Of a stretch of DNA of 64,000 bases, positions 1-64,000 are shown one piece after another. The position numbers and the translations under genes were made by a program. The DNA lies in contig RDEW01000042.1 of assembly GCA_011109175.1 (NCBI GenBank), positions 130,504 to 194,503 of the forward strand, given 5' to 3'. How positions within the stretch are numbered: the stretch's first letter is position 1; each line of letters opens with the position of its first letter. Below the pieces are notes generated by a model. That model was not told where the DNA came from. It did no database searches and worked only from the letters and a program-made list of their open reading frames with translations. Origin of the DNA: Dicyema japonicum (Eukaryota > Animalia > Dicyemida).

Positions 1-12
1 CTTATCTGTCTA

Positions 13-84
13 GGATCACTTAGCTAGTTGAATACTTTTATATCTATCTCTTTGACCCAGTGATCCTGGGGTAATAATAATAAG
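13..84 (+). mobile_element. 3' end of a LINE (stem-loop plus (TAA)n tail)
   Basis: GGATCACT...AGTGATCC followed by TGGGG and TAATAATAATAA; the same motif ends RT-bearing LINE pieces at 5726-5792 and 40056-40127. Confidence 0.6.
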
Positions 85-964
85 TCTTTCAGGATGTATA
101 AGAAATCAACCTCACAACGAAATATAAAAAACGACTTAATCAAGTGTTACAGATATTAAAATTTGTAAAATATTATCTCCTACTAATATTTGAAAGTGGT
201 TTGTCTATCATGAACATCTACCATGGCTTTGTTACCTCACTAACAAGAAGGTCAGCAGTCTTCAGGCGCTCACCTGCAATTATCGGGTTTTCTCATATAT
301 ACAGTTTTTAGAAGATCTTAGTCAGAATGGGGGATCCATGAGTCTTAATTAGATTGATTTTTGAAACAGTCGTTGAAAATCCTGGAGAACAGCATAATTC
401 TTTTCTTATGGTAGCTTGTTGAAAGTTATTTGTGGAAGGGGAGTCAAGTAAAATGTTTTGTTTCCGTGAATGAATCCATGAGTGGTAACTTGATCGTGGA
501 TGGCCTTGAGACGGAATAAGACAAAAGAGTTAAGAGAGTTAGCTGAAGCGGTAATAATCTTAAGTAAATAAGTTGAGTGAGAGAAGTGATGATAGGGGGG
601 AAGAAGATTATAGTTCATCTAGAAAAGGAAGATTGGAGAGACTCTAGATTCTCAATAAAGATGAACGAGACAAAAGAGATGAACTCCTTACGAATTAGAA
701 ATCCCTTGTTTTACTTAAACTGTTTAATATTGTAGTGCCATGTGGTCCACGTGTCTAAGGTTTGCTACGTTCATTAATTGCATCAAATAGAGTATTAAAC
801 CGTTCCTGTTGGATCGTTCCTTATTTGAATTCCAAAAGAACATTAGTTTCCTCGCGTAATTAAAACCATTACCCACCTAACCAAACTCAATACCTGAAAA
901 AATCCAAAAGTAAATCAAGTATCAGTAAATCATTAAAATTGTTAGTCGGATCACATTCGATAAT

Positions 965-2537
965 CTACGAATACCTCTCCACAATCATCGCATGTCCCTG
1001 CAGGTCCTTTACTCACAAAACCTGCCCTCCAGCCGCACAAGCAGACACCAATGCTAATCTTCCCTTCTCATCAATCAGTCTATTGGCCGCGTGGGTCACC
1101 AGTCGAACTCCCGTAGCACCGAATGGGTGACCAATCGACAGAGAGCCTCCCCACAGGTTCAGCTTCTCCATAGGGACCTCTCCCACCTTTCCAACTCCAT
1201 GAGCCCTTCCACAGAAGTAATCCGAGTCCATCGCCTTCATATTCGCCAGCAGTTGTCCCTAACAAAAATAACCTAAAAGAATCACAGCAAATGCTTCGTG
1301 GATCTCAAATACGTCGAAATCCGACAGTTTCTTCCCACAAGAGGACAGAAGTCGGGGATACAGTAAGCCGGACTGAAATCATGATAAACACAACCCCATC
1401 AAGAGCTCGTCCTTCGGGTCCTGGGCATAGAAGTTGTACTGTCTCAAATAAGCCTTGGGCTTCAATCCGAGGCTCAGAGCCTTCTCTTCCGACATCAGCA
1501 AACAGGCAGAGGCTCCGTCTGTGAGGAAGGACGAATTTGCAGGCGTGATTGTTCCGTGGGGCTTCACAAACGACGGTTTCAACTTTGCCATGCTCTCAAT
1601 TGAAGAAGGACGAACTCCATTGTCACACGTGGTCACTTTTTTGCTCCCTTATGAAAATTCATTCCAAAATCAACCCGCTGGCTGAAACACGTGCACGTCA
1701 GTCAATTTTCCGTCAGTCTGAGCCTTTGCTGCCAAGGAATGTGACCGATTGGCAAAGGAATCCTAAGCACGTGACAAAATGCCTGGCCTACCTGTTCTTG
1801 TCTGGAAACTGAGAATGCTGAAGCCAACCGATCAGCAGAGTGTCCCATCGTCTCTCCACTTGAGAATTCAGTCACAGCCGGTAACTGGGAGTCCAATTGA
1901 ATACGGTACCTCAGGATTCAGAATCTGGAGGGGGTTAAGGAGCTTCAAGGCCATGAGGTTTCTAACAAACTTGTTTTTGACCTTTGACATAGCCAGCATG
2001 TGCTTTCTGAGAGTCCTGTTGTACCTAATGGGTACATCCGACATAATGTCGACACCCCCGGCAATGCCACAGTCGTAGACACCAGCCTTGATAAGTTCCA
2101 TGAGGCTGACGATGCTCTGGTTGGAAGAAATGCAAGCCATGGAGACTGTGTGGGCTGGAATTGAATTGGAGAGGCCTGAAGTCAGTAAAACCTTAAAATT
2201 AGGCGGTAAGTATTTTTACCTCCCGGGCGATGTTGTGGGTCCTCGGTTCTTGTATGACGGTCCCAATGCACATATACTGAACAAAATCTGAAATATAGCA
2301 AAAAGGTGTTACCCTTATTAATCCCAGTCTTTTTCAAAAGGTTAGTTACAGCCGCTTTTTGCAGTTCGTAGGCCATTACATCCTTATAATCTGTCCCAGC
2401 GACACAGAAGGGTGTCCGTGCACTGTCTACGAGTACGACATTTCTCATGTTAGAAACCGACTTGCTGGTTGAAGCATTTCTAGTCACGTATTTTACTAGT
2501 GAGCTTTAATAAATTTATTACATATAGCGAGTCGCAT
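965..2537 (-). CDS. HADHB: Mitochondrial trifunctional enzyme beta subunit (3-ketoacyl-CoA thiolase), 10 exons, about 446 aa, one 1-nt frameshift
   Basis: Spliced translation [35 protein letters not shown]...[11 protein letters not shown]...[10 protein letters not shown]...DNGVRP...[11 protein letters not shown]...EIHEAFA GQ...[18 protein letters not shown]...[16 protein letters not shown]. Introns at 2496-2521, 2288-2312, 2192-2219, 1885-1909, 1763-1791, 1648-1674, 1373-1394, 1259-1285, 998-1021. One base is missing in the GGGG run at 1354-1357. The first exon and start codon are inferred. Confidence 0.93.
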
Positions 2538-2689
2538 ACAAGGGTTAATATTTAAGTTTTTTTTAAATAAAAAAATATTATAATAAATGAAATTATTTCA
2601 TTATTTAAATTGTTTTTTTAATTTATAACATTTTAGACCAGCTCGGTAGTTTAGTTAACCAATATTCATATAATATTGGTGGATGAGAG

Positions 2690-4040
2690 GACACCCGGAA
2701 ATGACGAATTCACTCAAAATTACCTAAAAGCCCTAATAAAATACTACGCGAAAATCTCTAAAAAACCACATGAGGACTGACCCACCTAAACCGCCGCTAA
2801 GAAACTTATTCACTAAAAGGAGGTAATGGCATCCCTAAGCCAAACAAAAGTAACACATTCTCATGGTCCAGACGGAATTCCCATAATCCTCCTGAAAAAC
2901 CTAGGCAATGAGGGAATCGGTACTTTGATCAAAATCTACAGCTGGTCGATTAATTATAACTCAATCCCAACGATATGGAAACTTGCAAACATTCTCCCAG
3001 TATTGAAGCCAGGAAAACCGAAAGAAGACCCAGCTTCCTTCAGGCCTATTTCTCTCTTATGCTCCATGTCAAAAATTTTGGAAATGCTTATCCTCGCACA
3101 AATCACTGAAAGGACTTCCGATAAACCGTTCCAGCATGGTTTCAAAAAGGATCGGTCAACAACGAGCTTCCTCACATCCCTGACTAACTTTATTCGCTCT
3201 AGATTTCTGTGCAAGCCAAGACATTAAAAAACTGTGTTATGCTCACTGGACGTCCACAAAGCTTTCGACTCTGTGCCGAGGAAGAACCAAACATGGAAAA
3301 TTTACCAATCAGATATTCCTGAAAACCTCAAACACTGGCTGATGAACTTCCTTACCGAACGAAGAGGTAGAGTGGCATGGTAAACATTCATTCTGTCTCC
3401 CATTTATTCCCAAAGGGAGTACCCCAGGGCTCGCCGCTATCACCATTACTATTCAACTTGTTTACGGCTGACATTCCGACGCCGAATGGAGAAGACGACC
3501 TGCTTCTGGCTTATGCAGACGATATCGTCTTAGCCTTACGGGATCAGAACACCCAAACAGCGACGGAAAGAATACAACACATATGGATCGACTACTCGAG
3601 TGGTTTAATGAAAATCGGATGTCAATCAATACCGAAAAATCTGTTACAACTCTCTATACCTCAGATCAAAAGATTGTCAAACTGCGGAGGGAAGAGAATC
3701 GCCGTTCAGCAAATGGCAAAAAATATTGGGTTTGACTTTCGATACGCACATAAACTTTACGAGACACGTCACTAACGTGCTGAACAAATGTGAGAAGAAA
3801 ATCAACCTTCTGAAATGCTAACAGGTCTATGGAAAATTGGACATCACCCTATACTTAAAACGCTCTACTCACAGTACATCGAACCATGCATTTCATATGC
3901 GTGTACTTCACTGGCTTCTTATACGAACATCCAGAAAATCTCCGCAACTCAGAAAAGGACCTTCAAACTAACCGAGAGATGGTATAAAGGGGAAAACATT
4001 AAATTACCGACGCCCATGGAGAAACTAATCGAAAAAAAAC
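2690..4040 (+). mobile_element. Degenerate Jockey/I-group LINE, RT region
   Basis: Frameshifted motifs GPDGIP, WKLANILPVLKPGKP...SFRPISLLC, QHGFKK, LDVHKAFDSVP, GVPQGSPLSPLLFNLF, YADD. Confidence 0.85.
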
Positions 4041-5792
4041 AAAAATGGACTCCAATGCCAAAAAGGAAGTGCTCGCCCGCAACGAACTTGTGCTGGCTCA
4101 AGGGATCAACACCGAGCAAAGACACACAAAGACATCATCCTTATCGAGAACACTACGGAATCTCAAAAAGAATCCCATACAACATACACCAGGAATTAAT
4201 CCTGACACACTTATGAAATTTTATGTCAGTTAAGCCACAAACCATATTTGAAACTGAATCATCAACCGAAACACAAGAAAAAATATCCATACATAGAATA
4301 TTTCAAACTACTGGAGGTATTTCATGCAATTAAATACATGAAAAATACAAAATCCAAAGAGGCGGATGACATTTCAATAACTGAATTGAAACACTTGGGG
4401 CCAATAGCAATCGATGCCCTTACTGAGATTTTCAATTACTCAGTGAATAGAAATGAGATTTCCTCATTATGGAAAAAATCACTCATACATCCAATACCTA
4501 AAAATAACAAAGCCTTATACGACCCCCGGAGTTATCGTCCAATATCGATTCTTTGTGGCCTTTCAAGAACATTGGAATAATTAATCCTCCACAAGATTAC
4601 TCATTCGCTTGATCTTGCAAGTTTCCAACATGGCTTCAGATCGAGATACTCAACTTCAACACATCTAACAAAACTAACTCAGTTCATCTCGGATGGACTG
4701 AACTACTCAAACCACACAAAAGAACGGTACGATTTCGATATCGAGGAGGCGTTTGATTTGGTACCGAGGAAGACTCTAACAACAAAAATTTTTGACACCG
4801 ATGTCCATCCGAAAATCCAGATATGGCTGGCCAATTTTATTAATGGTATAAGAGGCCAAGTTGTCATGAATAATAGAAAATCAAAATAACGATACCTCCT
4901 TAACGGAGTCCCTCAAGGATCCCCTTTATCACCAACCTTGTTCAATTTATTTACAAGAGACCTTCCAAATCCAAACATCCAAAATACCATCCTTCAGTCT
5001 TTATGCCGACGATCTCATTGTCGCAGCAGACACCAAGACCACAAAGAACTTGTGCGAAGGGTTCAGGAGACCCTAGACATTATGAACCCATGGTTCCTCA
5101 AAAACTACATGAAAATATTTCCTGGGGAGTCGAGCACTGCGATTATCTCCTCCTACAAGAAACAAACATCCTTCGATCCCAAATTAACTTAGAATGGAGA
5201 GCTTATCCCAGTTAATAAGAACCCATCAATCCTTGGAGTTATATATGACTCGTTGATGACGTTCACACATCATGTGGACACAATAATTTCAAGAGTTCAA
5301 AAAAAGATGAAATCCTAAAGACCTTTGCTAGATCTCCAATATCTTCACTTTCTCATCTCAAATTATTACACAAACAGTATATTCTACCGACAATGGAACA
5401 TGCATGTACGGCGTGGATTACACCATTGTCAATGCAGAACAAATTAGAGGTCATACAAAACCAATGCCTCAGGCTCCTTCTTAAATGTGACAGAATGACG
5501 CCTACGTCAGAAATGAGGAACACATTTGATCTCAAAAAAGTTATGGAACATCTCGGCGACGAACAACAAAAATTCTTGAAAATGGTGCGATCTTCTGGTT
5601 TCCCTTGAAGATGAGTTTCTTTCCTACCAGAAGTATGCTCGCAAATTTGAGATCAAACCTTCCCCCTTTTGAAAGATCATAAAAGATTGCAGACAAAGTC
5701 GAAACAAAAAAGGACGCACTGACATCCGGATCACTTAATTAGACGTAACTTTTTCCTCTTTCCTGTGTTCCCGGGGTTATAATAATATTATT
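4040..5792 (+). mobile_element. Second degenerate Jockey/I-group LINE (RT plus 3' end), in tandem with the first
   Basis: YRPISILC, QHGFRS, GVPQGSPLSPTLFNLF, broken YADD, C-terminal EHACTAWITPLS...QNQCLR; ends in a GGATCAC stem-loop and TAA-rich tail at 5726-5792. Confidence 0.85.
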
Positions 5793-7329
5793 AGTGCATC
5801 CAACTCACTGCCTTTGGGTCTCCACAAACAGAAGGATAATTATTCCTACCCTCGGTGATCAAATTCGTATTCTACGAACTATCCCATAGACTGACCCCTT
5901 TTAATCACGACAGAAAACAATCCATGACTGGATATCAACTAAAGCCATCAGAAGCAAGCTTCTGGAGCGTATTCCACCTATTGTTTGACACAAGCGAAAT
6001 GTCCAGGGTAGTTCGTCTCCACTTGGCGTCTACGTTGTGGTCCTCACATAAATTTATATATTTTTGTCAACCCCTAGTTCAGCACAGAACCAAATATACC
6101 TCTCGGATCTCTGGGAGCGTTTGCTCTTGGCTGTAACATTTTTGTTAGCCACCTGTTTCTATCACTCGAGGGACCGGGGGTAAATAAATATTAGTGCCTT
6201 CACGTGTCAAATCCACGCAGACTACCGTGGAAGCCCCTGTTGTATCACCCCTGCAGTATCCTCGGTCGTTGTCTGATCTTTGCAGGAGTTGTCGCAAATA
6301 CAATGAACTTTGATACTTATGAAGGTTCCATTTATGCTTTTATGCAGCCTCTGCTACATCTGAATGACCTTTGTAATATTTTCGAATATTTAAATCTTTT
6401 CATCCATTCTTTTACTCTCTTAAACAGCGCTGCCTGTGTTGGCAAACAGAAACAGTAAATGGTTTATCAAGGCACGTGCAAACTATGAAGATAGGTGTTG
6501 TCAATTAGAATTAGCATTTAAGGATAAGTTGTTCATCCTTTGTTGGTTAATGTTGCATCATTACAAGTCCGGATAAATCTCATTTAATTTGTGCATTGTT
6601 TAAGTGTTTGCTTCTAAAAACAGTACTTGTCTGCATTCGCTGTTGAATGCTGAATCATGGATTGAGTGCGAGGGATCTGAGAAGAACTTCGAGCTAAGAT
6701 AGAAGAATATTGAGAGGACATATTTCTTAGATTTTTTTTAGTTACTAATTAGACAAATGGTCCTCTCCTGCCTTCTTTGTAGAAACTAGTCTAGGATCTA
6801 CTGTTGTGGATTCAAATTTGAAAAACAGACGTCAACCAGATCCTGTCCGTGAGGCGACAAGTCCTTTGTCGAAGGGGATCCTCCTACCTTCCCTGCTCAT
6901 AAGAAGACATAATTATCTGTAAATAACCAAATGACAAGACATTAGACATAGATTTAAAGTTCCAGTAAATAACTCATCTGGTTGAATTATTTTCGTTATT
7001 TGAATCCATAACTGATCCAACTGCAGTACCGAGTGACCCCACTGCTGTACCCACGGCCATTTCCTTCCCCACACCCGATAATAGTTCTTTAAGTTTCCCA
7101 ACATAAGGCTTTAGTCGTTTGAATAATCTCGAGAAGATTCCAAATCTCTTTTCTGTTTGAACATCATCGTTCTCTGCAAATGTCTATCACATGAATATAT
7201 GGTCTACCAAATAATAAATGCATATAAGTAATAATCGCATCTTCAAGCATTGGGGGATACAAATTTAAACTCAAAATGGCGACAATTGGTCATAATGCTA
7301 ACATGTGTGATTATAATCATTAAATTTTA

Positions 7330-7730
7330 CTAATTTATATAAGACACAGCTACTAGAAGATCCTTTCAACTACTAGCTTTTTTGTCTACTATTCTTTTTC
7401 CTCACTGCGATGAACGATCTGATATGGTTCAGCAGAGGTCAGTGATCTGCTTCCTATAAGTCCTGATGTTTCCATGGCTACTGGTTCAAAAATAATGTGT
7501 CTATCGAGATATTTTTATTTCTTTTTTAGTGTCTTAGCTTTCCTGAGGCTGATCCTGGGTGAGGATCATTGCAAGGTTGGAGGAAAAGAGGTCATTCACA
7601 CAGGTGGCGTTCCAGGCGAGGTTTCACCACTTTTGTGGGAAGAGAGTTGTTGGTTGCTGCCAATCGGAGAGGCTCCAATTGAACAGGGAATTCGGCCGCT
7701 TACACTTCCCATCAATAATTCCGGATATTA
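7330..7730 (-). mobile_element. CRE-clade retrotransposon 3' fragment
   Basis: Minus strand gives FEPVAMETSGLIGSRSL, matching the end of the 62160-63452 ORF (FVPLAMETTGSYSP); DNA similarity to 17590-17720 and 52470-52870. Confidence 0.7.
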
Positions 7731-7849
7731 GTTAATTGTGTCCACGTTGTTAAAGTAACGATTGATTAATGAATAGGTTTAGGTTCATGTTCTAAATCAC
7801 AAGTGTCAAAACTTAGTTTAGCTGGCAGCCAGCGACGCACGTGTCAGTC

Positions 7850-8204
7850 TTTTTACAAATCTGGAGAAATAGTTAATTGGAGGAAAATTTGTGGTGGTGA
7901 CTTACCGTTCACTAAATGTCTATTTCCTAATAGCGGATGATTCTCGTGAGCTTTGACGAGGTGACTGACTAAGAAGACATCAGAAACCGGAAGTCCCGAA
8001 CGAAGGAAAGATATACGCAGAACCCGTCCGGCCCAAAATTGAAATAACTCGAGGATCATTAGACAGAAGCTACATACGTTGGATGGTAGCTAATTTTATT
8101 CTATATATACCGGTTTCGATCTCCCTCTGTCGATCTGGGATCACTTGGTTAGCTGGGGACATTTTGTATTTTAATCCAGTGATCCTGGGGGAATCAATAA
8201 TAAA
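7850..8204 (+). mobile_element. LINE 3' fragment with stem-loop tail
   Basis: Ends GGGATCACTT...CCAGTGATCCTGGGGG AATCAATAATAAA. Confidence 0.55.
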
Positions 8205-8989
8205 GATAATTTGTGAAATACAGCACATGGGTAAGATTATTAAGAATCGATTATTTTGTTTACTGATTAATCCATTAATTACCGGACTTTCATCATGTGG
8301 TTTTCTAATGTCCTAATTGTATAACGGTAGTGCCTCTGAAACTCGATCGGGGGGTTTTCCTCTCCGTGAGCAATCGCATCTTGGTTCTTTGAAGATACAC
8401 AGAAACTGCCATGGGTTGTAATAATGTGGGAAGGGTTAGGGTTCCCCGTCAGGTTGAATTCAGTTAATGATAGCACTTTATAAGTCAATTTAAGTTAATT
8501 TATTAGCATTTAAAGTTAAAATTAGTTAATTTCCTGTGAGGCTTTCATTTTATCAAGCATTTCCTTCAATTTGTTCAAATGTGATTCTGACGAATAAAGC
8601 ATCCTTCTTAGAACATTTGAATATCTTTTATCATAATGAATTTCATCTTGGTCAGAGTTTTTCTACTGTAATTCCCAAATAGCAACCACGTGGTAACATT
8701 GTAGCAAACACAGAATAATGAATAAGTATATCATTAATAAAATATGTCGCAGTTGTATTTATAGTGCATTATACGTCATATTCACTAATACGCTGATTTT
8801 GTCTTCACAACACTTTATTGGTTATTTGATTTATAAAATAAGAACAAACACGTGCTGGATAATTGCGATAATCAAATAAAGCCACGCGAAGAAAATGAGA
8901 GCCAAATCTAACTGGTGCAGAGTCGTCCAAATCCCATTGAGTAATTAAGGGACGCTCATTAATTTTGAAGCTGTGTATCGCCATGTGGT

Positions 8990-9300
8990 GCGATGTGGCT
9001 AATTGGTTTAAAATTTCTCTTCCTTCCTCTGATGGCGTCATTGGATTCACCATACTCAGGAGATGCCTTAAACCTTCCCGACATTCAAAGGATCCAACTA
9101 TTCATTCCACCTGGAGACAATTCATTCCCTAGCGATGAATTATGGAATGACCTCAGCTCCCAGACAACGTCCTCTGAACACTGTTCTTGGGTGAAAATCC
9201 ATTGGAACGTGCAGGATCAAGGATTTTTTTACTTGAGACAACATCTGCCAAAAGGTTGTCTAATTCTGCAGTCTTCTTACATGTTCTTCAGTGTCTAAAA
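8990..9300 (+). mobile_element. LINE C-terminal/3' fragment (dispersed repeat)
   Basis: Homologous by eye to 19640-19800, 14545-14835, 41940-42160, 50740-50860 and 55830-55920; the family ends in the GGATACAC/GTGTATCC stem-loop in the 14.6 kb copy. Confidence 0.55.
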
Positions 9301-11024
9301 TTTAAAATGGTGGAGACTCCAAAAATGCTTACAAAGTAACTCATCGGGGTGTTCTTCTGTAGACCGATGGGTGTTCCTCTGCGTGAGTAATATTTTCCTG
9401 GTTCGTCGGAGAAACGCAGGAAAGCGCGACCCTGGTTCGTGAATTCCTCTGAGAGGAAAGTGAAATTAGGAAGTCTATAGTGGCCTTCTTTCTTTAAATG
9501 AGCATGGCCATAGTAATGGACTGATAAGTCAAAAACCTAAAGTTCTTAGTATAGGAATTAACTCTCGGATTCACAAATTATTCTGATTCGAATCCCGTTC
9601 AGTCTAAATTGAAAGACCTGGGGGTTCATTTTCAAGAAGCTTTAATATAATGTATGTTGCCAATAATTTTTCACTCAGATCATCGCAACATAATCAACTA
9701 AGACAGCTGTTCCACCAGATAAACCCTAGCTTTGGAACATTTTACACTTGAGTAACCCAATGCGTTTGTTACGGTAATCGACATCACCGATTGCCACACT
9801 CACTGGAACAAAATATTTAGCCAGTGGTCACTGTGAAGGTCACGCATTCCACGAGGTTCATAAACTTTTAAGCAAGAAACCACCACTATTTATTCTTGTA
9901 CTTTTAAAAGCATACATACAGTACTCCACGTGGGGTTTGAATATATGTTGCTGACAATATATGGAAGGACAAATCATTGAAATACCAAACTTGCACGTTC
10001 AGCACGTTTACAACCATAAATGTGTTAGTATATTAATCAGTTACTGCTAACTAACTAATCTTCTCAGGAATGGTGAAGACCGCCTAATATTTTCTTTTTC
10101 AGTGCAATTAATCTTTCGTAAAATGGCCTAAAAATTTTACCTAAAAAGCTAAAAAATCGCTTGTCCACTTTACCCGTATCATCGGATTCCCTTGGTACCT
10201 TTAAATGAGCCATCAATCATACAAGACTTGAGCAAGCCAATCCAATCAAAATAATGGGAATTAACACTCTCATTTTGATTTTCCAGAAATTATAATATTT
10301 AAGGTAAACTAAACGACATATGCTTGCAATTAGTAGAACAAACTAACACGTGTTTACTAGCACATGTTGACAACTTATGAAGTATGGTTTACAAAATGAA
10401 AATTCATCTCTGGTAATAATAGACACGTGACTGCATTTAAATATTTTGGCTCATGATTTAATACCACGTGCTAATTCGGAATTTAAAGTGGATTAAGTCT
10501 ATGAATAAATAACATGGTAATATCCACGTTGTTTTCTATGGAAGACGTTAAGTGATTCCACGGTCTTGGTCATTGGGATACAAACCACTCCAAGCACACT
10601 AGTGCATCCACAATCACACATGGAAGTGGGGGAAAGCAAATAATCTTCTTTGATGCCGTCTTATAAGTGGGTGTCTCCTGAGACAAGTGGATCCTTGAAC
10701 AAAGATCGGGACAGAGCATGGAAAAAAATGGAAATTTGTAATTTCTTAAAAGTGTTATTATTAGATGCCTATGAGGGATGCTCTATATAAAAAGCGTTTC
10801 CATGGAAGATACTAATGAGATGTTATGTAGAACCCACGTGTTTCCGCAGAATCTGGGAGAGTAATACTTATATGTTCTGACTGATCCATTTAGCTTAAGA
10901 TAATATACTTAAGAAATGTTTTGTAGAATTAGGATACTTAAATGATATCTTTTAAAGATACTCAGAATCCGCATGTCTCCATAATATGATGACGAGATGT
11001 TCATTGGCATTCCCGTGTTCAATG

Positions 11025-11258
11025 GTTGAGGGCACTCTGTTAAATCCACTTAATTCCACGGATAGTAGTTTATGGTACTCTGTCAAATCCAAGTGTTTCA
11101 GTGGTCAAATCTATATGTTCCGCCGATAGTAGTTGAGGACTCTTTCAAATCCACGTGTTTCCGCTGATAGTAGTTGAAGGCACTAAGTCAATCTCATGTA
11201 TTTCCACGGATAGTAGTTAAGAACTCTATCAAGTTAACATGTTTCCACGGATAGTAAC
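11025..11258. repeat. Degenerate minisatellite, unit about 40-43 bp, about 5-6 copies
   Basis: GATAGTA recurs five times; approximate unit GATAGTAGTTGAGGACTCTGTCAAATCCACGTGTTTCCACG; fainter copies extend back to about 10800. Confidence 0.75.
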
Positions 11259-12014
11259 TGCACGCTTCCATATTATTTGAGGTGTTTTTTGCCAATAATT
11301 GATTTAAAATAAAAAAATATAAATATTTTTAAAGTACAAGTATATTATTAAATATTTATTTTTTCATTAAAAATTTGAGAATTTTAAAATTTCTAAGTGA
11401 ACTTTTGTACATTTTAATAAAATTACAAACAATATTTTTGAGCCGACGAAATATATATAAAATCATCACAAATTCGACTATTTTATTATTTTATATTTTT
11501 AATTAGCCATATGGTTGTAATTAGAACGACACATACAAATAATTATTTACAACAATGTTGTGAGGGAGTCGGCATCCTCACCTAACTGAGCTGTAAAAGA
11601 CTACTATGTTTACCAAAAAGGCTGTTTCAGTGGAAGGCCCAGGATAAACGATAGCTCTCGTGATATAAGTATCTCACAATAATCACGTCATTCTTATTTT
11701 AAATATCCCTCCTTGAACTGCAAAATCTCTTTCAACATCTCTCTTGAGGCAAAATTGCTCTACTTTGGATTTAAAGTTTGAAACATCGCATGAAAGTCAA
11801 AGAGGACTCATATAAAAACAATAACTTCCCATAATACCCAATATGTACAAGAAAAGACAGTTTTAAACGTCAACATCCTCCCACATCTCTACTTTCTATT
11901 CATTTCCTGAATTGTTAGACAATCAAGGAACCAGCACGTCACCACCTCACCAAACGATATTAACCGCCTGTGGTACAAAAAATGAACAAAATAATGCATT
12001 AAAAAATTAGTAAA

Positions 12015-13899
12015 CTAATTATATTGTCTAACAACAGTTCTGGCATGGAAATATTTCTTAGTATCCTCATTCAGTCTATCAGAAAAGGAGATCTTCGTCC
12101 ACCCAACAACTACCTTATATGGAGTAGGATTCTTCAGTCGAAGATGATCCGGTCTAATATGGGTTAACTCATCACAGACACGACTCCTGATCTCCTCAAT
12201 AGTAGGAAGAGGGACCACAATCTAAAATCACAGCAAAGGGCTACATTTCCTTTACTAAAGTACAGCCTCTGCAATGACTAACCGTAGTGGGGATCACGAT
12301 CATCCGCTTATATGACTGAACCTACTAAATACTGAAAGATACATCAGTCGAGTGGTTGCACATTATTTTGGTTCCTGGAGTTGGGGGATCTTCACCAAAC
12401 TCGCAGAGATAGTCCACCATGGCAAAATCTAGTCAATAAATCGACATCCTACTGTTGGTCCCATATATTCTGTAGACCGACTTGCGGTAGGGGAACACAG
12501 CCTTCGTCTCCGGATGGAAGACTTTACTGCATGGAGATCCCTCAATCTCCACCAACTTGTATACACAACCCATATTCTGCCAGTTTGAACTCCCAACCAG
12601 TCCAGAACCGATCCCGAACCCATCAATCTCCGAAGGCTGAGATAAAGACACCCCTAAACCTGGATTAGGAGACTCTGAATGATCTCAGCGGACAGTTGGT
12701 TGCTCACAATTATACGAATCCTCCCAAACCAGTCAAGGTTGAAACTACAATAACCTCTTCTAATACCGGTCCCTGACTTTCTGCATCATCAACCGAATCT
12801 GCTTGGACTGATATGCCAGGTCTCCGCTGTCGATTCGAACTCCTAAAGCTCTATGTCCCTGTTTATTCAATGCCAAGGCCACTGCGGCGAAGTTGACGAA
12901 CCCACTCCTACTGAGTGACCCCACAATCTCACTTCATAGTGTCGTATGTGTCCAACAAGGCCACGAAAGAGTCTGGAAAAGAGTTTGCGTAGCAGATAAA
13001 GCTTACGAGTTCCCCACGGTTGGGGGAGCAGTCTTTCTCGTCTGTAAACTCAGAATTGAATACTCACTAAAGATCTCCTTTAACTGAACAATGAAGTCAT
13101 CGCAGTCCGCAAGGTTGATGATCCCTGGGAGATCTAAGAGTTTTATAAAAAACACGATTAATCTCCCCCACGGAAAATGAGGTGATGAAGGAATGGGAGA
13201 TGGTCCCACTTATGGGAATTCCATATTTGAATCCTGCCAGCAGATTGCTCGTGTTATCGACTCCTTTTATAATCCAAAACAAAACCGCCAATATAGGAGT
13301 ACTTCGAAGCAGTCAAGGCCGTTTGGATCCCAGGGGCCCTTCTGAGGCAAAAATCAGACAGTATCTTATCAGGCCCAACCAGAAGACGATAACGGGAAGC
13401 GTTGGTGACCACAAGACTAACTTATTCGACCAACAACCTGCTGTAGTCGACACAGTTAATGAGGACCGACTCTATAAGCTGTCCGACGCAGTACGGAGCC
13501 CTCACGGTGATCAACGGAATGTACGGAAACACAACGGTCCCCTCATCTATCGCCCAAACTTCGCTTCCTCACAACTGAAGGATCTGAGATAATCAAGGAA
13601 GTCTTCTTCTACAAAATCTGGCAACACTGTGTGCCGGATGTACTCGATCTCTTAAAATCAAAAAGATCCCAACCTTCAGGACCGAATTTAAATCCCTGAA
13701 CGAATTTTAGGCATTTTTCCAGACCGGCAAAAATAGCGTAGCCAGAATTGAAAGGGTTTTGTCGGTAATAAAGTTCAAATACGGCCATGGAGTTGTGTCT
13801 CCTCTCCTTCCAAGCACAGTAGATCATATTTATCTGGTATTTGTCTAGAATGACTAAAATTTTAATTACCGGTGCAAATTGACTCACGTGCTCTACCAT
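12015..13899 (-). CDS. NAPRT: Nicotinate phosphoribosyltransferase, at least 13 exons, two 1-nt frameshifts
   Basis: [12 protein letters not shown]...[24 protein letters not shown]...[12 protein letters not shown]...DFCLRRAPG...[22 protein letters not shown]...[18 protein letters not shown]...[13 protein letters not shown]...GFGIGSGLV...GCVYKLVEI...[14 protein letters not shown]. Introns 13651-73, 13417-37, 13264-85, 13134-55, 13042-67, 12908-32, 12745-66, 12637-59, 12429-52, 12322-42, 12222-44, 12093-113. One base is missing near 13560 and one near 12279. The N-terminal exon structure is uncertain. Confidence 0.92.
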
Positions 13900-14544
13900 A
13901 TCCTTATTTTATTTATATTATTTTTTAATTTTATTTATTATATTATTTTTATAAAAAAATAAATAAAATATTAAAGTAAATTTAAAATTTTGAATTTAAT
14001 TTAAGTTGTTAATTTTGGTTTAATTTATCGCTTAGGTCAGTTAAATTTGATTTTAAGACTTTAAATGTGTGCTATTCTTATTATGTGTACTTTTATAGAT
14101 CTTATCTCTCCGAACTTTAAAATTAATGATTAGAAAATGCTGTCGTCATTCATTTAATTTTGTATCTAGTCAAATGGTGATCCCTGTACCACCCCCTTCC
14201 ATGTTGTTGAGGAAAATGCTAAACCTATATTGGATCAGTTAACGGTGAAGTTTCTTAAAATGACCAAGTCACAAATTCATTCTTAAGACCAGGAAGTCAG
14301 ATCATATCTAAAGCCTCCCCAAGATATAAGAGAAACCTATTCTATTAGAGATCAATTTTGGACTCCATGACAAATCGTAGGTGGATTCTAGCCATAGTCA
14401 CCGGGATTAATTAATCAGAAGATGACTCTAAAACTCCTTTTATTAATCTGAACGAAATCTAATTTTACATAAACAGTCCACCATATTGGAATTCACCTCC
14501 ATACTGCTGAGAGACCCATGGAAGTTCTTTCGGATCGACGCCTT

Positions 14545-14835
14545 TTTTATTTTTTTATTGATTAACCCCGGATACACCGAGAAAGAAGTTAAAGTGAACA
14601 ACTAATTAAGTGTATCCAGTTTCCACTTCTACAGAAACAGAGTCCATCCGGAATCAGCATAAAAGGTAAGACGTCCATACTTGCAGTTGTGGAAACCCCT
14701 CCAGTGGAGTGGGAGAGAGCAAATGATCTTCTTTCGTGCCGGCCTGGCACTGGGCGTCACCTAGACAGGTGGATCACATGACGCCACTCTAATAGGAAGA
14801 GAGAGGAGGAACAGACAAACAAGCAGAAAACTTTC
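14545..14835 (-). mobile_element. 5'-truncated LINE 3' end between the divergent NAPRT and SKP1 genes
   Basis: Near-identical to 51020-51237; ends GGATACAC...GTGTATCCGGGGTTAAT. Confidence 0.7.
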
Positions 14836-14935
14836 TGTTTTAATAATTTATGTTAGTGATAATGTTAAATTATATTTTTCATTTAAAAAAATAAAATTAA
14901 ATAAACAAGTTCTTGTAACTATAGCTTTGTGGTGG

Positions 14936-15529
14936 ATGTCGATTGTTCGCTTAAAAAGTTCAGATGGAGAGATATTCAGTGTTCCCTACGAAGTAATCTC
15001 AATGTCAAATATGCTCAAACGAATGTTGGACGGTACACAATCCAATATATTCAAGAACTCGGAATGATGTCTGAGGACGAGGGAGCTCTGCCTCTTCCCA
15101 ACGTGTGTTCCAGCATACTTAGAAGAGTACCTTCATAAAGTCATTAGATTATAAATTGGTGTACCTACCACAAGGATGACCCTCCTCAGACCACCCAGGA
15201 TGGTCCCAACAGGTCCACGAGGACGGACGATATCTCCCCCTATGACCTGGAATTCCTCAAAGTGGACCAATCCACACTGTTTAGGCTTATCCTTGTTACT
15301 TTATGGAATTACTGGATAGGCTGCCAATTACCTGGATATTCAGCCTCTATTAACCACGTGTTACAAGCATACAGCGAACATGATCAAGGGAAAGACCCCT
15401 GAGGAGATTAGGAGACACTTTAATATAAAGAATGACTTTACTCCTGAAGAGGAGGAACAGGTTGGTGAGTGTATTTGTTGGTAGATTAGAATGGAAAATA
15501 AATGGGCTGAATTTGATAGTAGTCTTTGA
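14936..15529 (+). CDS. SKP1: SKP1 (SCF complex adaptor), 5 exons, intact
   Basis: [16 protein letters not shown]...[23 protein letters not shown]...[33 protein letters not shown]...[38 protein letters not shown]. Introns 15033-55, 15127-47, 15295-319, 15461-84. Confidence 0.96.
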
Positions 15530-16399
15530 TTTGTTTTAGTTACTTTTCAATAAATATGATTATTGTTGGTATTTTGCCTTACCACCAACCCATTCAACAA
15601 GTTTCTGGGTCGTCCTCCACCGAGCATCAATGATAGTGAATCTTACTTGCTTCGTGAAATTGTGGTTACCACGTAGGTCTCAATGTCTATCTATACAAGA
15701 CTGGGCAGGCAAAGTCAACTGCGGTCACCACGTGGGTCTCAGTCACTTTGCCCTTCATGTTAGCTTGACGACTACAGACAGATCACTTTTTCTCGTGTCC
15801 TGGCCCGCATCTTGATCTGCTTCCACAACTTGCTAGGAATTTTTTATCTCTGTTGTTTGTGAAGTATTTGATAACTGTGTCGTTGAGTAGACTGCTTGGT
15901 AGGTTGGCTGGCCTAGCGAATTTTTGTTGTGGTATAAGTAGAAAAGAGTCATAGACCAGAAATTAGTGTCGATGGCCTATTATCGACTTCTTATATTGTG
16001 GTTAGTCAACATGAGCACGGAAGAACAATTTATCTGAATATCTTACTTTGGTCCTTTTCACATCACTCCAGCACCTATGCAAACCATAACGAGAAACATA
16101 GTAATATTTTATGCAAAGATTACCATTATATAGAGAATTGATGACTAAGATAATTAAAGTTTTTGATGACATTTGTTGGCATGCTTGGGTCACTTCTTAA
16201 GGTGTGACCAACATATACGTTTCTCATTGCATTCTGAGGAATCATTCTTTTATCACCATTATATGGATGCGAGGGATGGTCTTCTCTATAAGGACGAGAA
16301 AATTGGCAAGTCCAGGAGATCCGTTTTTACATTCGTTCCCCGCATGAGCACATAAGCGATGTTGAATGAGAACCAGTAGAAACTATTGAGACAAGTGAG

Positions 16400-16900
16400 A
16401 GTGACTGAGGTGGAGAAAATCTAAGCCTTCCGTAAGAAAGGTCTTAATATGTCAAGATTACTAAGAGTGACTGGTTGATGAAAGACCCAAAAGAAGAGTC
16501 CAGGAATGTCAAATAGCTTTGAGTTGCTTATTTTTGACTAATTTCTTGTTGGATATGAACTGGTAGAATCTTCTAAATAAAACAATTCTGTCTTTTAATA
16601 AGTTTTGATTGTCGCATTAGTCTTTCATCTTATTCGAATCCACCCACTTTCCAGACAATCTATTGTTAAGGTGTCAGTTAACTCATAGGATTTTCTGGTA
16701 TTTGTTTTGCGGGATAATCTTCCCATCCAGTGTGACGTCAATTGATACTTTCCCTAGTCTTCTGTTTGTCGTGAATAGGGTCAACACCGACTTCTCCGGG
16801 CTAGCAGTCAATTGATTTTCCCAAAGCCATAAACTTAGTTTATTCAATCAATAATTGATGGCCTGGACTGGGAACTTACATTAAAGGGAGACTTAAGTTT
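16400..16900 (-). mobile_element. Degenerate LINE RT thumb fragment
   Basis: Minus strand resembles KLSLWLWENQLTASPEKSVLTLFTT...LDGKIIP, similar to 39438-39641. Confidence 0.5.
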
Positions 16901-17399
16901 CAGATATGTATGCAAGTCCTGCAGAGCCAAAAATTGTGCAAATGTGGATCCCAGAAAAGTTTGGGCAAATTGGGGTAAATCTTATGAATTCAATCGTCAA
17001 AAGCAAGCATAAAAAGTGCATGTTTTAAGCCCAAATCCGTAATTATAATAATTTGGCTTTAAAATAAAAAGCATCAAGGCTAGCTTATTATCCTAGGTCT
17101 TTGGAATAAAGTTAAACCCGATTTATTTAAAATCCCACATGCGCTTTAACCAACTGAGTTAATCCACGTGGGTATTTTTCTAGTGTCTAAACTTAATTTT
17201 CGAAATTAAACTCTGATAATTGACCACGTGACAAAATTCTTAGAGGTAAACACTTGTTTAACTTAATAAGAACGCTAATAATCAACGGCCCTAGACAACA
17301 AAAAACCTGACTAACAACTCTCTCCCAATGGGAAAGTGGTAGATATCTTTGATGGAAAGCCATCTGTGTTGATGGCTTCTCCCTCAATCATTGCAATGA

Positions 17400-17720
17400 C
17401 TGCAAAAACCCAGACTCTGTTCTGGAAAAGACTAAGACGCTAAAGAAGAATTATGAATGTCTCGGTGGACAGTTCATCTTTGAACCAGTCGGCATGGAAA
17501 CAACAGGACTTATAGGAAGCACGATTTGTAAGGAAACGGGCACAACAAACAACTCCTTTCACTCCTATCCTTCTTCCTCTTGCGATCTAATATGGTTCAA
17601 CGGGTCAGTGATCTGCTTCCAATGAGTCCTGATGCTTCCATGACGACTAACTCAAAAATGGACTGTCCAGACATTCGCACTTATTTCTCTTTAGAGTCCA
17701 AGCCTTTCCGAGACTGATCA
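17400..17720. mobile_element. Two CRE 3' fragments in inverted orientation
   Basis: 17455-17525 (+) and 17610-17680 (-) align at roughly 75-80% by eye; both encode the FEPV.MET.GL motif. Confidence 0.6.
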
Positions 17721-17999
17721 TGAACTTTATATGGAAAATAATCAAAAATGTGCCATCCAAAATATTTTAACAAATAACTTTTACATTTAGTCGTGAAATC
17801 AAATCTCCCAATTTTCATTAGGACTATTATGCAAATAAATTTTACTCAAAGTCTATGTGTCAACTTTATCACAACTAGCTAGAAGTCTTATATACTGTGA
17901 AATATACGAGAATCATCTCTCTTAATCACATTGTATCAATCAGTGGCGTCGTCAATGTTGTACCTTATACAGAACAAACCACGAAACCCCCGTATCAAA

Positions 18000-18900
18000 C
18001 TGAATCGTTAACACCAGATAGAAACTATAGAATGGGTATAAATAATTAACTCCCATTGGATCCTCCTTATTTTAATTGACATTAAGCTTAAACTTGGGGC
18101 ACTAGCAAGTCAGGACCACTTTGATTCTACACTTATTCCCAATGTTGGATGTAACTTGTATTTGCCACTGCCGTACAACACTCGTACAGTAACGAGGTGG
18201 AACTTCAAAGGCCATCTCAAAGGAGCAAGGATGAATCTGAGAGAGTCCTTAAAATACTCGAAGATATACGGCAACGGGATGCTACAGACCCGTTTTAGGG
18301 AGAAACTCTGCAGTATTATAGAGCATTTTGTACGTTCCTTATAACTTATCAGATCACTTAAATTTTCCTCAGGATTGAATTTTTTTCCCTGAAGAGCATT
18401 GCCGATTCGAAGGGACTGCATTTAAGGAGATATTACACCCTCTTTATGCGAACAAATAGCAGGTAGATTTTCACATCACGGCATGTTGAACTCAATGTAA
18501 AAAAATATCGTAGATGCGGGGTTTGCATGCCCACAGATGCTGTTGGATTTGGTACTATGGAGCAAGCAAGTATATGACATGAGGACGAAATTCGAAATTC
18601 CTCTGTTGTATCATTAATCCAATTATGCGAATCCTGCGACATATTACGAATACTGCTTATGATTGTACAGAAATCAACCGGAGAAGCCACCAACCCACGT
18701 GTGTCGTCGCTTTTTAGTGTTGGCAGGCGTCCAGTTTCTTTAAGAACGAAGTGATTTTCCGCATATTCCTCCAATTGTCTCAACTCTTATGGGAAGGAAC
18801 GTGAGCCAATCAGAGCACTTCGTATTTTTTCTCAATGGCTTTATTGCCTTTCCGCGGAATACAGTGTGTCTTCGTAGATAGACCTTTAAAGGTCTCTCTG
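18000..18900 (-). mobile_element. Probable hAT-superfamily transposase remnant
   Basis: RLPTLKSDDTR resembles the hAT L-x-L-x-x-TRW motif; the downstream SVGMQTP segment resembles SKALQS; many breaks; no TIRs found. Confidence 0.4.
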
Positions 18901-19299
18901 CTCAGGTAGATGAACATTCGGATGCTCAAATATCTAACGATTTTGTTGGGAGTTGGAGAATCATCTTGACTAACAGCTGCCTGGAGCACAAGGAGGATAA
19001 ATATGCAAGGTGTGCTAAATCAGTTGATGATGGGATTCCCATTCCACCAAGGCAAACGAGAAGGTTACTTTGTCCCACCCCTGGTCGTCAAATTTAAAAT
19101 TAGTTTGACGTTCGATAGTCCTCCGGAAGGGAAATCGACCGTATTGAGGTGTTGCATTTTCAAGTAGCAAGGTGCCTCCAAAGAGATAGATTAATTTGTG
19201 TGCTGAAAGGCATCTCTCAAAACTAATAGAGTGTATGTAAGTCCAGCAGACAGCACAAAATATTAACTAAATTAAAATACAAAATATTATTTAAATAAC

Positions 19300-19800
19300 T
19301 AATCATTTGTGCAACAACAGTCCTGGGAATAGACCTCTCCAAGACCTTTGACACGGTCCGCCGTAGTCTACTTCTCAGGATACTGGAACAATTCTTGGAC
19401 CCTGATTCTATCAATATGATCAATGTTCCTATATAACACGAAGCTCTGAACCGATGGTTCCATGGAATGAACACCGCAAAAACTGACATAGAGAAATTCA
19501 AGCAGATCAAGTAAAACATAGCGAAAACCAACAAACTTGGCTGTTTACTTGAAGACACTCAAGATATTGCCAAAAGGAAGGAATTTTTCATTTCAATAAC
19601 ATAAATGGGATTACATCAAAGTTTACGGAACTATATGTCTTCATGTGGCTAATTGGTTGAAATTTATCTTCCTTTCCTCTGATAGCGTCACTGGATCCAC
19701 CTTACTCAGGAGACGGCCAATGTCTCCCCGTATTCAAAAGGATCCAACTATTCTTTCCACTGAGAGACAATTATGTTCTCTGGCGACGAGTTGTGGAATC
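19300..19800 (+). mobile_element. LINE fragments: RT (LGIDLSKTFDTVRR) and C-terminal piece
   Basis: The RT motif is a D-x-S-K-A-F-D variant; the second part is homologous to 8990-9300. Confidence 0.6.
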
Positions 19801-20399
19801 AACCTTAATCTTCTGGGTTATTATGCACGACCATAGAATTATTTAGTGTGTTTTATCCATGGTCTTGGAATAAATTCATTCAATGTAAAGTCATATAATA
19901 AATACAATAAGAAATTCGTCGAAATACAGTCAATAACAAAGAATATTGAATGCCTTTCAGAAAAAATAATTAATTCCAATAGAAAAATATGCATTGCATA
20001 ATTTCTTCATAATTAAAAGCAACATAATTAGGTGATGAATCAAAGATTTACTTTATAAAGGTTTGATAAATCTTGCACTTTCAATAATGAAGAAATATTA
20101 ATATAAACAAATATTATTTTATCTTAAAATATAAAACAATACAAAAGATACAAATCGTTGACCACAAGGATAATGATCACGTTTATATAATAAATTCTAT
20201 TGATGATGGTTAGCCATATTAAAATATAAATTTTAATTAATATAATTAAATATATGTTTATTCATTTGAGTCATTATTGTCGCGAGCCATCCGTGTTACA
20301 CATTCTATCGTGTTACATTTTGACCTTGAAATTTGACAGCAATCAACCTTGATATTAATCCTCTGAAATTAATCCACTTAACACAATTACAATTCATAT

Positions 20400-21143
20400 C
20401 TAATCAACACCGACGAGCCTGTCTTTTAACTGCAAGATGCGAGTGGAGCGGGGCTTGGATCAATGCCCTACCCATTGGAAACGTGGGAACTCACCTAGAC
20501 GATGAAACGGTCCGCACCGGAGTCTCCATCAGACTTGGATTGAAAGTTTGTCAACCCCATGAGTGCCGATGCGGACGGAAGGTCGACTGCTATGGACATC
20601 ATTCCCTTTCTTGTCGATTTCGCTAGACACAAGGCTATAAATGAAGTGGTGAAGCGCGCCCTCGAGTTGGCGGGATATCCATCCATTCTAGAGCCAACGG
20701 GCTTGAGTAGGGATGATGGGAAGCGACCCGATGGAATTACTGTCTTCCCCTTCTATCGGGGCAAATACTTAATTTGGGATGCTGCCTGTACTGACAGTTT
20801 TCCCAGTCGAAACTTTTGAGGTCGGCAATGAAAGCGGAAGAGGTCGCCCGTTTATATGAAAACTCAAAAATAAAGAAATACAGCAGCCTCCTAAACCGTT
20901 TCCATGTACAGCCAGTGGTCGTCGAGACGAGCGGAGTCTTTGGCCCCAAAACGGTCTCTTTCCTTGGAGCACTTGGGTGTCTATTGACCATAGCCTCGAG
21001 GGAGCGTCGGGAAACCGAGTGGCTTTTCCAAAGGATATCTGGCAGTAGTCAGAGCTAACAGCCATTCGATCATATCCGCTGGACTTTAAAACGATTTTAA
21101 TGTTATAAATAAATACTTGTGAATTTAAAAAAAAAAAAAAAAA
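20400..21143 (+). mobile_element. 5'-truncated CRE retrotransposon nested inside the Ginger2-like element
   Basis: [76 protein letters not shown]; A-run at about 21126-21143. Confidence 0.85.
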
Positions 21144-21410
21144 TTCACAGCTTGAAAAATTAAACCACCACTAGGCTAAATAACTGTTGTTTTATTAATA
21201 TTATTAATGTAATATTTAATTTTATAATTAAGTTATTATTAATAAAAATAAATCTATTCAACCCTTAAAATTACAATAGATACTAGATCCCTATGCGGCC
21301 TTCGGCCGCTGTTCTTCTAATAGATACTAGATCCCTGGCCTTTGGCCGCTGTTCTTTTGATAGACACTAATATAAATAAACATAAAGAAATTCAATTTTA
21401 TTACAAAAGT

Positions 21411-22720
21411 TTAACGAATTACTCTAATTAGGGATTTTAGCACTTCTTTTTCTTGTTTAGAATTTTTAATTCTAATTTTGTTTTCCGATATTATTTCCTC
21501 AACCGTAAAGGGTCCTATTGTAACCAAATTTAAAAAACCTTCATAAAATGAATTCAATTTCATTTTTTTATATTTTGGATCGTTATTAAAGTCTTTCGCT
21601 ACTAAGACCGAATCTCCAATTTCCATTGATCCATTATTTAAATTTCGTTTTCTTTTCATTCTCTGATAATACTGTTCATTGTTAATTTCAACATCTAAAA
21701 TAAAAATGTTTTCTATATACCTTCATTTGATTTTATTTCACAGTCATCCTCATTATTCAAACTTGATATTTCTTCCACATTATCCTTATCAATATCTAAA
21801 CATTATAAAGTTTAAAGTCACTTTCATTCCGCATAAATGCATTATATCCTTTAATACGGTGAAATAGGCTAAACGGTGACTTTTTTGTTGCTGAATGAAC
21901 ACTTATATTATAATTATAGACAATTGAATCGAGGCTCGTAGACCATTCGTGATTTCCTTTTACAAATAGTCTTTTTTGTAACCAACGCGTTAACGTTTGG
22001 TTACACCTTTCAATTTGACCCTGTGATTGAGGGTGCCTTGGGCGACTAAACTTCTGTAAAATGTTGAATTCTTGGCATAATGAAGTAACTATTCCATTCT
22101 TGAATTCTTTACCGTTGTCTGATTGTAATATTTGAGGAGGTCCAAAATTATAAAAAAATGTTTTTTAAAATAGAAGAAATTAGGAATGCTTCCTTCGAAT
22201 TAGTAGCTCGGGCAAAGCAAAACTTGGAATAAACGTCAATTACGTTAAAAATATATTTGAGACCATGATTCTCTTCAGACCAGCGACTCAAATCTACCAT
22301 ATCCATCTGGTAGCGCTCTCTTGGAGCTTTTGCTTTAATGTTTATTAGAGAAATATGTGCTTTTAACGGCTGACTTTGAGCACAGGCCACACATTCAGCC
22401 CAAACTTTTTAGATAATTGATCTCTTAATACTAAAAAAATAATTGTCAGAGTATTCTTTCATTTTGTTTACTCAATAATGGGTTTTCAAATGCAAATTCA
22501 GACATTCAGACTTCATAGTTTCCAAATCATCTTGAGCAATTACATTTTTTGTTCCATCATTAGTTATTAGCCTCGAGTCTTCTAGTAAAAAACATTTTGT
22601 CCTATTTAGAAATCTTGACTTCTTCATTTTAGTTAAACTTCCATCAATCGTATTGTTTTACAAATAAGAAACAATGTTTTGGTACTCTTCAATAGTTATT
22701 ACTAAATTTTTAGGCAGCAT
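21411..22720 (-). pseudogene. Broken integrase-type transposase of the Ginger2-like element
   Basis: HLKTH...CVAC zinc finger; RYQMDMVDL, VIDVYSKF, ILQSDNGKEF, RPRHPQSQGQIE (DDE triad); HSATKKSPF; GPF-type C-terminal motif; in-frame stops and frameshifts present. Confidence 0.85.
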
Positions 22721-22984
22721 TTTTGACAACAACGGAAACATCTGAATATCAAGGTTGATTCGTGTCAAAAAAATAAAATTTCAAGGTCAAAATGTAACAC
22801 GATAGAATTTGTAACGCGGATGGCGCGCCACAATTATTGTCGCCTTTGCTTCTTATGGAATCTCAGTGACTGCGTTGATGTCCTTTTTCTCGGATGTAGT
22901 TGGAGGCTGGGATCACCTAATTAGTTAGTTTTGACATATCTCTCTTGGTTGTCTTGGAGTTAAATAAATAAAATAAATGTCTTT

Positions 22985-24935
22985 TTTCAAGATTTCGAGT
23001 GACATTCGGTCATATAACCGCTTAGATCTTGTTGAGGAATTTGTTAGTCAATACTTACCTGGATGTTCTGACGAAATGTCATTGAAGCGACAATCGTAAT
23101 CTCAGAAGGAATGTGAATATTAATTATTTGCAATAAACTGAGTGAGTGTAGATAGATGTGTAGTAGTCGAGTGGAAAAAAACGAATCAGAAAAAAAGGCT
23201 TCTACATCGGGACGAACAAGATTTCTTGTGCATGGATGCGAAGAGGACCACCAATCTGCTACAGCTGTCAGCAAATCGGTCACTCTGCATACCAGTGCAC
23301 GGGAAAGAAAAAATGCTTCCGTTGCGCGGGAGAACACGACACCACCAAGTGCGATACGGATCCGAGTCTTGAACGAAAATGTGTTAACTGCGGGTCAACA
23401 AAACACGGTGCAAGATACGAAGGATGCCCTGTATTCATGGAGGCCAGACGAAAGTTAAATTCCCGAATCGACAACAGGGAACCAAAACAGACGGATATTA
23501 TAACCAAGAAATTGGAACTGCCAGTCCAAAAAAGGGTAATTGGCCCAAAAACTAACAAGTACGAAGCTGCTCCTCTTCCACGAGAGTCGGCCTGGCTACC
23601 GAGGGAAAAGTTATCAGGGAGTATTACAAAAAAAACTAAAGGAAATAATATCAAGACTGAAGGAGCTAAGCGGCATACTCGGGTGATTTACGCAGTATGG
23701 TGGACCTGGCATAGAGAGCCCGGGCCACCAACAAGAAAATTGAAAAGAAACATGAGATAGTGCTGGTGAACGCCCGATCCCTAAAAAAGAGGCGTCATGA
23801 CCTGGCACTACTACTATCGTCCACCAATATTGACATCCTGGTGGTCAACGAGACCAAGGTAAAAAAGACCAACACCACAATGCTACAGGGACACAACTCT
23901 ATAGAAATTCCATGGGTCGAAGGTGCAGAAGCTGGTACTGGAACCACATTGTTCTACAGTGAAGTTCTACAAATACGAATACACACTGTGAATTTGTTTC
24001 CGTCGAGGTGAGATGCTGTGGTCGTTAGATGCACGTCGGTGGAATGTATTCAAAGGATTTTAGAAAATGCTCAAAAAATTGAAGAATTCTTCACAAGAAA
24101 CGATATGTCTATCTTAGTGGGTGATCTAAATGCCAAGAACATTAAATATGGGTGCCTCGGAACTAACGAGGATGGAGTCAGATTAAGAAAATTGAGTGAT
24201 AAGACTGGCTTTGAGATTTTGACATCGGAAAATCCGAATCATTACTCGCACTACGGGAGAGAAATGCTTGGGGTGTTCCTAGTGTCATCACTGCTCTACA
24301 CTTATGTAGAGAAGACGATGATCATGTGGGACATCGGAGCGACCACATACCTCAAGAGATGTTATTGAACCTAGCTCCAGTCTGCATGGAATCTGTGTTT
24401 ACAGGTTACGACCTAACAAGAGTAAACTGGGAACACTACAGAAGGTACATATCAAGAAACCTCAAAGACTGGAAAGATAAGATTATTCCCGAAGTGAAAT
24501 CGAGATCATAGACAATGAACTCTCCATCATGATGGAGACATACTTACTGCTTTACGCAAAGAGGAGATCCTCAAGTACCAACCATGGAAAGAGCATCAGT
24601 CTTTCCCGTTCCACATTATCTTTGATCAATGAAAGGAATCGCCTGAGGACCAAACTCAGAAAATGTGTGGACTGGGTAGACCTGATTGCATTGACCGGAC
24701 AACTGAAGATAATCATGACAGCCATTGAAGAGGGAACAAGACTGTCTCAATAACAATGTTTGAGGGTAGAGGCAAGCAAACTAAACACCAAAGACCCCTC
24801 GTTCTGGAAGTTCTACAAAAGAATAACTGACCAGAAAAGGAATGACATAAAAATCACCTTGACCAAGCCAGAAAGTGGACTGTGTTCTATGGAAGAAACA
24901 CAAGATATCTTTTACTAGCAACTAGACCGCATTCA
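22985..24935 (+). mobile_element. 5' half of a Jockey/I-group LINE: gag-like ORF1 plus APE endonuclease
   Basis: Three zinc knuckles (CYSCQQIGHSAYQC, CFRCAGEHDTTKC, CVNCGSTKHGARYEGC); APE motifs LVNARSL, VVNETK, LVGDLNAK, SDHIP; cut off by a CRE copy at about 24940. Confidence 0.88.
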
Positions 24936-24939
24936 GGAA

Positions 24940-25870
24940 GTCAACCCGATGGAGCTGATCCCGAGAGAGATGTTAGATTCTTCACGTAAAGGTTGGATGC
25001 CAGAGCATTCCATCTATGGATCATCCAAGACGATTGTTGGTCTGTATTACGCGGCTCGCTAAGCCCTTCACTCCGCCACACGTCCATGTATTCAACCAAG
25101 TCATTGGACAGTTTCCGAGATGGAAGCTTTGAAAGAATTGAGTCCACTTGGTTTTTGCATGAAAGTTTTGAGGCAAAATACGCCGGGCCAGCAATTTGGC
25201 AGGGAGTAGTAAGACCGATTCCACCCAATGATATCGGTAATTGAGTCTGTATCCATCCAGGGGTGTCAAGGGAAACGTTAAGTACGAATTCAGTACATCT
25301 TTTGAGGCAATCAGAGTATTCCATTAAAAGGAAATCACACTTATAACATGGTGCAGTCCTTAGTAAATAGTTTAATCAATGGACAAGCAGTTTCTCAATA
25401 GGAAGAGGGAAATATGGTTGTCAACATGCCGCAAACGGGTCTCAAAAGTACCGAGCTCTATTGTCCTTTCTTTAAACACGTCCACAATTCGGTCTTCGAA
25501 TATAGGAGAACCAAGGAACAGAGGACTCCCCAACTGGAACCGATGCATAATTTTCGAGAGTGTATTTAAACTGGTCATTGTAGAAAGTAGTCAGGTCGGG
25601 ACTCAAATTGATCTTGATAATTCACATTTGGTTTTGTTGACAGAAAGGCCAATCGCTTCGAATTCAGATATCAAACGACGCACGTCCTCCAAAACTGTAT
25701 CTGGATGTCCACCAATGATTCCGTCATCCAAAATACCATAAATTTAAAGGTTATTTTAAGCATGCGGCTACTCCATGGATCCCCAAAGCAAAGAGAAGAG
25801 GTCCAAGTGGATCGCCTTGTTGAACACCAGTTCGTGATTAATGATGGCATCGTGGAAAACCAATGATGAA
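24940..25870 (-). mobile_element. CRE retrotransposon fragment (RT core)
   Basis: GVQQGDPLGPLLF, WYLDDG, LGSPLFLGSP, LFLLRNCL, QTQLPISLGGIGL. Confidence 0.85.
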
Positions 25871-27014
25871 ATTATTTAACCAAATAATAAAATGATATCT
25901 ATTATTTATTATTAAAATTTATATTTATATTTTTTTATTTCAAATAAAATCAATATTTGATTATTCTCATTTGCATAATTTGATTGTTGTTAAGTTGAAT
26001 TCTATTTTTAGTTCATTTGATGTCCAAATAATTTCAAATATTCAAATGTAGAGTACCAGCTGATGGAATATATCATCCTTACAGATTATTACCTGGTGGG
26101 TCCTGATAGTAATGACGGGAGAGAATTGGATATTCAATAATAATGTGGGCGAGGATTTACGCCAAATGACTCTCAGTTATAAGGAAGAATGGCTTGTCAT
26201 ATATTTCGATTGAATTTACGAAATTCTGATCCGTAACTTGGGGGTAGATGTTACATAATTGTGAAGAAGAAATCCCTTTCCTATAGAGAGGGATTTTGGT
26301 CATTTCTTTTCTGTAATAGACTATTTGGTGATGAATACTGAATTCAGGATGGACTGTCACATCAATGCTTTATTCACAAAATTAGATTATTTGACCTAAC
26401 CATGCAAATCAGAATTTTCGTATATTCCAGAAATATATAATTTAATCCAATCAACAGGAAAGTTAAATGGATTCAATTCTGCATGAAATTATTATTTAAT
26501 ACACCAGCTATCCTCCTACAAGTGTCCACTGTGTAATAATAGTCATTTACTACACTTTTGATTTACTACCATATTCCATCATATTTGTACTCGCATCGGA
26601 ATATTAAAAATTGTCAGGACATTCACTTAAACTAATTTATTTTAATAAAAAAAGAATTATCTTTAATTATGAAATTGGGCTTAATATGACGTATTCTAAC
26701 ATAACTTTAATCAAACATGCCTAGTTAGTTAGCAAACATGCCAGCAACGTCATTTCCCTACGAAAACTAAATTATGTAAAAATACTTCTTGGATACTACA
26801 AAGGCTGTTCATACTCAACATTAAGCGACAATTAATTACTGCTTGGGCATGGGGCACAAACCTATCCTGTGCGAACCTAAAAAAATCAATTCTTTCAAGA
26901 AACAGTCACGAGGGCCTACAAAACTAATTCCATCGTTCAAGAACTTATGAAGAGAAGTGTATCCCAATTGAAATCTCCAAAATTTAGAAAAGTGTCTCAT
27001 TCATACAGAAGATG

Positions 27015-28680
27015 CAAGACTACGGTAAAACCAAACTAATTGTCACGTGATCCCGATGCATTCCAGCAGGTACCTCATCTTTGCCCGGTGTTCTTCCTTC
27101 GTGACAGCGCATGAACGTACAGGACAGCTGCCTGAATTTTCAGGGTCACATTCGCGTGATCTGGAATTTAGTCTCATAAGGGCCTCCAGAGGGTCCGGTT
27201 TGGTGATCTTCACAAATCCAACGCTCCGTTACTCTGTAAGCCCTCTTTGCATTTCCTCAATTTTCCTCATATTTGTCCAAGATATTGACGGTCCCCACGA
27301 GGCGCATGCATATGAGAAATATGGCTCGATGTACTGTTTGTACACGTTAATCAAGACTGGGTGAGTACCAGTCTTCCATATTCCCGATAAATTTTTCAAT
27401 ACGTTCAGTTTCTTGTCGCATTTAAATAGAATGTTTTCTACGTGTGGTTTCAAACAGAGATGCATATCTATTGTCATACCCAAGATCCTTTGACATCTGA
27501 TGAAAGAGATGCCGACCTTGTTTAACTTAGGTGACTGTCTTCTTTCCCAATTTTTTGTCAGAGGTGAATAGTGACATAGACGACTTCTCTGCTTTCACCA
27601 CGAGCCGGTTTTCCATTTCCAGGCATTAAGTCTGTCCAGGTTAATTTGTATTCTTTCTGTGGCCTTCTGGATGTCCTGATCTCGCAAAGCCAACACAACA
27701 TCATCCGCATAGGAAAGTAGAACATAATTATCAGATTCAAGAGTCGGGAGATCGGCCAGAAAAATGTTAAACAGAGCAGGCGATAAAGGTTATCCTTGAG
27801 GGACATCGTTGGGGAAAAGACGTGAGATTGATTTCAGACCTCCGAGCATACACGTCCCCTTCGTCCACTTAGGGATGGGTTATCCAAAGCTTTAGCTTCC
27901 CTGGGATCTCCGATTGAAATATTTTTCTCGATAGAATCTTCTCGAGACTGAGTCAAAAGCTTTGTGATGTCAATCGAACAGAGCACTGTTTTAAAGTGTC
28001 TCGGCTTGGTTGTGAATCGACAAGAATGAAGTTCGTCAATGTTTGTAAGTATGTAGGTGTGGATCTCTCATTCACAAATCCATGTTAAAAAACCTCTCTG
28101 GCAAAAAAAATTCTTTTATTCTCCCGAGCACAAACCTCTCCAAGATTTTTGACATGGAACATAGCAGTGACACCGGTCTAAAAGACGCTGGGTCATTTTC
28201 AGTCTTCCTAGTTTCAGTATTGGCCGTATTAGTGCCTGTTTCCATAATAATGGTATCACATTCTGGTAAATCGATTAGTTGAAAACCGACGTTAAAAAAG
28301 TGACTCCCCCGTCTCCAAGATTTTTTAAGAAAATAACAGAATTGTTGTCTGGTCCTTGGGAGTATGTCGTTTTTACAGAATGTATTGTATCCCTCACCTC
28401 TCTCCGAAAAGAAGAGTGGTTCTGATAATCTCTTTAGTTACCTGCGTGATGGTAGTGCATCAGACTTCATGTGCTCCTTGTGTGAAATTTTAGTATAGAA
28501 TTTTATCAAGTTGTTCACATCTCGTTGAACATGTTGAACTTCATCACATTTTGCCACGATTCGAATAGCTTTCCACAACTCTCCCGTAGTGCGATTTCTA
28601 TTTACCATTGTAAGCACACGATTCCACTTCAACCTCTGGGCCTTGAGTTCTTTGGCCTTTATTTCATTATTCAATGTTCT
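27015..28680 (-). mobile_element. Degenerate Jockey/I-group LINE (paralog of 2690-4040) with 3' stem-loop
   Basis: DPASFRPVSLLCSMSKIL, YADDVVLALRD, YKQYIEPYFSYAC; tail GGGATCACGTG...CCGTAGTCTTG. Confidence 0.85.
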
Positions 28681-28688
28681 GATCTAAA

Positions 28689-28900
28689 AAAGTTTGACGA
28701 GTGACGCCGTCATCAGTGGATACTCACTGCGGAACTGGATTGTCTAGAAAGGACCCACACACAAGAAAAAGAAAAAAAAGAAGTGAAGATCATTCCTTGG
28801 TTCTACGATTAGTTAAAATTAACTGATCTTTACTTAAATAAAAGTGTGAGTCCTGCCTATGCGGAGATATAAATATTATGGCTCTCGTGAAAAGGCAAAA
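28689..28900 (+). mobile_element. 5'-truncated copy of tRNA-derived SINE family 1
   Basis: Near-identical to the reverse complement of 58555-58760. Confidence 0.85.
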
Positions 28901-29740
28901 AATGTTCTGATCCTAAGTTTCATATCCAAAGTTATCCGGTTAAATTTTTTGAGCTGATTTCTTTCTTCAATCAAGGACGTCTTCCCTCGACCACTCGACG
29001 AATTTAAGTAATGTTTTGGTATAGCCCTGATCTTGTTTCCAAGATTGTGTGGGTATTCAATATCGTTAGGGAGTCCGTTTGCGATAACAATAGTTTCCCT
29101 TTCATGTCAGCTAGTTGAGTTGACAGCCATAAGGGATGCTTCGCATTCAAATCCCCGCAGATGATGATCTCATCGAAGGAAATTGAAATTTATATCCAGA
29201 GACCACAGTTAAAGACAAAACAAGAAATTATGTGAATACTCAATAGCGCTCATAACTTGTCCCGGTGATCTTCCCTCGATCCAACACAAGCACGCAGTGG
29301 ACGAGTGATCCTCTGGCATCGTTTAGTTTGACCTCCTTTTTTCTTATTAGGTCTTCCAATAGGGTAGGTGTAGAATTTAGATCGCCTTATATCCAGTTTT
29401 TTATCACGGAAAACGCTTTTTTTTGGTTGCCGCAATTCTCTGGCATTCGTTCAAGATATTGAGAAGCCCCGTGATGCACATGCGTATGATATGCATGGCT
29501 CGACGTGCTGGCTGTATAGTGATTTCAGAACAGGATGATTTCTAATTTTCTATAAACCAGAGATCCGCTTCAAGAGGTTGATTTTCTTTTCACATTTGTT
29601 TAAAACATTTCCTACGTGGAATGAGAAAGTCATATGGGTGTCGAATACTACTCCTAGGATCTTCTGCCATTTTTGGAATGGCAACTTACTTCCATCTGCT
29701 TCTGGTGAATTCTTGGTTTAAGTGAAAGGTATGGTTAAAA
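28900..29740 (-). mobile_element. LINE 3' fragment of the same Jockey-like family
   Basis: Homologous to 27050-27560 (RPLRACVGSREDH versus VRSCAVTKEEH). Confidence 0.65.
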
Positions 29741-30049
29741 TCATTGTCATTGTTATCATAGCTTCGACACTGATCATTTTAATTATAATGTAGTTAATTA
29801 TTATTAAAATTTAGAATTAAAATAAAATATCCAGTAAAATTAAAGAAATTTCCCCACAATATCAGAATTCTAATCTTAACGAGTAAGAAAAATTTGATTG
29901 ACATATTTTTTACAGTAAAAAATAAAATATGTTAAACTCACAAATTGATTATTTTGAAAGCGAAAAATTATTTGAAACGTATTACTGTTAGAATTAAATA
30001 CATATAATTAAACTAAAAGATGCATAGGATTTATTTGGGGTCTGACTGT

Positions 30050-31450
30050 GGCCAGACGTCCTAGGTTCTTTGGGAGAGACAAAGACCTTCTGCTTACTGT
30101 CAGAGTGGTTTCTACAGCAATTGCACCAAACATGAACCGGTAAGGAGACGTTTTTATGTCTTCTCTATAGCCTCTGTTTTTTCTTGATGATAGTGTTTTT
30201 TGGTCATATTGATGCTAGAAGATAGAGTCGATATAGATGATATAACTATCTCTCGTCCTTGTCTTTTTTCTCGTGAGCATTGATAAGTTGACGACTCTGA
30301 AAAACAGGTAACATTCTTTGAACGAGGTGGACTGTAAAGCTAGCCTATAATATAAACTAGTAAATTATTGTGTGTGCTAATGAGTCCGGAATATGATTTT
30401 AGAATAATAATGCTTGGTGACCTTTTCATCATTTTGCAGATTCGACTAATTGGTCGGACCTCTGAGCCAAGGATTCCATACGTTCAACAGGGAAAGGGAC
30501 AAAAATGATTTTCGATCTCATTATTTAGGCATAAATCATCTTCTTGGTATTAAAGAAATGATAGGAACCACAAAGAAAGGGATCGAAATCAACACTTAAA
30601 TGAAATCTAAATGACATTTTGAGTATCAAATCAGAAAAAAATGATTCCTTCATGATTCCAAAATGTGGTGACAATAATCGATTATAAATTATCTTAATAG
30701 ACTAAAATTCTGCTATTCAGACCTTAATAGATTCTGAGAGAAGTTTTTTTTTAAATCGAAACGTAAATGCATATGTATGTCTAACTAGTAGGTCTCCAAA
30801 TCAACGAATTTTCGATTAAAGCAGACGGAGGAATTAAACAGGAAGCAAATACAGGTTTTTGAAAACACCACGATACTAAATAATAATTCATTACTCATAT
30901 TTACCCTAAAGTTTGATCTTCCGTAATGTGAGCCTTGAAAAGAACCATCGACGACCGATTAGACAGCTTTATCCACACTGATGAATGTTTATCATTTTTA
31001 AATGTTACATTCATAGAGATCACTTCCGCAGCCATCTTTTTTCAATAGATTGATTTCTTTATTTCTCTCCGTAAGGTTTTTGCTGGACTCTCTCATCATC
31101 ATGTAATTCCACAGATCAAAATAGTCTTTTCTTCTTACTCTATTAAAACTAGATGGGTACAAAAAGATGGTGTCAGGGGTCTTACGAATAAGCCTTGTGA
31201 ATAAATTACTTTAAAAAATCAACAAAAGTGGACTGTTTGATGCATGGGTTGAAATCAGAAAAACAATTGATTATTTGGATTATAATTTTCAATGGAAGTT
31301 TTTGAGATATCAAGAATTTATGAATGGATTGTTATTGGAAGATCTTTAATGTACATGGAAGTGAGACTTAAATTAAATAATGATGTTCGTGATATTAGCA
31401 TTTAAAGGGGCATCCGAGAGGGCCTTCTTTCACCAACGGTTTTTTAGTTC
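30050..31450 (+). mobile_element. Highly decayed LINE (endonuclease/RT remnants)
   Basis: Traces MLGDL and GIREGLLSPT (GVPQG-like); no long ORF. Confidence 0.35.
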
Positions 31451-32594
31451 TCGATCCACTCAGCAGATTCCTTTTCAAAAAAATACCCAAAGTTTTAATT
31501 TTACGTCCATCAACGTTACGTTCAGCCAGAAGACCATTAATGTTTAAAACTGGATTGTCTACTGGAACTCACACACAAGGAAATAGAAAAGGTCGTTCTA
31601 AATGACTCGAGATAGTCGATTTCTGATTATTGTAGATTCGCCTCGTTAAAATTACCTATTAGAAAATACTTCAGACCTTCTGTTTTCCTGATTTGGCAGC
31701 CTAGTGCTCATAATTAATTTTTTCAACTTTGTGATGAGAAAAACTTGGATGACGCAAACCTTCTCTCATTATACGATTCTAAGGAAAAGGGTATTTTATG
31801 GGATATGCATTTGTTAAAGTAAACATGTAGGATTTAGAGGGATATATTATTGAGCTGATCCCTTCGCTTACTCAAGTACAGTTAGTGATATATTGTAGCT
31901 TATTGAAATGCATTATCAATTTATCCTAATTATCTCTATAATGTCTCGTAAGTTTTTTACTGGATTATAACAAGACCTGATTTAATACAACTGAAGGATA
32001 TCATTGCCTTGAGATTTCTTGATGATTTCTTCGAACTATTGGAGGAAAACTAGTTCTTCAAGCGATATAAATTGGTTTTCTGAAAAAAAACGTTATGAAA
32101 GTCCACAAGCAATTCCTTGAATTGGATAAGATAATAATTGAATGCTCAGCATTACAGAGTTTTCTAAGTGGGGGTTGTAACTAATTAATATCATCAATGG
32201 GGGATCGCTTACGAAGAGCTTCATTAAACGTTTCTTCGAAGCTTCAGTGACCAACGATGGAGAAATTGTAGTGATAGTCAATTTTACCAGCAGGATTATA
32301 AACATATTTGGAGTTCATTTTGGAAAATCGTAACGAGGAAAGATCTCTGATATATTTATTCAGGATTTTTGACGAGAAAAATCGTGAATATTTCCCTGAC
32401 TACAATTGTTACTTTTTCTACAAAGTATAGTCCGATTTTAGTGTACTTTAGAAATTCAAAACCAGATGACTTCGAGAGGACATTACCCAATTCCAGTAGA
32501 ACATAATACTAATGAACTGCTAGTATGTCTCTTTTAGTTATCAAGCAGTGACTTCGTTTTCCGTTCTCATTGATTTTAATAAAATTTTACGCTT

Positions 32595-32760
32595 CGAGAA
32601 ACGGGAGATACTTGCCCTTTAAAATAAAGATGGTTTTAAAGATTAATGTTTATTTGATTGAACAGGCAACTTAGTCGCTAGGTTGTCATTCCTAAAACGA
32701 TGTTCTTTAGGTTCGATTCTCCCGCTGACTATGTGGTCTTGGGGGTAGTTAATGATAATT
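32595..32760 (+). mobile_element. Second tRNA-like dispersed repeat (SINE family 2), copy 1
   Basis: About 130 bp shared with 42390-42525 (-); A-box-like AACTTAGTCGCTAGG and B-box GGTTCGATTC; followed here by the LINE-like tail GTGGTCTTGGGGG. Confidence 0.55.
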
Positions 32761-33949
32761 TTATTATTAAGTTTGTTTCGTTCTCAATGATCGTTTAGTA
32801 TGTCATCAATTTTTTAACCAGGTACCGTGGTTGTTAGACATTTAACAGTGGTCTTTTGGCTTAGTTACTCGGTCGTAAAATTATCGACTTATCTCTGTCT
32901 TTATCTTCCTCTTTCATTAACGTGGTGTTATGTGATCAACCTATCTCAAGACATTATAAGGATCATTTGCACTCCTCCAATCCACTAGGTCATTCTTTTG
33001 AAAGGTTCACACAGCTGTGACATGGATTTTCTTTTCGATGACATGTCTTTCAGTGACTAACACCATTGGAACTGTGTACTAATTAGTTGTCAGATAGGTG
33101 ATCTTCCAGTTCTTTAGATTTTGAGTGGACGAGACATTAACCAGGATCTTACCTGCATCCGAAACTTTCTTTTCAGAACTTCGGGTTTCCAATGTCTCAT
33201 GATATTGTCGTAGTTTCTATGCTCACGAGGACAAAAGGTATCATAAAGGGGTAAGTAGAGAGATCAGTGACAGCCATGGTCATGGTGGATATATCCGCTT
33301 CCACCTAACTTCCTTCAAAGCGATTTGAATGCAATAGTGTTAAAACGTCGTAGAGATGAAAATTTCACTGGAACCGTCATTAATACTTCATCGCTACGGA
33401 ATCGGATGGTCTTTGAAGTCAATAAAATTCTCAATGATTTGGAATATTAATTTTTCATTCTTTTAATAAAGTGTGAGTACTGCCTTAGCTGAGTTTTAAG
33501 TATTGGAAACATCACTTTCTCCAAGTTAAGACATACTATGAATTTTTCAAGACTAGTAGAACCATTGATTTGGTGATAACTGAGAACTCCAAAAAATTGT
33601 GAGTTATAGATACTTTACTACGCTACTTCAATTAGTAGATACTCTCACCCAGCAATGGTGGGGTCATTTAACAGCATTGACCAATAGATGACAATACGAA
33701 ACTCAATGCATTGCTGACAATAAAAAGACTTCTTATCTACATTTCATTGGCTCTCTGGCAACAAGTTCTGCCATCGTCCTCTCCATTCCGGACCATCGAC
33801 TCTAGATCACTTTGCTCGAGTCAACGAATTAGTCAGTTTTTACTTTTAGTATTTAGAAAAATATAATTTAATTTATTACTAATATTTTTAATAAAGTGAT
33901 CGCTAAATATGAATTAACTTTACTGCCGATTAATATAATTCTAAATTAT

Positions 33950-34443
33950 AAAAATAACAACATTGTAATGTGTTTGCAACATTTCAGCACAATAATGGAT
34001 TTCTTTCATATTGGATTGTAAACAGATATTCTCAATTTTCACAACAATGTTATGAGAAATAAACATGTCCATATATTCATGTCCTATTATAAATATAAGG
34101 AATAACGATATAACATTGCAATGTTAGCGCATTCCCACACAGCCCAGAGCCAAATTCGTTCATCTGTGATCGCATCCAATAAATTTATCGTTGGCTTCAT
34201 TGACCTTAATATAGAAAATTAAAAATAACACGTATCGAAATTAAAGCTGTAACGAAAAAAATGACTTTTAATAAAGTGAACTATTTTATCTAGAATGGCT
34301 TCACATGGATTCAAATCGCTAAAATCAGAATTCATAAAAATAGGGAAAATATCATTTGGATGAATTAACATCTGGCAGATACAACTTAAAATAGAATAGC
34401 CTACAAAAATAGTATAGTCGGCGTAGTCCATGTTTCTTTTCAA
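33950..34443 (-). other. Candidate divergent host gene fragment with tiny introns (ARM-repeat-like)
   Basis: Removing short GT-AG segments joins frames to give ...IWLWAVWECANIAM..GHEYMDMFISHNIVVKIE, reminiscent of the ARM A-V-W-A-L-G-N-I-A motif. Confidence 0.25.
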
Positions 34444-35399
34444 TAAAACAAAAATTTTACAATATAAAATTCATTAGACCATAGGCCGATATTAAATATC
34501 TGGTGTTTGAGCCTATAGCCATATTTTCGACAATTTTAATTACGGGAACTAATATATATGGAATCATTGAGATATAAAATATCTTTCGAAAAATAATAAA
34601 TATAATGAATTCCACTATAATCGAGAAACAAATTCATATTCTTTTCATTTTCTCTAAAAATATATTTTTAATACCTATAAGAAAACTCAACAAAAAATTT
34701 GCCAGTAAGACTTTGGTCTCCTGTTTTAAGATGTTCAACACAAGACTAAAATTATATTTTCATATGAACTTCGACTAGTCTTTCAGAATAAGCAATATAG
34801 GCTAGAATGTCTGTACTCATATTTTTTACGATTAATTTAAGGTCATGTGAATTAAATTTATACCAGCAATGAAGATTTTTCAATATAATTGAGAGAGCGG
34901 GTAACTAAAATAAGAATTAACTAACAAAAGATATCTTCCGGGGTTTAAACTGGAGTAATTCTCAGTATAAGCCTATAAATTAGATATCATAAACATTTAA
35001 TATTGTCACTGGATATAATCTCAAGAAAAATATCTAAAATAAAGCTACGGATGATTTTTAATACCAACTAGTACATGTGAAATAGAATTTTGTGTGTGAC
35101 TGTGATGATATATAATATTTTGAAAAATCTATTATCATATATGTGCCGACAAATCAACTAAATTTATATTTTAAAATACTTTCAAAAATGGTATTACTAA
35201 TTTATTTCCAATTTCCAACAAACGATAATCTTTCCAATAGCACAGGACAAAAGTTTGATTTTATTATGGAAGTGTTGAGTAGACGAGACTAGGTTATTTA
35301 AAATTGATTTTGGATTAATCTATGTTCATCCATAAAATACAGAATGGCTTATATTTTTACTGAAATGTAAAACTTTATATGGTGAAATTTTATAAATCC

Positions 35400-36100
35400 T
35401 TTTTTTCTTATTCGTCTAGACTTATAAAAATCAAAACTTTGATAACTTTTTTAATACTTTTCCTTTAATAAAATATCCAGATTAAATTCACGCAAGTAGA
35501 TTCTTGGCTTTTTTGAAAAGAGAAAGAAATTAAAGTCATATCCTTTTAATTTCCATCACTTGTATGAATGAAATATCTAAATTTATTAAATCAACCTTAA
35601 AGACTCTGGATTGTTAAAGCTTTCAGTAAATTCTTCAAAATCAGTAATTAAGACGTTGTGAAAATTTATGCGTTCCAGTTTTTCAATTATTTTTAGTGTA
35701 CTTGTATAAATAGTCGTACCGCTATCAGTCCAAGGAGGTTGAGAATCTTTAGTTTTCTAAATCCAGTCATAAATAGCTGATGTAGCAAATCTGGGTCATC
35801 ATACTCCAATAGTGAATGATTTGATCTCATTCGGAGAAAATGGAAGAAAAAGATTCTTTTCTGATGACACAATCCTTCTTATTGTAATATTTGATAAATT
35901 TGGATAAACTTGAATCATCTTAACAACGTCCTAACTTCAACATCTTCACGAGTCAATTCAAGGCAAAAAATGTCCTTCTGTACTCTTTCTGGAATCCTAT
36001 AAAAACTTGAAAATTGAAAAGATAGATCTTTCTCATGACGTGAATTCAAATATTTAAGTTCATTAAGGTTTCTATTGGAATACATTTTTTTAGACTTTTT
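35400..36100 (-). pseudogene. Frameshifted protein-like sequence, possibly LRR-like
   Basis: Alternating stop-free frames NLNELKYL..., MIQVYPNLSNITIRR..., FRKLKILNLLGL..., LKIIEKLERINFHNV; joining them needs both -1 and +1 shifts. Confidence 0.25.
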
Positions 36101-37629
36101 GTTTAATTTTATATATTTTTGTCCATTAAAGTGTCTTCGAATATTATTAATGCATATAATGAAGGTGTATCCATTTAATAATTTGAATATATTTTAATGA
36201 CCTTAATATAAATTTATTTTATATTTGAATTTCATAAATTTTTATTATTTTTTTAATAAATTAAATAATACATTTTCAGAATTTAGCAAAGAAAGCATCC
36301 ATGAAAAAATAAAACAGCTCGAACATCAGAACTAGTGGATGTAATGTCTTTTACAACTACATTCTCGAAATTCGAATTAATTCATGACCACTTCTTGAAA
36401 AGGTAACAAGTAAATACACGGAATGTATCCGATGAGTGATTTACATGGAATTACGAAGCTTATGTAGAAGAAAGACGTGTGCCTCAATATCCTAAGTGAA
36501 AGATTTTCATTCGTATGAATAGCTTTCATCCCGTTTTTGTGTTCAATCAGCATGCTTTCGAGAGTACTTTTCAATACAACGGACTGGTTGTAAGTACTCT
36601 TTGCTTCTTCAACAGATGTTTGTTACATATACATTTTTTAGATAAATCTATAAAAGTTCAGGCTGGTGGTTATTTGAGCTAATCTCGCTCGCCATCCTGA
36701 GAGGAAATAGCCTATTAATTAGAACAGCAATTTTAGAGAACACAAGCATAAGTTCGGACGACAACGATTTACAAGATAATGGTTCTAAAATGAATATTTG
36801 ATCATTTTAGTTAAAATTAAAATATTTAATTAAAAATCTCATCAATTAAATATAATTTTATTTATATTTTTTCAAATTTTTTATCGAAAAAAATCGACCA
36901 AAATCTAAATATAAAATGAAGAACAATTACCCAAGAATATCCGTTATTCAATCAGGAATATCTTCTCAGATCCGTCAGATCATCTATCACGCAGATATTC
37001 AGCAATGGTTGCCGTAATTGGAGGCCTCGTCTCAGATAGCCTTTAGGTCTGACATAAGACACATTTCTTCACATCATTTGGAAATTCGTCACGGTTAAAT
37101 TGTAGATCTTTTAGATAACTGAATGAACGATCAAATGAGCAAAATTATGTTCACTTTACTGATTAATAGACAAAAATACTATAGTTGTTTCAGTTCTATC
37201 AATAGCAATGGGGCAAGTGTCCAAATACGCTGTTTACACTATCTGGAAAGCATCAAGAAATCCATTTTTAGATATTCGATATCTAGCGCAACTTATTTAT
37301 GTTCAACATGAACCTTAAAACCATTTGCAGAAATAATTTTTTTAATTTTAAATATTAATAAAGTTTTTTGTTAATTAAAAAATATAAATTATCATAAAAA
37401 TGGCACTCTATTCATTTGAGTGGACTTTATGATTTTAAAATAACGATTTTAACTAAAAATTACACCATTCAACTCAGAAAAATCTGAATTATCCAGGGTA
37501 CTAATTTTTATTCTGATTGGTTCTATTGAAGTTCCGAATACTGAGGGTGACAACCATAAATACTATGATAATGAAAATTCTGCATGTTCTGTATATACTG
37601 GATATACAGTGTTTACTTTGATTCGATTC

Positions 37630-37760
37630 CAATAGAGATTATAAGTGCAATCTCGTCCATGCTGGGGGATGCTCGAGAGCAGCGCTGGTTCCGCTAACTA
37701 CTTGGAATGGTGATTATCAGAAGGTATGCACATTGTTTTTCACCAGCTGGTTCCTTACCT
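37630..37760 (+). mobile_element. CRE extreme 3' fragment
   Basis: MLGDAREQRWFR.LLGMVI aligns with TGDLRERRWLFERISLAI. Confidence 0.5.
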
Positions 37761-39434
37761 TCTTCTTCGATGTCTTGTTTCCGGGGTACCTGGCATAGCT
37801 AACAGTTTTCAAAGAACTCGAAAATCCATTTAATACGCAACATACTAATCTGAGAATGTTAATGCAAGAGCTGTTCTTTTAATAAATATAATTAAGTTTC
37901 TCATTTTCTCGTGGAAATGAGCAAAAGACATTTCGAAAAAACGATGTCATAGTCGATCATCTTGAAATCCTAAGAACACAAGGAAGGTGTTATGGACAAT
38001 TAACAGTGATCCTCAACCAAACCACTGCCTGAACTACATCATTTATTTCTGAAGTATTCTTAAAAACTTTACTACATATCTTCAGAATCCTTGATGAGAT
38101 GTGGCTTTTGAAAGTTCTTAGATATACCACAATAAAAGTAAGGAAGTCTATGGAAGTATTCACTTTTGCCGTGATTTTCATAAACAAATTATTATGCAGA
38201 CTTTAGGCTTTATTTTGAAAAAGTTTTTTATATTGATCGAATCCGAATAATTTTTGACTACTTCTCAATTATTTTGAAGATGTACAGTGTGGAACACCAT
38301 ACAATGCCGCCATGGAAGAATTTTTCGACAATACTTAATCTTCTACATTCAGAGGACGTCTGAAAAGTTGTCTTCCCAAGACATTTTCGAAGGATTACGC
38401 AGTGATTGGGGGCCGACTGATGGATGCGGACGACCTGGACGAGATCAGGAGATGAGCACGACAATGAAAAGGATGGAGAAGACTAACGGAGAGGATAGTC
38501 GAAAAACATGGCACAAGCGAAACCATGAACAGTGTTTACTGGTAGCGCGGATTGGCTTTAACTAACTTTGTAGAATGTTATAACCCAGTCAATATATATT
38601 TCAACGATCTCAGCTCTTTAATAAGTTTGAGCCCGGAATCTTCAAAATCTATAGTCGTATATTTTTAGCCGTTCTTTAGAAAAAATCCAACGTGAGATTC
38701 AGCCACTTTGAGTCTTTGTTACTCATTTTTCTGCAAAACTCCTATTTGTAACATTTTCTAAAATCTATATTCAAATCCAGTATTTTGTTTTTTTAAAGTT
38801 CGAATGACACGTGTAAGTTGATTATTTTTTGTGCCCAGAGATAGCTCTTCAACTGTAAAGAGATTTTTCTTGAGTTGTTTTAAATCAACTTTAGTTCCCC
38901 AATTTCTTTGTCCTGGTAGTTATTGAAGATAACAAAATTTATGTCTCTCATTAGTGACCACGCATTTCGCAGTCTCTTGAGTCTCTGTAACTGTCTTTAT
39001 GGCCACGTAAAAAAAAAGAAAATGGCTTTCATCCATCATGAAGTGAAATTTTATACAATATGGTACCTTACCATTTTAACCTTTAATTAACCATTTGGCT
39101 AGCTGGTTCCATGTTCTATTATCAAAGGAAGTGGAGACTGCATGTGGATAAAATGATATTCAGTTTTTCTTTGTCTCATGGTGAATTAAGCTCATGTAAT
39201 CCAATTTTTCTGTATTTGTCATTTATGATTCGACTAATAAAGAAATATTAAATATAGAATTTTCAAAGGTTTCTCAGACATGTTGCCGTGAACAGCATAA
39301 TCTATAGTGGTTTAGGGGCCTATGGAATATTTTTTGGATAGAATAACATCTTAAAACTAATGAAATTAATTTAAAAACAAAACATTTTTATAGAAACCAT
39401 TTTTTAATTTAAAAAAATTAAATTATTCAACTTA

Positions 39435-40127
39435 TTCATGTCGGATATCGAATCTCAATCAGCGACTCAGTCCGCTCAACAAATACTTGACAAACTGGAA
39501 CTATGGCTCTCGAAGCGGAGAGTCGAGGCATCATCAACAAAGCCCTCTGTCACGCTGTTTACCACTTACAAAAGACAGCTTTGTGTCGATTTAAAATTCT
39601 TTACAAAAAACGAGGCTATTCCTATTAACAAAACACCGTAGATTCTGAGAGTCACCTTCGATCGAGGAGTCACCTTTATCCGACATGTTGAAAACATAGT
39701 AACTTCTGCTGTGGCTTTGCCACGATTTATGAACAATTTATCCGACCCACGATGGCATATGCAAGTCCTTCGTGGGCAATGCAGATTTCACGATCCTCCT
39801 GATTGAAACTATCCGCAACCGAGGAGACCGCAAAAAGGATAATTGCACCAGAACACAAAAATCCAGCCCATTGAAAATTTCCTAATCGAATTACAACGGA
39901 AACTCTTAAAGGAAGTTAGTTCACCAAGCTGCCCTCTATTCCATACACTATCAAAATATCTACAATCATACAGAAATTTTGAACCGATGCCATGTCCAAT
40001 GAAAAGAGCTGTTCAGTATCCTCGACCATAACAGACTCGTCCTTTCCCTTGTCTGTCTGGGATCACTTAGTTGAGAACCTTTTTTTTTCTCTTTGATCCA
40101 GTGATCCTGGAGGTAATAATAATAAAT
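39435..40127 (+). mobile_element. 5'-truncated LINE with stem-loop tail
   Basis: LDKLELWLSKRRVEASSTKPSVTLFTT; tail GGATCACT...AGTGATCCTGGAGG(TAA)3. Confidence 0.7.
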
Positions 40128-40939
40128 TAATGTCGGATCTCAACAAACCGGAGGTCGGAAATGATATAGTTCTGACTCATGTTGACGACATAGTAATTAC
40201 GTCACGTGATCGGGACCTGATTCAAATTCGAGATTGCAACAAAATCTGGACTGTCTAATCGAATGGATGTTGAAAAATCGCCTTTTTTACAATTGAGATA
40301 GATTGGAGTTATTATCTCCTTCCGCTTTCTTGACAAAATGGATTTACTTCCATCAGGAGCATCGGGCAAAGTTGAGGTCTCTGCTAGTGCTGGGAACACG
40401 TGAAAGCACGCCCACATCGTTGCAACGGAGAAAACTAAACGTCACACTAATCATGGAATACATGCAAAAGGCCATCGGCCATTACTTAATTAGACGATAA
40501 CTCTTGTCCACTTTCTCGTGATTCCGTGGTTAATAAAATTATATATGGAAAGTGATCATAGTGAAAAGAAAGATAAATCCATCAAAAAAAAGAAATGGGG
40601 AAAATGATAATAGAAATGGTGGTGACATAATGGGTGCTGTTAAATTTGACGACTGTCAATTTGTTTTTATTGATTTTCATTATCCTTTATACCAAGACTT
40701 TGTTGGGTGTATCACAATGCACATGGTTCGTCGGTTTAATATATGAAAATCAATGATTTCAATGAATATAAGCATTCCAATAATATGAATAAAAGCAATA
40801 TTATTGAATGATGAATCAAAATAGTATAAAACTTTGATAGATCTGATTACTTTTAATAGTGAAGACAAAATAAACAATTCACTGAAAATTAAGAAACAAC
40901 TATCACACAACAATCAATATCAGTCATGCATTATAAATT

Positions 40940-41235
40940 AATAATAATAAAGCCTTTTCACGAGAGCCATAATATTTATAGCTCCGCATAGGCACACACA
41001 ATTTATTTAAGAACAGTTAATTTTAACTAATCGTAGAACCAAGGAATGATCTTCATTTCTTTGTTCTTTTTCTTGTGTGAGTGTCCTTTCTAGACAATCC
41101 AATTCCGCAGTGAGTATCCACTGATGACGTCGTCACTCGTCAAACCCTTTCTGATCGTAGATGCGTGGAACCTTCCACCAGGTGAACAGCAGCGAAATTC
41201 GAAAACCGTAGCCGACATCTAACCATATGCCAACC
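40940..41235 (-). mobile_element. SINE family 1, near full length (small deletion in the tRNA head)
   Basis: High identity to 58543-58861; (TAA)n tail at 40940-40950. Confidence 0.85.
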
Positions 41236-41289
41236 AAGAAAAGTATTTTATAACCTTAAGAAAAGATAACCTTAATAAAAGTATTTTTT

Positions 41290-42160
41290 AGTTTATTTAT
41301 TCAACAACATAAGACCACGGTAAAACAAACTGATTATCAAATGATCCCGATGCATTTCAACACTGACCATATCTTTGTCTGGGTTCCTCCCTCATGCCCA
41401 CACACGATCTTACATGGCGACTGACTCTACGTTTCTTCTTCGCTTTTTTGATTTCATCTTTGATGCACCTAACAATTCGTCCACGTTCATCTTTTTTTAG
41501 ACTTAGCTATCCATATTAAATCAGCATATCCCAGGGTTCCACGTCAAATTAGATATTCCCCTTCTGTTAAGCAGGTTTAGAAGTCTGTCGAGATGCTTAT
41601 TCAGTTACGTCTCTATTCCATCGTTCCTCTTATTCCAACTATCCCACTTGGCGCCAAAGTTAATGTGGTGCTATTAGGCTACATGAATTGAAGATTATTT
41701 GTTTGATTCTTCTGTTCCGCCTCTCCCTTTTTGGCTCCAGCGAACTTCAATCGTTAGCTTGCGTCATGTTGTTCACCATCTATGGTGTCGCCAGATATAT
41801 TCCTAAGTTATAAACGAAAATGACTATTAGTCAACAACCATCCAGAGGAGTTCCCCTGGACGGCTCTTCCTTCAAATCCGAGTAAGTTAACAGTAACAAC
41901 TAGTTAAATATATCCAGTTTCCTCTATTACTGAAACATAGTCCTTCAACGTTACACAAGTCCATCCGGAACCAGCATAAAAAAATAAAAAAGTCCATTCC
42001 TTGCAATTGTGGAAACCCATCCTGTGAAGTGAATGAGAGCAAAGGATCTTTTTCGTGGAAGGCTTGGACTAGGCGCCACCTGAGACAGGTGGATTACACG
42101 ACGCCACTCTAGTAGGAATGGGAAGAGGAGGAATAGACAAAACAAACAGAAAACTTCAAC
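41290..42160 (-). mobile_element. LINE 3' fragments from two families
   Basis: Tail at 41290-41350 matches 27015 and 56610; 41940-42160 matches 14640-14830. Confidence 0.6.
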
Positions 42161-42359
42161 CAATTACCATTTTGCACCACATGGCAAAAATTGTTACTTT
42201 TATAATCATGAAAATCGGAAAAATAAGGTTTTCAAGCCCGAGGTAATATTCCAAGGAATTGTGCATTTAAGAATTTTTAAAACAAAAATGAAGATGCCTT
42301 CCTGAATACAAAACTGAATGCGTCTATTCAGTTTTGTGCCTTTCCGCAGTTTTTTTTAA

Positions 42360-42525
42360 TACATGGTCTTCCTCTTCCTGACTGTAACCCATGGTCAGCG
42401 GGAGAATCAAACCTACAGAATATTGTTTTAGACATGACATCCCAGCAACTAAGTTGCCTGTTCAATCAAATAAACATTAATAATAAAAACCATCTTTATT
42501 TTAAAGGGCAAGTATCTCCCATTTC
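42360..42525 (-). mobile_element. SINE family 2, copy 2
   Basis: Reverse complement matches 32595-32730; its downstream GGGTTACAGTCAGGAAGAGGAAGACCATGTATT recurs at about 46499-46531. Confidence 0.55.
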
Positions 42526-42529
42526 TCGG

Positions 42530-43472
42530 TTCCAGCGAAATTGTAGCAAATTTGAGAATTGGCAGATTTCAGAATAAAATGTTATTTAAAGTTTTAATTA
42601 ATTTAAAGTTAATTAAACTATTTAAATTAATAAATTTAATTTTAAAAAAAACAATATTTTTAACCAAGGAAACAAAAATTAATCAAATTTTATTAAAGTA
42701 ATACTCAATCCGAATTGTCTCCTATTTGAATTTTTAATATTTTCTTGTTGAAGTAATGAATTCTGCATCATTGTCATTTTCAATGATTTCTAAAAGATAA
42801 TTTTCAATCTCTCTTAATTTTAAAAGCATTTCAGCCTTGTTTAATGACTCATGTACTTCTACACTACCGGATTCTTGTTCTTCAATAACACTTAATTTCT
42901 CTTCTTCATCAATTGCCTCCTTTTCACTGTAATCAAATAAATTCTTCTATTTCATTAGGATCATAGATATCTGTTCTGGATACAATTTCATCGGATAAAT
43001 TTATGTTGGTAAGTTCTTATTCGCATTCTGTACGTTCTAGACGTTTAAAACAGTTTGAAATAAATAGTGTACCTTTAGATTCCATTGAATCCATCTAATC
43101 CAGTAGATTTTCATCAAGCTCTAGGTATTTTAATTTTTACAAGTTTTTAGTTTAGGATTTCTGTTATTGAACTGAAAGAAAAGCGATTCTGCATTTATTA
43201 ATATTGCATTGACAGTCCTTCTTGAGATTCTCTTTTTAAAATAGTAGAAAGTTTTTTGCACATCGCATGACATGAAACTGATTTATTGGTTTCTTTATAT
43301 CGCAATATTTACAATTTTTGAGCAATTGAAAGTCTGATGTAGCCTCCACCAGGAACATTCAGACCCATGCTTGCTTTAAATTATTTAAATTTTTAAAAAT
43401 ATTTAAAAAAATATAAATAATTTTTAAAAATGTTGGCAAATTTAAGAGTGGCATTTTTGAGAGTTTACTGTA
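42530..43472 (-). mobile_element. Tigger/pogo-like internally deleted DNA transposon
   Basis: End TA|CAGTAAACTCTC (43459-43472); ATG at 43368 gives RLSIAQKL.ILRY...ISRRTVNAIL...KYLELDENLL (CENP-B-like HTH), then an acidic C-terminal tail; no DDD core; second TIR not found. Confidence 0.7.
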
Positions 43473-43849
43473 TGTGACACGATAACTCAGATGTCTAGTT
43501 TTGATTAAGTGCTTAGGTGACTTGAAATAAGTATTTTATTGTTGCATTTTAAAAAAAAAGTGTTTAAATAATCAATTTAAAAAATCAAGATTTGATTGTT
43601 TTATCCACATGGGCTGTCTCCCATTGTCACCTATTTCCGGGATCTGTGGGATCTTGCATCAGTGCCCAGAAATGTTAAAAATGAAAGTTTTTGAAATTAG
43701 CATTGAAGGTCATGTCACTTGACAGGATGATATTGATCGAAATTTACAGAAACTCAAATTCTTCATATCTGGTTCACTCACTTTTTCGGAAGTGTTTTTA
43801 TTTGTTCAAAACTTTTTTTTTAAATTAAAATCCGTCCATTTATCGGCGA

Positions 43850-45230
43850 GTTATAGTGCCACATAAATAAATACAACAATGAGCTTTAATAAGTTTATAG
43901 ATTTAGAAGTATCAACGACAAAACAAAGGAGAGTAGAGGCCGTCAGCTGATCCTGACCTCCTTGAGCAGTCGCCTTATTTTTTTCGGTGTTCATCCCAAT
44001 GCCGAAGTACTTCCGGTGAGGACGAGTGACTTTTTGGATGTTTTGCAGAGCTCCCGTATTCCTCACGAGTTCCTCGAACTGGGTTGGTTTTAGGAACCAT
44101 CTCTTGTATTATCCAAGTAGCGTTTTTACAAAGTTTAATTTTCGCTAAGAAGAGGAGATTATGTTGCTCACATATTTGCTGAAGGTAATTAGTAGGTTAT
44201 ATGTGACCCCCAGTATTTTGGTTGAATTTGTGGAGGGGATTGTTACCCTATTCAGGGTCAATGAAGTCGCTGAGTTAGTCAATTTTCTATTGGAAGTAAA
44301 GATCGTAGAGCACTACGATCTTTCATGATTTGTGAGTTGGTTCCTCGTAAGCCAACAGTTCAGGTCATCCAGTGAATCTTGTAAGCGGGTATCCGCTGTG
44401 TGGATGCTCTAGTCTCTTGTTCCCAAGATTAAGTCGTAGGCCGTAAACAAGGAATCGGGTATCGTCGTAACCGTAAAAAGGCCTGTCGCTCATGAATAGG
44501 TCGAAGAATGGGAAAGGTGATCCTTGCAGGACCCCGTTCAGCAGAAATTTAGTGACTGATGATGTGGAATGGGAAATTACTCTTTTTCTAACGTCCATGA
44601 GGAAATTAGCGAGCCAAATTTTCAGGTTGTTTGGAATGTTAAAGCCATAAATCTTCCTAGTGAGGAGTTACATCGGTATCGAGTCAAAAGCTTTCTGCAT
44701 GTCAATGGAACACATAATGGTCTTTTGATGCCGAGGTGTGCGTTGAAGGCCTTCCTTGATGAATTTTGTCAAGCAAGCAAGATGGGTAGTTGTGAAACGA
44801 GCCTTCTTGAAGCCATGTTGGAAGGATACGTCTGTGAGGTAAGGTTTAATCCGATCGAGAACGAGTTTTTCTAGGATTTTGGAGGTCGCACACAGGAGGG
44901 ATATTGGTCTCTACGGAGCTGGTGAGTCCTCGGCAGTCTGAGTTTTAAGATAGGTCGAATATGGGATAATTTCCATAGAGTAGTTATCAGGTTCCTACTG
45001 ATGAAGAGGTTGTAAATTCAGTCGAGGCCAAGATGGTATAGGGCCTATCTTCTTGAGTACAATAGAGGGAATTCCATCTGGACCACTTGCGTCAGACGAT
45101 TTATGTTTTTGAATAGCCTTCCGCACAACGTCCATTGAAAGGTTGTTTAAAGTTGCGTCCCGTATTGGTTTTATTGAAAATGTGGAAGGATTCTTCAATT
45201 TCTGGTGTGGAACAAACAAAATAATCAGAA
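43850..45230 (-). mobile_element. Degenerate LINE RT region
   Basis: KSSDASGPDGIP, YRPISLLC, QHGFKK, GVLQGSPF, YGYDD. Confidence 0.75.
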
Positions 45231-45989
45231 AACTTTAACGAATTAGCCACGTAGCACCACATGGGCCACACGGCGGTTAATTAAATTAATTGACTGTCTC
45301 TTGGAGGGAGTTTAACTTTATTAGGTTAATGTGGGACATAAGGTTATTCCAGTCTCTTTCCTGTTTCATCTTAGCATAAACCTCATATTAAAAAAAATTA
45401 AAAAAAATATATTTTAGTTATATTAATTGGAATAAAATATAAATTTTCTAATAAAAAATTCCGGAGGGAGTAATGGAGGATATCTGATCAAACATCAGGA
45501 GAAAACCCGACACAACCGAGCCTGTGTGGGATCGAGAGAAGAGCATCGGGCCAAGCTGAGAGTTTTTATTAAATTTGTTGGGATCACTTAGTTTATTTTT
45601 TGTTGCAACGGTGGTCTTGGAATAAAGATTTGATTATTTATTCACGTGGGTCGTAGTAATAATTACCAAAAATGTCAGTTAATGACTCAATTCAATTTAG
45701 AATTATCAGTAAATTCATCCCAGCTATCAACTGAGTGATTATACAATAAACCAGAATTACGTCATTTTTGAGGACGACATTTCAGTCCAGATTTCAGCGA
45801 AAGAAGATGGAATACCCAACGTCTCGTCATTCATGAGCACAAGATCTCCCACATTCTTATCTTTCGGTTGGTGACGTCCTTCTTCAAACTGTACTTTGTT
45901 GATTTAATTAAGAAATTAAACCACAAGAAGACTTTCTATCGACCCCTTCATAAAATCCATAAGAAATTGACCCTGTTAACCCATCCTAG

Positions 45990-46202
<213 letters not shown>

Positions 46203-46719
46203 TAATTTTCGACTTTGAGCCATACAGACTCTTAAGCGAATGCATGGATCAAAATAATAGTTAGATGTTGGAGATATTGTATTTTTAATCACTTAAAGGT
46301 TAGCATTCAAAAAGATTATGTGACGAATCCTTCTCTTTGATTAAAAAAATTTGAACTCCAGTATTATCGATAATTGTCGAAGATACTGTTGGGTCTATTA
46401 AGATAGTTCATTCGCAACGAATAAAAAATTCATAACGACTGAAAATAATAGTTAATCATCACTTTTGTTATTAGAATTTATCTGATATAACGTTGTATGG
46501 GTTACAGTCAGGAAGAGGAAGACCATGTATTCTTTGACCCATAAACACTCACATGCCATTTTACTCCCACGGTCATATTGGGATGACACATCTTTTTCCT
46601 AATAATTCGACTTTTGTGCGACCATAAAATACTTTAATATAATATCCCCCTTTTCAATCAATGATTTGATAATAATGACAGCCCTCCCGTCAAGATAGTA
46701 ATTTTTCCATTAACTCAGT

Positions 46720-46940
46720 TTAGGCAAAACTCACACTTTATTTAAGAACAGTCATACTGATTAATCCAAGGCATTGAAAGTGTTCTTGACTTTTCGTTCT
46801 TTTTTTGATTTTGTGGGAGTCCCAAAAGACAATCCAGTTCTCAGTGATGAAACACTGATGGTGCATCACTCGTCAACCCAAAAGCGTCATAAATGCGTGG
46901 AACATTCAACCAAATGAACACCGGTGAGATTCTAACCCAA
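46720..46940 (-). mobile_element. Old diverged copy of SINE family 1
   Basis: Collinear similarity to 58590-58810 (CACACTTTATTTAAGAACAGT, GACAATCCAGTT, CACTCGTCAA, ATGCGTGGAAC). Confidence 0.7.
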
Positions 46941-48075
46941 AACCTCCTGGATTTTAGTCCTGGAACCAAACTATCAATTTCTAGTGTCCTTACTTTGAAA
47001 AAAAATTTTTTGAACTATGATTACGTGGAATGTATTAGTGGTTATCATTAGTCCCCTTCATTTTAACGCTATTTAACATTCTAAAAAATCATTTAGACGA
47101 ATTTTCAGTGACCTCAATTTAGTTCACAATTTTCTGCTTGCTCCTGTTAGCTTTTGCAGAGGAATTTATCTCTGTCAGTCAATTTGAGTTCTACACTGTG
47201 CTAACAGAATATTGGGAGTAATCGATAATATTATCTTTGTATTTTTGACCAAACATATTTAACCCTCAATAGGAAATCAATTTATTACAGGTACTTCACA
47301 TAAATCTTCTGAGCAGTAAACTTCTTGGGGGTACATTTTCTCTGTAAAGGTATGATCAGAGTTTTATTCGCCATAGAGAAGCTGAGCTAAAGAAAAAAAT
47401 ATATAGGACTCCTTGACCTATGTACCTTTTATGCGATTGCTGTCGAGACAACCAGAAGGATAAGCAACCCTGATCTTTTTTAAGAAACTCGTACGTATTG
47501 CCTCGCTCAAAGCCATGATGACTGCGAAGGCAATGGCTATAGTTAGTCTTAAATTGTCCTGAGAAGAATGCTGCATCAATAAAGTAGGTGAAAATAAAGC
47601 ATAAATTCGAAAATAAGGTCAGTGATATTATATGATATTTAAACGTTTATCAATTGAACTCAAGTCTTCACTCATTGGTCCTACCAAGATTCATACATTG
47701 AACACAGAATACATGGAGTTTCTTCACAAAATTATGTAGACATTTGGTGCAATCATTACCTATACTTTCTGACTAATCAACCACTTGGTTAACTCACCAA
47801 CCAGTCATCTTTATAGGTATCGAATCAATTTGCTCTTATTCTTTCTCATAAATGCGACATACATTTAAAATTTCTCTTAGTTTATATATCACAAGTTTTT
47901 GGAAAGAAAATCTTGTAGTCCTCAGAAGCCAAACTTCACAAAATACTCTTAGTTACGACTTCCTAGTGTTCTAAGGCCTATTGATGTTAATCAAACGATG
48001 TGAGCGGTTAACATTCTTATCATTCCTTAGCATATATAATAGCATATATTATGTCATTCTATTAGTTCCGACAAA

Positions 48076-49279
48076 ATGAGCCTTAAGTTAATAGTGGAAG
48101 ATTCAATAGGAACTTTGGAATCCAATAAGTGTCTAGATCCGGCGACAGAGGCTAAGAAACTGAACAATGCCATGAAGGGTTGTGGTAGTCATCAAAGTGA
48201 GAGTTAGGTACTGATGAGGAAGGCATCATTGATTTTATGAAGTTGACATCTGCTCAGAAAGTAATAGTCTCGAAAGAGTATAAAAAAATGTTTAACAAAG
48301 TATGTCTTAGTTTTAAGCCCAGGAATTGAGGGCTCACATTCACAGTGAGCTAAGTGGAGATTTCCGGGATCTCGCGGACTCTTTAATGAAGTCCAGATGT
48401 GAGCGTGCTTATGATGCAATTATCTCCGCCACCAAAGTTGGGCTGATGTGACCTATATTTAGAATTTAGGCACGAATGAGCTTTTACTAGCTACAGTTTT
48501 GATTAGCAGAACTAATAATGAAATGAAAAAGATCGTCGAAATGTACAATGAAAGTAGATTCAATGAAAATTTGGTAGAACACAAGAAATCTTTGGTGGAT
48601 CTTATAAAAAGAGAGACAAGTGGATTCCTACAAACTTTCCTTGTCCACTTGATTGAGGTTTTTATAATTTCTATGTGATTAGAACGGAAGGAAAGAACTA
48701 ACCGGTGAGCAATATGAGCAATATGTTTACACAAATATGATTGACTGTTTACTCGACCTTGATTTGGCGACTCAACAAGCAAAGAAAATGTCCGACCTAT
48801 TTTCTTCTAATAAAGAATTTGTGGACACAGAGATCTTACTCAGAATTTTTGGTGAAAATAGATTCCAACTGAGCTTATTCCTCCAAGAATTTTTACGTGT
48901 ATGACTTTTGATTCATCTAAAAGATCACCGGTAAGAATTTTATTGACGAAGGAAATCATCTGTTTGATGAAGACGGCCAATTAGCGAAAAATTTGCCTGG
49001 TATTGGTTTTCTTGCTAATCTAAGCAATGTGGGCCATCTATCCTTCTGGGTTTTTTAGTCATATCCTGCAAAAAGCGTGTAAAGGATATGGAACTAATGA
49101 AAATCTGATAAACTTCATACTACCGATACCTCTGAGGTTTTAATAATTCTGTATTTTAGTTCAATCTGTTAAACATAATGAATAAATTTAAAAAAGATAC
49201 GAAAAGAGATCTGATAGATCTCCTAAGAAGCGAAACATCTGGTGACTACTTCAAGCTGATAGAAAAAATACTAACTTAA
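48076..49279 (+). CDS. Annexin (four repeats), at least 9 exons, one 1-nt frameshift
   Basis: GTLESNKCLDPATEAKKLNNAMKGCGTDEE...SELSGDF; NLGTNELLLATVLISRTNNEM...RETSGF; KGYGTNE...RSETSGDYFKL. Introns 48185-207, 48300-22, 48437-62, 48554-77, 48658-82, 48899-923, 49000-24, 49137-59. One base is missing between about 49100 and 49125. Subfamily not assignable. Confidence 0.9.
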
Positions 49280-49899
49280 ACTAATTTAATTCTCATTCTC
49301 TAATCTGTTTTGTTCGCTTGGTTAACACTTTTTTGGGTTTTTTCTAATAAAAATAGGTTTTACTAAAAAATAGATATTTCGAGCATTAATCCACCTCAAG
49401 ACAGATATGGGCAGTTAGCATTTTCGATACCAAACCTGTCCATTAAGAATCTGGAGAAGATTAATGTCTTTCAAGCAACAGTCACTAATGCTCTCCTCGC
49501 CGTTAAGACCAACTCCTTTAGAGGAATTCGTTTGAGAACGTGAGCTTTACTGACATCTCCGAAATTCCCAAAAATACATGCTGGAAGTGAGTGGGTTATC
49601 GGAAAAAACAAAGCGAAAATTAGGCGGCTTCTAAGAAAGCCAGTATCACGTGACGGCCACGTATTATATTTAATTTTTCGATGATTCTTGGTTTGAATAA
49701 ATAAGGACAAGAGGATACATCTATCTTGAAGTGATAATACCCCCTATACTTCAGTACTTAAAAAGGTTGGACGTCTTCGCTTTCGCCTGTTTTTTGATTG
49801 ACAGATAATTTACCAGGCATATTTCTAATGATTGTGTGACTGATGCAATTATCCTAATCGGTGGGGAGGACTCAGTAATTATTAAAAAACTGTTAGAAA

Positions 49900-50330
49900 A
49901 ATTTAACTAGGTTAAGAATCTTCCTGTACCACATTCGGATAATAAACTTCTTGAAGGCTCCCTTGTTCCTGTACCCTTTTTCGCATTTAGATCTTTAGTA
50001 TACCATTGATTTTTGATAAGTCAGAGATAAGGACAACCTGAAAGGTTATTATTGGCATTCATTGATATTTAAAAGATTCCTTCGTGGAATACACATCCAT
50101 TGCATAATTCCCAGTAGTTGTAGGTTCAAGGCGTAGCATGTGTCCGAAAAGTTTCAATCGATCTTCGATAACTGTTTGAGACAGTTTCAGGATATTATAA
50201 TGTGAATATATTCGTCGGATGGGGAGTTTTTGTGTCCATTGATCACCAATGACGTATTTGCAGATTCTTCGTAAATTCTGTTAGTATCAATGATAGTGGG
50301 TTCAGAAGGAAGCTTATTGTATTATCAATG
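49900..50330 (-). mobile_element. RTE-clade LINE C-terminal fragment
   Basis: LSQTVIEDRLKLFGHMLR resembles the RTE R-R-L-x-W/F-F-G-H-x-x-R motif. Confidence 0.55.
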
Positions 50331-50929
50331 GTAATTGGTCCATGTGCTCTACTATTCAATGGGATTATTTTGGCTGTTTATTTAATGTCTCTATATATAT
50401 ATAATATATAGCTTCAACATCACAAAAATACAAAAGTAAAAATGCCCAATAATAAGTAAAACATAGGGCTTCCCGAACATTATCGTCACTTTCAAGACGA
50501 ATAGCCTCAATAATTTATTTCCAATTGCACTCCGATGTCGTCTAGACGACTGGAGTTTTTGGGCATATGATGGACTCATTCTTGAGATTGATAGGGTCGA
50601 AAACTTTCATAGTTACCGGTGATCAAAGGGAATTGAATGGCTGTTCCAAAGGAATTCCAAAGACCAAGGGTAACCAAACTAACTAACTCCTTGATCCTGA
50701 CTCGTTCCAGCGTTTCAGACTTGTCTTCAGGTAACTTAGATCATCTTGATGCCGGCCAGGCATTGGGTGTCTCCTAAGTATGGTGGATCCAATGACGCCA
50801 TCGGAGGGAAGGAAAATGATCTTTGAGCAACTAGTCACATATCACCATATGGCGCCACGCGGCCATTAAACTTCAGCTGTCAATGAAAACAACTATTCCA
50901 TTCTTTCTGCTGAAGTTATTAATTTAAGT

Positions 50930-51237
50930 AATTAATTTATTAACGCCGGATACCTTGAAAAAAAAGTTAAATCAAACAACTTATTAAGTGTATCCAGTTT
51001 CCACTTCCACAGAAACAGATGTGACCTGTCTAGGTGACGCCCAGTACCAGGCCGGTACGAAAAAGGATCATTTGCTCTTCCCCACTCCACTGGAGGGGTT
51101 TCCACAACTGCATGTAATGGACGTCTTACCTTTTATGCTGATGGACTCTGTTTCTGTAGAAGTGGAAACTTGATACACTTAATTAGTTGGTTACTTTAAC
51201 TTCTTTCTCGGTGTATCCGGGGTTAATAATAAATAAA
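50930..51237. repeat. Head-to-head pair of the same LINE 3' end forming an imperfect inverted repeat of about 90 bp
   Basis: Left TTAAGTGTATCCAGTTTCCACTTCCACAGAAACAGA versus right TCTGTTTCTGTAGAAGTGGAAACTTGATACACTTAA (2 mismatches); weaker identity extends to both tails. Confidence 0.75.
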
Positions 51238-51239
51238 TT

Positions 51240-51800
51240 TAATTATATAAGTGACATTTTAATATGGTTAACCATCATTAATTTATACAGGTTGTAGTCG
51301 CCTTTTCGTTGTCATCTGTCATATATTTGTTTATATTTATTTCTTCATTATTGAAAGTGCTAAATTTAAAAAATTTTATTAAACAAGACTTTGATTCGTC
51401 AATTAATATGTTGTTTTTAATGATGAAGAAATTATGAATTAATTTATTTTAATCGCTACATTATTCAATTTCACAGTTTTGGGCATATACGAGTTTTCTG
51501 AATTCTGACATTAATATTTCCTTTCCAAACCTTATTGCTCGTAGAACTGGAAGTTTTGTGTTATTTTGTTGAGGACGAATCCTCGAAGCATAAGTGTCAG
51601 AAACATGTTGGACAAATTCGACGTCCGTTCGACCTGGGTTTTCTGTATTTAATTCACACAAGTCCACAAAATCTGATGAATTTATATGATTCTCAGCAAC
51701 AACAACAGCAATCCAATTAAAATTGATGAATTTATCCATTATAGTGAACTGAGTTCTAATTTTGTTAACCTCTGACTCCATAATTTACTTTCTACTCAGA
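51240..51800 (-). mobile_element. Unassigned repeat: coding remnant plus AT-rich tail shared with 20006-20260 and 55245-55440
   Basis: Shared core CATAATTAAAAGCAACATA...GATGAATCAAAG...CACTTTCAATAATGAAGAAATA; ORF 51461-51781 weakly resembles a piggyBac C-terminus. Confidence 0.45.
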
Positions 51801-51859
51801 TTATTTTCAAAAATATTGATTTATCACTACAATAGGATGGTCACAAGTAGAACGTGGAA

Positions 51860-52250
51860 TATTTATTTAACAACCCAAGACACGGTAGAACCAAACTAAT
51901 TATTACGTGATCCCAATTCATTCCAACACCGACTTCATTTTTGCCAAGTGTTCTTCCTTCGTGCCCCCGCATGAACTTACAGGATGACTGATTGATTTTT
52001 CAAGGCCACATTCCCGTGATCTGGAGTCTATTCTCATGTAGGCCTTCAGAGGCGCGTCGGTCAGGTACGGTGATCTACACAAATCCAACGCTTCGTTACT
52101 CTAAAAGCCCTCTTTTGCATTTCATTGATTTTCCTTAAATTTTTCCAAGATATGGACGGTCTCCACGAGGCGAATTCATATTAGAAACATGGCTCAATGT
52201 ACTCTCAATACAGCAGAGCACTGTTTTTAAGTGCATCGGCTTGTTTGAAA
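51860..52250 (-). mobile_element. Jockey-like LINE 3' fragment with tail
   Basis: Near-collinear with 27020-27330. Confidence 0.75.
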
Positions 52251-52299
52251 ATCCTAATCGAATAAAGTCGTTATATCAACAGATAAAAGAAGGATAGTG

Positions 52300-52870
52300 T
52301 GAAAATTACAAATATTTATAATTTTTTATGATTAAATAATTTTTCTTTTTAGTTATATAAAATAAATTTAAAAACTAACAACTACTGGCTACTATCAAAA
52401 GTTAAAGCCCATTCTTTTGACGATCTGTAAAGAAATGTGCTCTATGACCTATCTTTTTTCCTTTTTACGATAATGGATCTGATACGGTGTGAGCAGAATA
52501 AGTGATCTACTTCATATGAGTCCTGATGTTTCCACGGTGACTGGTTCAAAGATTAACTGTCTACCGGAGATATTCATATTTCTTCTTTAGCTTCTCAGTC
52601 TTTTTCTTAGCAGAGTCTGGGTTAGTGGAGTCATTGCAAGGTTTGAGGGAGAGGCTATCCACACGGGTGGTGTCATCTACCATTTTCCAATGGGAAGAGT
52701 TATTCCGTCATGTATTTTATTGGCTAAGGCTGTCCGAGAGGTTACAATTGGACAGAGAATTGGACCGCTTTTACTTCCTGCGCGATTACTCCGTTGGTTG
52801 CACTGTTTCTTTGACTCCTTCCAGCACTCCTCCGGCATGAGAGAGCGTGAAGACCTTTCGCGTTGACTAT
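52300..52870 (-). mobile_element. CRE 3' fragment
   Basis: Homologous to 7380-7730. Confidence 0.7.
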
Positions 52871-53329
52871 TTCTCCACATCTACAGCGATAGATTAAGCA
52901 AACCCCAAATACATTGTGTTGTCATCCAATAGTCTCCAAAGTGAGATGCATGTTAATGCTCTGAACAAAAATAAAACAAAAAATCATACATCAGCCGCCC
53001 TTATTGCGTGGCAATTTCCTCTTGGATGGCGAGCTCAAATAATCAGTTTTACTCACGGAGATTTCCTGTTCATGTAGTTTATCCAAAATGATGGTTTTGG
53101 ACAACGAAAAACGATTTATAAAGACATTCGAATAGTTGTGTCTTTGTCCAGTCAAATTTGTATTTATTTTTTCTTAGGTGTTAACAACTCCCAGATAGAT
53201 CCAGTTCACGACGTTCTTACTTGCTTTCGTCATCATGGGCCCAAGTGATTTTGAAAACAAGGTCGTCTTGGAGTCGAAGACTTCGCTCGTCTCGACAACT
53301 ACAGGATGTACATGAATTTGTTGAGAGGC

Positions 53330-53950
53330 TGATTTATTTTCTTATTTAAAATTTTTGAAAGTACGATCTGGCCTCCCCAGCTTTTATCGCGCGGAGGCCT
53401 GGAAGTCTCGAGTTGGAAAAAAATATCGATGCAGGCCCATAACACATCAAACATTCCCCAAAGTTACCCCAGTCGAGAACTTTCCATCTCAAAGATTAAA
53501 ACTTGCTAGTTTCAGAGATGACTGGATTCCTGGTGCTTCAAGATATCGCTTCATAACCCCGTTGATGGCGGCATTCATCGTGAACAGACCACTGCTGAGA
53601 TGGCAAGAAAGCAGGTAAAGCCCTTTGCAATCCAAACAGATCCACAACGGCATGGATGAGGCTGGCACAGGCCGATCCCAAGAAAATGGATATCTCATTT
53701 CGGAGGACTTCCTATTACAGAAGAGAACCAATTGAAGATGATGAAAACGCGTCTAGTCTAGCACCGCACTGGAGGGAAGCAACTGACAGAATACCAGCCC
53801 GACGGTGCAAGTTGTTTGTTTCAAAAACGTTCGATTAAATAGTCTTGTAAGAAATGTTGGTCCACTTCTTCTATCTGCGTGGATTAAGTGGGGCTTCTTC
53901 AAAAGCTACCTACCAACTCCAGTCTATCAGCAATTTTGTCGTCCAGAGCG
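53330..53950 (-). mobile_element. CRE C-terminal fragment
   Basis: LDCKGLYLLSC...AINGVMKRYLEAPGIQS, matching the CRE zinc-finger/RLE region. Confidence 0.65.
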
Positions 53951-55829
53951 GATTTCTGGAGGAATACTCTTTATGAGAAACACGCTTTTTGATAAATAAG
54001 ATAGGAAGATATGGCAAGGAAACGTCCAAACTGAAGTTATATTTTTAATTACTTAAGGTTTCGATTCAAAAAGAATATTTAACAAATCCTTCATTTCTTT
54101 TGCAAAAATTCTAACATCCATGTAGCCATTGTAGAATAATTGTCTAGCAATTTTGTTAACGTTAAAAATATAAAATTCATTGAAAAACCTTAAAAATAAT
54201 TGATGTTTTAATTCTCTTCGATATATAGGGTTTCCGGACCATTAAACGTGACTCTCCCGACCAATAGGGTCATCTTCCCTATCAATAGCGTCACTTAAGT
54301 AATAAAGTTGGATAATGGTAAATATATTTTTTTGAAAAAATGTCTTAAATGAAATGTAAAGAACACAAAACTATTTTTTATTTAAAAAATCAATATGGAT
54401 TTCCTAATCTGCATGAACCAAAAAACGGGCCATGCGAATACAACGATCTAGTTTTACGGCCGAGATGTGCTTGTGTGGGTTCAAGGAAACAACGTCGCTC
54501 CAAGTTGAAGTTTTGGTTGGAGGTTGAATCACGTGCACATAATGATCATTTCTGACGAATTGAGAAAATTGATAATTGAACAGAAGTGGTAATGCCAGTA
54601 AACCATTTCACCAAAGATGAATGAACTATTGTTTCAGGTGTGTTAGCTTGGTCTTTAGAATTTTTCATTCATTCAATATGGGGGATGATAAATTGAAAGG
54701 AACATTATACAGAGGGATCAGTTCTGAGTGGGTACCAAAATACAAAGGTATATCAAATGAAGTTTCGAATAAAATGGGTACTTTTGGACGAGACTGGTAC
54801 AAAAGGTGGTTGCCGTTGTAACAAAAAGGTTAGGGTTAGGGTGAATAGAAAACTGAGTTCATCACATTTAAACGAGAAAGCTAAGTAACAATTAAGATAT
54901 AAAAATAGCAAAAAAAGTCACATCATTTGCTAGGTGACCGAGAAAAAAGTTTAAACAAAGAAAAGGTTATGAACAATAACACCGGGGAGACAGAATCTCA
55001 AGATCCAGTAAAAAGTAAAGTTATGTAATGCCTTCTCCCTACCCAGCCCTACACTCGGGGACATGGACTAAATCAACATGCTGATAACTTGGCCCAGTGT
55101 GGTGAAGTTAATAAAGATTAAAGGATGGCCTAGACTGATACAATGACTCAATCAGAAGATTGGTTCACAATCATAATGGGTAACTCCCATAGCATACTCA
55201 ATGCCTACAAGTCTTAATGGAGATTTCTTAACAATGTTGACACTAATAATTAATTATATTTATTAAATTACAATTTATATTTAATATGATAAACCATTAT
55301 TTATTATACACGTTATAATCGCTCTAGTTGTTGTACTGCTTATATTTATATTTCTTCATTATTGAAAGTGCAGGGTTTATCAATTTTTTATTAAATAAAT
55401 CTTTGATTCATCAATTATGTTGCTTTTAATTATGAATTAATGCTGCTTTATTGACATATTTTCCTCGATTCTTCTTACTTTGGTATTTTGCAGGCAGATA
55501 GTAATGTTGTATTGTTTCAGATCCTGTCAGAGTGACCGACGACTTTATTCCTCGAACGTTGAAGGATGCTCAGAAACCGTATTGTCTAATTTTATGCTCT
55601 CTATATGTTGTCTTATCCATGGCATCCTGCTTTGACTCCTGGTTCACGACATTCTTGTTTACCTTATTAACGTAAAGTCTCTTTGATAGGGTGGTGATGA
55701 GTGCTTTTGTATATTCCATATTTACAATTCCGGGCATCTTAATTTGCTGGCTTTCTATTGTGAAAAGTTATCTTTGTTTTGTCCAATCAACATATTTTTT
55801 GACGATCAAGACTGTGAATTATATCAACT

Positions 55830-56600
55830 TGAGCTTCTTGATGCAGGCCAGGCATTGGGGCCTCCAAGTAAGGTTGATCCAATGACGTCATCGGAAGGAA
55901 AATAATTATTGATCATCTAACCACATAGGACCCAGGCTACTGTCGGAATAGCAGAGAAATTGGTTAGTTTGACCATTATTGTTCTTTGGGAAATTATCTT
56001 GAAGTTTGATATTGAAATTCCATAATAGTCGATTGAATCAACGTTGCTAGAAATACAGGAGTTTTTATGTACACATAAGAATAATCCTATTTATGGGCTG
56101 TCAAGAATTTTTATGGATTAAAGGTCTTCCTGGCTATAAAATCGTGAAAGATGACATATTTTTCTTATTAAAGTCCTCATATAATACGGTTGTCCTATTT
56201 TTTTACTACAAACACACAAAATAATGACACTCTATCATCGAAATTATGTAATGTGACGTCATCGATGTCGTGTTCTTAGCCTGTACAGTTAATTGAGTAT
56301 TAGACAATGGAAAGTCTTGTGTTATCATCAAGGAAACTCCCAACAACGTCCAACAGTGTTTTTCTGTTGACAATGTCAAACGCGGTAGACATGTCCACTA
56401 CTTGAATTTCAAAATCTCTCTTGTATCGTTGACACGTGGAACATATTAACTTAAAACCTTATTTTAATTCAAAGCAACAACTTGAGAAACTTTTTCCTCG
56501 TGTTGAATATATGGATATTTCTTTTTCGATTATGTGGGAGCAGAGAACTACATAGAGCCGCAGACTTCATTGTCAATGTCAAAATACAAATTAATCAATT
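55830..56600 (-). mobile_element. LINE RT fragment plus C-terminal piece
   Basis: VVDMSTAFDIVNRKTLL; 55830-55920 matches 19650-19730. Confidence 0.6.
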
Positions 56601-56609
56601 ATTACATTT

Positions 56610-57050
56610 TATTTAACACCCAAGACCACGGTAAAAATAAAACTATCATGTGATCCCGATGCATTCCTCCAAAATCCTCATTCTTTCCCCGTGCTCCTCC
56701 CTCGTATTCACACAAGCTCGTACTGGGGTGCTGACTGTATTTGCAGGGACACCTTCCCGCATATCGGAGTTTTGTTTAATGAAGGCCTCCGAAGTAGTCG
56801 GTCCTAATCTGTGTCTCCCACAAGACCACCACTCTGTCATTCTGAAAGCATTTTTTGAACGTCTTCGATTTTTTAATTTTCGTCCATGATAATGAAGGTC
56901 AACACGAAGCACACGCGTACGAGAAGCATGTTTCTATGTATTGTTTGTAATTGTTCATCAAGACTGGGTGTCTTCCATAATCCAGATAAACATTTTAATA
57001 CATTGATCCTCTTCTCGCACTTCAAAACAATGTTTGCCACGTGTAGTGAC
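56610..57050 (-). mobile_element. Jockey-like LINE 3' fragment with tail
   Basis: KCEKRINVLKCLSGLWK..., PVRACVNTREEHGE; tail GGGATCACATG...CCGTGGTCTTGGG. Confidence 0.75.
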
Positions 57051-57054
57051 AAAA

Positions 57055-57350
57055 ACAATGAATTACACATTTTCAAAAATAACCTTGCATAGTCTGCAGA
57101 AAATTGTGTTCCTTGTCAAACGCTGTGCTGCACACCACTTTATGCATTCCTCGAGACTCTGTGTACCCATCAGAAGCTTCAACAGGGAGAGTCGTTCGGC
57201 TTGAATGTCAGCACTACTCATTATTTCTTTTTGTGGAATTATGCTCTTGCTACCAGCTCGCACCATGTTATTCAAGTTTATTCAAATATAAAAGAGAAAG
57301 TTACTCTAAATATGATATAATTATTTATTTTCTTGAAAAAATATAGCTCA
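57055..57350 (-). mobile_element. Possible Merlin/IS1595-like transposase N-terminal remnant
   Basis: EECIKWCAAQRLTRNTIFCRLCK resembles Merlin N-terminal zinc-ribbon segments; truncated by a LINE. Confidence 0.4.
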
Positions 57351-58542
57351 TTGCAACATTACCAATACGATAATTTCGCCAACGATCGAGGTTCGAGAAT
57401 TCAATGTTGATTGAGATGGCTTCCAAGCTCTGACAAGATTGCCCTTAGTAGAAAACCTTTGGTGACATTTCCGACCCCTGAATTCTAGATAGAGACTAAA
57501 CTGTGCCCAAGTGCAGAATATTTAACCATCTTCTTCCGTTCGGCAGAGTTAGTGACGGAACTTTCTGAGTTCGTTTTGCAATATATTCTTTAAGGAAAAG
57601 GTGTCAAAACAGGTACATTCCAAATAAAGGAGCGTGTTTTGCGGATAATCAGGTTTAAATTAAGGTCAACTTCCAAGAGCCTAACATACGTACCAACGTA
57701 TTGGCTAAAGCTCTTACAAGGTCGAGTTGACAGATGTCTGTGAACCTGTCTTATGAACATTAAAATGTGGCTGTTCAACATTTTGACAGATCAATTGATT
57801 ACCATTGTTAATAATTGAAATTTTAGGTTTAGAATATCTGTTCAGCCCATGAAAAGGACATTGAAGAGGTTGAAGTATGCCGTCCTCCTGGATGATTTAA
57901 CGTTTCTGAGTTGTCAGTTCACCCCTTATATGTCACCCCAATATCATTTTGTGTAGCCGAGAATTTCTAAGCATTCGTCCAAGAAATCAAAGACTTCATG
58001 AGATGCATAATATTTTTCGAGTAAACCGCTTCAGTGAAGAATTTCCATACTCGGTGTCCTATAGATATTACAATTTTCTGAGGTATTCTAGAACCTCTTC
58101 ATTTTCTAATACCATTCCGACACTCATCATCGATCTCAAAGTTGTTCGCTTACCCCTAACAGTCCCTGAAGAAAAAGGTGTGATAATAATATCGTTTTTT
58201 TTAGTTGCAGATTTGATAAACCAACTTTTAATGGTTTGACCAATAAAATCGAGGTCACCAGAATGTCCCTGTAACTTTGTATCATCAATATAACTTATTA
58301 TTTACATTTTCGAAGTTTCTTCGTATTTGCAACAGTAGGCCACGCATGCATCCTAGACACACAGAGTTACTCTCGGTCTTTTACGAAGACTTTCCATGAC
58401 TATATTTGTTTGGGGGTAATGTCCATCCTCGACAAAATGCGTTTTTGTGCGCAAGTTGAAGAAATTTCTGACGAGTGAATTATCAATACAACATGGACTT
58501 TCTCCTAACATGGTGTCATTGTTACTAACTTTGCACGGTATT

Positions 58543-58861
58543 AATAATAATAACAGCCTTTTTCACGGAGCCGTGGTATTAGCTCCGCATAGGCAGGACA
58601 CACACTTTATTTAAGAACAGTTAATTTTAACTAATCGTAGAACCAAGGAATGATCTTCACTTCTTTTTTTTTCTTTTTCTTGTGTGAGTGTCCTTTCTAG
58701 ACAATCCAGTTCCGCAGTGAGTATTCACTGATGACGGCGTCACTCGTCAAACCCTTTCCGCATCGTAGATGCGTGGAACCTTCCACCAGGTGAACAGCAG
58801 CGAGATTCGAACCCGTAGCCTAAGCCACTTAAGCCCGACACCTAACCACTAAGCCACCCGG
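58543..58861 (-). mobile_element. Full-length tRNA-derived SINE (family 1), 319 bp, 14-bp TSD
   Basis: Head CCGGGTGGCTTAGTGGTTAGG (A box)...GGGTTCGAATCTCG (B box); 3' hairpin CGGAGC/GCTCCG; (TAT)n tail; CTTTGCACGGTATT at 58529-42 and 58862-75. Confidence 0.92.
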
Positions 58862-58889
58862 CTTTGCACGGTATTGTTGTGATTATTTA

Positions 58890-60700
58890 TTTTAAATTTT
58901 TTTAATTTTTTATTAAAAAACAATTATTTAACAAAGAAACAAATGTTGATTGAGGAAGCCTGCTACGTGGACCGCGAATAAGTACCCTTAGAATATGGGC
59001 ACTCCAATCTTTTGTCTTAGCCAGAATCCTTCTCGTTGATCCCATTTTTCTAGCAAGCATTTCTCAAAGTTCGCGCAAGAACTTTTCCGTCATTGGACAA
59101 CGGTTCTTGATTAATCGACCGCAACAGGAGTAAATCGGTACCGGTCCAGAAACAAGAATATTTCTTGATTTTTAGGTTTTCCGCAGTTGAAGCAGCTGCT
59201 CCGTGTGTCTGAACTGATTTAAGGAGGTTCGTGCTTGAACACGTGTCAACACAAGTTGCGTCCCAGACCAAAGATCTTCCGGATGTGAAGGGTAAAAAGT
59301 CATCCAGTCAGGTCTCTTTCCATCTCCTGGATCGAGACCCACGGGTTCAAGCTGTGATAAGAAGCCTGTAGCCTTCAGAGCTTAAATGATCACATCGTTC
59401 AGAGCAGCGTGACGTTGTACTTTCGCGGCTCTTCTGTAGGACAGCGGGTGCAATCCCTTTGCATAGACTATTTTCCGCAGCGGCATCGGTGCTTTCGGCA
59501 AACGTCTAGTCTTAGCTTTTGTCCGATTCCAATCCTCAAAGATTCGTCATCCAAAAGAGTCACTAGGTTTGGGCAAGGTATTGCACTAAGCCATGATCCA
59601 CTCCCTCCACTTGAAGCTGACACCAATTAAGCCAGACGATGGTGATTTGCTTCTTTATTAAGGTCTTCCAAAATTTTGGAGCAGACAATGTTATCCAATT
59701 ACTTTGCATTGTTGTGTCTTTGGGGATTTTGAGTCCAGACCCGTTCCATTTCCGACAAACTTTGTCAAATGACTTATTCCAGCGAACTCCAATAGTGTGA
59801 TGAAAATCTTAACGTGTCAAATGGCTGCAGCTTGAGAGAGAGACGATAGATATGCCGGGTACGCAACCTCTAGCACCGATCTTAGATCGACACCCCCAAA
59901 TCCAGAGGAAAGCTTACATTGCTTCCAACCAAGTTCGTCCGTAATTGATTTGACAAAACAGCGTCCAGCTTCCGAGGTGTAAGTAAACGTAAGGTCCTTA
60001 ATATGGCTAGGACGTAACCCTTCCAAGCCTCCACTGCTACTAGCGGCTAAGGAAGCTATTCCACAGCGCACTTGGTTTTAGCTGTGATTATCTCCGGGTT
60101 TCCTTCAGGGTTCAAAAACTATTCAGTCAGTCAGTGCATCTGAGTGCTTCAGTATTAAGGTATTCAGAACCTGTGGGTACAAGACAATACTGTGTCATCG
60201 GACATGATCGCCCTCCAGAAGTTTCCGGTTTACTCTCTTCTTTAGTTTGTTGGGAAAGTCTTTGGTGTATGCTCCTCTGGTTTGGACCTCATTGACATTA
60301 AGTGGCTGTTTAAGTATAGCGTGTATGTTATGACTGATATAATTCATTATCCTTCTCTTCAGTTTCCCAGATAAGTTGAGTCGGGAATTTGTTTCTTTAT
60401 TATTGTCCTCATATTCTGTTGTAGGTATTCCGAGTGTAACAGGTGAAAAGCATATGAGATTTAACCAGGATTCCCAACTGTCAGAAGACAGTGCGTGATC
60501 AATGGCATCTGAAAGACACGATGCTGCAGCAATTCGTACTCCTTTAGGGATTTTACTGGGATCTTTCTGGCATTCCGGAGGTTCGAGATCTTCAAGAGAG
60601 TCTCTTCAGTATACGGCAGTGTAAAATTTGGCTTAGCTATTTTTTCCCGCCTGGGGACCTCATTTCCAAAAAAGTCCCATCAAAATTCATATCTGAGTTT
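58890..60700 (-). mobile_element. Internally deleted, decayed CRE retrotransposon
   Basis: KIPKGVRIAAASCLSDAI, GGLEGLRPSHIKDL, GFGGVDLRSV, VWDATCVDT. Confidence 0.8.
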
Positions 60701-61006
60701 CAGTCTGGAAACAGATTATGCAATTTCAAGGTAATCCCCACGTCAGTACTAATCAGTAAGCAAATCTTCTCTCACAATTAACAAAACGAGGATCATTGGA
60801 AGAATATCGATAACCTTACCGAACCATATTGTATCGCTTATCACGAGAAGAGCTTATTAACACATTTCCCCACAAACCGTGAGGAAAATTCTGATAGCGA
60901 TCCCTTGACTGAAAGGAACCATTAGAGAGTTAACTGTTAGTAAATATTTATTAACACATATTTTGCTAAATATAACCAAAATCTAGTGAAAAGTCAAATA
61001 ACAAAA

Positions 61007-61867
61007 CTAATACTCATCCCCCTCACCATTCTACCAATAATAACTAAATCATACACTATTGCACAATATCCTCTCAATCTCCTTCACACTTAACATATCC
61101 TCTGATGACATTCCCTCAATCGTTACCTCCAAATTATGGAGGACGTTATAGTAGTAGTTCCTCTCCTTATCCACCCGTTCATACTCGACGTACAAGTCAT
61201 CATACTACAAATCACTCAGATCCACAACATCTTTCTTCTTCTGCTCAAACTCCTTTCTCAGAGCCAACAACTCAACAGAGACCGACTCAGTAGGACAGTT
61301 TTGACAGGTTTTACGCTGAGTTTCTGGAATGTCTTACATGTTGTGGAGACTGACCCCACTTGGGATGTCTTTGGGGCAGAATTGGGGAAAATTTTCCTGT
61401 GTCTGGCCTCAGTCTCCATCCGAGTGGACACATCGTAGTTGGCAATGAAGAACTTGTAGAACCACTGAACAAACTCGTAGTTGTCTTGGAATCTCGACTT
61501 GGCCAGCCTCTCTATGGGAATTATCTACCACGTGATCTGGAAACAGTTAACCTTGTCAACTCCAGTTTTGCTAAACATGCTTTGGAGTTCTTTCAGATTC
61601 TGTAAGAATTCGTGTTCCTGGTTGACCGAGGTTTTAATTCTGAAAGGACTAAGAGTTTCTAGAATATTCCATAAGTTTCTACTTGGAAATAAATAGTCCA
61701 TTAGGATGCAATAGTGGAAACCCTTAGACAGATCCTCAACTTTAGTTATTGGATACGGGACAAACTCGTTGATCCAATCAACAACTTGATTACGACTTAT
61801 ATTACTCGTTGAAGAACTTGTGTTTACAACATTTATAGCCTAAGGTGAATTTAAAAGCAACAACCAT
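61007..61867 (-). CDS. MAPRE1: EB1 / microtubule plus-end tracking protein
   Basis: [25 protein letters not shown]...[20 protein letters not shown]...[13 protein letters not shown]...[25 protein letters not shown]...[15 protein letters not shown]...NGEGDEY* (EEY-type tail). Introns 61840-64, 61659-82, 61525-51, 61205-28, 61031-54. The linker junction near 61310-61350 is unresolved. The symbol denotes the family, not a specific paralog. Confidence 0.9.
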
Positions 61868-61979
61868 GACTTCTCTTGAGTAATTTCAAAAAAATTAATT
61901 TATTTTAATTTAGATATACGATTTTAATTTAGATATTAGATATTTAATTTTAATAATTTATCAAAAAATTAATTAATTT

Positions 61980-63480
61980 ATGATGGTACCTCGATGACGC
62001 TGTCTTAGGATGTCCCCCGGAAACGGTTTTCCAGGACTTAGAAGTACTCATCCCCTGCGCTGTCCGAGGTGGGTCTTCAGTTGAATATAACGAAATGTGA
62101 AATAACAAACTGGTCTTGCTGACGATGACTTCTCTTCAATTGTTCAAAAATTTTACTCCTTGTTTCCCGGTGGGATTTCGACCCCTGAAAATGAATTGAT
62201 TTTTCTTGGATCCCCGATCACTAGTAATGCGATGAAGCATGTCCTCCTTGACAAAAAACGACTCCTATGCGATTCGCTGGAAAGATTACAGCTGCTGGAC
62301 TTGCACACAGCACTATTCCTATTGAAAAGAAGTCTCAACATCCAGAGAATCTCCTATCTACTAAGGACAGCTCCATATTATTCTCAACTGGAGCTGCTCG
62401 AGAATTTTGATTTGTCTCTCCTCAGCTCGACGGAGCAAATATTTAATGTCCGATTCGACGATGATACATGGATGCAGGCTACACTCCCAGTTAGATTCGG
62501 GGGTCTTGGAATCCGTCGAACTTTGGACGTCTCACTTCCCGCTCATTTATCATCACTCACGGCCTGCGAACCTTTGGTCAGGAGGATTCTACACTCCCCA
62601 CCCGAATTCTCAACTGACCAAGAGATAATCCACGCACGAGAAGCCTGGAATGCCACCAACCTCCCCCTGCCTCCTTCCCAAGATCGCCAGCGAAACCTGG
62701 ACAACTTATTATGCTGGAAATCATTTGGACTCCTACTGGAATCTGCCAATCAGCACCGACGCGCTTGTTTGCTTTCGGGGGCTTCCCCTGAGAGCGGAGC
62801 TTGGCTAAACGCCATCCCCAATGGAGCTTTGGGCACTTTTCTGGATGATGAATGCGTTAGAACTGGTATCTCTCTGCGGCTGGGACTAAAAGTATGTGTA
62901 CCTCACCCGTGCCGATGTGGCATCCTGATAGACTGCTATGGCCTGCACCCTCTCGCCTGCAGGAGAAGCGTTGGCAGATCCCCAAGGCACAAGGCTCTGA
63001 ATGAAATTGTCAGGCGAGCTATGGATGCTGCTGGATACTCGGCCATTCTTGAACCGGTCGGGTTATGCAGAAGTGACGGGAAACGACCGGACGGGATGAC
63101 CATATTTCCATTTGAGGCCGGGAAACCACTGGTTTGGGTTGTGACATGTACAGACACGTTCGCCCAGAAAAATCTTCACGAAAGTGCTACAAGGGCCTGT
63201 TCAGCATCCGTAAAGGCGGAGAAGGCCAAACTCGTTAAATACGTCGACCTTCCCGATGATGTCAAATTTGTTCCCCTTGCTATGGAGACTACCGGATCCT
63301 ACTCCCCCTCTACACTCGAGTTTTTCGGACGTCTTGGAAACCGGATCACCTCATGCACTGGAGATCTCCGTGAACGCCGCTGGCTATTTGAGCGAATTTC
63401 GCTCGCAATTTTGAGAGGGAACAGCCACGCAGTGGGGGCGGCAACTACCTGACTTCTATTGTTTAAAAATTAATTTTAAA
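61980..63480 (+). mobile_element. 5'-truncated CRE-clade retrotransposon; least decayed copy, 430-aa open frame (end of RT, zinc finger, RLE endonuclease)
   Basis: WYLDD at about 61985; ATLPVRFGGLGIR; CRCG..DCYGLHPLAC; RHKALN; DGKRPDG; METTG; RISLAILRGN. Confidence 0.92.
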
Positions 63481-63519
63481 GCATAAAAAATTTAGATATT
63501 AAGTTTTATTATGTTTAAA

Positions 63520-63680
63520 AAGTCGTCCACTCGTTACTGCGGAGAACACTAAACGTCCCCTCAATCATGGAATACTTTACGGAACTTCACCGGGACTTCC
63601 TCAAGATGGCAAAGTCCCTTAACCATTTCCCGGACCGCACATCAGACTATAGGAGAAGAAACCTTCCCCGTTGAAAATTC
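63520..63680 (+). mobile_element. LINE extreme C-terminal fragment
   Basis: LRRTLNVPSIMEYF...FLKMAKS, similar to 5500-5600. Confidence 0.4.
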
Positions 63681-64000
63681 ATTTAACTAATCAACATTAT
63701 TTAGCTAGATTTCAATACAGGTAAATTTCGAATGACTTTTAAAATTATTTATTAAAACCAATTTAAAAATAGCCAATGAATGTGACTGTCACATTGCATT
63801 TTATTCGAAGACAGAAACAAAGACATTACTACAAATGCTTCCAAGAGACAGTGAGCATCACCACAAACGATGGTCAACCCAGTGTGTTAAATGCCTATAT
63901 TATTATGGGTATGTTAGATTACATTGAATAACATAAAGTAATAGTTAATAGGTACTTCAGTTACAGTAGTATTTATTTGCTGCTTATATTAATTTAGTTA

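What the first reader, a model, noticed from the sequence alone, without database searches (positions are those of the whole stretch)
965..61867. Every callable intron is 21-29 nt long (38 of 38)
Hand-splicing five conserved genes required 38 GT-AG introns: HADHB 9 (22-29 nt), NAPRT 12 (21-26), SKP1 4 (21-25), annexin 8 (23-26), EB1 5 (24-27). Each restores the frame and conserved motifs. The genes are intron-rich, but the introns are near the lower size limit known for spliceosomes. Known parallels are dicyemid mesozoans, Paramecium and chlorarachniophyte nucleomorphs. If the source is not one of those lineages, this is an independent miniaturised-spliceosome system.
Basis: partly seen in the sequence, partly recalled or inferred. 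Interest (0 to 1): 0.8.

Follow-up and report, generated by a model that had tools for sequence, protein, structure and literature searches.

The report
Known dicyemid-type micro-introns, 21-29 nt
Five ordinary animal housekeeping genes in this window are each cut by many tiny (21-29 base) GT-AG introns; the pattern is real, but it is the already published hallmark of dicyemid (Dicyema) genomes, which this window most likely comes from.

Summary
That gives 38 GT-AG introns of 21-29 nt (mean 24.2, median 24). Support comes from collinear Pfam and PDB coordinates across exon pieces, and from profile scoring against nine animal NAPRTs.

Two corrections apply:
- "Each restores the frame" is not quite true. 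Four single-base frame breaks remain (one in HADHB, two in NAPRT, one at the last annexin donor). No 21-29 nt intron repairs them. They look like one-base deletions in the assembly.
- About seven junctions have alternative GT or AG choices, and the HADHB 5' intron is only a prediction.

The novelty branch fails. The window is animal DNA, about 37% GC, rich in LINE fragments, with public runs dated 2017 and 2019. This matches Dicyema japonicum, though the organism is inferred, not shown. Dicyemid micro-introns are published (Ogino 2010; Lu 2019; Zverkov 2019). A second animal case, myxobolid myxozoans, was published in 2026.

Other first-stage notes of this scan flagged the same micro-introns on other pieces of this genome.

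Verdict: a real feature, already known, low interest.

The parts
966..2537 (-). HADHB gene (mitochondrial trifunctional enzyme beta subunit, thiolase), 10 exons
   Evidence: Exons map collinearly to Pfam Thiolase_N 1-41, 68-141, 145-173, 174-195, 209-260 and Thiolase_C 29-52, 54-115. The best PDB matches are human trifunctional enzyme beta, 6dv2 and 5zqz.
2496..2521 (-). HADHB intron 1, 26 nt (predicted; joins MRLAI to LKYVTRNAS..., a presequence-like N-terminus)
   Evidence: Found by open-reading-frame linking only. No homology support, so this is the least certain of the 38.
2288..2312 (-). HADHB intron 2, 25 nt
   Evidence: The only GT-AG solution between the flanking anchors. Pfam positions on either side are collinear.
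2192..2219 (-). HADHB intron 3, 28 nt
   Evidence: The only GT-AG solution. The next exon resumes at Thiolase_N position 66-68.
1885..1909 (-). HADHB intron 4, 25 nt
   Evidence: The only GT-AG solution. Thiolase_N runs from 141 to 145 across the junction.
1763..1791 (-). HADHB intron 5, 29 nt
   Evidence: The only GT-AG solution. Thiolase_N 173 and 174 adjoin exactly across the junction.
1648..1674 (-). HADHB intron 6, 27 nt
   Evidence: The only GT-AG solution. Collinear with Thiolase_N and with PDB 5zqz_B from residue 272.
1373..1394 (-). HADHB intron 7, 22 nt (a 19-nt alternative exists)
   Evidence: Two solutions. The 22-nt choice gives GPAY, matching GPTY at 5zqz_B residues 354-357.
1259..1285 (-). 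HADHB intron 8, 27 nt
   Evidence: The only GT-AG solution. Thiolase_C positions 52 and 53/54 adjoin across the junction.
998..1021 (-). HADHB intron 9, 24 nt (a 15-nt alternative exists)
   Evidence: The 24-nt choice gives AAGGQ|GHAMIVE, which I recognise from memory as the conserved thiolase C-terminus.
1349..1354 (-). Frame break 1: the reading frame shifts by one base at a CCCC run, between GPAYCIP and RLLSSCGKK
   Evidence: 5zqz_B residue 353 aligns to the end of exon 7 and residues 359-360 to YP of the next frame. Exactly GPAYCI must lie between them. No GT-AG solution exists here.
12015..13899 (-). NAPRT gene (nicotinate phosphoribosyltransferase), 13 exons
   Evidence: Matches Pfam NAPRTase_N and NAPRTase_C and PDB 4yub. 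Scores 542.5 bits against a profile built from nine animal NAPRTs.
13651..13673 (-). NAPRT intron 1, 23 nt
   Evidence: NAPRTase_N runs from 59 to 61 across the junction. The 32-nt alternative scores 5 bits lower.
13417..13437 (-). NAPRT intron 2, 21 nt
   Evidence: The 18-nt alternative scores 8.8 bits lower.
13264..13285 (-). NAPRT intron 3, 22 nt
   Evidence: The 25-nt alternative scores 8.2 bits lower.
13134..13155 (-). NAPRT intron 4, 22 nt
   Evidence: The only GT-AG solution.
13042..13067 (-). NAPRT intron 5, 26 nt (a 17-nt alternative is nearly tied)
   Evidence: The 26-nt choice scores 542.5 bits, the 17-nt choice 541.5 and the 35-nt choice 538.0.
12908..12932 (-). NAPRT intron 6, 25 nt (22-nt and 28-nt alternatives exist)
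   Evidence: The 25-nt choice scores best. The 22-nt choice is 6.1 bits lower and the 28-nt choice 10.7 bits lower.
12745..12766 (-). NAPRT intron 7, 22 nt
   Evidence: The 10-nt alternative scores 8.8 bits lower.
12637..12659 (-). NAPRT intron 8, 23 nt
   Evidence: The best of four solutions; the others score about 7 bits lower.
12429..12452 (-). NAPRT intron 9, 24 nt
   Evidence: The only GT-AG solution.
12322..12342 (-). NAPRT intron 10, 21 nt
   Evidence: part of the best-scoring model.
12222..12244 (-). NAPRT intron 11, 23 nt
   Evidence: part of the best-scoring model.
12093..12113 (-). NAPRT intron 12, 21 nt, in frame and free of stop codons
   Evidence: The only in-frame-length GT..AG whose removal raises the profile score, by 3.9 bits. 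NAPRTase_C ends at position 100 just before it.
13560..13575 (-). Frame break 2: shift between ...SFSCE and [10 protein letters not shown]
   Evidence: NAPRTase_N 61-87 and 87-124 adjoin in two different frames over the same bases. A frame patch scores 542.5 bits, 14/17-nt excisions about 530, and 26/29-nt introns about 522.
12269..12282 (-). Frame break 3: shift between ...IPTTVSH and QRLYFSKGN
   Evidence: A frame patch scores 542.5 bits, a 14-nt excision 531.1 and a 20-nt excision 529.1.
14936..15529 (+). SKP1 gene, 5 exons
   Evidence: Matches Pfam Skp1_POZ 2-31 and 34-51, and Skp1 1-40. The last exon reads [11 protein letters not shown]....
15033..15055 (+). SKP1 intron 1, 23 nt
   Evidence: The only GT-AG solution. 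Skp1_POZ runs from 31 to 34 across the junction.
15127..15147 (+). SKP1 intron 2, 21 nt
   Evidence: The only GT-AG solution. Exon-level ORFs from other animal genomes (P0218, P0222) break at this same position.
15295..15319 (+). SKP1 intron 3, 25 nt
   Evidence: The only GT-AG solution. Seven of the nine exon-level ORFs fetched from other genomes run off into an intron right after ...FELIL, at this same position.
15461..15484 (+). SKP1 intron 4, 24 nt (a 21-nt alternative exists)
   Evidence: The 24-nt choice gives EEEEQ|IRMENKW, continuing the Pfam Skp1 match that ends at position 40 of 48.
48076..49279 (+). Annexin gene, 9 exons
   Evidence: Pfam Annexin matches repeat 2 (13-66) and repeat 4 (2-24 and 32-63). 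Repeats 1 and 3 are too divergent to score as single exons.
48185..48207 (+). Annexin intron 1, 23 nt (eight GT-AG alternatives of 11-29 nt)
   Evidence: Chosen because it restores the annexin motif KGxGTDE. This is a motif judgement, not a scored result.
48300..48322 (+). Annexin intron 2, 23 nt (a 14-nt alternative exists)
48437..48462 (+). Annexin intron 3, 26 nt
   Evidence: The only GT-AG solution.
48554..48577 (+). Annexin intron 4, 24 nt, in frame and free of stop codons
   Evidence: The unspliced exon shows 62 residues against 54 profile positions. The split pieces map to Annexin 13-40 and 44-66, adjoining once the intron is removed.
48658..48682 (+). Annexin intron 5, 25 nt
   Evidence: The annexin repeat ends at profile position 66 just before it.
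48899..48923 (+). Annexin intron 6, 25 nt
   Evidence: The only GT-AG solution.
49000..49024 (+). Annexin intron 7, 25 nt (a 19-nt alternative exists)
49137..49159 (+). Annexin intron 8, 23 nt as canonical GT-AG. Frame break 4 sits at its donor: the spliced frame is off by one base.
   Evidence: Sequence shown. Annexin 2-24 (plus PIPL) and 32-63 need exactly one residue between PIPL and FNLL. That is met by a 22-nt excision, or by one more G in the GG run at the donor.
61049..61867 (-). EB1 (MAPRE) gene, 6 exons
   Evidence: PDB human EB1 (1pa7) residues 2-89 align to the CH-domain exon. The last exon matches the Pfam EB1 C-terminal motif.
61840..61864 (-). EB1 intron 1, 25 nt, directly after the ATG
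   Evidence: Splicing gives M|[12 protein letters not shown]... aligns from residue 2 of human EB1. Sequence.
61659..61682 (-). EB1 intron 2, 24 nt, in frame and free of stop codons
   Evidence: The unspliced translation carries exactly 8 extra residues against human EB1, and they correspond to the 24-nt GT..AG at 61682-61659.
61525..61551 (-). EB1 intron 3, 27 nt (a 42-nt alternative exists)
   Evidence: The 27-nt choice keeps [23 protein letters not shown] recognise [22 protein letters not shown] in human EB1 from memory.
61257..61282 (-). EB1 intron 4, 26 nt (ambiguous: eight solutions of 11-53 nt in a low-complexity linker)
   Evidence: Homology cannot choose among them; two of the eight are 26 nt.
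61205..61228 (-). EB1 intron 5, 24 nt (a 21-nt alternative exists)

Best explanation
These are ordinary U2-type GT-AG spliceosomal introns, shrunk to 21-29 nt, in intron-rich housekeeping genes of a dicyemid mesozoan. The source is most likely the published Dicyema japonicum assembly.

Shown here:
- Five animal-type genes are split into 43 exons.
- The translated exon pieces adjoin on family profiles and on solved homologues, although they lie only 21-29 nt apart in the DNA.
- Every interruption starts with GT and ends with AG.
- 35 of the 38 would break the reading frame or introduce a stop if kept.
- Splice signals are minimal: G|GT[A/T] at the 5' end and [T/A/C]AG at the 3' end. There is no pyrimidine tract beyond general T-richness (T 40%, C 11%).
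- A is enriched at fixed distances from the 5' end (+13, +16/17).

Inferred, not shown:
- Removal at the RNA level by a conventional but size-tolerant spliceosome.
- A branch point set by its distance from the 5' splice site.
- The identity of the organism.

The four leftover one-base frame breaks are most likely deletion errors in the assembly, not biology.
For: Gene models and intron list.

Collinearity of exon pieces:
- Thiolase_N and Thiolase_C
- NAPRTase_N
- Annexin
- Skp1_POZ, Skp1, CH and EB1
- NAPRTase_C
- human EB1 1pa7, with an exact 8-residue surplus at the 24-nt in-frame intron
- human HADHB 5zqz
- human NAPRT 4yub

Profile scoring of NAPRT alternatives: the chosen model scores best at 542.5 bits, and every alternative splice choice scores lower. 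Of 35 in-frame-length GT..AG stretches inside exons, only one improves the score when removed.

SKP1 introns 2 and 3 lie where exon-level ORFs from other animal genomes also break.

The standard genetic code is in use, with TAG, TAA and TGA all serving as stops.

Organism:
- The best NAPRT relatives are all metazoan.
- GC is 31-42%, about 37% overall.
- Non-LTR retrotransposon pieces are present: RVT_1, Exo_endo_phos_2 and zf-CCHC.
- Runs of one organism are dated 2019 and 2017.
- Lu et al. 2019 (PMC6736024) report 67.5 Mb, GC 36.7%, 49% repeats with LINE ORF2, contig N50 196 kb and mean intron 38 bp.
- Zverkov et al. 2019 (PMC6543705) report a median intron of 27 bp, two thirds under 30 bp, and cite Ogino 2010.
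- Hadjez et al. 2026 (PMC13644364) report that D. japonicum splice signals are reduced to GTa and AG, with weakly conserved A residues whose distance from the AG grows with intron length.
Against: - No transcript evidence was obtained.
- No protein of this organism was found in either protein library or in the contig index.
- The organism name is coded in the run table, so the dicyemid assignment is circumstantial.
- The sample median of 24 nt is a little below the published dicyemid medians of 26-27.
- Four frame breaks need an extra assumption.
- Annexin repeats 1 and 3 and the EB1 linker give no homology control over the exact splice sites.
Confidence: 0.85

Rival explanations
1. The window comes from a myxobolid myxozoan (parasitic cnidarian). 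This is the other animal group with introns of median 22-27 bp, so the micro-introns would still be a known kind.
For: Hadjez et al. 2026 report median introns of 22 bp in Thelohanellus kitauei and Myxobolus rasmusseni and 27 bp in Henneguya salminicola, with equally reduced 5' signals. The median here (24) falls in that range.
Against: - H. salminicola has 29% GC and lacks a mitochondrial genome, whereas this window has about 37% GC and an intact mitochondrial beta-oxidation gene.
- M. honghuensis repeats are mainly LTR and TIR elements, and that genome is described as having large introns. Here the repeats are non-LTR retrotransposon pieces.
- The paper says that only AG marks the 3' site in non-myxobolid myxozoans and in D. 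japonicum. This implies an added 3' motif in myxobolids, and little of one is seen here.
- Run dates of 2017 and 2019 fit the two D. japonicum studies.
Confidence: 0.06
2. The source is a lineage not yet known to have micro-introns. That would make this an independent miniaturisation of splicing.
Against: - Every measurable property matches the published D. japonicum assembly: GC, LINE load, intron size and signals, long gap-free contigs, and run years.
- A survey of 51 metazoan genomes found such introns only in myxobolids and D. japonicum.
Confidence: 0.03
3. Some of the 38 are not introns. The three in-frame, stop-free ones (12093-12113, 48554-48577, 61659-61682) could be coding insertions. 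The 5' HADHB one could be untranscribed. The true count would then be 34-37.
For: - Chance GT..AG pairs of this size are common, about 27 per kb per strand.
- Removing 12113-12093 gains only 3.9 bits.
- The HADHB 5' intron has no homology support.
Against: The surplus is exactly 8 residues against human EB1, and the annexin profile positions adjoin once the 24 nt are removed. Both surpluses correspond exactly to a GT..AG stretch that is 71% A+T.
Confidence: 0.15
4. The four one-base frame breaks are biological, not assembly errors. They could be non-canonical splice sites (for example a 22-nt GT-TA excision at the annexin donor), 14-17 nt introns, programmed frameshifts, or decaying gene copies.
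For: - 14-nt and 17-nt GT-AG excisions exist at both NAPRT breaks.
- A 22-nt excision would fix the annexin junction.
- Another first-stage note reports a non-canonical GT-TG micro-intron elsewhere in this genome (s1-315929).
Against: - The HADHB break has no excision solution at all.
- At both NAPRT breaks the plain frame patch scores 11-21 bits above any excision.
- All four breaks are the same kind of lesion: the assembly is one base short, and each can be placed next to a short run of one base.
- The genes show no other damage.
- The published assembly merged an Illumina assembly with a Falcon PacBio assembly, and no polishing step is described.
Confidence: 0.12

Closest known systems
Dicyemid spliceosomal micro-introns (Dicyema japonicum, Dicyema sp.; Ogino et al. 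2010 Gene 449:70; Lu et al. 2019 PMC6736024; Zverkov et al. 2019 PMC6543705)
   Same: - An animal genome with many introns per gene at positions shared with other animals.
- GT-AG introns, mostly under 30 bp.
- Splice signals reduced to GT[a] and AG.
- GC about 37% and LINE-rich.
   Different: Nothing of substance differs. The sample median here (24 nt, n=38) is slightly below the published medians (26-27 bp). None of the 38 exceeds 29 nt, whereas genome-wide about a third of predicted introns are 30 bp or longer and the mean is 38 bp.
Myxobolid myxozoan micro-introns (Henneguya salminicola, Thelohanellus kitauei, Myxobolus rasmusseni; Hadjez et al. 2026 PMC13644364)
   Same: - Median intron length 22-27 bp in a parasitic animal.
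- A reduced 5' splice signal.
- Weakly conserved A residues whose distance from the AG grows with intron length.
   Different: This is a cnidarian lineage. H. salminicola has 29% GC and no mitochondrial genome. Myxozoan genomes are described as having relatively few transposable elements, and where they are abundant (M. honghuensis) they are mainly LTR and TIR types. The window's GC, LINE load and run dates do not fit.
Paramecium and other ciliate short introns
   Same: GT-AG introns of about 20-35 nt.
   Different: Ciliates read TAA and TAG as glutamine. Here all three stop codons end genes and none occurs in frame within about 1,700 codons. From my own knowledge, Paramecium is depleted of 3n introns that lack stops. 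Here 13 of 38 introns are 3n, and three of those are stop-free. The genes and repeats here are of animal type.
Chlorarachniophyte nucleomorph introns (Bigelowiella) and Stentor introns
   Same: Spliceosomal introns at or below this size: 18-21 nt in the nucleomorph (my own knowledge) and 15-16 nt in Stentor.
   Different: Those size ranges are narrower and shorter. Nucleomorphs are gene-dense, very AT-rich and free of retrotransposons, whereas this window is mostly LINE debris with long intergenic stretches.

Membership tests
U2-type GT-AG spliceosomal introns | GT at the 5' end and AG at the 3' end | tested here: met
   38 of 38.
U2-type GT-AG spliceosomal introns | Removal restores a continuous reading frame that is collinear with homologues | tested here: met
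   Pfam and PDB coordinates adjoin across junctions, and profile scoring favours the chosen model. Four extra one-base frame breaks remain outside the introns.
U2-type GT-AG spliceosomal introns | Absence of the segment from mature mRNA | not testable with these tools
No transcript-derived protein of this organism is in the libraries.
U2-type GT-AG spliceosomal introns | Branch-point adenosine and pyrimidine tract | tested here: inconclusive
   A is enriched at +13 (17 of 38) and at +16/+17 (15 and 16 of 38) from the 5' end. The introns are T-rich (40%) but show no defined tract. With n=38 this is only suggestive.
Dicyemid micro-intron genome | Most introns under 30 bp, median about 26-27 bp, with several introns per gene | tested here: met
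   Range 21-29 nt, median 24, and 4-12 introns per gene, or 7-8 per kb of coding sequence, compared.
Dicyemid micro-intron genome | Intron positions shared with other animals (conservative exon/intron structure) | tested here: met
   Tested for SKP1 only. Introns 2 and 3 coincide with exon ends seen in exon-level ORFs of other animal genomes. The other four genes were not tested.
Dicyemid micro-intron genome | Genome properties of D. japonicum: GC 36.7%, about half repeats with LINE ORF2, contigs of about 200 kb | tested here: met
   GC is about 37%. RVT_1, endonuclease and zf-CCHC fragments are present. The window is 64 kb without gaps. Compared.
Dicyemid micro-intron genome | Taxonomic identity (Dicyemida) | not testable with these tools
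   Organism names are coded, and the window holds no rRNA or other marker.
Myxobolid myxozoan micro-intron genome | Genome properties reported for sequenced myxobolids (GC 29% and no mitochondrial genome in H. salminicola; LTR/TIR-dominated repeats in M. honghuensis) | tested here: not met
   The window has about 37% GC, non-LTR retrotransposons and an intact HADHB. GC and repeat content were not checked for the other myxobolid species.
Ciliate (Paramecium-type) short introns | Ciliate nuclear genetic code (TAA and TAG as sense codons) | tested here: not met
   HADHB and NAPRT end in TAG, annexin in TAA, and SKP1 and EB1 in TGA. No in-frame stop occurs in the spliced models.
Nucleomorph pygmy introns | 18-21 nt introns in a gene-dense, repeat-free miniature genome | tested here: not met
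   Lengths are 21-29 nt. The five genes occupy under 8 kb of the 64 kb, and the rest is retrotransposon debris and AT-rich spacer.

The most novel reading that the evidence does not exclude
The four one-base frame breaks (HADHB 1349-1354, NAPRT 13560-13575 and 12269-12282, annexin donor 49136/49137) are real features of the genome rather than assembly deletions. The organism would then correct them at the RNA or translation level, by non-canonical splice-site choice (for example a 22-nt GT-TA excision), by introns of only 14-17 nt, or by programmed +1 frameshifting. That would be a further relaxation of the splicing rules beyond what is described for dicyemids.
Probability: 0.1. Interest if true: 0.55.

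Novelty: already known. Interest (0 to 1): 0.15.

Why it matters
It matters little as a discovery. Micro-introns of this size are the textbook oddity of dicyemid genomes and have been described four times (2010, twice in 2019, and 2026).

The check has two practical uses:
- Hand-spliced gene models in this genome can be trusted at the level of intron length and position.
- The assembly appears to carry roughly one single-base deletion per 1.3 kb of coding sequence in this window. Such errors break automatic gene models, and they could be mistaken for non-canonical introns or frameshifts in other findings from this genome.

Tried and rejected
- **Longest-ORF path search.** A dynamic-programming search for the longest open path through GT-AG introns picked many false introns. 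Non-coding frames are often open and GT..AG pairs are common. I replaced it with anchor-to-anchor linking and homology checks.
- **RNA evidence.** Both run searches returned runs of unknown kind.
- **Transcript-derived or annotated proteins of the organism.** The word-indexed library found none with the HADHB exon or the SKP1 exon. The 1.84-billion representative library, searched with a NAPRT exon, gave a best identity of 70%. An exact look-up of the 406-aa ORF at 62232-63449 found nothing.
- **RNA genes.** Rfam and tRNA scans of the window found nothing, so no snRNA is present here.
- **Divergent annexin exons.** PDB and Pfam searches on annexin exons 1, 2, 3, 5 and 6 gave no annexin match.
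- **Other host genes.** Pfam on ten long ORFs outside the five genes found no further host gene that could have shown a long intron.
- **Rejected splice models for the NAPRT breaks.** Introns of 26/29 nt or 14/17 nt at the first break, and of 14/20 nt at the second, score 11-21 bits below a plain frame patch.

Full report
**What the window is.** The window is 64 kb of gap-free eukaryotic nuclear DNA. GC is 31-42% in 4-kb windows, about 37% overall. It holds no Rfam family and no tRNA. Outside five conserved genes, the long open frames are pieces of non-LTR retrotransposons: reverse transcriptase, an endonuclease-reverse-transcriptase domain, and a zinc-knuckle ORF1. There is also an integrase core. 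Other long frames have no family match.

**Rebuilding the genes.** A naive longest-open-path search through GT-AG introns failed. GT..AG pairs of 21-29 nt occur about 27 times per kb per strand, and wrong frames are often open. I therefore placed short peptide anchors inside each recognisable exon and listed every GT-AG excision that joins neighbouring anchors without a stop. Most junctions have one solution and the rest have two to eight. The gap between anchors is itself only 22-30 nt, so there is no room for a long intron.

I then tested each exon separately against Pfam and against solved structures.

**HADHB.** The exons map to Thiolase_N 1-41, 68-141, 145-173, 174-195 and 209-260, and to Thiolase_C 29-52 and 54-115. 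They are in order and adjoining. The best solved relatives are the human trifunctional enzyme beta subunit. This gives eight internal introns of 25, 28, 25, 29, 27, 22, 27 and 24 nt. A ninth of 26 nt joins a five-codon first exon to a presequence-like N-terminus. That one is a prediction only.

**NAPRT.** Single exons were mostly too divergent for Pfam; only NAPRTase_N and NAPRTase_C scored. I spent the one search of the representative library on a NAPRT exon. It returned nine long NAPRTs. The six that carry names come from a fly, a turtle, Ciona, a cobra, a lamprey and a sea cucumber. I built a profile from the nine and scored alternative spliced models.
- The chosen model scores 542.5 bits, and every alternative splice choice at every ambiguous junction scores lower.
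- As a control I removed each of 35 GT..AG stretches of in-frame length inside NAPRT exons. Thirty-one removals cost 5-51 bits and three were neutral.
- Only 12113-12093 (21 nt) gained, by 3.9 bits. NAPRTase_C ends at position 100 just before it.

**SKP1.** The exons map to Skp1_POZ 2-31 and 34-51 and to Skp1 1-40, and the last exon reads [11 protein letters not shown]. There are four introns of 23, 21, 25 and 24 nt. A search with the exon-3 open frame returned exon-level ORFs from other animal genomes. Many of them run off into an intron directly after ...FELIL, and some begin directly before VI[QT]W. These are the positions of introns 3 and 2 here. At least these two introns therefore sit at positions shared with other animals.

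**Annexin.** Repeats 2 and 4 match Pfam Annexin. The exon holding repeat 2 shows 62 residues against 54 profile positions. Splitting it at a 24-nt in-frame GT..AG gives pieces at positions 13-40 and 44-66, which adjoin. With seven frame-changing introns this makes eight, of 23-26 nt. The choice at intron 1 rests on restoring the KGxGTDE motif. Exons of repeats 1 and 3 gave no match of their own.

**EB1.** The unspliced CH-domain frame aligns to human EB1 residues 2-89 with exactly eight surplus residues. They correspond to a 24-nt GT..AG that is in frame and free of stops. The alignment starts at residue 2, which fits a 25-nt intron directly after the ATG. The other three introns are 27, 26 and 24 nt. 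The fourth lies in a low-complexity linker and cannot be fixed by homology.

**The set of 38.**
- Lengths are 21-29 nt, with mean 24.2 and median 24.
- Length classes modulo 3 are 13, 13 and 12, so multiples of three are not avoided. Three of the 13 multiples of three are stop-free in frame, so 35 of 38 would break the protein if retained.
- Introns are 65% A+T (T 40%, C 11%), against 56% A+T in exons.
- Signals are weak. G precedes the intron in 22 of 38, and +3 is A or T in 33 of 38. Position -3 is T, A or C in 37 of 38.
- A peaks at +13 and at +16/17 from the 5' end. This fits the published remark that the distance of the weakly conserved A residues from the AG grows with intron length, but 38 introns are too few to prove it.
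- Intron density is 7-8 per kb of coding sequence.

Four places need a one-base frame correction that no 21-29 nt intron supplies.
1. *HADHB, at a CCCC run near 1350.* Human HADHB residue 353 aligns to the end of one exon, and residues 359-360 to the next frame. Exactly GPAYCI must lie between them. It is present, but one base out of register with what follows.
2. *NAPRT, near 13567.* NAPRTase_N positions 61-87 and 87-124 are read from overlapping bases in two frames. A frame patch beats 14/17-nt excisions by 12 bits and 26/29-nt introns by 20 bits.
3. *NAPRT, near 12274.* The pattern is the same: the frame patch scores 11-13 bits higher.
4. *The last annexin donor.* The canonical 23-nt GT-AG leaves the frame off by one. 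The annexin profile needs exactly one residue between PIPL and FNLL.

In all four cases the assembly is one base short, and the missing base can be placed next to a short run of one base. The genes are otherwise intact. The published D. japonicum assembly merged a Platanus Illumina assembly with a Falcon PacBio assembly, and no polishing step is described. Deletion errors are therefore the simplest reading.

**Which organism.** No tool names it. The evidence is circumstantial:
- The genes are animal-type and the standard genetic code is used.
- Public runs holding this DNA belong to one organism and date from 2019 (several runs of one sample) and 2017.
- Lu et al. 2019 describe D. japonicum as 67.5 Mb, 36.7% GC and 49% repeats with many LINE ORF2 copies. 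Contig N50 is 196 kb, with 6.2 introns per gene and a mean intron of 38 bp.
- Zverkov et al. 2019 give a median of 27 bp for Dicyema sp., with two thirds under 30 bp, and cite Ogino et al. 2010 for 40 D. japonicum genes.
- Hadjez et al. 2026 surveyed 51 animal genomes. They found such introns only in myxobolid myxozoans and D. japonicum, with splice signals reduced to GTa and AG.

The myxobolids fit less well. H. salminicola has 29% GC and no mitochondrial genome. M. honghuensis repeats are mainly LTR and TIR elements. I put the dicyemid origin at about 0.9.

**Verdict.** Genome-wide, "every intron" does not hold. About a third of predicted dicyemid introns are 30 bp or longer. Also, 21-29 nt is not the lower limit for spliceosomes, since Stentor introns are reported as all 15-16 nt. 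Other first-stage notes of this scan had already flagged micro-introns on other pieces of this genome. Interest is low. The only loose end with any potential is the set of four frame breaks.

Noticed in passing
window 1349-1354 (-), 13560-13575 (-), 12269-12282 (-), 49135-49138 (+): There are four single-base frame breaks in three otherwise intact housekeeping genes. In each, the assembly is one base short, and the missing base can be placed next to a short run of one base. That is about one per 1.3 kb of coding sequence, and they look like uncorrected long-read deletion errors. They would break automatic gene models and could be mistaken for non-canonical introns.
   Followed up: partly
window 12093-12113 (-), 48554-48577 (+), 61659-61682 (-): Three micro-introns are a multiple of three long and free of stops in frame, so retaining them would only insert 7-8 residues. 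Overall 13 of 38 introns are multiples of three. The avoidance of such introns reported for Paramecium (my own knowledge) is not visible in this small sample.
   Followed up: partly
all 38 introns (list): A is enriched at fixed distances from the 5' splice site: +13 in 17 of 38, and +16/+17 in 15-16 of 38. It is not enriched at a fixed distance from the AG. This would fit a branch point measured from the 5' end. The sample is too small for a firm statement.
   Followed up: partly
window 15127-15147 and 15295-15319 (+): SKP1 introns 2 and 3 lie exactly where exon-level ORFs from unrelated animal genomes begin or run into an intron (before VI[QT]W and after ...FELIL). The positions are therefore shared with other animals even though the introns are tiny.
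   Followed up: partly
window 21414-22408 (-): An integrase-core (rve) gene lies in three consecutive open frames. The first two overlap by 14 nt in different frames (...SSILKNIF / FFYNFGPPQILQSDNGKEF). This could be a frameshift or decay in a transposable-element copy.
   Followed up: no
window 2700-5700 (+), 23150-25900 (+), 27000-29100 (-), 44300-45250 (-): There are several degraded copies of non-LTR retrotransposons: a zinc-knuckle ORF1, an endonuclease domain, and reverse transcriptase split over shifted frames. They fill much of the space between the five host genes.
   Followed up: partly
window 62106-63449 (+): The longest open frame in the window (448 codons) has no Pfam match. Similar peptide stretches (for example ...RACLL...GAWLNA[IL]P...) recur at 20330-21055 (+), and the frames at 59053-59627 (-) may be related. 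It is probably the C-terminal part of a repeated element's protein.
   Followed up: no
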